64,000 nt of DNA from Leucoraja ocellata. Its lineage: Eukaryota. Shown here piece after piece: positions 1 to 64,000 of this stretch (within the stretch, counting starts at the first letter, position 1; every line of letters begins with the position of its first letter). The DNA lies in the NCBI GenBank assembly GCA_036785375.1, contig JAWMAR010000070.1, positions 4,774,001 to 4,838,000 on the forward strand, in the 5' to 3' direction. Under the pieces are notes generated by a model. That model was not told the DNA's origin. It saw only the letters and a program-made list of their open reading frames with translations, and did not search any database. The translations under genes and the position numbers were made by a program.

Positions 1-696
1 GACAAACAGAATCAAGGGATATGGGGAGAGAGCAGGAACTGGGTACTGATTTAGGTTGATCTGCCACGATCATATTGAATGGTTCAAAGGGCCGAATGGC
101 CTACTCCAGCGCCTATTTTCTATGTTTCCATAGCAGAGCTCCCTCGGTACAACACTCCCTCCGTGCTCGGCATTCTGGAGTGGGAACTGAACCAACATCT
201 CTCTAACTCACTCAATAGTTTTCACCCACTGAGCTTGCACTGCAGGACCCAACACTGGGCCTTGATGTGGCTCAGTTAGCGTGGTAAAGTCACACAGGAC
301 TCCTGCTAGAAACAGCGTGGGAAATGTTGAACTTAGACCACAGGTCTCACATTGAAAACCATGTGAAACCCAACCGCTTCTGAAATGAGGAAGCACCGCG
401 ATGACTTTTCATGTTTGCATTCAAGGAATCTGTGGCAACCTCTTTAGTTTAGCCTATTATAGTCACGTGTACAGAGGTGCAGTGAAAAGCTTTTCTGATG
501 TATTATATCCAGTCAATGAAAACACTATATACGATTACAATCAAGCCATCCACAGGATACAGGTACAGGATAATCCGACCTCTACAATGTAATCTCACAG
601 AGGCTGATGGGTACATGGAGGGAGCATGTCCAGAGAAGGTAGTGTAGACAGGTACTAGTAACAACATTGAAAAGCATAAGGACATGGTACGTGGAT

Positions 697-1310
697 AGAA
701 ACATAGAAATTAGGTGCAGGAGTAGGCCCTTCGAGCCTGCACCGCCATTCAATATGATCATGGCTGATCATCCAACTCAGTATCCCGTACCTGCCTTCTC
801 TCCATACCCCCTGATCCCCTTACCCACAAGGGCCACATCTAACTCCTTCTTAAATATAGCCAATGAACTGGCCTCAACTACCCTCTGTGGCAGAGAGTTC
901 CAGAGATTCACCACTCTCTGTGTGAAAAAAGTTCTTCTCATCTCGGTTTTAAAGGATTTCCCCCTTATCCTTAAGCTGTGACCCCTTGTCCTGGACTTCC
1001 CCAACATCGGGAACAATCTTCCTGCATCTAGCCTGTCCAACCCCTTAAGAATTTTGTAAGTTTCTATAAGATCCCCCCTCAATCTTCTGAATTCTAGCGA
1101 GTACAAGCCGAGTCTATCCAGGCTTTCTTCATATGAAAGTCCTGACATCCCAGGAATCAGTCTGTTGAACCTTCTCTGTACTCCCTCTATGACAAGAATG
1201 TCTTTCCTCAGATTTGAAGACCAAAACAGTACACAATACTCCAGGTGTGGTCTCGCCAGTACCCTGTAGAACTGCAGTAGAACCTCCCTGCTCCTATACT
1301 CAAATCCTTT
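697..1310 (-). mobile_element. CR1 LINE 3' fragment
   Basis: ORF2 C-terminus (LYSLEFRRLRGDLIETYKIL...FFTQRVVNLWNSLP) plus CTATGTTT tail; absent from unit C. Confidence 0.9.
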
Positions 1311-1375
1311 TCCTTTGAAGGTTTTGATAGGAAAGGTTTGTAGGGACAGGGGTCAAATGCAGGCCTGGTTTTTAT

Positions 1376-1673
1376 GGTGGTGCAGCCATAAAGTTGCTGC
1401 CTTACATGGTATAACAGCGCCACATAACCAGGTTCGATCCTGGCTACAGGTGCTTGTCTGTACATAGTCTGTACTTTCTCCCAGTGACCTGCATAGGTTT
1501 TCCTTGAGAACTTCAGTTTCCTCCCACACTCCAAAGCCATACAGGTTTGTAGGTTAATTGGGTTGGTGTAAATGTAAACATTTGTGTTGCTGTGCAGGGA
1601 TCACTGGACGGTGCAGACACAGTGGGCCGGAGGGCTTGTTTCCCCACTGTATCTCTAAACTAAACTAAACTAA
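1376..1673 (+). mobile_element. tRNA-derived SINE (copies at ~19360-19654 and ~37591-37885)
   Basis: GGTTCGATCC box B, same body as the 14456 SINE, (CTAAA)n tail. Confidence 0.7.
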
Positions 1674-2677
1674 AGAGGGACCAGCGTACATGGGACATCT
1701 TGATCGGCATTGGGCAAGCTGTTTCCCTGCTGTATCACTCTATGATTTTATGAATCACATCCTCAAACTCAGCTTTACCCGGTCTCCAATGCTCAAGTAT
1801 TTGAATACTTCAAGGAGTTTATCTGGTGACGTGAGTTGACATCAGTTCGCATTTGACAATAGACAACAGACAATAGGTGCAGGAGTAGGTCATTCGGCCC
1901 TTCGAGACAGCATCACCATTCAATGTGATCATGGCTGATCATCCACAATCAGTACCCCGTTCCTGCCTTCTCCCCATATCCCTTGACTCCACTATCTTTA
2001 AGAGCTCTATCTAGCTCTCTCTTGAAAGCATCCAGAGAACCGGCCTCCACCGCTCTCTTAGGCAGAGAATTCCACAGACTCACAACTCTCTGGGTGAAAA
2101 AGTGTTTCCTCATCTCCATTCCGTTGGTGTCTTTTTTCTCCTGGGTATTGTTTCAACAGATGAGAAGCTGAGGAAGGCTGGACAAATTAGTGACGCGCAT
2201 TTTGAGGTGGGTAAACAGATCACAAGTTCACACATTCCAGGAGTAGAATTTGGCCATTCGGCCCATCCAGTCTACTCTGCCATTCAAACATGGCTGATCT
2301 CTGCCTCCTAATCCCATACAAGTTCAGACACAGTGTGCCCGCATTTGGGGTGGGGCTTGAGGGGGTGGGCAAGGGAATGTTTGCGGTGGTGGACAGAGCG
2401 CCAGTCAAGTGGGCAAACGTCACCAGGATGAAGCAGAGCTTCGAGGAGATGCTCCAATCCAGGCAACTGGAGAGTGTTGCAGCTCACTCCTGATAGGGGC
2501 ATTGTCCGTGGTGAGGAGGCTGGGGGAGGTGGTAAGTGAGTTACCAAGTTAAGTCTTGAACCACTGCAAAGTCATGTCCTGTTAAACGGAAATTGACTGT
2601 TTGACTTCAGTTGTGAAGAAGGAAGAGGACAACTCAAACGCAGTGCAGGGACCAAACCGATCCAACGTAGTCGAGAC

Positions 2678-2774
2678 ATGGCGGTGGGACAGGGAGAATT
2701 CACCCACCAGAGATGGCCCAGATCCAGGGGAACAGTCGCTCTGTTGGTTCTTGTCGCTGTTGGTCTCACACCAG
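2678..2774 (+). CDS. Gene 1 leader exon MAVGQGEFTHQRWPRSRGTVALLVLVAVGLTP
   Basis: ATG in GACATGG context, hydrophobic core, CAG|GTAAAT phase-1 donor; conserved in all three units. Confidence 0.8.
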
Positions 2775-5700
2775 GTAAATCGGTGTTTTACAAAATGCTC
2801 TGTTCTTTAGAATTATTTACTAGCGCCTTGAATTATTTGTAACCACAGACCTCTCTGTACTGTGTGGGGAGCTGATGATGAATTGCTCAACACTCGTTAG
2901 TTCCTGTAGAGACTTCCATCAGCGGTTGTTGTCGTGTTGTGTGCAGCCAAGTCGGGAGATAACTATCTACAGCTTGCCTTGCCTTGTGGACCTCATTGAA
3001 ACTTACTGAATAGTGAAAGGCCTGGATAGAGTGGATGGGGTGAAGATGTTTACACTAGTGGGAGACTCTAGGACCAGAGGTCGCAGCCTCAGAATTAAAG
3101 GGCGTTGCTTTAGGAAGGAGATGAGGAGGAATTTTGTGAGACAGAAACTGTGAAATTCATTGCCACAGACTGTGGAGGCCATCAATAGGTATTTCTAAGG
3201 CTGAGATGGATAGATTCTTGATCAGTACTGGTGTCAGGAGACCTGGGGAAAAGGTAGGAGGATTTAGTTGAATGGGAAAGATAGATCAGCCATGATTGAT
3301 TGGAGGAGAGTAGACTTGATGGGCCAAATGGCCTAATTCTTCTCCTAGTACTAATGAACATGATCTGTTCTTCAGAATTATTTGCCAGCATCTTGAATTA
3401 TTTTGAGCCACAGAGCAGACTACTGGGCTACGAGCTGCTAAAGATAAAATGCTTGCACACTTGTTCTTCCCTGCACTAATGACTGTTGTGATGCCGTGTG
3501 CAGCCAAATTGTACACAGCTAACTCCCTGTAGAAAATGACCCCACAGCTGGCCTTGTTGATTATGGGTGTAGGGGTAACTCTTGCCCCCAGAACAGAGAG
3601 TTTGCTCCACTATTCTGGTGCAAACTATCTCCAGGTGAACTTTCTCAGTGACTTGACAGCAGATCAGCTAAATGCTTTACCCCTTGCATAATCTCTTGAC
3701 TTCCTCCTTCTCTGACTGTTGGTCTGAAGAAGTGTCTTGACCCGAAACGTCAGCCATTCCTTCTATCCAGAGATGCCCCCTGACCCGCTGCGTTACTCCA
3801 GCATTTAGTGTCTATCAAAGACACACGGCACTCCCTCCACGCACTGCAATGGGAAATGTTGAACCTAAACCTTAGCACATTCAAAGAAAAAACCTGTGAA
3901 AGCCAGCCAATGGGAACAGGCGGGCATCTCAAATGAGGAAGCACCAGAGTGACTGTCCAATTTAGCATTTGGAGAAGTTGTGGTAATCTCTCCCTTCAGA
4001 GAAAAACCAGCTGCCTTACAACAGACTCTGCTGCTCGAGCTGTTCTACACACTTTGCTTTCCCCAGCCTCTGAGTTCTCCTTCAAGGCATTTGTCTTGTG
4101 GCTTGTGAGCCGACCTGGACTGTTGTGATGATGTGTCTCCACCCCAGCTCCTGAATCTACAGTTTCACATGTGTTAGAGTCATAGAGTGATACAGTGTGG
4201 AAACAGGCCCTTCGGCCCAACTTGCCCACACCGGCCAACATGTCTCAGCAACACTAGTCCCACCTGTCCATGTTTGGTCCAAGTCCCTTCAAATCTGTCC
4301 TATCCATGTATCCAGAGGGTCCCACCCTCTCCGGAGACTAAGAAAAGCAGGTCTCCCTACTGTTCACCTAAGGTCCTTCTACAGGGGCACCATCGAGAGT
4401 ATACTGACCCACGGCATCACTTCCTGGTTTGGGAGCTGCAAGGCTTATGAACAAAAACAACTTAACAGGATAGTGAAGACAGCCAGTAGGGTCATTGGTG
4501 CTCCACTCCCTTTCCTGTTGGAGATCTATCAGAAGCGTAACATCAGCAGAGCCATCTCCATTATCAAGGACCCCTATCATCCATCACATCACATCTTCTC
4601 CATTCTGCCACCTGGGAAGAGGTACAGGAGCATCAGCTGCAAAACCAGCAGGATGCCACACAGCTTCTTCCCACAGGCAATAAGGCTGGTTAACGGACTG
4701 TGTCCCCTCCCCATACATCATACACCAACACATCTAACCTCGCCCATACTTTGACAGCTAGGCACCTGTCAAAGCAAAGCCACTGTTCGGTCTCAATGTC
4801 TGTTTTTATTTCAATTTTTAGGCCTATTTTAGTTATGTTCATTTTAATTTTAAATCTATATGTATTTATTCTGTTTTTATTAACTGCACTGACGGGAACT
4901 GATTGAGAAACAATTTTTAGTTTCTTCTGTGTATGTAAGTTAAAATGACATTAAAGTAAATACTGAATACTGAATACATCATCGGTGCCCCGCTCCCTGC
5001 CATGGATGCCCTCCACAGAAAACGGTGTCTGAGACAGGCTGGGAAGATCATCAAAGACCCCTCACACCCCAACCATGGACTGTTTGCCCTCCTCCCATCA
5101 GGGAGGCGTTACAGGAGCCTCAGGTCACGTACTAGTAGGATGAGGAACAGCTTCTACAACAACACAATCACATTGCTGAACTCGGAGTCCCGCCAATAGA
5201 TTTCTCTGGTCCCTCCATCCCCATTGTTTAATTATTCTGTATTTCCTGATTATTCTGTATCTTCTCTCTTTCTATTTTGTTTTGTTTTCTTTATGTACAA
5301 CTACTACAGACTGACGCAAAACTGCATTTCGTTGTACTGATACTTGTATTTGTGCGATGACATTAAAGTTGAATTGAATTGAACTGAATTGAATTGAATT
5401 GAATACCCAGGGCCGGCCTTAAGCCGATTGGCCCGATTGCTCCCAATTGTACCCCGCGAGTAAGGGGGCCCCGCGCCAGTGTAATCTACTCTCGACTCAG
5501 GTAGATCTACCCCGGGTGGAGAGAGAGTAGAGGGATGGAGGGGGAAGAAAGGGGTAGACGGGGAGGGGGATGTGAGGGGGAATGGAGAAGGGGGAGAGGG
5601 GGAGGTGGGTCGTTCGCTCATGGCAGCGCTCCTGCCCCTCCAGTTGCCGTGCTTCACGCACACAGCCCCGACTCCATCCCTCTCTCTCCCCGGGGAGAGG

Positions 5701-8700
5701 CGGTGAACAATACACGGAGGGCTGGGCCGGGGGTTGGGGCATCGTATACAAACATCGGCCTCAGCTCACACCCGTCTGCCCGGACCCCGGCATCCCTCTC
5801 CCTCCCTTCTCTCCTTCCCTCCCTCCTTCCGCTCTTTTCCTTTCTCTCATTCGGTCCATCCCGTCTTTCTCGACTTTCCTCCCTCCCTCCCACACACACA
5901 CATAACGCACAGACAACTAACACACACAACTAAGTTAAGATGGGGTAGAAACCTTTTCACCCAGAGTTGTGAATCTGTAGAATTCTCTGCCACAGAGGGC
6001 AGTGGAGGCCAATTCAATGGATGTATTCAAGAGAGAGTTAGATTTAGCTCTTAGGGCTAATGGAATCATGGGATCACGGGAGCAAGCAGAACTGGGCAGT
6101 GCCGGCTCGAAGGGCCGAATCGTCTCCTCCTGTGCCTATTTTCTATGTTTATATGTTTCTATGAATCATCATCTATCCACTTTCTCCAGAGATAGTTCCT
6201 GTCCAGTCTAAGGTTGTGACCTCAATAACAGGTAGGCCATTGAGGACTCAGATGAGGAAATATCTTTTCACCCAGAGAGTTCCTCTTTCTCCAGAGATAG
6301 TTCCTGTGTTGTTGTGTTACTCCGGCACTTTGTGTCCTTTTGTACATTAACCAGCATCTGCAGTTCCTTGTTTCTACTTGTTCAATGGGGAAGTGGGTTG
6401 TGGTGAGATTGAACACAGGGTGGGTCAGAGTGAGTGACAGGTTGGTTTCCTGTCACATGACCACCACTCATGTCAAGCCACGCCCACGGGGAAGGAGGAT
6501 CTGGGCGCCAGGTAGATTCAGAAGCAGTGTTCAAGAAGGAACTGCAGATGCTGGAAGATAGATATCGCAGTGCAGTAGACAAAGTGTTCAAGAAGGAACT
6601 CAGTTCTGCTTTCACTGGAACTTGGGGAAAAATCCCGGTGAAATGGGAATTAACACCAGCGGGAAAAGCATTAAAGTGCAACAGGATCTATGCAAAAGAA
6701 GAGAGACACAAAATGCTGGAGTAACTCAGCGGGACGGGCAGCATCTCTGGAGAGAAGGAATGGGCGAGGAAACATCACCCGTCGGTTTCTACAGAGATGT
6801 TGCCCGTCCCGCTGAGTTACTCCAGCACTTTGTGTCTTTCTTTGGTGTAAACCAGCTCCTGCAGTTCCTTGCTACACATGATCTATGCGAAACCATGAAC
6901 CTGTCTGAACAGCACAAATGACATGTTTTTTATTGTTAAACCTCAGCTTGTGTTACTGCAGTGTGAGTGATCTTTCATCATTAATGTGCCCACAGGGTCA
7001 AGGGGAATAACTGGATCCGAGGAGGTGAGGGGAGAGTTGGGGCAGTCGGTCACAGTGGGATGTCAGTATGGTCAGGAATACAAGGACAACAGGAAGCTGT
7101 GGAGGAAAGGTGATTCTTACTGGAAATCTCATACTGTGGTTTCTACTGATGACCTACAACAAGGGAGAACATCGATGACTGATGACAAAACACAACGGAT
7201 AGTTTCAGTCACCATCGACAACCTGAAGAAGAGTGATGAAGGACTCTACTGGTGTGTGGTAGTAAAGAGAAACGATTCACCCATTGAATCGACCTCCATC
7301 TCATTGAAGGTTTCTGAAGGTAAGTTGACGATCTCTCCTCACTCTCCCAGATGTGAAAATTCCAGCCTGTGAATTCCCGGCCTCGGTCCAGACGGTGACT
7401 CGGAGCCACATCCCCGGGGGGTCGCGGTAAGGGGGTTGGGTGGATAACTCACTTACTGGGGTCCCGGCCCGTGGGGCCACACCAAGAGCTCACTGTCGCT
7501 GGAGCAATATGGGGGGGGGGGCTGTCAGACACCAGCCCCACGGAAGGTCCCATCTACCGGCGGTTCTGTTGCTGACGGCTCATTTCCACGAAGACGATCG
7601 CTCCGGGACCAGAACCTCTGCCGCCCCCTCACTGGGGCAGGTGGTGGGAAACCCGGGTGGAGATAGGAGTCAATGGGGGAGGGGGCAGGTTAGTAGAAGA
7701 TACTTAAAATTAGAGAACCAACGTTCAAACAGTTGGGTTGTAAACTACCTGAGCCCAATATGAGGTGCGGTTCCTCCAATTTGCATGTGGCCTCACTCTG
7801 GCAATGGAGGAGGCCCAGGACAGAAAGGTCAGTGTGGGAATGGGAAGGGACGTGGACAGGGTTGGCAACCGGGAGATCAAGAATGGTCCCGACCCGAAAA
7901 GGACACCTATCCATTTTCTCCAGAGATTCTGCCTGATCCGCCGAGTTACTCCAGCACTTTGTGTCTATCTTTGGTGTAAACCAGCACCTGCAGTTCCTTA
8001 CTACACATGATCTATGCGAAACCATGAACCTGTCTGAACAGCACAAATGACATGTTTTTTATTGTTAAACCTCAGCTTGTGTTACTGCAGTGTGAGTGAT
8101 CTTTCATCATTAATGTGTCCACAGGGTCAAGGGGAATAACTGGATCCGAGGAGGTGAGGGGAGCGTTGGGGCAGTCGGTCACTGTGGGATGTCAGTATGG
8201 TCAGGAATACAGTGACTACAGGAAGCTGTGGAGGAAAGGTGATTCTTACCGGAATTCTTATACTGTGGTTTCTACTGATCACCAACAACAAGGGAGAACA
8301 TCGATGACTGATGACAAATCACAACGGATAGTTTCAGTCACCATCGACAAGCTGAAGAAGAGTGATGAAGGACTCTACTGGTGTGTGACAGTAAAGAGAA
8401 ACGATTCACCCATTGAATCGACCTCCATCTCATTGAAGGTTTCTGAAGGTAAGTTGGCGATCTCTCCTCACTCTCCTAGATGTGAACATTCCAGCCTGTG
8501 AATTCCCGGCCTCGGTCCTGACGGTGACTCGGTGCCACATCCCCGGGGGTCGCGGTAACGGGGCTGGGTGGATAACTCACTTACTGGGGTCCCGGCCCGT
8601 GGGGCCACACCAAGAGCCCACTGTCGCTGGAGCAATATGGGGGGGGGGGCTGTCAGACACCAGCCCCACGGAAGGTCCCATCTACCGGCGGTTCTGTTGC

Positions 8701-11700
8701 TGACGGCTCATTTCCACGAAGACGATCGCTCCGGGACCAGAACCTCTGCCGCCCCCTCACTGGGGCAGGTGGTGGGAAACCCGGGTGGAGATAGGAGTCA
8801 ATGGGGGAGGGGGCAGGTTAGTAGAAGATACTTAAAATTAGAGAACCAACGTTCAAACCGTTGGGTTGTAAACTACCTGAGCCCAATATGAGGTGCGGTT
8901 CCTCCAATTTGCATGTGGCTTCACTCTGGCAATGGAGGAGGCCCAGGACAGAAAGGTCAGTGTGGGAATGGGAAGGGACATGGACAGGGTTGGCAACCGG
9001 GAGATCAAGAATGGTCTGAACCCGAAAAGGACACCTATCCATTTTCTCCAGAGATTCTGCCTGATCCGCCGAGTTACTCCAGCACTTTGTGTCTATCTTT
9101 GGTTTAAACCAGCACCTGCAGTTCCTCGCTACACATGATCTATGCAAAACCATGAACCTGTCTGAACAGCGCAAATGACATGTTTTTTATTGTTAAACCT
9201 CAGCTTGTGCTGCCGGCGGTTCTGCTGCTGGCGGCTCATTTCCCCAAAGCCGATCACTCCGGGTCCAGAACCTCTTGCTGCAGTGTGAGTGATCTTTCAT
9301 CATTAATGTGTCCACAGGGTCAAGGGGAATAACTGGACCTAAGGAGGTGAGGGGAGAGTTGGGGCAGTCGGTCACTTTGGAATGTCAGTATGGTCAGGAA
9401 TACAGTGACAACAAGAAGCGATGGAGTAAAGGTTATTATTACACAAATTCTTCTACCGTGGTTTCTACTGATGACCCACAATATAGGAGAACATCGATGA
9501 GTGATAACAAAACACAACGGATAGTTTCAGTCACCATCGACAACCTGAAGAAGAGTGATGAAGGATACTACTGGTGTGTGCTGATTGTAAAGGGAATATT
9601 TCCAATCAATAAAAGGACCTCCATCTTATTGACGGTTTCTGAAGGTACGTTGACGATCTCTCCTCACTCTCCCAGATGTGAACATTCCAGCCTGGGAATT
9701 CCCGGCCTCGGTCCTGACGGTGACTCGGTGCCACATCCCCGTGGGTCGGTGTGAAGGAGGGGGGAGCACATTTACTGGGGTCCCGGCCCATGGGGCCACA
9801 CCAAGAGCCCACTGTTCCAGGAGCAGTGTGTGTGTGGGGGGGGGGGGGGGGGGGGGGGCTCATCAATGGGGACCGGCGGTTCTGCTGCTGGCGGCTCATT
9901 TCCCCAAAGACGATCGCTCCAGGTCCAGAACCTCTGCCGCCCCTCACTGGGGCAGGGGAACAGCCAGAACCTCTGGTGCCCCCTCACCCTCTCCCCCTGC
10001 CCGTCACTGTCACACCCACCACACACACAACATCTGTAGAAAGGTCCCAACACTAAACATTGTCAGTTCATTCCTTCCACAGATGCTGCCTGACCTGCTG
10101 AGTTACTCCAGCACTTTGTGTTTTGCTCAAGATTCCAGCACCTGCAATTCCTTGTGTCTCACAAACTTTGGTGATTCATGAGTTCAGTTTATTGTTGTCG
10201 TCTGTACTGAGGTACAGGGAAAAGCTTTTACCATGTTTCCAATGAAGGCCAAATCATTGGGTATTTTTAAGATTCACAGGTTCTCGATTAGTATGAGTGT
10301 CAAGCGATATGGGGAGAAGGGAAGATAATGGGGTTGAGAGGGAGAGATAGATCAGCCATGATTGAATGGCGGAGTAGACATAAATAAGCCAAATGGCCGC
10401 ATTCTGCCCCTATCACATGAACTTCATAACAAGACGATTTCAGTACAGTAGTAGAGGGGTTCTTCCGCAGTTGTATCAGGCTCTGGTAAGACCACATCTG
10501 GAGTATTGTGTACAGTTTTGGTCTAATTTGAGGAAGAACATCCTTGTGATTGAGGCAGTGCAGCGTAGGTTCACGAGATTGCTCCCTGGGATGGCGGGAC
10601 TGTCATATGAGGAAAGATTGAAAAGACTAGGCTCAAAACTGGAGTTTAGAAGGATGAGTGGGTTTCTTATAGAAACTTATAAAATTATAAAAGGACTGGA
10701 CAAGCTTGATGAAGGAAAAATGTTCCCAATGTTGGGCAAGTCCAGAACCAGGGGCCACAGCCTTAGAATAAAGGGGAGGCCATTTCAGACTGCGGTGAGA
10801 AAAAACTTTTTCACCCAGAGAGTTGTGAATTTGTGGAATTCCGTGCCACAGAGGGCAGTGGAGGCCAAATCACTGGATGGATTTAAGAGAGAGTTAGATA
10901 GAGCTCCAGGGGCTAGTGGAATCAAGGGATATGGGGAGAAGGCAGGCACGGGTTATTGATTGGGGACGTTCAGCCCTGATCACAGTGAATGGCGGTGCAG
11001 GCTCGAAGGGCTGAATGGCCTCCTCTTGCACCTATTTTCTATGTTTCTATAACGTATGAACGAAGAATCCTCATGAGATGACTAGATCAAGGGGCTTGGT
11101 CCATCTATGGGGGCCTCAGAAGGATCCTTGCTCAAATCTCTGGATTGGGATTTGAACCCAGGAATCTCCCAACACGGAGCAAGAGCGCTCCCGACTGAGG
11201 CATCTCCGACTAAAGTGGCACAGAACGTGCTTTCAGACTTTTAATGTTCAAAAACGTCATTCACTTTATCTCCACAAGGGTCTCAAACAAGCCGCCCAGA
11301 CATGGTCACCACCACCTCTACAACAATAATCCCAGTGAAATGGGAATTAACACCAGCGGGAAAAGCATTAAAGTGCACCAGGATCTATGCAAAAGGAGAG
11401 AGACACAAAATGCTGGAGTAACTCAGCAGGAAGGGCAGCATCTATGGAGAGAAGGAAATGGGTGAGGAAACATCACCCGTCGGTTTCTCCCGAGATGCTG
11501 CCTGTCCCACTGAGTTACTCCGGCTCTTTGTGTCTATCTTTGGTGTAAACCAGCACCTGCAGTTCCTTGTTACACATGATCTATGCGAAACCATGAACCT
11601 GTCTGAACAGCACAAATGACATGTTTTTTATTGTTAAACCACAGCTTGTGTTGCTGCAGTGTGAGTGATCTTTCATCATTAATGTGCCCACAGGGTCAAG

Positions 11701-12205
11701 GGGAATAACTGGACCCGAGGAGGTGAGGGGAGAGGTGGGGCAGTCGGTCACTGTGGAATGTCGGTACGATCGGAAATACAAAGACAACGACAAGCTATGG
11801 AGTAAAGGTTATTATTACACAAATTCTTCTACCGTGGTTTCTACTGATGACCCACAATATAGGAGAACATCGATGACTGATGACAAAAAACAACGGATAG
11901 TTTCAGTCACCATCGACAACCTGGAGAAGAGTGATGAAGGATACTACTGGTGTGTGCTGATTGTAAAGGGAATATTTCTAATCAATAAAAGGACCTCCAT
12001 CTCATTGACGGTTTCTGAAGGTACGTTGACGATCTCTCCTCACTCTCCCAGATGTGAACATTCCAGCCTGGGAATTCCCGGCCTCGGTCCTGACGGTGAC
12101 TCGGTGCCACATCCCCGGGGGTCGGGGTGAAGGAGGGGGGAGCACATTTACTGGGGTCCCGGCCCATGGGCCCACACCAAGAGCCCACTGTCCCAGGAGC
12201 AGTGT

Positions 12206-12236
<31 letters not shown>

Positions 12237-14421
12237 GGGGGCTCATCAATGGGGACCGGCGGTTCTGCTGCTGGCGGCTCATTTCCCCAAAGACGATCGC
12301 TCCGGGTCCAGAACCCCTGCCGCCCCTCACTGGAGCAGGGGAACAGCCAGAACCTCTGGTGCCCCCTCACCCTCTCCCCCTGCCCATCACTGTCACACTC
12401 ACCACGCACACAACATCTGAAGAAGGGAGGTTACACAGAAAAGCTGGAGAAACTCAGCGGGTGCAGCAGCATCTATGGAGCGAAGGAAATAGGCAACGTT
12501 TCGGGCCGAAACCCTTCTTCAGACTGATCAGGGGTGGGGGTGGGTGGGGACAAGAAAGGGAAAAGGAGGAGTAGCCGGAAGGCTGGAGGGTGGGAGGGGA
12601 CAGCAGGGGAGCTGAGGAAGGGGAGGAGACAGCAAGGACTAACAGAATTGGGAGAAGTCGATGTTCATGCCCCCGGGGTGCAGACTCCCCAAACGGAATA
12701 TGAGGTGCTGTTCCTCCGGTGAAGAAGGGACCCAACCTTAAACATTGTCAGTTCATTCCTTCCACGGATGCTGCCTGACCTGCTGAGTTACTCCAGCACT
12801 TTGTGTTTTGCTCAAGATTCCAGCACCTGCAATTCCTTGTGTCTCACAAACTTTGGTGATTGATGAGCTCAGTTTATTGTTGTGGTCTGTACTGAGGTAC
12901 AGGGAAAAGCTTTTACCATGTTTCCAATGAGGGCCAAGTCATTGGGTATTTTCAGGTGGAGATTGACAGGTTCTCCATTAGTACGGGTGTCAAGCGATAT
13001 GGGGAGAAGGCAGGAGAATGGGGTTGAGAGGGAGAGATAGATCAGCCATGATTGAAAGGTGGAATAGACTCAATGGGCCAAATGGCCTCAATCTGCCCCT
13101 ATCACTTATGAACTAATGAACTAAGAATCCTCAAGAGATGAGTGATATAGACTTTACACTGAGCCACACAAACTGTACAAGATGAGATACTCAACGGGTC
13201 GGGCAGCTTCTGTGGAGAGAGAACGAGAGTTAATGTTTCAGGTAGATACCCCCAACCAAATTGCATTATTTCCAATTCAGTCCGCGTAATGAAAATAGTC
13301 CATGGATCCTCCCGCTCCCAAGTTCTTCTCCAGTGTAGAAGAGATGTGCCTAACTCTAGCAGCAGGCAGATAACACAGCCTGTGGGACTCTGAAGGGCAT
13401 GAAAGATGTCTCTGAATGCTTGCGACCATCTGGTGACATCTTAATGGGTGAGTCTCCTGTCTAGATCAAGAGGCTTGGTCCATCTATGGTGGCCTCAGAA
13501 GGATCCTTGCTCAAATCTCTGGATTGGGATTTGAACCCAGGAATCTCCCCACACAGAGCAAGAGCGCTCCCGACTGAGGCATCTCCCACACATCACTAAA
13601 GTGGCACAGAACGTGCTTTCACACATTTAATGTTCAAAAACTTCATTTTCTTCATCTCCACAAGGATCTCAAAAAAGCCGCCCAGACATAGTCAGCACCA
13701 CCTCTACAACAATAAACACAAAGGCTTCCACCACAACCACTCTGACCACCATGCCTCAAGATACACCAACCACCAAGGCAGCAAGTTCCAATGAGGCTTC
13801 TGGTTCATCAGATGGAAACAGGTTAGTAACTCGAAGAGCCAACTCAGCCTCACCTGAGAACCAATTAGTTCAGTTCAATTCAGCTCAGTTTAAAGATACA
13901 GCGTGGAAATGGGCCCTTTGGCCCACCGAGTCCGCTCTGAGCAGCGATCACCCCATACACCAGTTCTGTTCTACACACTAGGGGCAACTTACTACAAACC
14001 CGCACGTCTTTGGAATGTGGGAGGAAACTGGAGAACCCAGAGTAAACTCTTGCGATCACATGGAGAACGTACAGACTCTGCACTGACAGCACCGGTATCA
14101 GGATCGACCCCGCGTCTACTGTGCTGTGAGGCAGCAACTCTACCGCTGAGCTGACATCTCAATGGGCGAGCCTCATGTCTAGATCAAGGGGCTTGGTCCA
14201 TCTATGGTGGTTTAGGAAGGATCCTTGCTCAAATCTCAGGTTTGGGATTCGAATCAAGAATCTCCCCACACAGAGCAAGATCGTTCCGAACTGAAGCATC
14301 TCCCACACGTCACTAAAGTGACACAGAACGTGATTATAAACATTTAATGTTCAAAGACTTCATTCACTTTATCTTCACAAGGGTCTCAAACATATCACCC
14401 AGATATCCTCACCACTTTGGT

Positions 14422-14452
<31 letters not shown>

Positions 14453-15609
14453 GGTTGCACGGTGGCGCAGCGGTAGAGTTGCTGCCTTACAACGCTTGTA
14501 GCGCCAGAGACCCAGGTTCGATCCCGACTACAGGTGCTGCCTGTACGGGGTTTGTACGTTATCCCCACGACCGCATGGGTTTTCTCTGAGATCTTTGATT
14601 TCCTCCAACACTCTAAAGACATACAGGTATGTAAGTAGATTGGCTTGGCGTATGTGTCAATTGACCCTAGTGTGTGTGTAGCCTAGTGTTAGTGTGCGAG
14701 GATCGATGGTCGGTGTGGACTCCATGGGCCGTCGGGCCTGTTTCCGCGCTATATCTCAAAATTAAACTAAACTGGATTAAAATATGGTCACCACCACCTC
14801 AGGAACCACCACACCCACTCTGCCTCCGGAAGCATCGACCACCAGGAGCTCCTGGTTCATCGCCTCTACACAGGTCAGTGACTCAAAGTCCCAGTACTTT
14901 GAGAAAGCGTGGCTGATCATATTCCAGTCCATTGATAAATACTCCTTGGCCCTGACTAAAGTCCATCTGTCCTTAGTACACCCAGTGGCCCTACCATTGT
15001 GAATGTCTACCCTTACATGATGCCAAAAACAAATAACGTCACACTTATCATGGTTCAATACCTGCTGGCATTGCTCTGCCCAACATACCAGTTGCTTCTT
15101 ATCCCTCTGTGGTCTATGATTATCGTACTATCCAAAATGAGACAATGTTGATGTAATCTGTAAACTCGTAAATCATACTTCCAACATTAACATCTAAGGC
15201 CGGCAGATGGGACTAGTGTAGATAAGGACATCTTGGTCGGCAATGGGGAAATTGGGTCAAAGGACATGTTTTCGTGATCTATGTCTGACCATCAAAATGA
15301 ACATCTAAGTTGTTAATGTAGTCATGGAACACCTCCAAGGAATGGGTGCATGTTGCGATATTAACATCTCACCAATGTCCACGCCAAAATCTTGGATCAC
15401 ACTGAATGATTCCGTGTGCAATATGATGAAAGAAAATTACCAGCGTTGATCTGTGGTAACTCTGTGTGGAAGTAATAATATTTCATTGGATTTCCAGGGA
15501 CATCGTGCTGAATGTTCGCCGTGTTTGGGGTGTGTTACGCTGGGTACTCTTTGGAATTCTGCTTCTCTTCCCGGTTTCCATCAGCTGTGTGACAACTTTG
15601 AAAAGGTGA
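2678..15609 (+). CDS. CD300/pIgR-like (CMRF35-like) receptor gene 1, 4 V-Ig domains, ~555 aa; join(2678..2774,6996..7319,8125..8448,9318..9644,11694..12020,13665..13821,15498..15609)
   Basis: All exons are bounded by AG/GT with compatible phases (1,1,1,1,1,2), giving 1668 nt open to TGA. V-set motifs ITG..EVRGELGQSVTV.C.Y, K.W.KG, GRTSMTDDK, SVTIDNL..SDEG.YWC. Thr-rich stalk and a hydrophobic TM segment follow. Confidence 0.85.
4325..4977 (+). mobile_element. Rex1/Babar-type LINE 3' fragment
   Basis: LRRLRK...FYRGTIESILT...KTASRVIG...IIKDP.HP.H..F..LP.GKRYRS; (TACTGAA)n tail. Confidence 0.8.
4978..5399 (+). mobile_element. Second Rex1/Babar-type LINE fragment nested in the tail of the first (gene 1 only)
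   Basis: KIIKDPSHPNHGLFALLPSGRRYRS; (TTGAA)n tail; flanking TGAATAC duplication. Confidence 0.8.
6704..6837. repeat. 50-bp inverted repeat upstream of Ig exon D1 (also 11401-11535, 45716-45850, 50425-50559; truncated at ~24812-24918)
   Basis: Arms 6704-6753 and 6788-6837 are complementary at 47/50 positions. Confidence 0.9.
6996..7319 (+). CDS. Gene 1 V-type Ig exon D1
   Basis: CACAG acceptor, GAAG|GTAAGT donor, 324 nt, B-strand Cys, C-strand Trp, DEGLYWC. Confidence 0.92.
8125..8448 (+). CDS. Gene 1 V-type Ig exon D2
   Basis: Same splice sites as D1, 324 nt open, V-set motifs. Confidence 0.92.
9318..9644 (+). CDS. Gene 1 V-type Ig exon D3
   Basis: CACAG acceptor, GAAG|GTACGT donor, 327 nt open, DEGYYWC. 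Confidence 0.92.
10425..11050 (+). mobile_element. CR1 LINE 3' fragment
   Basis: LVRPHLEYCVQFW...FFTQRVVNLWNS; CTATGTTT tail. Confidence 0.9.
11279..11421 (+). pseudogene. Chimeric truncated stalk exon (stalk 5' part fused to pre-Ig intron); possible alternative terminal exon
   Basis: Stalk-type acceptor CCACAAG|GGTCT. GSQTSRPDMVTTTSTTI runs into a copy of the 6631-type intron and is open to TAA at 11419-11421. Confidence 0.6.
11694..12020 (+). CDS. Gene 1 V-type Ig exon D4
   Basis: CACAG acceptor, GTACGT donor, 327 nt open. Confidence 0.92.
12429..12719 (-). mobile_element. Penelope-like short insertion with hammerhead motif (gene 1 only)
   Basis: 11-bp flanking duplication TGAAGAAGGGA; empty site at ~26908; contains CTGAAGAAGGGTTTCGGCCCGAAACGTT on the minus strand. 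Confidence 0.65.
12491..12527 (-). ncRNA. Minimal type I hammerhead ribozyme motif
   Basis: CUGAAGA-A-GGGU(UUCG)GCCC-GAAA-CG-UU; intact core and stem II; palindromic minimal stem III; weak stem I. Confidence 0.55.
13665..13821 (+). CDS. Gene 1 Ser/Thr-rich (mucin-like) stalk exon
   Basis: Phase 1 to phase 2; GSQKSRPDIVSTTSTTINTKASTTTTLTTMPQDTPTTKAASSNEASGSSDGN; AG|GTTAGT donor. Confidence 0.8.
14382..14873 (+). pseudogene. Duplicate stalk exon disrupted by a SINE (gene 1)
   Basis: Paralogous acceptor and donor (CAG|GTCAGT) with Thr-rich codons, interrupted by (TG)n/poly-G plus a SINE; 3' part frame-shifted relative to the intact stalk exon. Confidence 0.65.
14456..14772 (+). mobile_element. 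tRNA-derived SINE (copies at ~28641-28957 and ~53928-54243)
   Basis: Box A TGGCGCAGCGG, box B GGTTCGATCCC, (CTAAA)n-like tail. Confidence 0.75.
15498..15609 (+). CDS. Gene 1 TM exon RDIVLNVRRVWGVLRWVLFGILLLFPVSISCVTTLKR*
   Basis: TTTCCAG phase-2 acceptor matches the stalk donor; ~23-aa hydrophobic stretch containing Arg. Confidence 0.82.
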
Positions 15610-15703
15610 AAGTTTGCAATCTCTTTACTCTGATGTTCACATTAAATTCAACTGGAAATGATGGGAATTTACTTTCGATTTGTAGAGATAAAGTGTGGAC
15701 ATA

Positions 15704-15835
15704 CAGCGCCCTCCATAATGTTTGGGACAAAGACCCTTCATTTATTTATTTGCCTCTGTATTCCACAATTTGAGATTTGTAATTGAAAAAATCACACGTG
15801 GTTAAAGTGCACATTGTCAGATATTATTAAAGGGT
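15704..15835 (+). mobile_element. Tc1/mariner-like terminal fragment (copies at ~29891 and ~55170)
   Basis: TA|CAGTGCCCTCCATAATGTTTGGGACA resembles a Tc1-type TIR start; no other end seen. Confidence 0.5.
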
Positions 15836-15839
15836 ATAC

Positions 15840-16110
15840 AGCCAATCAAGTCCGCGCCGACCAATGATCACCCCGTACACTCGCACTATCCTACACACGA
15901 GGGACAATTTACAATTATACAGAGGCCAATTAACCTACAAAACTACACGTCTTTGGATTGTGGTAAGAAACCGGAGCACCTGGATAAAACCCACGCTGTC
16001 AGAGGCAGAACATACAAACTCCGTACAGACAGCACCCGTAGTCATGATCAAACCCGGGTCTCTGGCGCTGTAAGGCAGCAACTCTACCGCTGCGCCACTG
16101 TGCCGCCCTG
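15840..16110 (-). mobile_element. tRNA-derived SINE, minus strand (copies at ~30030-30297 and ~55305-55575)
   Basis: Reverse complement of the same SINE head (GGGCGGCACAGTGGCGCAGCGGTAGAGTTGCTGCC). Confidence 0.7.
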
Positions 16111-16655
16111 GGTCATTTCCTCGGGTAAAATTTGATGGTGGAGATTATAAACTGTGTTTTAATTGTTATTCAAGGAAAAAAACAGCCAAGACCTTGGAGA
16201 TGAGGTCGGCAGTGGTGGAGGAAGGAGAGGAACAGCGCCGGTGAGCTGGCTGGGTGAGGCCTCACCTCGCATGGAGACGGCCGTGGGAGGCGAGGGGAAA
16301 AGGGTGCGTTGGTGGGTCGAGGTGTGGGCGGAGTGCGAGTGGGCTGCTGGAGGCCCTGCAGCAGCCGGTGGATCGGGTGCCGCTGGAGGTCCTGCAGAGG
16401 TCGGGGATGAGCGTACTGTTCGGACACGGCCTGCAGCGGCACGGAGCGGTGGTGGAGGCACCGACAACATCGCCAGGCCAGGCCGACCCCTGCAACTCCC
16501 ACCCAGTGCCGTCTCCATGACAACGGGCCTTTAAGCCCAAAATAAAATGGGCCTTTAAGCCCAGTTTGATGTTTAAGAATATAAGATACTGCCAGTAATG
16601 TGGCAACTCTTGTGTACTGCATCATATAATCTGCTATTAATACTCTTGTTCTTAG

Positions 16656-16680
16656 CTTCAGCTGTGCTTATATCAAGTAA
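16656..16680 (+). CDS. Possible short terminal exon (SFSCAYIK*) of gene 1
   Basis: Good acceptor TTAATACTCTTGTTCTTAG; in frame with a possible AAG|GTGAAA donor at 15605; AATAAA about 55 nt downstream; identical in the three units. Confidence 0.45.
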
Positions 16681-18684
16681 GATTTTTACTGAATTCTATA
16701 CAAAAGAAATGTCACTGTACCCATGTGCATGAGACAATAAAGTATCATTGAACCATTGAACAATGGGGATATAAAAACGGTTAAATGATTACAAGTATTG
16801 AACTGTGGACACGTGTTAGAAGAATAAGATAAAAATGAAGGGTAATCGTTATATCAATATTGTTATTCTGACGGAATGACGCCCAATAATCATCGTTTAG
16901 CTTTTCAGGGCCAGAGAGGGTGTTCACCAGTTGGAGATGTACAAATCTCATCACCTTGCCCCTACAGCATCACCACACCACACCTATGTCCAATCTACCT
17001 TGACCACTTGAGGAGGAATTTCTTTAGCCAGAGGGTGATGAATCTGTGGAATTCATTGCCACAGGCGGCTGTGGAGGCCAAGTCAATGGATATTTTTAAA
17101 TTGGAGATTGACAGGTTTACTCAGGGTGTCAAAGGTTGAGGGGAGAAGGCAGGAGAATGGGATGGAGGGGGAAAGATAGATCATCCATGATTGAATGGCG
17201 GAGTAGACTCGATGGAGCAAATGGCCGAATTCTGTACCTATGTTTGCAGACACGTCTGTACATCCTGACATTCACCCAAAAGACAGCAGAACATAGACTA
17301 GAACTCAAAGCTGGCTTTCCAGAATGTGAACTTTTAACTTTACTACCAATTGAATTGCTGTGTGAAACCCTGCACATTGAATAATGATTAAAATAATCCA
17401 ATGTAATAAAAGATGGCTGAATTTTTGTCATAAAGTCATAAGTGATAAGAGTAGAATTAGTTTGGTTTAGAGATAGCGCATGGAAACAGGCCCATTGATC
17501 CACCGAGTCCATGCCGACCACTGATCACCTGTACACACTATGTTTAAGAAGGAACAGCACATGCTGGAAAAGCGAAGGTAGACAAAAACGCTGAGTTTCT
17601 CCAGCATTGTTGTCTACCTGTACACACACTAGTTCTGTTATCCCACTTTCTCATCCATTCCCTACACATTTGCGACAATCTTGCAGAGGTATTTAACCTA
17701 CAAACTCGCATGGATTAGGGATGTGGGAGGAAGCCGGAGCACCTGGAGGAAACCCATGAGGTCACAGGGAGAACATTCAAACTCCACACAGACAGCACCC
17801 GTAGAGAGGATCGAACCCGGGTCTCTGGCGCTGTGAGGCAGCAGCAAACCGCTGCACCACCGTGCCGCCCTGAAGAGAGAGAGCAGGCTTGTGAGAGCAG
17901 ACAGCAGAGCAGCAGGCCAGCTAAATGCCTCATCAGAGTGACAGCACCTTCAGCTACTTTAGACACAGTGTTTAGGACAAACAGAATCAAGGGATATGGG
18001 GAGAGAGCAGGAACTGGGTACTGATTTAGGTTGATCTGCCACGATCATATTGAATGGTTCAAATGGCCGAATGGCCGAATGGCCTACTCCAGCGCCTATT
18101 TTCTATGCTTCTATGTTTCCATAGCAGAGCTCCCTCAGTACAACTCTCCCTCCGTGCTCGGCGTTCTGGAGTGGGAACTGAACCAACATCTCTCTAACTC
18201 ACTCAATAGTTTTCACCCACTGAGCTTGCACTGCAGGACCCAACACTGGGCCTTGGTGTGGCTCAGTTAGCGTGGTAAAGTCACACAGGACTCCTGCTAG
18301 AAACAGCGTGCGAAATGTTGCACTTAGACCACAGGTCTCACATTGAAAACCATGTGAAACCCAACCGCTTCTGAAAGGAAGCACCGCGATGACTTTTCAT
18401 GTTTGCATTCAAGGAATCTGTGGCAACCTCTTTAGTTTAGCCTATTATAGTCATGTGTACAGAGGTGCAGTGAAAAGCTTTTCTGATGTATGATATCCAG
18501 TCAGCGAAAACACTATACGATTACAATCAAGCCATCCACAGGATACAGGTACAGGATAATCCGACCTCTACAATGTAATCTCACAGAGGCTGATGGGTAC
18601 ATGGAGGGAGCATGTCCAGAGAAGGTAGTGTAGACAGGTACTAGTAACAACATTGAAAAGCATAAGGACATGGTATGTGGATAG

Positions 18685-19296
18685 AAACATAGAAATTAGG
18701 TGCAGGAGTAGGCCCTTCGAGCCTGCACCGCCATTCAATATGATCATGGCTGATCATCCAACTCAGTATCCCGTACCTGCCTTCTCTCCATACCCCCTGA
18801 TCCCCTTAGCCACAAGGGCCACATCTAACTCCCTCTTAAATATAGCCAATGAACTGGCCTCAACTACCCTCTGTGGCAGAGAGTTCCAGAGATTCACCAC
18901 TCTCTGTGTGAAAAAAGTTCTTCTCATCTCGGTTTTAAAGGATTTCCCCCTTATCCTTAAGCTGTGACCCCTTGTCCTGGACTTCCCCAACATCGGGAAC
19001 AATCTTCCTGCATCTAGCCTGTCCAACCCCTTAAGAATTTTGTAAGTTTCTATAAGATCCCCCCTCAATCTTCTGAATTCTAGCGAGTACAAGCCAAGTC
19101 TATCCAGGCTTTCTTCATATGAAAGTCCTGACATCCCAGGAATCAGTCTGTTGAACCTTCTCTGTACTCCCTCTATGACAAGAATGTCTTTCCTCAGATT
19201 TGAAGACCAAAACTGTACACAATACTCCAGGTGTGGTCTCGCCAATACCCTGTAGAACTGCAGTAGAACCTCCCTGCTCCTATACTCAAATCCTTT
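18685..19296 (-). mobile_element. CR1 LINE 3' fragment (duplicate of 697..1310)
   Basis: RPHLEYCVQFW...RRLRGDLIE ORF 18763..19335. Confidence 0.9.
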
Positions 19297-20660
19297 TGCT
19301 CTGAAGGTTTTGATAGGAAAGGTATGTAGGGACATGGGTCAAATGCAGGCCTGGTTTTTATGGTGGTTCAGCCATAAAGTTGTTGCCTTACATGGTATAA
19401 CAGCGCCAGATAACCAGGTTCGATCCTGGCTATAGGTGCTTGTCTGTACATAGTCTGTACTTTCTCCCAGTGACCTGCATGAGTTTTCCCTGAGAACTTC
19501 AGCTTACTTCCACACTCCAAAGACGTACAGGTTTGTAGGTTAATTGGGTTGGTGTAAATGTAAACATTTGTGTTGCTGTGCAGGGATCACTGGACGGTGC
19601 GGACACAGTGGGCCGGATGGCTTGTTTCCCCACTGTATCTCTAAACTAAACTAAAGAGGGACCAGCGTACATGGGACATCTTGATCGGCATTAGGCAAGC
19701 TGTTTCCCTGCTGTATCACTCTATGATTTTATGAATCACATCCTCAAACTCAGCTTTACCCGGTCTCCGATGCTCAAGTATGTGAATTGTCTTTCAAGGA
19801 GTTTATCTGGTGACGTGAGTGGACTTATCTGATCGCGTTTGGCAATAGACAATAGACAATAGGTGCAGCAGTAGACCATTTGGCCCTTCGAGACAGCATC
19901 ACCATTCAATGTGATCATGGCTGATCATCCACAATCAGTACCCCGTTCCTACCTTCTCCCCATATCCCCTGACTCCGCTATCTTTAAGAGGCCTATCTAG
20001 CTCTCTCTTGAAAGCATCCAGAGAACCGGCCTCCACCGCTCTCTTAGGCAGAGAATTCCACAGACTCAGAACTGTCTGGGTGAAAAAGTGTTTCCTCATC
20101 TCCGTTCCTTTGGTGTCTTTTTTCTCCTGGGTATTGTTTCAACAGATGAGAAGCTGAGGAAGGCTGGACAAATTAGTGACGCGCATTTTGTGGTGGGTAA
20201 ACAGATCACAAGTTCACACATTCCAGGAGTAGAATTTGGCCATTCGGCCCATCCAGTCTACTCTGCCATTCAAACATGGCTGATCTCTGCCTCCTAATCC
20301 CATACAAGTTCAGACACAGTGTGCCCGCATTTGGGGGAGGGGCTTGAGGGGGTGGGCAAGGGAATGTTTGCGGTGGTGGACAGAGCGCCAGTCAAGTGGG
20401 CAAACGTCACCAGGATGAAGCAGAGCTTCGAGGAGATGCTCCAATCCAGGCAACTGGAGAGTGTTGCAGCTCACTCCTGATAGGGGCATTGTCCGTGGTG
20501 AGGAGGCTGGGGGAGGTGACAAGTGAGTCACCAAGTTAAGTCTTGAACCACTGCAAAGTCATGTCCTGTTAATCGGAAATTGACTGACTTCAGTTGTGAA
20601 TGAGGAAGAGGACAACTCAAACGCACTGCAGGGACCAAACCGATCCAACGTAGCCGAGAC

Positions 20661-20757
20661 ATGGCGGTGGGACAGGGAGAATTCACCCACCAGAGATGGC
20701 CCAGATCCAGGGGAACAGTCGCTCTGTTGGTTCTTGTCGCTGTTGGTCTCACACCAG
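20661..20757 (+). CDS. Gene 2 leader exon
   Basis: Same peptide as the gene 1 leader, CAG|GTAAAT donor. Confidence 0.8.
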
Positions 20758-23700
20758 GTAAATCGGTGTTTTACAAAATGCTCTGTTCTTTAGAATTATT
20801 TACCAACGCCTTGAATTATTTGTAACCACAGACCTCTCTGTACTGTGCTGATGATAAATTGCTCAACACTCGTTAGTTCCAGTAGAGACTTCCATCAGCG
20901 GTTGTTGTCGTGTTGTGTGCAGCCAAGTCGGGAGATAACTATCTACAGCTTGCCTTGCCTTGTGGACCTCATTGAAACTTACTGAATAGTGAAAGGCCTG
21001 GATAGAGTGGATGGGGTGAAGATGTTTACACTAGTGGGAGACTCTAGGACCAGAGGTCGCAGCCTCAGAATTAAAGGGTGTTGCTTTAGGAAGGAGATGA
21101 GGAGGAATTTTGTGAGACAGAAACTGTGGAATTCATTGCCACAGACTGTGGAGGCCATCAATAGGTATTTCTAAGGCCGAGATGGATAGATTCTTGATCA
21201 GTACTGGTGTCAGGAGTCCTGGGGAAAAGGCAGGAGGATTTAGTTGAATGGGAAAGATAGATCAGCCATGATTGATTGGAGGAGAGTAGACTTGATGGGC
21301 CAAATGGCCTAATTCTTCTCCTAGTACTAATGAACATGATCTGTTCTTCAGAATTATTTGGCAGCATCTTGAATTATTTTGAGCCACAGAGCAGACTACT
21401 GGGCTACGAGCTGCTAAAGATAAAATGCTTGCACACTTGTTCTTCCCTGCACTAATGACTGTTGTGATGCTGTGTGCAGCCAAATTGTACACAGCTAACT
21501 CCCTGTAGAAAATGACCCCACAGCTGGCCTTGTTGATTATGGGTGTAGGGGTAACTCTTGCCCCCAGAACAGAGAGTTTGCTCCACTATTCTGGTGCAAA
21601 CTATCTCCAGGTGAACTTTCTCAGTGACTTGACAGCAGATCAGCTAAATGCTTTACCCCTTGCATAATCTCTTGACTTCCTCCCTCTCTGACTGTGGGTC
21701 TGAAGAAAGGTCTCGACCCGAAACGTCACCCATTCCTTCTCTCCAGAGATGCCCCCTGACCTGCTGCGTTACTCCAGCATTTAGTGTCTATCAAAGGCAC
21801 ACGGCACTCCCTCCACGCACTGCAATGGGAAATGTTGAACAAAAACCTTAGCACATTCAAAGAAAAAACCTGTGAAAGCCAGCCAATGGGAACAGGCGGG
21901 CATCTCAAATGAGGAAGCACCAGAGTGACTGTCCAATTTAGCATTTGGAGAAGTTGTGGTAATCTCTCCCTTCTGAGAAAAACCAGCTGCCTTACAACAG
22001 ACTCTGCTGCTCGAGCTGTTCTACACACTTTGCTTTCCCCAGCCTCTGAGTTCTCCTTCAAGGCATTTGTCTTGTGGCTTGTGAGCTGACCTGGACTGAT
22101 GTGATGATGTGTCTCCACCCCAGCTCCTGAATCTGCAGAGTTTCACATGTGTTAGAGTCATAGAGTGATACAGTGCGGAAACAGGCCCTTCGGCCCAACT
22201 TGCCCACACCGCCCAACATGTCTCAGCAACACTAGTCCCACCTGTCCATGTTTGGCCCAAGTCCCTTCAAATCTGTCCTATCCATGTATCCAGAGGGCCC
22301 CACCCTCTCCGGAGACTAAGAAAAGCAGGTCTCCCTACTGTTCACCTAAGGTCCTTCTACAGGGGCACCATCGAGACTATACTGACCCACGGCATCACTT
22401 CCTGGTTTGGGAGCTGCAAGGCTTATGAACAAAAACAACTTAACAGGATAGTGAAGACAGCCAGTAGGATCATTGGTGCTCCACTCCCTTTCCTGTTGGA
22501 GATCTATCAGAAGCGTAACATCAGCAGAGCCATCTCCATTATTAAGGACCCCCATCATCCATCACACCACATCTTCTCCATTCTGCCACCTGGGAAGAGG
22601 TACAGGAGCATCAGATGCAAAACCAGCAGGATGCTACACAGCTTCTTCCCACAGGCAATAAGACTGGTTAACGGACTGTGTCCCCTCCACATACATCATA
22701 CACCAACACATCTAACCTCGCCTATACTTTGACAGCTAGGCACCTGTCAAAGCAAAGCCACTGTTCGGTCTGAATGCCTGTTTTTATTTCAATTTTTAGG
22801 CCTATTTTAGATATGTTAATTTTAATTTTAAATCTATATGTATTTATTCTGTTTTTATTAAGTGCACTGACGGGAACTGATTGGGAAACAATTTTTGGTT
22901 TCTTCTGTGTATGTAAGTTAAAATGACATTAAAGTAAATACTGAATACTGAATACCCAGGGCCGGCCTTAAGCCGATTGGACCGATGGCTCCCAATTGGG
23001 CCCCGCGAGTAAGGGGGCCCCGCGCCAGTGTAATCTACTCTCGACGGGTAGATCTACCCCGGGTGGAGAGAGAGTAGAGGGGTGGAGGGGGAAGAAGGGG
23101 GTAGACGGGGAGGAGGGTGTGAGGGGGAATGGAGAAGGGGGAGAGGGGGAGGTGGGTCGTTCGCTCACGGCAGCGCTACTGCCCCTCCAGTCGCCGTGCT
23201 TCACGCACACAGCCCCGGCTCCACCCCTCTCTCTCCCCGGGGAGAGGCGGTGAACAATACACAGAGGGCTGGGCCGGGGGTTGGGGCATCGTATACAAAC
23301 ATCGGCCTCAGCTCACACCTGTCTGCCTGGACCCCGGTATCCCTCTCCCTCCCTTCTCTCCTTCCCTCCCTCCTTCCGCTCTTTTCCTTTCTCTCATTCT
23401 AGCAATGTTACAAAATTTTGAGATTTAAAAAATCAAGTCTGCAATTTATCCCATCAGATAAAGCATAACAATAAGTTTAATGTGACACCTAATTCACTTT
23501 CATATCTCAAGTAATAAAAAAGTTATGGCCATTTTCATACTCGGAAATTAGCATCTTGTTCCCTATTGATTTTCTATGGACATAACAAAAAAGCTGTGAT
23601 CATGGACAGTCAAAAGCCCATAACCTTCTTAAAAATTAAGAGAACTGAATGAAATTTTCAATTATCATAAATTGAACCATTCTGAAACAAATATAAAATA

Positions 23701-26700
23701 ATCTTACTTGGAGGACCTGAAATTAAAGCATATAATTAGTTAGTTACCCAATTGTAGCTAATTTCAAACTTCAATTACTAGATCTAAACATCTATCAATT
23801 TCTTAATAAATAATTAACATTTTTAAATAGCCTAAGTGTCCAAATAATATTCACAAATAATTCACAATAAAACATGATTTTTAAATCTCATTTACATCAA
23901 TTTATAGGCCAAATGGAAGGAATTTAGTGTTCAATTGCTGTAAATTAAAGTCAATTTGAATCAGCTTTCTAGTGGGTTCCTGTGAACGCGCTGGTTTAGA
24001 ACGTTCACATTGCGCTGGATTTGTGCCCTCAAATGCCCAGAAAAATACTGCGGGATATAAAGATCCCAAAATGAACTACTCGCTATAGAAAACTTTATAT
24101 ACAGGGTTCTTAAGAAGCCCCTTTTAATGTAAAAATAAGGTACATAACCTTTAATTGTTTGCTTTATAAAACCCTGGGGCTGCGAGAGGTTGCGGGTTGA
24201 GAGAGTGATTTTTAAACTACTATAACTATTATACAAGGCCATAAAAACTAATAATACCTTTTGCGACGATGGGGTCTTCCAGCGATTTTCCGTTAATGAT
24301 TAACTAGACTGAACATTTTCGATTGCAACAGCCTAGTAAAAATCGCGTTTTAAACCCGCCCCCCTCTAAACAGCGCCAGAATCGCGCACACGGGGTGGGG
24401 CAGATACTCAGACACGATTCAGGTAGGTTTTGTAACATACCTACTCATTCGCTCCATCCCTTCTTTCTCTACTTCCCTCCCTCCCTCCCACACACACACA
24501 CACGATGCACAGACAACTAACACACACGACTAAGTTAAGATGGGGTAGAAACCTTTTCACCCAGAGAGTTGTGAATTTGTAGAATTCTCTGCCACAGAGG
24601 GCAGTGGAGGCCAATTCACTGGATGTATTCAAGAGAGAGTTAGATTTAGCTCTTAGGGCTAATGGAATCATGGGATAACGGGAGCAAGCAGAACTGGGCA
24701 GTGCCGGCTCGAAGGGCCGAATCGTCTCCACCTGCGCCTATTTTCTATGTTTATATGTTTCTATGAATCGTCACCTATCCACTTTCTCCAGAGATAGTTC
24801 CTGTCCAGTCCTAACTCAGCGGGACGGGCAGCATCTCTGGAGAGAAGGAAATGGGTGAGGAAACATCACCCGTCGGTTTCTCCAGAGATGCTGCCTGTTA
24901 CTCCAGCTCTTTGTGTCTATCTTTGGTGTAAACCAGCACCTGCAGTTCCTTGCTACACATGGTCTATGCGAAACCATGAACCTGTCTGAACAGCACAAAT
25001 GACATGTTTTTTATTGTTAAACCACAGCTTGTGTTACTGCAGTGTGAGTGATCTTTCATCATGTGCCCACAGGGTCAAGGGGAATAACTGAACCCGTGGA
25101 GGTGAGTAGAGAGTTGGGGCAGTCGGTCACTGTGGCATGTCGGTACGATCGGAAATACAAAGACAACGACAAGCTATGGAGTAAAGGTGATCATTTCCTG
25201 TCATCTTCTACCGTGGTTTCTACTGATGACCCACAACATGGGAGAACATCGATGAGTGATGACAAAACCCGCCAGATAGTTTTAGTCACCATCGACAACC
25301 TGGAGAAGAGTGATGAAGGATACTACTGGTGTGTGATAGTAAAGAGAAAACATTCGCCCATTGAATTGGGCTCCATCTCATTGACGGTTTCTGAATGTAA
25401 GTTGACGATCTCTTCACTCTCCCAGATGTGAAAATTCCAGCCTGTGAATTCCCGGCCTCGGTCCTGACGGTGACTCGGTGCCACATCCCCGGGGGTCACG
25501 GTAAGGGGGGTGGGTGGATAACTCACTTACTGGGGTCCCGGCCCGTGGGGCCACACCAAGAGCTCACTGTCCCAGGAGCAGTATGGGGGGGGGGGGCTGT
25601 CAGACACCAGCCCCACGGAAGGTCCCATCTACCGGCGATTCTGTTGCTGACGGCTCATTTCCACGAAGACGATCGCTCCGGGACCAGAACCTCTGCCGCC
25701 CCCTCACTGGGGCAGGTGGTGGGAAACCCGGGTGGAGATAGGAGTCAATGGGGGAGGGGGCAGGTTAGTAGAAGATACTTAAAATTAGAGAACCAACGTT
25801 CAAACCGTTGGGTTGTAAACTACCTGAGCCCAATATGAGGTGCGGTTCCTCCAATTTGCATGTGGCCTCACTCTGGTAATGGAGGAGGCCCAGGACAGAA
25901 AGGTCAGTGTGGGAATGGGAAGGGACATGGACAGGGTTGGCAACCGGGAGATCAAGAATGGTCCCGACCCGAAAAGGACACCTATCCATTTTCTCCAGAG
26001 ATCCTGCCTGATCCGCCGAGTTACTCCAGCACTTTGTGTCTATCTGTGGTGTAAACCAGCACCTGCAGTTCCTTGCTACACATGATCTATGCAAAACCAT
26101 GAACCTGTCTGAACAGCACAAATGACATGTTTTTTATTGTTAAACCTCAGCTTGTGTTGCTGCAGTGTGAGTGATCTTTCATCATTAATGTGTCCACAGG
26201 GTCAAGGGGAATAACTGGACCCAAGGAGGTGAGGGGAGAGTTGGGGCAGTCGGTCACTGTGGAATGTCTGTATGGTCAGGAATACAGAGACAACAAGAAG
26301 CGATGGAGTAAAGGTGATTCTTACCTGTTTTCTTCTACCGTGGTTTCTACTGATCACCCACAACAAGGGAGAACATCGATGACTGATGACAAAACACAAC
26401 GGATAGTTTCAGTAACCATCGACAACCTGAAGAAGAGTGATGAAGGAGGCTACTGGTGTGTGATTGTAAAGGGAATATTTTCAAGCAATGAAAAGACCTC
26501 CATCTCATTGACGGTTTCTGAAGGTACGTTGACGATCTCTCCTCACTCTCCCAGATGTGAACATTCCAGCCTGGGAATTCCCGGCCTCGGTCCTGACGGT
26601 GACTCGGTGCCTCATCCCCGGGGGTCGGGGTGAAGGAGGGGGGAGCACATTTACTGGGGTCCCGGCCCATGGGGCCACACCAAGAGCCCACTGTCCCAGG

Positions 26701-29700
26701 AGCAGTGTGTGTGTGTGGGGGGGGGGGGGAGCTCATCAATGGGGATCGGCGGTTCTGCTGCTGGCGGCTCATTTCCCCAAAGACGATCGCTCCGGGTCCA
26801 GAACCTCTGCCGCCCCTCACTGGAGCAGGGGAACAGCCAGAACCGCTGGTGCCCCCTCACCCTCTCCCCCTGCCCATCACTGTCACACCCACCACGCACA
26901 CAACATCTGAAGAAGGGTCCCAACCTTAAACATTGTCAGTTCATTCCTTCCACGGATGCTGCCTGACCTGCTGAGTTACTCCAGCACTTTGTGTTTTGCT
27001 CAAGATTCCAGCACCTGCAATTCCTTGTGTCTCACAATCTTTGGTGATTCATGTGCTCAGTTTATTGTTGTCGTCTGTACTGAGGTACAGGGAAAAGATT
27101 TTACCATGTTTCCAATGAGGGCCAAGTCATTGGGTATTTTCAGGTGGAGATTGACAGGTTCTCCATTAGTACGGGTGTCAAGCGATATGGGGAGAAGGCA
27201 GGAGAATGGGGTTGAGAGGGAGAGATAGATCAGCCATGATTGAAAGGTGGAGTAGACTCAATGGGCCAAATGGCCTCAATCTGCCCCTATCACTTATGAA
27301 CTAATGAACTAAGAATCCTCATGAGATGAGTGATATCGACTTTACACTGAGCCACACAAACTGTACAAGATGAGATACTCAACGGGTCGGGCAGCTTCTG
27401 TGGAGAGAGAACGAGAGTTAATGTTTCAGGTAGATACCCCCAACCAAATTGCATTATTTCCAATTCAGTCCGCGTAATGAAAATAGTCCATGGATCCTCC
27501 CGCTCCCAAGTTCTTCTCCAGTGTAGAAGAGATGTGCCTAACTCTAGCAGCAGTCAGATAACACAGCCTGTGGGACTCTGAAGGGCATGAAAGATGTCTC
27601 TGAATGCTTGCGACCATCTGGTGACATCTTAATGGGTGAGTCTCCTGTCTAGATCAAGAGGCTTGGTCCATCTATGGTGGCCTCAGAAGGATCCTTGCTC
27701 AAATCTCTGGATTGGGATTTGAACCCAGGAATCTCCCCACACAGAGCAAGAGCGCTCCCGACTGAGGCATCTCCCACACATCACTAAAGTGGCACAGAAC
27801 GTGCTTTCACACATTTAATGTTCAAAAACTTCATTTTCTTCATCTCCACAAGGATCTCAAAAAAGCCGCCCAGACATAGTCAGCACCACCTCTACAACAA
27901 TAAACACAAAGGCTTCCACCACAACCACTCTGACCACCATGCCTCAAGATACACCAACCACCAAGGCAGCAAGTTCCAATGAGGCTTCTGGTTCATCAGA
28001 TGGAAACAGGTTAGTAACTCGAAGAGTCAACTCAGCCTCACCTGAGAACAAATTAGTTCAGTTCAATTCAGCTCAGTTTAAAGATACAGCGTGGAAATGG
28101 ACCCTTTGGCCCACCGAGTCCGCTCTGAGCAGCGATCACCCCATACACCAGTTCTGTTCTACACACTAGGGGCAACTTACTACAAACCCGCACGTCTTTG
28201 GAATGTGGGAGGAAACTGGAGAACCCAGAGTAAACTCTTGCGATCACAGGGAGAACGTACAGACTCTGCACTGACAGCACCGGTATCAGGATCGACCCCG
28301 CGTCTACTGTGCTGTGAGGCAGCAACTCTACCGCTGAGCTGACATCTCAATGGGCGAGCCTCATGTCTACATCAAGCGGCTTGGTCCATCTATGGTGGCC
28401 TAGGAAGGATCCTTGCTCAAATCTCAGGTTTGGGATTCGAATCAAGAATCTCCCCACACAGAGCAAGATCGCCCCCAACTGAAGCATCTCCCACACGTCA
28501 CTAAAGTGGCACAGAACGTGATTATAAACATTTAATGTTCAAAGACTTCATTCACTTTATCTTCACAAGGGTCTCAAACATATCACCCAGATATCCTCAC
28601 CACTTTGGTGCGTGTGTGTGTGTGGGGGGGTGGGGGGGGGTTGCACGGTGGCGCAGCGGTAGAGTTGCTGCCTTACAATGCTTGTAGCGCCGGAGACCCA
28701 GGTTCAATCCCGACTACAGGTGCTGCCTGTACGGGGTTTGTACGTTATCCCCACGACCGCATGGGTTTTCTCTGAGATCTTTGATTTCCTCCAACACTCT
28801 AAAGACATACAAGTATGTAAGCAGATTGGCTTGGCGTATGTGTCAATTGCCCCTAGTGTGTGTAGCCTAGTGTTAGTGTGCGAGGATCGATGGTCGGTGT
28901 GGACTCCATGGGCCGTCGGGCCTGTTTCCGCGCTATATCTCAAAATTAAACTAAACTGGATTAAAATATGGTCACCACCACCTCAGGAACCACCACACCC
29001 ACTCTGCCTCCAGAAGCATCGACCACCAGGGATTCCTGGTTCATCGCCTCGACACAGGTCAGTGACTCAAAGTCCCAGTACTTTGAGAAAGCGCGGCTGA
29101 TCACATTCCAGTCCATTGATAAATACTCCTTGGCCCTGACTAAAGTCCCTCTGCCCTTAGTACACCCAGTGGCCCTACCATTGTGAATGTCTACCCTTAC
29201 ATGATGCCAAAAACAAATAACGTCACACTTATCACGGTTCAATACCTGCTGGCATTGCTCTGCCCAACATACCAGTTGCTTCTTATCCCTCTGTGGTCTA
29301 TGATTATCGTACTATCCAAAATGATACAATGTTGGTGTAATCTGTAAACTCGTAAATCATACTTCCAACATTAACATCTAAGGCCGGCAGATGGGACTAG
29401 TATTGATAAGGACATCTTGGTCGGCATGGGGAAATTGGATCAAAGGACATGTTTTCGTGCTCTATGTCTGACCATCAAAATGAACATCTAAGTTGTTAAT
29501 GTATGTAGTCATGGAACACCTCCAAGGAATGGGTGCATGTTGCGATATCAACATCTCACCAATGTCCACGCCACAACCTTGGATCACACTGAATGATTCC
29601 GTGTGCAATATGATGAAAGAAAATTGCCAGCGTTGATCTGTGGTAACTCTGTGTGGAAGTAATAATATTTCCTTGGATTTCCAGGGACATCGTGCTGAAT

Positions 29701-29796
29701 GTTCGCCGTGTTTGGGGTGTGTTACGCTGGGTACTCTTTGGAATTCTGCTTCTCTTCCCGGTTTCCATCAGCTGTGTGACAACTTTGAAAAGGTGA
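20661..29796 (+). CDS. CD300/pIgR-like receptor gene 2, 2 V-Ig domains, ~337 aa; join(20661..20757,25073..25396,26200..26523,27853..28009,29685..29796)
   Basis: Paralogue of gene 1; phases compatible, 1014 nt open. Confidence 0.8.
21695..21732 (+). ncRNA. Degenerate minimal hammerhead motif in gene 2 intron 1
   Basis: UGGGU-CUGAAGA-A-AGGU(CUCG)ACCC-GAAA-CG-UC-ACCCA; 5-bp stem I; first stem II pair mismatched. Confidence 0.45.
22303..22955 (+). mobile_element. Rex1/Babar-type LINE 3' fragment (gene 2 intron 1)
   Basis: Paralogue of 4325..4977. Confidence 0.8.
23400..24443. mobile_element. Non-autonomous DNA transposon (~1.04 kb, AT-rich) in gene 2 intron 1
   Basis: TIRs TAGCAATGTTACAAAA / TTTTGTAACATACCTA; 7-bp TSD CTCATTC; absent from genes 1 and 3. 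Confidence 0.85.
25073..25396 (+). CDS. Gene 2 V-type Ig exon D1 (weakened splice signals)
   Basis: 324 nt open; donor GAAT|GTAAGT; 4-nt deletion upstream of the acceptor. Confidence 0.85.
26200..26523 (+). CDS. Gene 2 V-type Ig exon D2
   Basis: 324 nt open, canonical splice sites, DEGGYWC. Confidence 0.92.
27853..28009 (+). CDS. Gene 2 Ser/Thr-rich stalk exon
   Basis: Same sequence as 13665..13821. Confidence 0.8.
28570..29057 (+). pseudogene. Duplicate stalk exon disrupted by a SINE (gene 2)
   Basis: Paralogue of 14382..14873. Confidence 0.62.
29685..29796 (+). CDS. Gene 2 TM exon (Arg in TM, short tail)
   Basis: Same peptide as the gene 1 TM exon. Confidence 0.82.
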
Positions 29797-30839
29797 AAGT
29801 TTGCAATCTCTTCACTCTGATGTTCACATTAAATTCAACTGGAAATGATGGGAATTTACTTTAGAATTGTAGAGATAAAGTGTGGACATACAGTGCCCTC
29901 CATAATGTTTGGGACAAAGACCCTTCATTTATTTATTTGCCTCTGTATTCCACAATTTGAGATTTGTAATTGAAAAAATCACATGTGGTTAAAGTGCACA
30001 TGGTCAGATTTTATTAAAGGATATACAGCCAATCAAGTCCGCCCCGACCAATGATCACCCCGTACACGCGCACTATCCTACACACGAGGGACAATTTACA
30101 ATTATACAGAGGCCAATTAACCTACAAAACTACACGTCTTTGGATTGTGGTAAGAAACCGGAGCACCCGGAGAAAACCCACGCTGTCACAGGCAGAACAT
30201 ACAAACTCCGTACAGACAGCACCCGTAGTCATGATCAAACCCGGGTCTCTGGCGCTGTAAGGCAGCAACTCTACCGCTGCGCCACTGTGCCACCCTGGGT
30301 CATTTCCTCGGGTAAAATTTGATGGTGGAGATTATAAACTGTGTTTTAATTGTTATTCAAGGAAAAAAACAGCCAAGACCTTGGAGATGAGGTCGGCAGT
30401 GGTGGAGGAAGGAGAGGAACAGCGCCGGTGAGCTGGCTGGGTGAGGCCTCACCTCGCATGGAGACGGCCGTGGGAGGCGAGGGGAAAAGGGTGCGTTGGT
30501 GGTTCGAGGTGTGGGCGGAGTGCGAGTGGGCTGCTGGAGGCCCTGCAGCCGGTGGATCGGGTGCCGCTGGAGGTCACACAGAGGTCGGGGACGAGCGCGC
30601 GGATCGGACACGGCCTGCAGCGGCACGGAGCGGTGGTGGAGGCACCGACAACATCGCCAGGCCAGGCCGACCCCTGCAACTCCCACCCAGTGCCGTCTCC
30701 ATGACAACGGGCCTTTAAGCCCAAAATAAAACGGGCCTTTAAGCCCAATTTGATGTTTAAGAATATAAGATACTGCCAGTAATGTGGCAACTCTTGTGTA
30801 CTGCATCATATAATCTGCTATTAATACTCTTGTTCTTAG

Positions 30840-30864
30840 CTTCAGCTGTGCTTATATCAAGTAA
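30840..30864 (+). CDS. Possible short terminal exon of gene 2
   Basis: Paralogue of 16656..16680. Confidence 0.45.
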
Positions 30865-32337
30865 GATTTTTACTGAATTCTATACAAAAGAAATGTCACT
30901 GTACGCATGTGCATGATACAATAAAGTACCATTGAACCATTGAACAATGGGGATGTAAAAACGGTTAAATGATTAAAAGTATTGAACTGTGGACACGCGT
31001 TAGAAGAATAAGATAAAAATGAAGGGTAATCGTTATATCAATATTGTTATTCTGACGGAATGACGCCCAATAATCATCGTTTAGCTTTTCAGGGCCAGAG
31101 AGGGTGTTCACCAGTTGGAGATGTACAAATCTCATCACCTTGACCCTACAGCATCACCACACCACACCTATGTCCAATCTACCTTGACCACTTGAGGAGG
31201 AATTTCTTTAGCCAGAGGGTGATGAATCTGTGGAATTAATTGCCACAGGCGGCTGTGGAGGCCAAGTCAATGGATATTTTTAAATTGGAGATTGACATGT
31301 TTACTCTGGGTGACAAAAGTTGTGGGAAGAAGGCAGCAGAATGGGATGGAGGGGGAAAGATAGATCATCCATGATTGAATGGCGGAGTAGACTCGATGGA
31401 GCAAATGGCCGAATTCTGTACCTATGTTTGCAGACACGTCTGTACATCCTGACATTCACCCAAAGGACAGCAGAACATAGACTAGAACTCAAAGCTGGCT
31501 TTCCAGAATGTGAACTTTTAACTTTACTACCAATTGAATTGCTGTGTAAAACCCTGCACATTGAATAATGTTTAAAATAATCCAATGTAATAAAAGATGG
31601 CTGAATTTTTGTCATAAAGTCATAAGTGATCAGAGTAGAATTAGTTTGGTTTAGAGATAGCGCATGGAAACAGGCCCATTGATCCACCGAGTCCATGCCG
31701 ACCACTGATCACCTGTACACTCTATGTTTAAGAAGGAACAGCAGATGCTGGAAAAGCGAAGGTAGACAAAAACGCTGAGTTTCTCCAGCATTGTTGTCTA
31801 CCTGTACACACACTAGTTCTGTTATCCCACTTTGTCATCTATTCCCTAAACATTTGCGACAATCTTGCAGAGGTATTTAACCTACAAACTCGCATGGATT
31901 GTGGATGTGGAAGGAAGCCGGAGCACCTGGAGGAAACCCATGAGGTCACAGGTAGAACATTCAAACTCCACACAGACAGCACCCGTAGAGAGGATCGAAC
32001 CCGGGTCTCTGGCGCTGTGAGGCAGCAGCAAACCGCTGCACCACCGTGCCGCTCTGAAGAGAGAGAGCAGGCTTGTGAGAGGAGGCAACAGAGCAGCAGG
32101 CCAGCTAAATGCCTCATCAGAGTGACAGCACCTCCAGCAACTTTAGACACAGTGCTTAGGACAAACGGAATCAAGGGATATGGGAGAGAGCAGGAACTGG
32201 GTACTGATTTATGTTGATCTGCCACGATCATATTGAATGGCGGTGCTGGTTCGAAGGGCCGAATGGCCTACTCCAGCGCCTATTTTCTATGCTTCTATGT
32301 TTCCATTGCGGAGCTCCCTCAGTACAACTCAGTACAA

Positions 32338-32785
32338 CAGTTACAGAGATAGGTTGAATAAGTTAGGTCTTTATTCTCTGGAGCGCAGAAGGTTAAGTGG
32401 GGACTTGATAGAGGTCTTTAAAATGATGAGAGGGATAGACAGAGTTGATGTGGACAAGCTTTTCCCTTTGAGAATAGGGAAGATTCAAACAAGAGGACAT
32501 GACTTCAGAATTAAGGGACAGAAGTTTAGGGGTAATATGAGGAGGAACTTCTTTACTCAGAGAGTGGTAACGGTGTGGAATGTGCTTCCAGTGGAAGTGG
32601 TGGAGGCAGGTTCATTGGTATCATTTAAAAATAAATTGGATAGGCATATGGATGAGAAGGGAATGGAGGGTTATGGTACGAGTGCAGGCAGGTGGGACTA
32701 AGGGGAAAAAAAGTTGTTCGGCATGGACTTGTGGGGCCAAGATGGCCTGTTTCTGTGCTGTAATTGTTATATGGTTATATGGTTA
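32338..32785 (+). mobile_element. CR1 LINE 3' fragment, second subfamily with (TATGGT)n-like tail
   Basis: SYRDRLNKLGLYSLERRRL..GDLIEVFK; absent at the paralogous sites ~150 and ~18140. Confidence 0.88.
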
Positions 32786-34859
32786 ACTCTCCCTCCGTGC
32801 TCGGCATTCTGGAGTGGGAACTGAACCAACATCTCTCTAACTCACTCAATAGTTTTCACCCACTGAGTTTGCACTGCAGGACCCAACACTGGGCCTTGGT
32901 GTGGCTCGGTTAGCATGGTAAAGTCCCACAGGACTCCTGCTAGAAACAGCGTGGGAAATGTTGAACCTAGACCACAGGTCACTCATTGAAAAACCATGTG
33001 AAACCCAACCCATTCTGAAAGTCTCAATGACTTCATTTTTGCATTCAAGGAATCTATGGCAACCTCTTTAGTTTAGCCAATTATAGTCACGTGTACCGAG
33101 GTGGAGTGAAAAGCTTTTCTGTGTGTATGTTATCCAGTCAGTGAAAACACTGTATATGATTACAATCGAGCCGTCCGCAGGTACAGGATAAAGGGAATAA
33201 TGTTCAATGCAAGATACAGTCTAGTAAAATCCGATTAAAGATAGTTCCAAGGTCTCGAACGAGGTAGTTGGGAGGTCAGGACCACTCTGAAGGGTCCCAT
33301 CGAGAAATGTTACCCATCCTTTTTGTCCAGAGAAGCTGCTTGACCCGCTGAGATGCTCCAACACTTTGTGCCTATCTGTGGTATAAACCAGCATCTGCAG
33401 TTCCTTGTTTCTACATTCCACCCTTGTAGTCTTGTGTGCATCTAATTTGGACACAACAAGTTCCCTTTAAAAAACAACAACTATCCTACAGATGACTTTG
33501 GTGTCCTTGGTTGATGGGATACCTCTTGCCCCAGAACAAGGAGATCCTCCACTATTCTGGTGCGAACCATTACAAAATGCTCTGTTCTTTAGAATTATTT
33601 ATTCAGCGCCTTGAATGATGTTTAGCCACGGGCCTCACTGTACTGGGTGAGGTGCTAATGATAAACTGCTCAACACTCGATCGTTCCATCAACGGTTGTC
33701 GTCGTGTTGTGTGCAACCAAATTGCACACAGCTAGCTCCCTGTAGAGAAGGGAGACAACTACCTACAGCTTGCCTTGTTGATCTTGGTTTGTAGGGAGAA
33801 CTCTTGCCCCCAGAACAAGGAGTCTCTCCCCTATTCTGGTGCGAACTATCTCCAGGTGACCTTTCTCAGTGACTTGAGACAGAGCAGACAGCAGATCAGC
33901 TAAATGCCTCGGCAAAGTGACTTCACCCCCAGCAGTGGCGAGCTCCCTCAGTACTGCACTCCCTCAGTCCTCGGGCTTCAGGAGTGGGAGTTGAACCAAC
34001 AACTCTCTGACTCAGATTTTTTTTTAAATTTCAAAATATACTTTATTCAAAAAATAAATATACGCAATACATGATCCTTACAAAACTCCATTCAACATTC
34101 TCGGTTGCTATGCGTACATGCAATACTGTTTACACAAATTAACCCCACAGCTCGCCACTCGTGGCCCACTGGCGTGGGATACCTTCCCTTATTTTGAGGT
34201 GCATCTCCACCACACCCTGCCACACGCTGACCTTTCGCTGGACGTCTACACTGGCCCATGGTGTGGCTCAGTTAGCCTGTGAAAGTCGCCCAAGCCACCC
34301 TCGAGAGAGAGGGTGATGAATCTGTGCCCTAGCCTCAGAATAAAAGGACATTCTTTGAGAAAGGAGATGGAGTAATGTCTTTAGTCAGAGGGTGGTGAAT
34401 CTGTGGAAATCATTGTGATAGAAGGATGTGGAGGTCAAGTCAATGGATATTTTGAAGGCTGAGATTGATAGATTCTTGATTAGTACGGGTCAGGGGTTAC
34501 GGGGAGAAGGCAGGAGAATGGGGTCAAGAGGGAAAGATAGATCAGCCATGATTGATTGAATGGCGAAGTGGACTTGATGGGATAATTCTGCTCTTATAAC
34601 TTATGAACATGACCTGGATTGATCTGCTCATCTATATTCACACAGAGGTTCCTTGATCTTCAGTGGGGAGGGTGTGCTGCCTGTCCTATACCACTGTAGG
34701 ACATTGGCTATTCGGTCCATCAAGTCTACTCCGCCATTCAATCATGGCCGATCCATCTCTCCCTCCTAACCCAATTTTCCTGCCTCTCCCCATAACCTCT
34801 GACACCTGTATTAATTAAATTCAGACTAATTAATCTGAAAGAATCCATCTATCCACCGA

Positions 34860-35380
34860 TAAAGGTGAATTTATTATGGGGAACAAGGAAATGGCAGATG
34901 AGATGAACAGATACATTGGATCTGTCTTCACTAAGGAGGACACAAACAATCTTCATGATATAGAAGTGGCCAGAGGATCTGGGTGTGCAGAGGAACTGAA
35001 GGAAATCCACAATAGGCAGGATAGACTGATGGGACTGAAGGCTGCTAAATCCCCAGGGCCTGATGGTCTGCATCCCAGGGTACTTAAGGAAGTGACTCTA
35101 GAAATCGTGGATGCATTGGTGATAATTTTCTATAGACTCAGGATCCGTTCCTGTGGATTGGAGGGTAGCTAATGTTACCCCACTTTTTAAGAAATGCGGG
35201 AGAGAGAAAATGGGGAATTATAGACCAGTTAGCCTGACATCGGTGGTGGGGAAGATGCTGGAGTCAATTATAAAAGATGAAATAGCCGAATTGATTGGGG
35301 ATGATCAGCCATGATCACATTGAATGATGGTGCTAGCTAGAAGGGCCAAATGGCCTACTCTTGCACCTATTGTCTATGTC
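34860..35380 (+). mobile_element. CR1 LINE ORF2 fragment with internal deletion
   Basis: KSPGPDGLHPRVLKE...NYRPVSLTSVVGKMLESII joined directly to the 3' UTR. Confidence 0.85.
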
Positions 35381-38300
35381 TCCCGTAAAAATATCCACAG
35401 ATGTTCTCTGGATACTTTCAAGAGAGAGCTAGATAGGCCTCTTGACGATAGCAGAGTCAGGGGATCTGGGGAAAGGCAGGAACGGGGTACCGATTGGGGA
35501 TGATCAGCCATGATCACATTGAATGGTGGTGTTGGCTCGAGGGGCCGGATGGCCTACACCTGCACCTATTGTCTATTGTCTATTGAGTTCCACAGATTCA
35601 TCACCCTCTGACTAAAGGTTTATTGAGCAATTCTTTGCAATAATGCATCTGCAACTTACATATCAACAGTGCCTTAAAGGTGTGTAAAAGTCTTGAGATT
35701 CTTCACAGCACCATGGTCAGGTTGAATTTGGCATCGAATCACATGCTGGTTAGATATACAGCATGGAAACAGACCCTTCGGCCCACCGAGTCCATGCTGA
35801 CCATCGATCACCCGTTCACACTAGTCCCACGTCCACACACCACTTTTGCATGCACTCCCTACACATTGAGTGCAATTCGACAAGAGGGCCAATTAACCTA
35901 CAGAGCCACACGTCTTTGGGATGTGGGAGGAAGCCGGAGCACCCAGAGGAGACCCACGCTGTCACAGGGAGAACGTGCAAACTCCTTACTGATAGCGCCG
36001 GAGATCAGAATCGAACCGGGGTCTCTGGGGGCGGTTGCAGTTCCACCTACAGCTAACCCAACCCCACAAATATCACCCAGAACAAGCCTCGCCATCTCCA
36101 GTGTAGCAGTGTTACAACACAATGTGAGCAACTCACGTCAAAATAGGTTGAGAAACAGGAAGCCACAAGGAAGTACAGATGCAGTAATATCTGATAGTCT
36201 GCTCGGGTAGATTGCAACCCAATGGTGGGAACATTGAATTTTCTAGTTTTAAGTAACTAACCCTCAACAATCCTTTCCACTAACCTCCGTCCCTTTCCAC
36301 ATATATATATCCTTTCTTCCAGCTTCACATTTCATGCCTCTTCTCTCCATATCTCACAGCCTTTTATCTTCTTTCCATCTCAGGCCTTCATCCACCCATC
36401 AGCCAATAACCCTCCCTCCCTCACCTGTATCCACCTATCACTTGCCAGGCATCATCCTTCCCCCACCTCTCTCCCAGCTCTCTCCCCCCTACCACAATCA
36501 GCCTGAAGAAGGGTCCCAACCCAAAACGTCACCTATCCATGTTCTCTGGAGATGCTGCCTGGCCCATTTACTCCAGCATTACATGTCTGTTTTTGAGAAA
36601 TAGGAAGTTGTGAAGTTGATAAGAAGATTTGAACATCAGTGTAAATATTTTGAAACCAAGTCATTGGTTCTTCGGGTTAGGGTTGTTATGACTATACAGG
36701 GTGGGTTATCAGGTCTGTGAGGTGTGGAGAACTATGGTCAAGTCCAAATCCACCCACGTGTCACATTGCCAGGGTGAGTGGGGCAGAGCAGGGCGGGGCA
36801 CTGGCACCGGCGTTAAACTCATAGTCATACAGCACTGAAACAGGCCCTTCTTCCCAACTTGACCATGCTGACCAAACTGCCCACCTGCACTAGTTTAGTA
36901 TAGAGGTACAGCGTGGAAACTGGCCCTTCGGCCCACCGAGTCCGCACCAAACAGCAATCCCCACACATTAACACTATCCTACACGCACTAGGGACTATTT
37001 ACACTTATTCCAAGCCAACTAACCTACAAACCTATACGTTTTTGGAGTGTGGAAGGAAACTGAAGATCTCGGAGAAAACCCAGGTGGTCACATGGAGAAC
37101 GTACAAACTACATACAGACAGCACCCGTAGTCGGGATCAAACCCGACTGTAAGCGCTGTAAGTCAGCAGCTCTACCACTGTTCCACCGTGCTGCCCTAGT
37201 CCACTAGTCCCACTTGCCCCCGTTTGACCCATCTCCTCTTATATCGGTAAATATCCAGTGTTTACCTTCAGCCCCGAGGTAGTGTCTCGGCCAGAATACA
37301 AACATACACTTTTTGCCTTCACAGATGCTGCTTGACCCGTTGAGTTTTTCAGGTGTTCTGCCTATTGTTCCAGATTCTAGTATATGCAATCTCCTTTATC
37401 TTCTCCCCTCACACAACCCTAATCCTACCTCAACAATATTATCTCACAGAAGCTGATGGGTACATGGAAGGAGCATGTCCAGAGGAGCTAGTGGAGACTG
37501 GTACTAGTAACAACATTGAAAAGCATTAGGACAAGGTACGTGGATAGGAAAGGTTTGTAGGGACCGGGGTCAAATGCAGGCCTGGTTTTTACAGTGGCAC
37601 AGCAGTAGAGTTGCTGCCTTACATTGTATAACAGCGCCAGATACCCGGGTTCAATCCTGGCTACAGGTGCTTGTCTGTACATAGTCTGCACTTTCTCCTA
37701 GTGACCTGCGTGGGTTTTCTCCGAGAACTTCAGTTTCCTCCCACACTCCAAAGACGTACAGGTTTGTAGGTTAATTAGGTTGGTGTAAATGTAAACATTT
37801 GTGTTAATGTGCGGGGATCACTGGACGGTGCAGACACACTGGGCCGGAGGGCTTGTTTCCCCACTGTATCTCTAAACTAAACTAAAGAGGGACCAGCGTA
37901 CATGGGACATCTTGATCGGCATTGGGCAAGCTGTTTCCCTGCTGTATCACTCTATGATTTTATGAATCACATCCTCAAACTCAGCTTTACCCGGTCTCCG
38001 ATGCTCAAGTATTTGAATTGTCTTTCAAGGAGTTTATCTGGTGACGTGAGTTGACATCAGTTCGCATTTGACAATAGACAACAGACAATAGGTGCAGGGA
38101 GTAGGCCATTCAGCCCTTCGAGCCAGCATCACCATTCAATGTGATCATGGCTGATCATCCACAATCCCCGTTCCTGCCTTCTCCCCTTATCCCCTGACTC
38201 TGCTATCTTTAAGAGCCCTATCTAGCTCACTCTTGAAAGTGTCCAGAGAACCGGCATCCACCGCTCTCTGAGGCAGAGAATTCCACAGACTCACAACTCA

Positions 38301-38617
38301 CTGGGTGATAAAGTGTTTCCTCATCTCCGTTCCGTTGGTGTCTTATTTCTCCTGGGTAACGTTTCAACAGATGAGAAGCTGAGGAAGGCAGGACAAATTA
38401 GTGACGCGCATTTTGTGGTGGGTAAACAGATCACAAGTTCACACGTTCCAGGAGTAGAATTTGGCCATTTGGCCCATCCAGTCTACTCCGCCATTCAAAC
38501 ATGGCTGATCTCTGCCTCCTAATCCCATACAAGTTCAGACACAGTGTGCCCGCATTTGGGGGAGGGGCTTGAGGGGGTGGCCAAGGGAATGTTTGCGGTG
38601 GTGGACAGAGCGCCAGT

Positions 38618-38843
38618 TGTCGGGTTATGCTTGTAATAAGGCTCGTACGACGACGTAAACAGAGTATACCTTTAATCTGTACAATAACAGCAACTGCAAC
38701 AGCCTCCTGTGTAAGCCCAGGCAACTCTCTAACTGCCCACACCCTGGGTTCCAGTCACATCCGGTTACTGGAGCCTGGCTTCTGGCACACAGGATCCTAG
38801 TGCCCCTCTGCTCAGCCTTACACTATTATTGCATAATACCACA
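38618..38843 (-). repeat. Gypsy 3' LTR
   Basis: Direct repeat of 41733..41956; preceded on the minus strand by purine tract AAAGAAATGGAGA. Confidence 0.92.
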
Positions 38844-39082
38844 TCTCCATTTCTTTGAGAACAAAGGGTGGACTACCTTTGTCTCTGCAGGTCTTAAGGG
38901 GTTTATTCTGCCCTTTTGCTGGAAGACCTGTCCCTGATCTAAGCATGCAAAATAGAAATAAAATAACTTACACGTTACCATACTGTGAACTATTCTTTCA
39001 GGTTTCAGGTAAATGTAACAGGTTTACAGAACAATTTCACATCACATTTCACTCTCTCTTTTTCTTTATTGTAGAAAACAGA

Positions 39083-41635
39083 TCAATAAATCACAAATCG
39101 TCTCTTCGGCTTTCTAACCTCTCTCCCACACCTAGTCCGCACAGTCTCTGTGGTGGGGCCCTCTCCGCTGGGTGATGCTGTCACTGGTGGAGCTGGGTCT
39201 GGTGGAGCAGGCTCTTCTCCCACCGGTGGCTCATCAGCGTCGACTACCTCACTGTTGGTCTGCAGCGGCACCAAGTGCTGCCGGTTCCTCCTCAGTGTGC
39301 CCTGAGGCACCTGGACGATATAAGAGCGAGGGGTATTGTGTGTAGATAGCACTTTGCCCTGGACTCGTGCATCGGTGATCCACACATCCTCCCCAGGTAT
39401 TAGTGGCTCCAGATTTCTCGCTCCGTGCCTCTTGTCAAAGGATCTTGCGTCGTTCCACCTCTTCTCCCTTTCTTTGGCCCCCAGCGCGTTGTAGTCAGGC
39501 AAAACTGGATTCAGCAGGGTTGGAAGGGCAGGAACTGTAGTGCGGAGGCGGCGCCCCATCAACAGCTCGGCCGGGCTATAGCCGTTCCGTAGAGGGGTTG
39601 CTCTGTAGGCCAGCAATGCAAGATATGGGTCTGACGCCTTTGTTAGCAGGTTTTTCACGGTTTGTACAGCGCGTTCCGCCTCCCCATTGCTCTGAGGAAA
39701 CCTGGGGCTGCTCGTGATGTGCATAAAGCCATACTCTGCTGCAAAGGATTTAAAGTGGCTACCTGAGAACTGGGGCCCATTGTCACTTTTAAGAAATTCA
39801 CAAATTCCATGACGAGCAAATATGGATTTCAGGTGCACCACCACATCTGTGGACCTTGTGGGTGATAGCAGCGCAACTTCCACATATCTTGAGAAATAAT
39901 CTACGACTAGCAGATAAGTCTTGTTTTTCAGCGTGAATAGGTCAGCTCCCAAGGTTTGCCAAGGCCTGTCTGGCATCTCCGTTGGCATCAGCGGCTCTTT
40001 GACGTTCCTTCGCTCTTGGATGCAGGTTCTACATTTCAGCACCATGTCATTCAGCTGGCTGCTGAGTCCTGGCCACCATACCGTCTGTTTGGCCCGGCCC
40101 CTGCACTTTGTCACCCCCAGGTGTCCTTCGTGTAGTCTCTGCAGCACATCACCTTGTAAGGCTGATGGGATGACGAGCCTCGTGCCCCGCAGCAGCAGCC
40201 CATCGTGCACAGTCAACACTGCTCTATCAGCCCAGTAATGTCTCAGCACTCCCTGCAGTTGGCTTTTGTCGGGCCAGCCGTCTGTGCAGTACTCCATCAG
40301 TGCAGAGCATGTGCTGTCTGCCTGCAGGTGCTCACGTAGGCTGCTCAGATAATCTCCACTGACAGGAATGTTGCTGATGACAGAGTCTACATAGATGTTG
40401 GTGTCCTCTGATCCCAAGGTGATGCCGTCAACCCTGCACACAAGCTGAAGCCTTTCTATGGCAGGTCTTCCCAACAGTGCAGTGTGGAGGTCTTTTACTA
40501 CATAAATGTCCTCTATGGCTGTCTTGTTGCCTCTGCGCAGTGTTTCTCTGGCTACGCCCAGGACAGAGAGTGCATTGCCCTCTGGCCCAAACAATGGGCG
40601 TGTCGACACTGCCAGGTGCTTCACATCATGCCCCCCTATAATGTCATGGTACACCTCCGCTGGCATGGCGGTGACATCAGCACCAGGGTCTATTTTAAAG
40701 CACACTTTTGTTTGTCTCACTTGTAGCTGCACCGTCCACGGGTCTTTTCCAGCATCCACGGATCCCAGGAAAAAGCTCTCTTCTTCCTCTGTAGTGACAG
40801 CATTGAGAGATTTTGCACTGTATCTGCACACTGTGCCATAATGTCCCTTTTTGCCACAGTTGTGACACACAGCATCTTTAGCAGGGCATTCCAATTTTCC
40901 ATGCGAGGGCATTTTTCCACATCTATAGCAGGCCTTTGAACCTGGCTGTGGCTGTGTATTAAATTTATTTTTGCCTGGTGTTTGTGCTTGTGGCTGAGGC
41001 TTTGAGGGAAATTTGGGTTTTCTGTAGCTTTTATCATGCAAAGCATCAACATTTGAGCACTTGCTAGCACCGCTATTCTCTCCTCTTAAGTCAGACCGCT
41101 GTCGTCTAACTTCTTCAGACTGCCTTGTCTTTGTTATAGCAGTTTCAAGGGTTAGGTCTCTGTCTAGCTGTAGCTTTTCTGACAATGAGACGTTTCTCAG
41201 CCCGACCACCAACCTGTCGCGGATCAGCTCGTTCTGTAACTGTTCATAGTTGCAGTGTTCAGCTAATCCGTATAGAGCAGTGATGAAGGAATCCACCGTT
41301 TCTCCTGGCAGTTGCACACGCTGATTGAACTTGGCTCTTTCGTAGATTACATTCTTTTTAGGTACAAAAAATGCATCAAAGCCTGCCTTGACATCCGTGT
41401 ACACCCTCCTCTCATCTGCAGTTAGCGTTAGCCCCTTTAGCACATCATCTGCTTCATCGCCCATGCAATACACTAATGTGTTCACCTGGTTTTCTGCCGA
41501 CGTCGCGTTTAAATTGCTTGCAAGCCGAAAGCGGTCGAATCTCCTGATCCAACTCTCCCAGTCTTGAGGCTTGGTAAAATCGAATGGCTTTGGAGGTTGT
41601 ATTGTGAACGTAGCAGTTGGTGTAGGTTGCTCCAT
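39083..41635 (-). CDS. Gypsy gag-protease-integrase polyprotein (~850 aa from MEQPTPT)
   Basis: Two Zn knuckles (CYRCGKMPSHGKLEC, CHNCGKKGHYGTVC), protease KIDPGADVT, integrase HEGHLG..C..C, DLF/DYFS/SDNGPQF/EAERAV; no YxDD motif. Confidence 0.9.
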   Translation of the reverse strand: MEQPTPTATFTIQPPKPFDFTKPQDWESWIRRFDRFRLASNLNATSAENQVNTLVYCMGDEADDVLKGLTLTADERRVYTDVKAGFDAFFVPKKNVIYERAKFNQRVQLPGETVDSFITALYGLAEHCNYEQLQNELIRDRLVVGLRNVSLSEKLQLDRDLTLETAITKTRQSEEVRRQRSDLRGENSGASKCSNVDALHDKSYRKPKFPSKPQPQAQTPGKNKFNTQPQPGSKACYRCGKMPSHGKLECPAKDAVCHNCGKKGHYGTVCRYSAKSLNAVTTEEEESFFLGSVDAGKDPWTVQLQVRQTKVCFKIDPGADVTAMPAEVYHDIIGGHDVKHLAVSTRPLFGPEGNALSVLGVARETLRRGNKTAIEDIYVVKDLHTALLGRPAIERLQLVCRVDGITLGSEDTNIYVDSVISNIPVSGDYLSSLREHLQADSTCSALMEYCTDGWPDKSQLQGVLRHYWADRAVLTVHDGLLLRGTRLVIPSALQGDVLQRLHEGHLGVTKCRGRAKQTVWWPGLSSQLNDMVLKCRTCIQERRNVKEPLMPTEMPDRPWQTLGADLFTLKNKTYLLVVDYFSRYVEVALLSPTRSTDVVVHLKSIFARHGICEFLKSDNGPQFSGSHFKSFAAEYGFMHITSSPRFPQSNGEAERAVQTVKNLLTKASDPYLALLAYRATPLRNGYSPAELLMGRRLRTTVPALPTLLNPVLPDYNALGAKEREKRWNDARSFDKRHGARNLEPLIPGEDVWITDARVQGKVLSTHNTPRSYIVQVPQGTLRRNRQHLVPLQTNSEVVDADEPPVGEEPAPPDPAPPVTASPSGEGPTTETVRTRCGREVRKPKRRFVIY

Positions 41636-41714
41636 ATCTGCCAGCTCGTCTCCTATTTCCCACCAAAACGATACACCGTCCTCTTCTTCTTTATTTATTT
41701 TCTTGCTTACAAGT

Positions 41715-41732
41715 CTCCCAGTTCTGGCACCA
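41715..41732 (-). promoter_or_regulatory. Primer-binding site, tRNA-Leu-like
   Basis: TGGTGCCAGAACTGGGAG resembles the complement of the tRNA-Leu(CAA) 3' end (TGGTGTCAGAAGTGGGAT). Confidence 0.6.
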
Positions 41733-41956
41733 TGTCGAGTTATGCTTGTAATAAGGCTCGTACCACGACGTAAACAGAGTATACCTTTAATCTGTATAAT
41801 AACAGCAACTGCAACAGCCTCCTGTGTAAGCCCAGGCAACTCTCTAACTGCCCACACCCTGGGTTCCAGTCACATCCGGTTACCGGAGCCTGGCTTCTGG
41901 CACACAGGGTCCTAGTGCCCCTCTGCTCAGCTTTACACTATTATTGCATAATACCA
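41733..41956 (-). repeat. Gypsy 5' LTR
   Basis: Direct repeat; followed on the minus strand by PBS-like TGGTGCCAGAACTGGGA. Confidence 0.92.
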
Positions 41957-42233
41957 CCAGTCAAGCGGGCAAACGTCACCAGGATGAAGCAGAGCTTCGA
42001 GGAGATGCTCCAATCCAGGCAACTGGAGAGTGTTGTAGCCCACTCCTGATAGGGGCATTGTCCGTGGTGAGGAGGCTGGGGGAGGTGACAAGTGAGTCAC
42101 CAAGTTAGTCTTGAACCACTGCAAAGTCGTTTCCTGTGTAAACGGAAATTGACTGTTTGACTTCAGTTGTGAATGAGGAAGAGGACAACTCAAACGCAGT
42201 GCAGGGACCAAACCGATCCAACGTAGCCGAGAC

Positions 42234-42330
42234 ATGGCGGTGGGACAGGGAGAATTCACCCACCAGAGACGGCCCAGATCCAGGGGAACAGTCGCTCTGT
42301 TGGTTCTTGTCGCTGTTGGTCTCACATCAG
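42234..42330 (+). CDS. Gene 3 leader exon MAVGQGEFTHQRRPRSRGTVALLVLVAVGLTS
   Basis: ATG, hydrophobic core, CAG|GTAAAT. Confidence 0.8.
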
Positions 42331-45300
42331 GTAAATCGTTGTTTTACAAAATGCTCTGTTCTTTAGAATTATTTACCAACGCCTTGAATTATTTGTAACC
42401 ACAGACCTCTCTGTACTGTGTGGGGAGCTGATGATGAATTGCTCAACACTCGTTAGTTCCTGTAGAGACTTCCATCAGCGGTTGTTGTCGTGTTGTGTGC
42501 AGCCAAGTCGCACACAGCTAGCTCCCTGTGGAGAAGGGAGATAACTATCTACAGCTTGCCTTGCCTTGTGGACCTCATTGAAACTTACTGAATAGTGAAA
42601 GGCATGGATAGAGTGGATGGGGTGAGGATGTTTACACTAGTGGAAGAGTCTAGGACCAGAGGTCGCAGCTTCAGAGTTAAAGGGCGTTGCTTTAGGAAGG
42701 AGATGAGGAGGAATTTCTTGAGACAGAAACTGTGGAATTCATTGCCACAGACTGTGGAAGCCATCAATAGGTATTTCTAAGGCTGAGATGGATAGATTCT
42801 TGATCAGTACTGGTGTCAGGAGTCCTCGGGAGAAGGCAGGAGGATTTAGTTGAGAGGGAAAGATAGAGCAGCCATAATTGAATGGAGGAGAGTAGACTTG
42901 ATGGGCCAAATGACCTAATTCTGCTCCTAGTACTAATGAACTTATGATCTGTTCTTCTGAATTATTTGCCAGCACCTTGAATTATTTTGAGCCACAGATT
43001 AGACTACTGGGCTACGAACTGCTAAAGATAAAATGCTTGCAGACTTGTTCTTCCCTGCACTAATGACTGTTGTGATGCTGTGTGCTCAGTGACTTGACTG
43101 CAGATCAGCTAAATGCATTACCCCTTCCATATCGCTTCACTTCCTCCCTCTCTGACTGTGGGTCTGAAGAAAGGTCTCGACCCGAAACGTCAGCCATTAC
43201 TTCTCTCCAGAGATGCCCCCTGACCCGCTGCGTTACTCCAGCATTTAGTGTCTATCAAAGACACACGGCACTCCCTCCACGCACTGCAATGGGAAATGTT
43301 GAACCTAAACCTTAGCACATTCAAAGAAAAAACCTGTGAAAGCCAGCCAATGGGAACAGGCGGGCATCTCAAATGAGGAAGCACCAGAGTGACTGTCCAA
43401 TTTAGCATTTGGAGAAGTTGTGGTAATCTCTCCCTTCTGAGAAAAACCAGCTGCCTTACAACAGACTCTGCTGCTCGAGCTGTTCTACACACTTTGCTTT
43501 CCCCAGCCTCTGAGTTCTCCTTCAAGGCATTTGTCTTGTGGCTTGTGAGCCGACCTGGACTGATGTGATGATGTGTCTCCACCCCAGCTCCTGAATCTGC
43601 AGAGTTTCACATGTGTTAGAGTCATAGAGTGATACAGTGTGGAAACAGGCCCTTCAGCCCAACTTGCCCACACCGCCCAACATGTCTCAGCAACAGTAGT
43701 CCCACCTGTCCACGTTTGATCCATGTACCTTCAAACCTGTCCTATCCATGTATCCAAAGGGTCCCACCCTCTCCGGAGACTAAGAAAAGCAGGTCTCCCT
43801 ACTGTTCACCTAAGGACCTTCTACAGGGGCACTATCGAGAGTATACTAACCCACTGCATCACTTCCTGGTTTGGGAGCTGCAAGGCTTATGAACAAAAAC
43901 AACTTAACAGGATAGTGAAGACAGCCAGTAGGATCATTGGTGCTCCACTCCCTTTCCTGTTGGAGATCTATCAGAAACGTAACATCAGCAGAGCCATCTC
44001 CATTATCAAGGACCCCTATCATCCATCACATCACATCTTCTCCATTCTGCCATCTGGGAAGAGGTACAGGAGCATCAGCTGCAAAACCAGCAGGATGCTA
44101 CACAGCTTCTTCCCACAGGCAATAAGACTGGTTAACGGACTGTGTCCCCTCCCCATACATCATACACCAACACATCTAACCTCGCCCATACTTTGACAGC
44201 TAGGCACCTGTCAAAGCAAAGCCACTGTTCGGTCTGAATGCCTGTTTTTATTTCAATTTTTAGGCCTATTTTAGATATGTTAATTTTAATTTTAAATCTA
44301 TATGTATTTATTCTGTTTTTATTAACTGCACTGACGGGAACTGATTGAGAAACAAGTTTAAGTTTCTTCTGTGTATGCAAGTTAAAATGACATTAAAGTA
44401 AATACTGAATACTGAATACCCAGGGCCGGCCTTAAGCCGATTGGACCGATTGCTCCCAATTGTACCCCGCGAGTAAGGGGGCCCCGCGCCAGTGTAATCT
44501 ACTCTCGACGGGTAGATCTACCCCGGGTGGAGAGAGAGTAGAGGGGTGGAGGGGGAAGAAGGGGGTAGACGGGGAGGTGGGTGTGAGGGGGAATGGAGAA
44601 GGGGGAGAGGGGAGGTGGGTCGTTCGCTCACGGCAGCACTCCTGCCCCTCCAGTCGCCGTGCTTCACGCACACAGCCCCGGCTCCACCCCTCTCTCTCCC
44701 CGGGGAGAGGCGGTGAACAATACACGGAGGGCTGGGCCGGGGGTTGGGGCATCGTATACAAACATCGGCCTCAACTCACACCCGTCTGCCCGTACCCCGG
44801 CATCCCTCTCCCTCCCTTCTCTCCTTCCCTCCCTCCTTCCGCTCTTTTCCTTTCTCTCATTCAGTCCATCACGTCTTTCTCTACTTCCCTCCCTCCCTCC
44901 CACACACACACACGATGCACAGACAACTAACACACACAACTAAGTTAAGATGGGGTAGAAACCTTTTCACCCACAGAGTTGTGAATCTGTAGAATTCTCT
45001 ACCACAGAGGGCAGTGGAGGCCAATTCACTGGATGTATTCAAGAGAGAGTTAGATTTAGCTCTTAGGGCTAATGGAATCATGGGATCACGGGAGCAAGCA
45101 GAACTGGGCAGTGCCGGCTCGAAGGGCCGAATCGTCTCCTCCTGCGCCTATTTTCTATGTTTATATGTTTCTATGAATCGTCATCTATCCACTTTCTCCA
45201 GAGATAGTTCCTGTCCAGTTTAAGGTTGTGACCTCAATAAGGGGTAGGCCATTGAGGACTCAGATGAGGAAATATCTTTTCACCCAGAGAGTTCCTCTTT

Positions 45301-48300
45301 CTCCAGAAATAGTTCCTGTCCCATTGTGTTACTCCGGCACTTTGTGTCCTTTTGTACATTAACCAGCATCTGCAGTTCCTTGTTTCTACTAGTTCAATGG
45401 GGAAGTGGGTTGTAGTGAGATTGAACACAGGGTGGGTCAGAGTGAGTGACAGGTTGGCTTCCTGTCACATGACCACCACTCTTGTCAAGCCACGCCCACA
45501 GGGAAGGAGGATCTGGGCGCCAGGTAGATTCAGAAGCAGTGTTCAAGAAGGAACTGCAGATGCTGGAAGATAGATATCGCAGTGGAGTAGACAAAGTGTT
45601 CAAGAAGGAACTCAGTTCTGCTTTCACTGGAACTTGGGGAATAATCCCGGTGAAATGGGAATTATCACCAGCGGGAAAACCATTAAAGTGCAACAGGATC
45701 TATGCAAAAGAAGAGAGACACAAAATGCTGGAGTAACTCAGCGGGACGGGCAGCGTCTCTGGAGAGAAGGAAATGGGTGTGGAATCATCACCCGTCGGTT
45801 TCTCCAGAGATGCTGCCTGTCCCGCTGAGTTACTCCAGCACTTTGTGTCTATCTTTGGTGTAAACCAGCACCTGCAGTTCCTTGCTACACATGATCTATG
45901 CGAAACCATGAACCTGTCTGAACAGCACAAATGACATGTTTTTTTATTGTTAAATCTCAGCTTGTGTTACTGCAGTGTGAGTGATCTTTCATCATTAATG
46001 TGCCAACAGGGTCAAGGGGAATAACTGAACCCGTGGAGGTGAGGGGAGAGTTGGGGCAGTCGGTCACGGTGGAATGTCAGTATGGTCAAAAATACAAAGA
46101 CAACGACAAGCTATGGAGTAAAGGTGATTATTTCCTTCCATCTTCTACCGTGGTTTCTACTGATCACCCACAACAAGGGAGAACATCGATGACTGATGAC
46201 AAAGAACAACGGATAGTTTCAGTAACCATCGACAACCTGGAGAAGAGTGATGAAGGACTCTACTGGTGTGTGATAGTAAAGGGAAAACATTCGCTCATTG
46301 AATTGGCCTCCATCTCATTGACGGTTTCTGAAGGTAAGTTGCCGATCTCCTCACTCTCCCAGATGTGAAAATTCCAGCCTGTGAATTCCCGGCCTCGGTC
46401 CTGACGGTGACTCGGTGCCACATCCCCGGGGGTCGCGGTAAGGGGGTTGGGTGGATAACTCACTTACTGGGGTCCCGGCCCGTGGGGCCACACCAAGAGC
46501 TCACTGTCCCAGGAGCAATATGGGGGGGGGACTGTCAGACACCAGCCCCACGGAAGGTCCCATCTACCGGCGGTTCTGTTGCTGACGGCTCATTTCCACG
46601 AAGACGATCGCTCCGGGACCAGAACCTCTGCCGCCCCCTCACTGGGGCAGGTGGTGGGAAACCCGGGTGGAGATAGGAGTCAATGGGGGAGGGGGCAGGT
46701 TAGTAGAAGATACTTAAAATTAGAGAACCAACGTTCAAACAGTTGGGTTGTAAACTACCTGAGCCCAATATGAGGTGCGGTTCCTCCAATTTGCATGTGG
46801 CCTCACTCTGGCAATGGAGGAGGCCCAGGACAGAAAGGTCAGTGTGGGAATGGGAAGGGACATGGACAGGGTTGGCAACCGGGAGATCAAGAATGGTCCC
46901 GACCCGAAAAGGACACCTATCCATTTTCTCCAGAGATTCTGCCTGATCCGCCGAGTTACTCCAGCACTTTGTGTCTATCTTTGGTGTAAACCAGCACCTG
47001 CAGTTCCTTGCTACACATGATCTATGCAAAACCATGAACCTGTCTGAACAGCACAAATGACATGTTTTTTATTGTTAAACCACAGCTTGTGTTACTGCAG
47101 TGTGAGTGATCTTTCATCATTAATGTGCCCACAGGGTCAAGGGGAATAACTGGATCCGAGGAGGTGAGGGGAGAGTTGGGGCAGTCGGTCACTGTGGAAT
47201 GTCAGTATGGTCAGGAATACACTGACAACAGGAAGCGATGGAGTAAAGGTGATTCTTACTGGAAATCTCATACTGTGGTTTCTACTGATGACCAACAACA
47301 AGGGAGAACATCGATGACTGATGACAAATCACAACAGATAGTTTCAATCACCATCGACAAGCTGGAGAAGAGTGATGAAGGACTCTACTGGTGTGTGACA
47401 GTAAAGAGAAACGATTCACCCATTGAATTGGCCTCCATCTCATTGACGGTTTCTGAAGGTAAGTTGACGATCTCTCCTCACTCTCCTAGATGTGAAAATT
47501 CCAGCCTGTGAATTCCCGGCCTCGGTCCTGACGGTGACTCGGTGCCACATCCCCGGGGGTCGCGGTAAGGGGGTGGGGTGGATAAGTCACTTAAGGGGTC
47601 CCGGCCCGTGGGGCCACACCAAGAGCTCACTGTCCCAGGAGCAATATGGGGGGGGGGGGGGACTGTCAGACACCAGCCCCACGGAAGGTCCCATCTACTG
47701 GCGGTTCTGTTGCTGACGGCTCATTTCCACGAAGACGATCGCTCCGGGACCAGAACCTCTGCCGCCCTCACTGGGGCAGGTGGTGGGAAACCCGGGTGGA
47801 GATAGTAGTCAATGGGGGAGGGGGCAGGTTAGTAGAAGATACTTAAAATTAGAGAACCAACGTTCAAACCGTTGGGTTGTAAACTACCTGAGCCCAATAT
47901 GAGGTGCGGTTCCTCCAATTTGCCTGTGGCCTCACTCTGGCAATGGAGGAGGCCCAGGACAGAAAGGTCAGTGTGGGAATGGGAAGGGACATGGACAGGG
48001 TTGGCAACCGGGAGATGAAGAATGGTCCCGACCCGAAAAGGACACCTATCCATTTTCTCCAGAGATTCTGCCTGATCCGCCGAGTTACTCCAGCACTTTG
48101 TGTCTATCTTTGGTTTAAACCAGCACCTGCAGTTCCTCGCTACACATGATCTATGCAAAACCATGAACCTGTCTGAACAGCGCAAATTACATGTTTTTTA
48201 TTGTTAAACCTCAGCTTGTGCTGCCGGCGGTTCTGCTGCTAGCGGCTCATTTCCCCAAAGCCGATCGCTCCGGGTCCAGAACCTCTTGCTGCAGTGTGAG

Positions 48301-48846
48301 TGATCTTTCATCATTAATGTGTCCACAGGGTCAAGGGGAATAACTGGACCTAAGGAGGTGAGGGGAGAATTGGGGCAGTCGGTCACTGTGGAATGTCGGT
48401 ATGATCAGGAATACACTGACAACAAGAAGCGATGGAGTAAAGGTTATTATAACACAAATTCTTCTACCGTGGTTTCTACTGATGACCCACAATATAGGAG
48501 AACATCGATGAGTGATAACAAAACACAACGGATAGTTTCAGTCACCATCGACAACCTGAAGAAGAGTGATGAAGGATACTACTGGTGTGTGCTGATTGTA
48601 AAGGGAATATTTCCAATCAATAAAAGGACCTCCATCTCATTGACGGTTTCTGAAGGTACGTTGACGATCTCTCCTCACTCTCCCAGATGTGAACATTCCA
48701 GCCTGGGAATTCCCGGCCTCGGTCCTGACGGTGACTCGGTGCCACATCCCCGGGGGTCGGGGTGAAGGAGGGGGGAGCACATTTACTGGGGTCCCGGCCC
48801 ATGGGGCCACACCAAGAGCCCACTGTTCCAGGAGCAGTGTGTGTGT

Positions 48847-48877
<31 letters not shown>

Positions 48878-51800
48878 CTCATCAATGGGGACCGGCGGTT
48901 CTGCTGCTGGCGGCTCATTTCCCCAAAGACGATCGCTCCAGGTCCAGAACCTCTGCCGCCCCTCACTGGAGCAGGGGAACAGCCAGAACCTCTGGTGCCC
49001 CCTCACCCTCTCCCCCTGCCCGTCACTGTCACACCCACCACACACACAACATCTGTAGAAAGGTCCCAACACTAAACATTGTCAGTTCATTCCTTCCACA
49101 GATGCTGCCTGACCTGCTGAGTTACTCCAGCACTTTGTGTTTTGCTCAAGATTCCAGCACCTGCAATTCCTTGTGTCTCACAAACTTTGGTGATTCATGA
49201 GTTCAGTTTATCGTTGTCGTCTGTACTGAGGTACAGGGAAAAGCTTTTACCATGTTTCCAATGAAGGCCAAATCATTGGGTATTTTTCAGATTCACAGGT
49301 TCTCGATTAGTATGAGTGTCAAGCGATATGGGGAGAAGGGAAGAGAATGGGGTTGAGAGGGAGAGATAGATCAGCCATGATTGAATGGCGGAGTAGACAT
49401 AAATAAGCCAAATGGCCGCATTCTGCCCCTATCACATGAACTTCATAACAAGACGATTTCAGTACAGTAGTAGAGGGGTTCTTCCGCAGTTGTATCAGGC
49501 TCTGGTAAGACCACATCTGGAGTATTGTGTACAGTTTTGGTCTAATTTGAGGAAGAACATCCTTGTGATTGAGGCAGTGCAGCGTAGGTTCACGAGATTG
49601 CTCCCTGGGATGGCGGGACTGTCATATGAGGAAAGATTGAAAAGACTAGGCTCAAAACTGGAGTTTAGAAGGATGAGTGGGTTTCTTATAGAAACTTATA
49701 AAATTATAAAAGGACTGGACAAGCTTGATGAAGGAAAAATGTTCCCAATGTTGGGCAAGTCCAGAACCAGGGGCCACAGCCTTAGAATAAAGGGGAGGCC
49801 ATTTCAGACTGAGGTGAGAAAAAACTTTTTCACCCAGAGAGTTGTGAATTTGTGGAATTCCGTGCCACAGAGGGCAGTGGAGGCCAAATCACTGGATGGA
49901 TTTAAGAGAGAGTTAGATAGAGCTCCAGGGGCTAGTGGAATCAAGGGATATGGGGAGAAGGCAGGCACGGGTTATTGATTGGGGCGTTCAGCCCTGATCA
50001 CAGTGAATGGCGGTGCAGGCTCGAAGGGCTGAATGGCCTCCTCTTGCACCTATTTTCTATGTTTCTATAACGTATGAAGGAAGAATCCTCATGAGATGAC
50101 TAGATCAAGGGGCTTGTTCATCTATGGTGGCCTCAGAAGGATCCTTGCTCAAATCTCTGGATTGGGATTTGAACCCAGGAATCTCCCCACACGGAGCAAG
50201 AGCGCTCCCGACTGAGGCATCTCCGACACATCACTAAAGTGGCACAGAACGTGCTTTCAGACTTTTAATGTTCAAAAACGTCATTCACTTTATCTCCACA
50301 AGGGTCTCAAACAAGCCGCCCAGACATGGTCACCACCACCTCTACAACAATAATCCCAGTGAAATGGGAATTAACACCGGCGGGAAAAGCATTAAAGTGC
50401 ACCAGGATCTATGCAAAAGGAGAGAGACACAAAATGCTGGAGTAACTCAGCGGGACGGGCAGCATCTCTGGAGAGAAGGAAATGGGTGAGGAAACATCAC
50501 CCGTCGGTTTCTCCCGAGATGCTGCCTGTCCCGCTGAGTTACTCCGGCTCTTTGTGTCTATCTTTGGTGTAAACCAGCACCTGCAGTTCCTTGTTACACA
50601 TGATCTATGCGAAACCATGAACCTGTCTGAACAGCACAAATGACATGTTTTTTATTGTTAAACCACAGCTTGTGTTACTGCAGTGTGAGTGATCTTTCAT
50701 CATTAATGTGCCCACAGGGTCAAGGGGAATAACTGGACCCGAGGAGGTGAGGGGAGAGTTGGGGCAGTCGGTCACTGTGGAATGTCGGTACGATCGGAAA
50801 TACAAAGACAACGACAAGCTATGGAGTAAAGGTGATTATTACCTGTCATCTCCTACCGTGGTTTCTACTGATCACCCACAACAAGAGAGAACATCGATGA
50901 CTGATGACAAAAAACAACGGATAGTTTCAGTCACCATCGACAACCTGGAGAAGAGTGATGAAGGACGCTACTGGTGTGTGCTGATTTTAAAGGAAATATT
51001 TTCAAGCAATGAAAGGACCTCCATCTCATTGACGGTTTCTGAAGGTACGTTGACGATCTCTCCTCACTCTCCCAGATGTGAACATTCCAGCCTGGGAATT
51101 CCCGGCCTCGGTCCTGACGGTGACTCGGTGCCTCATCTCCGGGGGTCGGGGTGAAGGAGGGGGGAGCACATTTACTGGGGTCCCGGCCCATGGGGCCACA
51201 CCAAGAGCCCACTGTCCCAGGAGCAGTGTGTGTGAGGGGGGGGGGGTGGCGTGGGGGGAGCTCATCAATGGGGACCGGCGGTTCTGCTGCTGGCGGTTCA
51301 TTTCCCCAAAGACGATCGCTCCGGGTCCATAACCTCTGCCGCCCCTCACTGGAGCAGGGGAACAGCCAGAACCTCTGGTGCCCCCTCACCCTCTCCCCCT
51401 GCCCGTCACTGTCACACCCACCACACACACAACATCTGTAGAAAGGTCCCAACCTTAAACATTGTCAGTTCATTCCTTCCACGGATGCTGCCTGACCTGC
51501 TGAGTTACTCCAGCACTTTGTGTTTTGCTCAAGATTCCAGCACCTGCAATTCCTTGTGTCTCACAAACTTTGGTGATTCATGAGCTCAGTTTATTGTTGT
51601 CGTCTGTACTGAGGTACAGGGAAAAGCTTTTACCATGTTTCCAATGAAGGCCAAATCATTGGGTATTTTTAAGATTCACAGGTTCTCGATTAGTATGAGT
51701 GTCAAGCGATATGGGGAGAAGGGAAGAGAATGGGGTTGAGAGGGAGAGATAGATCAGCCATGATTGAATGGCGGAGTAGACATAAATAAGCCAAATGGCC

Positions 51801-54800
51801 GCATTCTGCCCCTATCACATGAACTTCATAACAAGACGATTTCAGTACAGTAGTAGAGGGGTTCTTCCGCAGTTGTATCAGGCTCTGGTAAGACCACATC
51901 TGGAGTATTGTGTACAGTTTTGGTCTAATTTGAGGAAGAACATCCTTGTGATTGAGGCAGTGCAGCGTAGGTTCACGAGATTGCTCCCTGGGATGGCGGG
52001 ACTGTCATATGAGGAAAGATTGAAAAGACTAGGCTCAAAACTGGAGTTTAGAAGGATGAGTGGGTTTCTTATAGAAACTTATAAAATTATAAAAGGACTG
52101 GACAAGCTTGATGAAGGAAAAATGTTCCCAATGTTGGGCAAGTCCAGAACCAGGGGCCACAGCCTTAGAATAAAGGGGAGGCCATTTCAGACTGAGGTGA
52201 GAAAAAACTTTTTCACCCAGAGAGTTGTGAATTTGTGGAATTCCGTGCCACAGAGGGCAGTGGAGGCCAAATCACTGGATGGATTTAAGAGAGAGTTAGA
52301 TAGAGCTCCAGGGGCTAGTGGAATCAAGGGATATGGGGAGAAGGCAGGCACGGGTTATTGATTGGGGACGTTCAGCCCTGATCACAGTGAATGGCGGTGC
52401 AGGCTCGAAGGGCTGAAGTCATTGGGTATTTTCAGGTGGAGATTGACAGGTTCTCAATTAGTACGGGTGTCAAGCGATATGGGGAGAAGGGAAGAGAATG
52501 GGGTTGAGAGGGAGAGATAGATCAGCCATGATTGAAAGGTGGAATAGACTCAATGGGCCAAATGGCCTCAATCTGCCCCTATCATTTATGAACTAATGAA
52601 CTAAGAATCCTCAAGCGATGAGTGATATAGACTTTACACTGAGTCACACAAACTGTACAAGATGAGATATTCAACGGGTCGGGCAGCTTCTGTGGAGAGA
52701 GAACGAGAGTTAATGTTTCAGGTAGATACCTCCAACCAAATTGCATTATTTCCAATTCAGTCCGCGTAATGAAAATAGTCCATGGATCCTCCCGCTCCCA
52801 AGTTCTTCTCCAACGTAGAAAAGATGTGCCTAACTCTAGCAGCAGGCAGATAACACAGCCTGTGGGACTCTGAAGGGCATGAAAGAAGTCTCGGAATGCT
52901 TGTGACCATCTGGTGGCATCTTAATGGGTGAGTCTCTGGTCTAGATCAAGAGGCTTGGTCCATCTATGGTGGCCTCAGAAGGATCTTTGCTCAAATCTCT
53001 GGATTGGGATTTGAACCCAGGAATGTCCCCACACAGAGCAAGAGCGCTCCCGACTGAAGCATCTCCCACACATCACTAAAGTGGCACAGAACATGCTTTC
53101 AGACATTTAATGTTCAAAAACGTCATTCCCTTTATCTCCACAAGGATCTCAAACAAGCCGCCCAGACATGGTCACCACCACCTCTGCAACAATAAGCACA
53201 AAGGCTTCCACCACAACCATTCTGACCACCATGCCTCAAGATGCACCAACCACCAAGGCAGCAAGTTCCACAGAGTCTCCTGGTTCAACACCTCCAAACA
53301 GGTTAGTAACTCGAAGAGTCAACTCAGCCTCACCTGAGAACAAATTAGTTAAGTTCAGTTCAGCTCAGTTTAAAGATACAGCGTGGAAATGGACCCTTTG
53401 GCCCACCCAGTCCGCTCTGAGCAGCGATCACCCCATACACCAGTTCTGTTCTACACACTAGGGGAAACTTACTACAAACCCGCACGTCTTTGGAATGTGG
53501 GAGGAAACTGGAGAACCCAGAGTAAACTCTTGCGATCACAGGGAGAACGTACAGACTCTGCACTGACAGCACCGGTATAAGGATCGACCCCGCATCTACT
53601 GTGCTGTGAGGCAGCAACTCTACCGCTGAGCTGACATCTCAATGGGCGAGCCTCATGTCTACATCAAGGGGCTTGGTCCATCTATGGTGGCCTAGGAAGG
53701 ATCCTTGCTCAAATCTCAGGTTTGGGATTCGAATCAAGAATCTCCCCACACAGAGCAAGATCGCCCCCAACTGAAGCATCTCCCACACGTCACTAAAGTG
53801 GCACAGAACGTGATTATAAACATTTAATGTTCAAAGACTTCATTCACTTTATCTTCACAAGGGTCTCAAACATATCACCCAGATATCCTCACCACTTTGG
53901 TGTGTGTGTGGGGGGGGGGGGGGGGGGTTGCACGGTGGCGCAGCGGTAGAGTTGCTGCCTTACAATGCTTGTAGCGCTGGAGACCCAGGTTCGATCCCGA
54001 CTACAGGTGCTGCCTGTACGGGGTTTGTACGTTATCCCCACGACCGCATGGGTTTTCTCTGAGATCTTTGATTTCCTCCAACACTCTAAAGACATACAGG
54101 TATGTAAGTAGATTGGCTTGGCGTATGTGTCAATTGCCCCTAGTGTGTGTAGCCTAGTGTTAGTGTGCGAGGATCGCTGGTCGGTGTGGACTCCATGGGC
54201 CGTCGGGCCTGTTTCCGCGCTATATCTCAAAATTAAACTAAACTGGATTAAAATATGGTCACCACCACCTCAGGAACCACCACACCCACTCTGCCTCCGG
54301 AAGCATCGACCACCAGGGGCTCCTGGTTCATCGCCTCGACACAGGTCAGTGACTCAAAGTCCCAGTACTTTGAGAAAGCGTGGCTGATCACATTCCAGTC
54401 CATTGATAAATACTCCTTGGCCCTGACTAAAGTCCCTCTGTCCTTAGTACACCCAGTGGCCCTACCATTGTGAATGTCTACCCTTACATGATGCCAAAAA
54501 CAAATAACGTCACACTTATCACGGTTCAATACCTGCTGGCATTGCTCTGCCCAACATACCAGTTGCTTCTTATCCCTCTGTGGTCTATGATTATCGTACT
54601 TTCCAAAATGAGACAATGTTGGTGTAATCTGTAAACTCGTAAATCATACTTCCAACATTAACATCTAAGGCCGGCAGATGGGACTAGTGTAGATAAGGAC
54701 ATCATGGTCGGCAATGGGGAAATTGGGTCAAAGGACATGTTTTCGTGCTCTATGTCTGACCATCAAAATGAACATCTAAGTTGTTAATGCATGTAGTCAT

Positions 54801-55075
54801 GGAACACCTCCAAGGAATGGGTGCATGTTGCGATATCAACATCTCACCAATGTCTACGCCACAACCTGGGATCACACTGAATGATTCCGTGTGCAATATG
54901 ATGAAAGAAAATTACCAGCGTTGATCTGTGGTAACTCTGTGTGGAAGTAATAATATTTCCTTGGATTTCCAGGAACTTGTTCGCCTTGTGTTGGGGTGTG
55001 TTACGCTGGGTACTCTTTGGAATTCTGCTTCTCTTCCCGGTTTCCATCAGCTGTGTGACAACTTTGAAAAGGTGA
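42234..55075 (+). CDS. CD300/pIgR-like receptor gene 3, 4 V-Ig domains, ~552 aa; join(42234..42330,46010..46333,47135..47458,48329..48655,50718..51044,53145..53301,54973..55075)
   Basis: Phases compatible, 1659 nt open to TGA. Confidence 0.85.
43767..44419 (+). mobile_element. Rex1/Babar-type LINE 3' fragment (gene 3 intron 1)
   Basis: Paralogue of 4325..4977. Confidence 0.8.
46010..46333 (+). CDS. Gene 3 V-type Ig exon D1
   Basis: 324 nt open, AACAG acceptor, GTAAGT donor. Confidence 0.92.
47135..47458 (+). CDS. Gene 3 V-type Ig exon D2
   Basis: 324 nt open, canonical sites. Confidence 0.92.
48329..48655 (+). CDS. Gene 3 V-type Ig exon D3
   Basis: 327 nt open, canonical sites. Confidence 0.92.
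49444..50068 (+). mobile_element. CR1 LINE 3' fragment (paralogue of 10425..11050)
   Basis: Near-identical 188-aa ORF. Confidence 0.9.
50303..50445 (+). pseudogene. Chimeric truncated stalk exon (gene 3)
   Basis: Paralogue of 11279..11421, open to TAA. Confidence 0.6.
50718..51044 (+). CDS. Gene 3 V-type Ig exon D4
   Basis: 327 nt open, DEGRYWC. Confidence 0.92.
51827..52416 (+). mobile_element. CR1 LINE 3' fragment (intragenic duplicate in gene 3)
   Basis: ORF identical to 49412..49978; truncated in the 3' UTR. Confidence 0.88.
53145..53301 (+). CDS. Gene 3 Ser/Thr-rich stalk exon
   Basis: GSQTSRPDMVTTTSATISTKASTTTILTTMPQDAPTTKAASSTESPGSTPPN; phase 1 to phase 2. Confidence 0.8.
53862..54344 (+). 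pseudogene. Duplicate stalk exon disrupted by a SINE (gene 3)
   Basis: Paralogue of 14382..14873. Confidence 0.62.
54973..55075 (+). CDS. Gene 3 TM exon RNLFALCWGVLRWVLFGILLLFPVSISCVTTLKR*
   Basis: Phase-2 acceptor; 9 nt shorter than in genes 1/2 but in frame. Confidence 0.82.
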
Positions 55076-56120
55076 AAGTTTGCAATCTCTTCACTCTGGT
55101 GTTCACATTAAATTCAACTGGAAATGATGGGAATTTACTTTAGAATTGTAGAGATAAAGTGTGGACATACAGTGCCCTCCATAATGTTTGGGACAAAGAC
55201 CCTTCATTTATTTATTTGCCTCTGTATTCCACAATTTGAGATTTGTAATTGAAAAAAATCACGTGGTTAAAGTGCACATTGTCAGATTTTATTAAAGGGT
55301 ATACAGCCAATCAAGTCCGCCCCGACCAATGATCACCCCGTACACGCGCACTATCCCACACACGAGGGACAATTTACAATTATACAGAGGCCAATTAACC
55401 TATAAAACTACACGTCTTTGGATTGTGGTAAGAAACCGGAGCACCCGGAGAAAACCCACGCTGTCACAGGCAGAACATACAAACTCCGTACAGACAGCAC
55501 CCGTAGTCATGATCAAACCCGGGTCTCTGGTGCTGTAAGGCAGCAACTCTACCGCTGCGCCACTGTGCCACCCTGGGTCATTTCCTCAGGTAACATTTGA
55601 TGATGGAGATTATAAACTGTGTTTTAATTGTTATTCAAGGAAAAAAACAGCCAAGACCTTGGAGATGGGGTCGGCAGTGGTGGAGGAAGGAGAGGAACAG
55701 CGCCGGTGAGCTGGCTGGGTGAGGCCTCACCTCGCATGGAGACGGCCGTGGGAGGCGAGGGGAAAAGGGTGCGTTGGTGGGTCGAGGTGTGGGCGGAGTG
55801 CGAGTGGGCTGCTGGAGGCCCTGCAGCAGCCGGTGGATCGGGTGCCGCTGGAGGCCCCACAGAGGTCGGGGACGAGCGCACGGATCGGACACGGCCTGCA
55901 GCGGCACGGAGCGGTGGTGGAGGCACCGACAACATCGCCAGGCCAGGCCGAACCCTGCAACTCCCACCCAGTGCCGTCTCCATGACAACGGGCCTTTAAA
56001 CCCAAAATAAAACGGGCCTTTAAGCCCAATTTGATGTTTAAGAATATAAGATACTGCCAGAAATGTGGCAACTCTTGTGTACTGCATCATATAATCTGCT
56101 ATTAATACTCTTGTTCTTAG

Positions 56121-56145
56121 CTTCAGCTGTGCTTATATCAAGTAA
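56121..56145 (+). CDS. Possible short terminal exon of gene 3
   Basis: Paralogue of 16656..16680. Confidence 0.45.
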
Positions 56146-57617
56146 GATTTTTACTGAATTCTATACAAAAGAAATGTCACTGTACCCATGTGCATGATAC
56201 AATAAAGTACCATTGAACCATTGAACAATGGGGATATAAAAACGGTTAAATGATTACGTATTGAACTGTGGACACGCGTTAGAAGAATAAGATAAAAATG
56301 AAGGGTAATCGTTATATCAATATTGTTATTATGACGGAATGACGCCCAATAATCATCGTTTAGCTTTTCAGTGCCAGAGAGGGTGTTCACCAGTTGGAGA
56401 TGTACAAATCTCATCACCTTGACCCAACAGCATCACCACACCCCACCTATGTCCAATCTACCTTGACCACTTGAGGAGGAATTTCTTTAGCCAGAGGGTG
56501 ATGAATCTGTGGAATTCATTGCCACAGGCGGCTGTGGAGGTCAAGTCAATGGATATTTTTAAATTGGAGATTGACAGGTTTACTCAGGGTGACAAAGGTT
56601 GTGGGAAGAAGGCAGGAGAATGGGATGGAGGGGGAAAGATAGATCATCCATGATTGAATGGCGGAGTAGACTCGATGGAGCAAATGGCCGAATTCTGTAA
56701 CTATGTTTGCAGACACGTCTGTACATCCTGACATTCACCCAAAGGACAGCAGAACATAGACTAGAACTCAAAGCTGGCTTTCCAGAATGTGAACTTTTAA
56801 CTTTACTACCAATTGAATTGCTGTGTGAAACCCTGCACATTGAATAATGATTAAAATAATCCAATGTAATAAAAGATGGCTGAATTTTTGTCATAAAGTC
56901 ATAAGTGATAAGAGTAGAATTAGTTTGGTTTAGAGATAGCGCATGGAAACAGGCCCATTGATCCACCGAGTCCATGCCGACCACTGATCACCTGTACACA
57001 CTATGTTTAAGAAGGAACAGCAGATGCTGGAAAAGTGAAGGTAGACAAAAACGCTGAGTTTCTCCAGCATTGTTGTCTACCTGTACACACACTAGTTCTG
57101 TTATCCCACTTTCTCATCCATTCCCTACAGATTTGCGACAATCTTGCAGAGGTATTTAACCTACAAACTCGCATGGATTAGGGATGTGGGAGGAAGCCGG
57201 AGCACCTGGAGGAAACCCATGAGGTCACAGGTAGAACATTCAAACTCCACACAGACAGCACCCGTAGAGAGGACCAAACCCGGGTCTCTGGCGCTGTGAG
57301 GCAGCAGCAAACCGCTGCACCACCGTGCCGCTCTGAAGAGAGAGAGCAGGCTTGTGAGAGCAGACAGCAGAGCAGCAGGCCAGCTAAATGCCTCATCAGA
57401 GTGACAGCACCTCCAGCAACTTTAGACACAGTGCTTAGAACAAACGGAATCAAGGGATATGGGGAGAGAGCAGGAACTGGGTACTGATTTATGTTGATCT
57501 GCCACGATCATATTGAATGGCGGTGCTGGTTCGAAGGGCCGAATGGCCTACTCCAGCGCCTATTTTCTATGCTTCTATGTTTCCATTGCGGAGCTCCCTC
57601 AGTACTACTCAGTACAA

Positions 57618-58065
57618 CAGTTACAGAGATAGGTTGAATAAGTTAGGTCTTTATTCTCTGGAGCGCAGAAGGTTAAGGGGGGACTTGATAGAGGTCTTTA
57701 AAATGATGAGAGGGATAGACAGTGTTCATGTGGACAAGCTTTTCCCTTTGAGAATAGGGAAGATTCAAACAAGAGGACATGACTTCAGAATTAAGGGACA
57801 GAAGTTTAGGGGTAATATGAGGGGGAACTTCTTTACTCAGAGAGTGGTAGCGGTGTGGAATGAGCTTCCAGTGGAAGTGGTGGAGGCAGGTTCATTGGTA
57901 TCATTTAAAAATAAATTGGATAGGCATATGGATGAGAAGGGAATGGAGGGTTATGGTATGAGTGCAGGCAGGTGGGACTAAGGGGAAAAAAAGTTGTTCG
58001 GCATAGACTTGTAGGGCCGAGATGGCCTGTTTCCGTGCTGTAATTGTTATATGGTTATATGGTTA
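57618..58065 (+). mobile_element. CR1 LINE 3' fragment (paralogue of 32338..32785)
   Basis: ORF 57517..57981. Confidence 0.88.
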
Positions 58066-60139
58066 ACTCTCCCTCCGTGCTCGGCGTTCTGGAGTGGGAA
58101 CTGAACCAACATCTCTCTAACTCACTCAATAGTTTTCACCCACTGAGTTTGCACTGCAGAACCCAACACTGGGCCTTGGTGTGGCTCGGTTAGCGTGGTA
58201 AAGTCACACAGGACTCCTACTAGAAACAGCGTGGGAAATGTTAAACCTAGACCACAGGTCACACATTGAAAAACCATGTGAAACCCAACCCATTCTGAAA
58301 GTCTCAATGACTTCATTTTTGCATTCAAGGAATCTGTGGCAACCTCTTTAGTTTAGCCAATTATAGTCACGTGTACCGAGGTGCAGTGAAAAGCTTTTCT
58401 GTGTGTATGCTACCCAGTCAGTGAAAACACTGTATACGATTACAATCGAGCCGTCCACAGGTACAGGATAAAGGGAATAATGTTCAATGCAAGATACAGT
58501 CTAGTAAAATCCGATTAAAGATAGTTCCAAGGTCTCGAATGGAGTAGTTGGGAGGTCAGGACCACTCTGAATGGTCCCATCGAGAAATGTTACCCATCCT
58601 TTTTGTCCAGAGAAGCTGCTTGACCCGCTGAGATGCTCCAACACTTTGTGCCTATCTGTGGTATAAACCAGCATCTGAAGTTCCTTGTTTCTACATTCCG
58701 CCCTTGTAGACTTGTGTGCATCTAATTTGGACACAACAAGTTCCCTTTAAAAAACAACAACTATCCTACAGATGACTTTGGTGTCCTTGGTTGATGGGAT
58801 ACCTCTTGCCCCAGAACAAGGAGATCCTCCACTATTCTGGTGCGAACCATTACAAAATGCTCTGTTCTTTAGAATTATTTATTCAGCGCCTTGAATGATG
58901 TTTAGCCACGGGCCTCACTGTACTGGGTGAGGTGCTAATGATAAACTGCTCAACACTCGATCGTTCCATCAACGGTTGTCGTCGTGTTGTGTGCAACCAA
59001 ATTGCACACAGCTAGCTCCCTGTAGAGAAGGGAGACAACTACCTACAGCTTGCCTTGTTGATCTTGGTTTGTAGGGAGAACTCTTGCCCCCAGAACAAGG
59101 AGTCTCTCCCCTATTCTGGTGCGAACTATCTCCAGGTGACCTTTCTCAGTGACTTGAGACAGAGCAGACAGCAGATCAGCTAAATGCCTCGGCAAAGTGA
59201 CTTCACCCCCAGCAGTGGCGAGCTCCCTCAGTACTGCACTCCCTCAGTCCTCGGGCTACAGGAGTGGGAGTTGAACCAACAACTCTCTGACTCAGATTTT
59301 TTTTTAAATTTCAAAATATACTTTATTCAAAAAATAAATATATGCAATACATGATCCTTACAAAACTCCATTCAACATTCTCGGTTGCTATGCGTACATG
59401 CAATACTGTTTACACAAATTAACCCCACACCTCGCCACTCGTGGACCACTGGCGTGGGATACCTTCCCATATTTTGAGGTGCATCTCCACCACACCCTGC
59501 CACTAGCTGACCTTTCGCTACATGTCTACACTGGCCCATGGTGTGGCTCAGTTAGCCTGTGAAAGTCACCCAAGCCACCCTCGAGAGAGAGAGGGTGATG
59601 AATCTGTGCCCTAGCCTCAGAATAAAAGGACATTCTTTGAGAAGGAATGTCTTTAGTCAGAGGGTGGTGAATCTGTGGAAATTATTGCGATAGAAGGATG
59701 TGGAGGTCAAGTCAATGGATATTTTGAAGGCTGAGATTGATAGATTCTAGATTAGTACGGGTGTCAGGGGTTACGGGGAGAAAGCAGGAGAATGGGGTCA
59801 AGAGGGAAAGATAGATCAGCCGTGATTGATTGAATGGCGAAGTGGACTTGATGGGCCGAATGTCCTAATTCTGCTCTTATAACTTATGAACATGACCTGG
59901 ATTGATCTGCTCATCTATATTCACACAGAGGTTCCTTGATCTTCAGTGGGGAGGGTGTGCTGCCTGTCCTATACCACTGTAGGACATAGGCTATTCAGTC
60001 CATCAAGTCTACTCCGCCATTCAATCATGGCCGATCCATCTCTCCCTCCTAACCCATTTTTCCTGCCTCTCCCCATAACCTCTGACACCTGTACTAATTA
60101 AATTCAGACTAATTAATCCGAAAGAATCCATCTATCCAC

Positions 60140-61920
60140 CGTTAAAGGTGAATTTATTATGGGGAACAAGGAAAAGGCAGATGAGATGAACAGATACATT
60201 GGATCTGTCTTCACTAAGGAGGACACAAACAATCTTCATGATATAGAAGTGGCCAGAGGATCTGGGGGTGACAGAGGAACTGAAGGAAATCCACAATAGG
60301 CAGGAAATGGTGTTGGATAGACTGATGGGACTGAAGGCTGCTAAATCCCGAGGGCCTGATGGTCTGCATCCCAGGGTACTTAAGGAAGTGACTCTAGAAA
60401 TCGTGGATGCATTGGTGATAATTTTCTATAGACTCAGGATTCGTTCCTGTGGATTGTTATTCCCTGTCCCACCATTGGATGTTATTCCACTTTTTAAGAA
60501 AGGCGGGAGAGAGAAAACAGGGAATTATAGACCAGTTAGCCTGACATCGGTGGTGGGGAAGATGCTGGAGTCAATTATAAAAGGTGAAATAGCCGAACAT
60601 TTGGATAGCAGTAACAGGATCGGTCCGAGTCAACATGGAATTACGAAGGGGAAATCATGCTTGCCTAATCTTCTGGAATTTTTTGAAGATGTAAGTAGGA
60701 AAATGGACAAGGGAGAGCCAGTGGATGTAATGTACCTGGGCTTTCAGAAAGCATTTGATAAAGTCCCACATAGGAGATTAATGGGCAAAATTAGGGCACA
60801 TGGTATTGGGGGTTGAGTGCTGACACGGATAAGAAGTGGTTGGCAGACAGGAAGCAGAGAGTTGGGATTAAAAGGTCCCTTTCAGAATGGCAGGCAGTGA
60901 CTAGTGGAGTACCGCAAGGCTCGGTACGGGGACCGCAGCAATTTACAATATACATTAATGATTTGGATGAAGGGATTGAAAATAACATTAGCAAATTTGC
61001 AGATAACACAAAGCTGGGTGGCAGTGTGAACTGCGAGGAGGATGCTATGAGAATGCAGGGTGAATTGGGCAGGTCGGAGGAGTGGGCAGATGCATGGCAG
61101 ATGAAGTTTAATGCGGATAAATGTTAGGTTATCCACTTTCGTAGCAAAAACAGGAAGGCAGATTACTATCTAAATGGTGTCAAGTTGGGAAAAGGGGAAG
61201 TACAACGGGATCTGGGGGGTCCTTGTACATCAGTCTATGAAAGTAAGCATGCTGGTACAGCAGGCAGGCAAGAAATCGAATGGCATGTTGGCCTTTATAA
61301 CAAGAGGAATCGAAAATAGGAGGAAAGAGGTCCTACTGCAGTTGTACAGAGCCCTAGTGAGACCACACCTGGAGTCTTGTGTGCAGCTTTGGTCCCCTAA
61401 TTTGAGGAAGGGCATTCTTGCTATTGAGGGAGTGCAGCGTAGGTTTACAAGGTTAATTCCCGGGATGGCGGGACTGTCATATGCTGAGAGAACGGAGCAG
61501 CTGGGCTTGTACACTCTGGAGTTTAGAAGGTTGAGAGGAGATCACATTGAAACATATGATTGTTAAGGGCTTGGACACGTTAGAGGCAGGAAACATGTTC
61601 CCGATGTTGGGGGAATCCGGAACCAGGGGCCAGAGTTTAAGAATATGGAGTAAGCCATTTAGAACGGATATAAGGAAACACATTTTGTCACAGAGAGTGG
61701 TGAGTCTGTGGAATTCTCTGCCGCAGAGGGCGGTGGAGGCAGGTTCTCTGGATGCTTTCAAGAGAGAGCTAGATAGGGCTCTTAAACATAGTGGAGTTAG
61801 TGGATATGGGGAGAAGGCAGGAACGGGGTACTGATTGGGAATGATCAGCCAAGATCACATTGAATGGCGGTGCTAGCTAGAAGGGCCAAATGGCTTACTC
61901 CTGCATCTATTGTCTATGTC
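60140..61920 (+). mobile_element. CR1 LINE ORF2 (degenerate RT domain) to 3' end
   Basis: GPDGLHPRVLKE, NYRPVSLTS, QHG..KGKSC, KAFDKVPH, SGVPQGSV, KFADNTK, RPHLE; frameshifted. Confidence 0.92.
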
Positions 61921-64000
61921 TCCCTTAAAAATATCCACAGATGTTCTCTGGATACTTTCAAGAGAGAGCTTGATAGGCCTCTTGAAGATAGCAGAGTCAG
62001 GGGATCTGGGGAAAGGGCAGGAACGGGGTACTGATTGGGGATGATCAGCCATGATCACATTGAATGGTGGTGTTGGCTCGAGGGGCCGGATGGCCTACTC
62101 CTGCACCTATTGTCTATTGTCTATTGAGTTCCACAGATTCATCACCCTCTGACTATAGGTTTATTGAGCAATTCTTTGCAATAATGCATCTGCAACTTAC
62201 ATATCAACTGTGCCTTAAAGGTGTGTAAAAGTCTTGAGATTCTTCACAGCACCATGGTCAGGTTGAATTTGGCATCGAATCACATGCTGGTTAGATATAC
62301 AGCATGGAAACAGACCCTTCGGCCCACCGAGTCCATGCTGACCATCGATCACCCGTTCACACTAGTCCCACATCCACACACCACGTATGCATGCACTCCC
62401 TACACATTGAGTGCAATTCGACAAGAGGGCCAATTAACCTACAGAGCCACACGTCTTTGGGATGTGGGAGGAAGCCGGAGCACCCAGAAGACCCACGCTG
62501 TCACAGGGAGAACGTGCAAACTCCTTACTGATAGCGCCGGAGATCAGAATCGAACCGGGGTCTCTGGGGGCGGTTGCAGTTCCACCTACAGCTAACCCAA
62601 CCCCACAAATATCACCCAGAACAAGCCTCGCCATCTCCAGTGTAGCAGTGTTACAACACAATGTGAGCAACTCACGTCAAAATAGGTTGAGAAACAGGAA
62701 GCCACAAGGAAGTACAGATGCAGTAATATCTGATAGTCTGCTCGGGTAGATTGCAACCCAATGGTGGGAACATTGAATTTTCTAGTTTTAAGTAACTAAC
62801 CCACAACAATCCTTTCCACTAACCTCCGTCCCTTTCCACATATATATATCCTTTCTTCCAGCTTCACATTTCATGCCTCTTCTCTCCATATCTCACAGCC
62901 TTTTATCTTCTTTCCATCTCTGGCCTTCATCCACCCATCAGCCAATAACCCTCCCTCCCTCACCTGTATCCACCTATCACTTGCCAGGCATCATCCTCCC
63001 CCCACCTCTCTCCCAGCTCTCTCCCCCCTACCACAATCAGCCTGAAGAAGGGTCCCAACCCAAAACGTCACCTATCCATGTTCTCTGGAGATGCTGCCTG
63101 GCCCATTTACTCCAGCATTACATGTCTGTTTTTGAGAAATAGGAAGTTGTGAAGTTGATAAGAAGATTTGAACACCAGTGTAAATATTTTGAAACCAAGT
63201 CATTGGTTCTTCGGGTTAGGGTTGGTATGACTATGCAGGGTGGGTTATCAGGTCTGTGAGGTGTGGAGAACTATGGTCAAGTCCAAATCCACCCACATGT
63301 CACATTGCCAGGGTGAGTGGGGCAGAGCAGGGCGGGGCACTGGCACCGGCGTTAAACTCATAGAGTCATACAGCACAGAAACAGGCCCTTCTTCCCAACT
63401 TGACCATGCTGACCAAACTGCCCACCTGCACTAGTTTAGTATAGAGGTACAGCGTGGAAACTGGCCCTTCGGCCCACCGAGTCCACACCAAACAGCAATC
63501 CCCACACATTAACACTATCCTACACGCACTAGGGACTATTTACACTTATTCCAAGCCAACTAACCTACAAACCTATACGTTTTTAGAGTGTGGAAGGAAA
63601 CTGAAGATCTCGGAGAAAACCCAGGCGGTCACGTGGAGAACGTACAAACTCCATACAGACAGCACCCGTAGTCGGGATCAAACCCGACTGTAAGCGCTGT
63701 AAGTCAGCAGCTCTACCACTGTTCCACCATGCCGCACTAGTCCACTAGTCCCACTTGCCCCCGTTTGACCCATCTCCTCTTATATCGGTAAAGATCCAGT
63801 TTTTACCCTCAGTCCCGAGGTAGTGTCTCGGCCGGAATACAAACATACACTTTTTGTCTCCACAGATGCTGCTTGACCCGTTGAGTTTTTCAGGTGTTCT
63901 GCCTATTGTTCCAGATTCTAGTATATGCAATCTCCTTTATCTTCTCCCCTCACACAACCCTAATCCTACCTCAACAATATTATCTCACAGAAGCTGATGG

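What the first reader, a model, noticed from the sequence alone, without database searches (positions are those of the whole stretch)
2678..55075. Expanded tandem family of activating-type CD300/pIgR-like receptors with variable Ig-domain number (4/2/4)
Seen: three intact paralogues with leader, n V-Ig exons, mucin-like stalk and Arg-containing TM; partial units at both window edges imply more copies. Established: mammalian CD300 receptors have one V domain, and pIgR/PIGRL have several fairly divergent ones. Inference: here the domains are recent near-identical duplicates (each copied with its flanking intron), so this is a young lineage-specific expansion in both gene number and domain number, and a candidate diversified innate receptor family of cartilaginous fish.
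Basis: partly seen in the sequence, partly recalled or inferred. Interest (0 to 1): 0.8.

Follow-up and report, generated by a model that had tools for sequence, protein, structure and literature searches.

The report
Skate activating CD300/pIgR-like receptor gene array
Three neighbouring skate genes encode activating immune receptors with two or four CD300/pIgR-type antibody-like domains whose outer parts evolve unusually fast; they belong to a receptor family that is already annotated and probably already described in skates.

Summary
The window carries three tandem units of 18-26 kb, each with one intact gene. All 22 exons are open with GT-AG borders.

The Ig domain folds like mouse CD300lf (TM-score 0.89-0.91). 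By sequence it is nearest to pIgR D5 and CLM-1. The genes are not pIgR: the TM is charged, the tail has 24 residues, and there are many copies.

RefSeq already names close relatives "pIgR-like" or "CMRF35-like" in little skate, thorny skate and other batoids, including an ITIM-bearing counterpart. The architecture matches what I recall of the skate MDIR family (Cannon 2006). I could not obtain MDIR sequences or that paper.

What this work adds:
- Ig exons differ three times more than introns between genes 1 and 3 (p 9e-15).
- Omega is 2.74 (p 3e-5), while the TM core is invariant.
- The CD300 C-C' disulfide is lost.
- Domains cluster by lineage.

RNA support is weak: reads fall on exons only, and no junctions were listed. 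The scan noted the same family in neighbouring windows.

Verdict: a real feature and a new member of a known kind.

The parts
2678..2774 (+). gene 1 leader exon (ATG, hydrophobic core, phase-1 donor)
   Evidence: first 33 residues identical to P0001 (97% over the 35-aa tblastn match, which runs into the intron)
6996..7319 (+). gene 1 Ig exon 1 (V-set, 324 nt, phase 1/1)
8125..8448 (+). gene 1 Ig exon 2
9318..9644 (+). gene 1 Ig exon 3 (327 nt); 108/108 identical to domain 2 of RefSeq P0001
11694..12020 (+). gene 1 Ig exon 4
13665..13821 (+). gene 1 Ser/Thr-rich stalk exon
15498..15605 (+). gene 1 TM exon with Arg; TGA embedded in the donor
16175..16244 (+). gene 1 tail exon, coding part with stop (22 residues, no Tyr)
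20661..20757 (+). gene 2 leader exon
25073..25396 (+). gene 2 Ig exon 1 (donor GAAT|GTAAGT)
   Evidence: RNA reads
26200..26523 (+). gene 2 Ig exon 2
   Evidence: RNA reads
27853..28009 (+). gene 2 stalk exon (identical in protein to gene 1)
   Evidence: RNA reads
29685..29792 (+). gene 2 TM exon with Arg
   Evidence: RNA reads
30362..30431 (+). gene 2 tail exon, coding part with stop; RNA reads continue to at least 31000 (probable 3' UTR)
42234..42330 (+). gene 3 leader exon (2 residue changes, donor intact)
46010..46333 (+). gene 3 Ig exon 1
47135..47458 (+). gene 3 Ig exon 2
48329..48655 (+). gene 3 Ig exon 3
50718..51044 (+). gene 3 Ig exon 4
53145..53301 (+). gene 3 stalk exon (15.5 non-synonymous against 0.5 synonymous differences from gene 1)
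54973..55071 (+). gene 3 TM exon with Arg (9 nt shorter at its 5' end; TM core identical to genes 1 and 2)

Best explanation
The window holds three tandemly duplicated, intact genes of a skate multigene family of paired activating and inhibitory receptors. RefSeq calls the family pIgR-like or CMRF35-like, and it is probably the family published as MDIR.

Each gene encodes a type I membrane glycoprotein. It has a signal peptide, two or four CD300/pIgR-type V domains that lack the family's second disulfide, and an O-glycosylated stalk. The TM helix carries a buried Arg, and the 24-residue cytoplasmic tail has no tyrosine.

Inferred mechanism: the Arg pairs with the TM aspartate of an ITAM adaptor of the DAP12/FcR-gamma class. 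Ligand binding by the V domains would then activate leukocytes through Syk-type signalling. ITIM-bearing relatives with almost the same ectodomain, encoded elsewhere in the cluster, would give the opposing signal.

Gene number grew by segmental duplication of 18-26 kb units. Domain number grew by tandem duplication of symmetric phase-1 exons together with their introns, followed by exon-sized exchange between copies. The ectodomain exons are under diversifying selection while the TM core is frozen. That pattern is expected for receptors in an arms race with variable, probably pathogen-derived, ligands.
For: Shown here:
- Ten V-set exons arranged 4/2/4. All 22 exons are open with GT-AG borders, and exon lengths sum to multiples of three: 1734, 1080 and 1725 nt (arithmetic).
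- The units are 96.6-97.9% identical.
- A confident model (pLDDT 94) matches mouse CD300lf best, with TM-score 0.89-0.91 and 32% identity. Human CD300f, teleost pIgR and pIgR D1 follow. The sequence search of PDB gives pIgR D5 and CLM-1.
- The Arg lies inside the hydrophobic TM stretch, and the TM core of 78 nt shows 0 differences among the three genes.
- No ITIM-type exon is in the window.
- An inhibitory 3-domain counterpart, P0155, has the same leader and carries Tyr motifs in its tail. A 1-domain activating form, P0176, has the same TM and tail.
- dN/dS exceeds 1 in 44 of 45 Ig exon pairs. Omega is 2.74 against omega 1, with 2dlnL 17.5 and p 2.8e-5.
- Between genes 1 and 3, Ig exons show 84/1302 mismatches against 117/5711 outside them, p 9e-15.
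- The stalk shows 15.5 non-synonymous against 0.5 synonymous differences.
- Oligo-dT RNA-seq reads fall on all exon-bearing unique bins of gene 2 and at most 0.05 depth on 9 unique intron bins.
- Domains cluster by lineage.
Against: - No splice junction of the model was listed. Exon depth is only 0.4-2.7, about 5% of the run was read, and reads at 95% or more identity may come from paralogues or another species.
- The single-cell run X22 and the contig run X20 gave nothing on these exons.
- Adaptor pairing, cell type and ligand are inferred only.
- Synonymous diversity is also higher in the loops (0.123 against 0.062), and exon histories differ from flank histories. Part of the excess exon divergence therefore comes from exchange with divergent copies, not from point substitution alone.
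- Recombination violates the single-tree assumption of the omega test.
- MDIR identity rests on my recall. No protein from the MDIR source skate and no MDIR-named protein appeared among 29 hits or 18 hits.
Confidence: 0.8

Rival explanations
1. These are skate orthologues of the polymeric Ig receptor, as the RefSeq name suggests, and they carry polymeric IgM across epithelia.
For: The best sequence matches in PDB are pIgR chains, with domain 5 scoring best. The genes have several tandem V domains. RefSeq names the relatives pIgR-like.
Against: The TM carries an Arg, and the tail has 24 residues with no sorting or transcytosis signals. There are at least three tandem copies with 2 or 4 domains plus ITIM-bearing counterparts. 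The single domain matches CD300lf better than pIgR by fold. The ectodomain is diversifying rather than conserved. A 2014 survey found no PIGR homologue in shark genomes (PMC4016189, passages read).
Confidence: 0.04
2. The copies are recently duplicated, unexpressed or decaying genes, and the fast exon change is only relaxed constraint.
For: No junction reads were obtained and exon depth is low. An LTR-type element sits 277 nt upstream of gene 3's start codon.
Against: Relaxation gives omega near 1, not 2.74. No stop, frameshift or lost splice site occurs in 22 exons, even though Ig exons diverge by up to 18%. The TM core is invariant, and the 3' exons of genes 1 and 2 are identical against a 2.5% background. 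RNA reads lie on exons and not on introns.
Confidence: 0.08
3. The three units are an assembly artefact: one locus or two haplotypes laid out in tandem.
For: The units are highly similar. I could not measure copy number, because the depth has no single-copy baseline.
Against: The units differ by 2-3.5% outside exons, by domain number (4/2/4), by a 9-nt indel in the TM exon, and by a 3.3-kb insertion present in one unit only. Neighbouring windows of the same genome were noted by the scan to continue the array (unchecked).
Confidence: 0.04
4. Domain number is set mainly at the RNA level. Because every Ig exon is a symmetric phase-1 cassette with the same first residues, exon skipping yields 1-4 domain isoforms from one gene, and the genomic 4/2/4 says little about the proteins.
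For: All 10 Ig exons are phase 1/1 and start with the same residues. RefSeq P0001 has 3 domains, one of them identical to gene 1's third.
Against: No skipping junction was seen, although none of any kind was listed. P0001's other two domains and its stalk differ from all three genes, so it is more likely another paralogue or allele.
Confidence: 0.25

Closest known systems
MDIR, modular domain immune-type receptors of the clearnose skate (Cannon et al. 2006, Immunogenetics 58:362). The paper was not held. Its content is recalled, apart from two sentences in PMC3031540.
   Same: A skate multigene family of activating and inhibitory IgSF receptors. [quoted passage not shown] From recall: 1-6 Ig domains, MDIR1 with a positively charged TM residue, and MDIR2/3 with ITIMs.
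   Different: Sequence relationship was not tested. No MDIR-named protein and no protein from the MDIR source species was returned. As I recall, MDIR domains were described as I- or C2-set of four subfamilies. Here all ten domains are one V-set type with two subtypes.
Mammalian CD300 (CMRF35/CLM/IREM) family
   Same: The V domain has the same fold (CD300lf TM-score 0.89-0.91, 32% identity). The family shares the mucin-like stalk, paired members with a charged TM or with ITIMs, and clustered genes.
   Different: CD300 proteins have one V domain with a second (C-C') disulfide. Here there are 2 or 4 domains, and both extra cysteines are replaced in all ten. Orthology and synteny were not tested.
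Polymeric Ig receptor (pIgR)
   Same: Tandem V domains of the same subtype, and the best sequence match in PDB (domain 5).
   Different: pIgR is a single-copy gene with an uncharged TM and a long sorting tail, and its domains are old and divergent (established knowledge). Here the TM carries Arg, the tail has 24 residues, and the domains are young duplicates that are 71-90% identical.
Zebrafish PIGR-like (PIGRL) clusters
   Same: Akula et al. 2014 report 25 very similar copies in two clusters, each with two or three Ig-like domains, and read this as a recent expansion (PMC4016189, passage read). That is the same kind of lineage-specific expansion of pIgR/CD300-type domains.
   Different: It arose independently in teleosts. 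The lipid binding and the secreted forms of PIGRL are recalled, not checked, and there is no evidence for either here.
Teleost NILT and mammalian TREM/NKp44
   Same: Single or double V domains of the same superfamily branch, in activating and inhibitory forms. TREM-1, TREM-2 and NKp44 appear lower in the hit lists. NILTs are described as a rapidly evolving cluster (bioRxiv 10.1101/2022.04.21.489081, passages read).
   Different: The matches are weaker than to CD300 and pIgR, and the cysteine patterns differ.

Membership tests
CD300/pIgR-type V-set Ig domain | V-set fold with the canonical B-F disulfide and the Trp of strand C | tested here: met
   Pfam V-set E 6.6e-14 to 1.6e-12 in 4 of 4 exons scanned, of 10. 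C22, W35 and C86 are invariant in 10 of 10. Model pLDDT 94. Top structural hits are CD300lf, CD300f and pIgR.
CD300 family (mammalian sense) | Single V domain | tested here: not met
   2 or 4 domains per gene.
CD300 family (mammalian sense) | Second disulfide between strands C and C' (the motif is recalled; it is visible as two conserved Cys columns in most homologues of alignment A2) | tested here: not met
   Both positions are non-Cys in 10 of 10 window domains (W-R or W-S, then S, H, Y or P), while most of the other 30 rows of A2 keep them.
CD300 family (mammalian sense) | Paired members: a charged TM residue with a short tail, against an ITIM tail | tested here: met
   Arg in the TM and a 24-residue tail without Tyr in 3 of 3 genes. 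The ITIM-type relative P0155 is from little skate. No ITIM exon in this window.
CD300 family (mammalian sense) | Orthology or conserved synteny with the mammalian CD300 locus | not testable with these tools
Polymeric Ig receptor | Uncharged TM and long cytoplasmic tail with sorting and transcytosis signals; single-copy gene (established knowledge) | tested here: not met
   Arg in the TM, 24-residue tail, three tandem copies.
Polymeric Ig receptor | Binding of J-chain-containing polymeric Ig through domain 1 | not testable with these tools
   Needs a binding assay. The best sequence match is to pIgR domain 5, not domain 1.
MDIR (skate) | Skate multigene family with a variable number (1-6) of Ig domains, and activating (charged TM) and ITIM forms (recalled abstract; family description in PMC3031540) | tested here: met
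   2 and 4 domains here. 1, 2, 3 and 4 domains in the skate relatives P0176, P0157, P0001/P0155 and P0154. Arg in the TM here and an ITIM-type tail in P0155.
MDIR (skate) | Sequence membership: domains group with deposited MDIR1-5 proteins | not testable with these tools
   No MDIR sequence could be fetched. 0 of 29 hits and 0 of 18 hits carry the name or the source species. The paper was not held.

The most novel reading that the evidence does not exclude
This part of the skate cluster is a germline-diversified, multi-V-domain activating receptor array. Selection drives amino-acid change across the whole ectodomain (omega about 2.7; strongest in the C-C' and F-G loops, where the CD300 disulfide was replaced by a Tyr-rich, sequon-bearing loop). 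Symmetric phase-1 exons let gene conversion, exon duplication and possibly exon skipping reshuffle domains between activating and inhibitory genes. If so, it would be a cartilaginous-fish counterpart of KIR- or NITR-style variable innate recognition, built from CD300/pIgR domains, and it would go beyond what was described for MDIR.
Probability: 0.3. Interest if true: 0.6.

Novelty: new member of a known kind. Interest (0 to 1): 0.42.

Why it matters
Paired activating and inhibitory Ig receptors that evolve quickly (KIR, LILR, Ly49, CD300, NITR) mark host-pathogen conflict. Their deep history is unclear because each lineage rebuilds them.

This locus gives a clean, fully resolved example in a cartilaginous fish. 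It shows the unit of gene duplication, the unit of domain duplication, exon-sized exchange between copies, a frozen signalling TM and a positively selected ectodomain.

It also shows that the RefSeq label 'pIgR-like' should not be read as evidence for a pIgR in cartilaginous fish, a point still debated in the literature on mucosal Ig transport. The practical value is a set of exact exon coordinates for cloning, expression and ligand screens. The biology is expected for this kind of family rather than surprising.

Tried and rejected
- A first AlphaFold run with only the 10 window domains gave pLDDT 40 and was discarded. The run with 40 sequences was used instead.
- I looked for ITIM-type TM or cytoplasmic exons with the C-terminus of P0155. 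Only the stalk matched, so the genes are not dual-form.
- I tried to read the MDIR paper by PMC id and by PubMed id, and a Litman-group review by PMC id. None is held.
- Literature searches for MDIR, CD300 with shark or skate, pIgR with cartilaginous fish, and PIGRL found no description of this locus in the held library. One search was badly framed and uninformative.
- Two database searches with skate family members returned no MDIR-named protein.
- Copy number from reads was not obtainable, because the depth has no single-copy baseline and most bins are swamped by repeats.
- The pIgR, pseudogene and artefact readings were rejected for the reasons given under the rivals.
- The scan's 'Dscam-like docking site' note (s1-885045) was not tested.
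- I could not see supplements of any paper. They might hold MDIR or skate receptor lists.
Full report
**What is in the window.** The 64-kb window has no N. It consists of three tandem, self-similar units:
- 1-4977 matches 17976-22955 at 96.8%.
- 5395-12424 matches 44406-51443 at 96.6%.
- 12720-18146 matches 26908-32330 at 97.5%.
- 27118-35290 matches 52409-60597 at 96.8%.
- 35292-37459 matches 61832-64000 at 97.9%.

tblastn with the first Ig exon finds exactly ten V-type exons, all on the + strand, arranged 4/2/4.

**Gene models.**
- Every Ig exon is 324 or 327 nt, open, preceded by AG and followed by GT, and in phase 1 at both ends. All ten begin with the same six residues.
- Each unit has a leader exon with an ATG, a hydrophobic core and a phase-1 donor.
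- Each has a 157-nt stalk exon with 24 Ser/Thr in 51 residues.
- Each has a TM exon with an Arg inside the hydrophobic stretch.
- Each has a last coding exon of 22 residues plus stop. I recognised it because it matches the C-terminus of RefSeq protein P0001.

An unspliced message would therefore end two codons after the exon.

Adding exon lengths gives 1734, 1080 and 1725 nt, all multiples of three, so the predicted products are 577, 359 and 574 residues. Every search used single exons, and the joined step was left out.

**What kind of domain.**
- Four of four exons scanned are Pfam V-set.
- phmmer against PDB gives pIgR chains first, with domain 5 scoring best, and then CLM-1/CD300f at 3e-15.
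- A model built on 40 aligned sequences has pLDDT 94. A first model on ten sequences failed.
- Foldseek puts mouse CD300lf first (TM-score 0.89-0.91, 32% identity). Human CD300f, teleost pIgR, human pIgR D1, CD300a and CD300c follow.
- The two extra cysteines that most homologues keep after the strand-C Trp and in C' are absent from all ten window domains. A variable, often Tyr-rich loop replaces them.

**Relatives and species.** A full HMMER scan found 1899 proteins at E of 0.001 or below.
- The best hit, P0001, is RefSeq XP_055510911.1, 'polymeric immunoglobulin receptor-like' of *Leucoraja erinacea*.
  - Its first 33 residues are identical to the leaders of genes 1 and 2.
  - Its second domain is 108/108 identical to gene 1's third Ig exon.
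  - Its other two domains match at best 90/107 and 101/107.
- The window therefore comes from this skate or a very near relative, and P0001 is another paralogue or allele.
- P0155, from the same species, has the same leader and three such domains, but an uncharged TM and a long tail with Tyr motifs. It is an inhibitory counterpart.
- P0176, from *Amblyraja radiata* and named 'CMRF35-like molecule 3', is a one-domain form with the same Arg-TM and tail.
- No ITIM-type exon lies in this window.

**Evolution.**
- In a FastTree (LG+gamma, midpoint-rooted) of the 10 window domains plus 42 domains cut from 17 named proteins, domains group by lineage. Leucoraja with Amblyraja, Rhinoraja, Narcine, and Hemitrygon with Mobula each form their own group. 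Support values were not inspected.
- Domain number therefore grew repeatedly and recently, or the domains are homogenised within lineages.
- Within the window there are two exon types: positions 1 and 2, and positions 3 and 4. The two-domain gene has one of each.
- Tandem blocks of exon plus intron are 94.6-96.5% identical.
- Flank and exon histories disagree. Gene 1's first exon has the upstream flank of 'first' exons (0.04 from genes 2 and 3) but the coding sequence of 'second' exons (0.045-0.058, against 0.128-0.165 to its positional counterparts). This indicates exon-sized conversion.

**Selection.**
- Nei-Gojobori dN/dS exceeds 1 in 44 of 45 exon pairs. The exception is 0.89.
- A codon model gives omega 2.74 and kappa 2.10 with lnL -1238.02. 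The best null with omega 1, over seven kappa values, has lnL -1246.78. That gives 2dlnL of 17.5 and p of 2.8e-5.
- Over the collinear 7 kb of genes 1 and 3, Ig exons carry 84 mismatches in 1302 positions against 117 in 5711 elsewhere, Fisher p 9e-15. The peaks lie on exons 1, 2 and 4 but not on exon 3.
- Non-synonymous diversity is highest in the C-C' loop (0.286) and the F-G loop (0.285). The N-glycosylation sequons at positions 43 and 92, which lie in these two loops, come and go between copies.
- The stalk shows 15.5 non-synonymous against 0.5 synonymous differences between genes 1 and 3. The 78-nt TM core has none among the three genes.

Points against a simple reading of these numbers:
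- Synonymous diversity is also doubled in the loops.
- Recombination breaks the single-tree assumption of the omega test.
- Exchange with divergent copies therefore contributes to the excess exon divergence.

**Expression.** One read-laying run was allowed, and I used it on 25020-31000, which covers gene 2 from its first Ig exon onward.
- In an oligo-dT RNA-seq run of a species labelled like one of the DNA holders, with about 5% of the run read, summed depth on exon-bearing unique bins was as follows:
  - 0.4-1.2 on Ig exon 1
  - 2.3-2.7 on Ig exon 2
  - 0.7 on the stalk
  - 2.5 on the TM exon
  - 2.3-2.8 from 30420 to 31000, beyond the stop
- Nine unique intron bins had 0-0.05.
- No predicted junction appears among the 15 joints listed (702 more joints were not shown).
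- The single-cell run and a small contig run gave nothing on the exons.
- Reads at 95% identity may also come from paralogues.

This is weak positive evidence for transcription of this gene type. It is not proof of the models.

**Artefact check.** The units differ by 2-3.5% outside exons, in domain number, by a 9-nt indel in the TM exon, and by a 3.3-kb element with 225-nt terminal direct repeats and an integrase ORF that is present only upstream of gene 3. That argues against a collapsed or duplicated assembly. Copy number could not be measured.

**Comparison with what is known.**
- The genes fail the pIgR definition: the TM is charged, the tail is short, and there are many copies.
- They fail two CD300 features: a single domain and the second disulfide.
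- They share the CD300 fold, stalk and paired logic.
- Akula et al. 2014 (PMC4016189, passages read) found no PIGR homologues in sharks. The same paper describes 25 recently expanded two- or three-domain PIGR-like genes in zebrafish, a parallel case.
- My recollection of the MDIR abstract adds 1-6 domains, a charged TM in MDIR1 and ITIMs in MDIR2/3. That fits this locus.
- Unchecked notes of this scan place the window inside a cluster spanning at least about 0.93 Mb that also has C2 modules and inhibitory genes.
- I put about 75% on this being the MDIR family. The sequence test could not be run.

**Verdict.** This is a real, intact, probably expressed array of activating CD300/pIgR-like receptor genes. 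It is a new member of a known and already annotated kind. The ectodomain shows a well-supported signal of diversification, and the anatomy of gene and domain duplication is clean.

Noticed in passing
window 38618-41957: A 3.3-kb element is present only in unit C. It has 225-nt direct repeats at both ends (97% identical) and a 928-codon open frame on the minus strand with integrase zinc-binding and core domains. It is inserted 277 nt upstream of gene 3's start codon, and the homologous flanks overlap by 5 bases (a likely target-site duplication). It may affect gene 3's promoter.
   Followed up: partly
window 15603-15609, 29790-29796, 55069-55075: The donor of each TM exon reads AG|GTGA, so an in-frame TGA follows directly if the intron is retained. 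That would give a protein ending two residues after the TM exon, without the 22-residue tail. Another note of the scan saw the same in a neighbouring window.
   Followed up: partly
window 780-1352(-), 10384-10956, 18766-19338(-), 49403-49975, 51786-52358: A 191-codon open frame recurs five times, including in the introns after gene 1 Ig3 and after gene 3 Ig3 and Ig4. The one copy scanned (10384-10956) has no Pfam match. It looks like the tail of an interspersed retroposon that was copied along with the Ig exons.
   Followed up: partly
window 60247-61124 and 61743-62122: A reverse-transcriptase (RVT_1) fragment lies in the intergenic region after gene 3. Next to it is a 200-nt tandem repeat of 1.9 copies.
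   Followed up: no
window 13665-13821 against 53145-53301: The stalk exons of genes 1 and 3 differ by 15.5 non-synonymous and 0.5 synonymous changes, while Ser/Thr content stays at 24 of 51. The stalks of genes 1 and 2 are identical.
   Followed up: partly
Ig exons, residues 43, 63 and 92 of each domain: N-glycosylation sequons are present in some domains and absent in others. NSS in the C-C' loop occurs in g1 Ig3, g1 Ig4 and g3 Ig3. NDS in the F-G loop occurs in g1 Ig1, g1 Ig2 and g3 Ig2. There are none in gene 2.
   Followed up: no
window 6704-12020: A separate note of the scan proposes a Dscam-like docking and selector arrangement in front of the Ig exons. The conserved boxes upstream of the exons are expected from the duplication of exon-plus-intron blocks. 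The complementarity claim was not examined.
   Followed up: no
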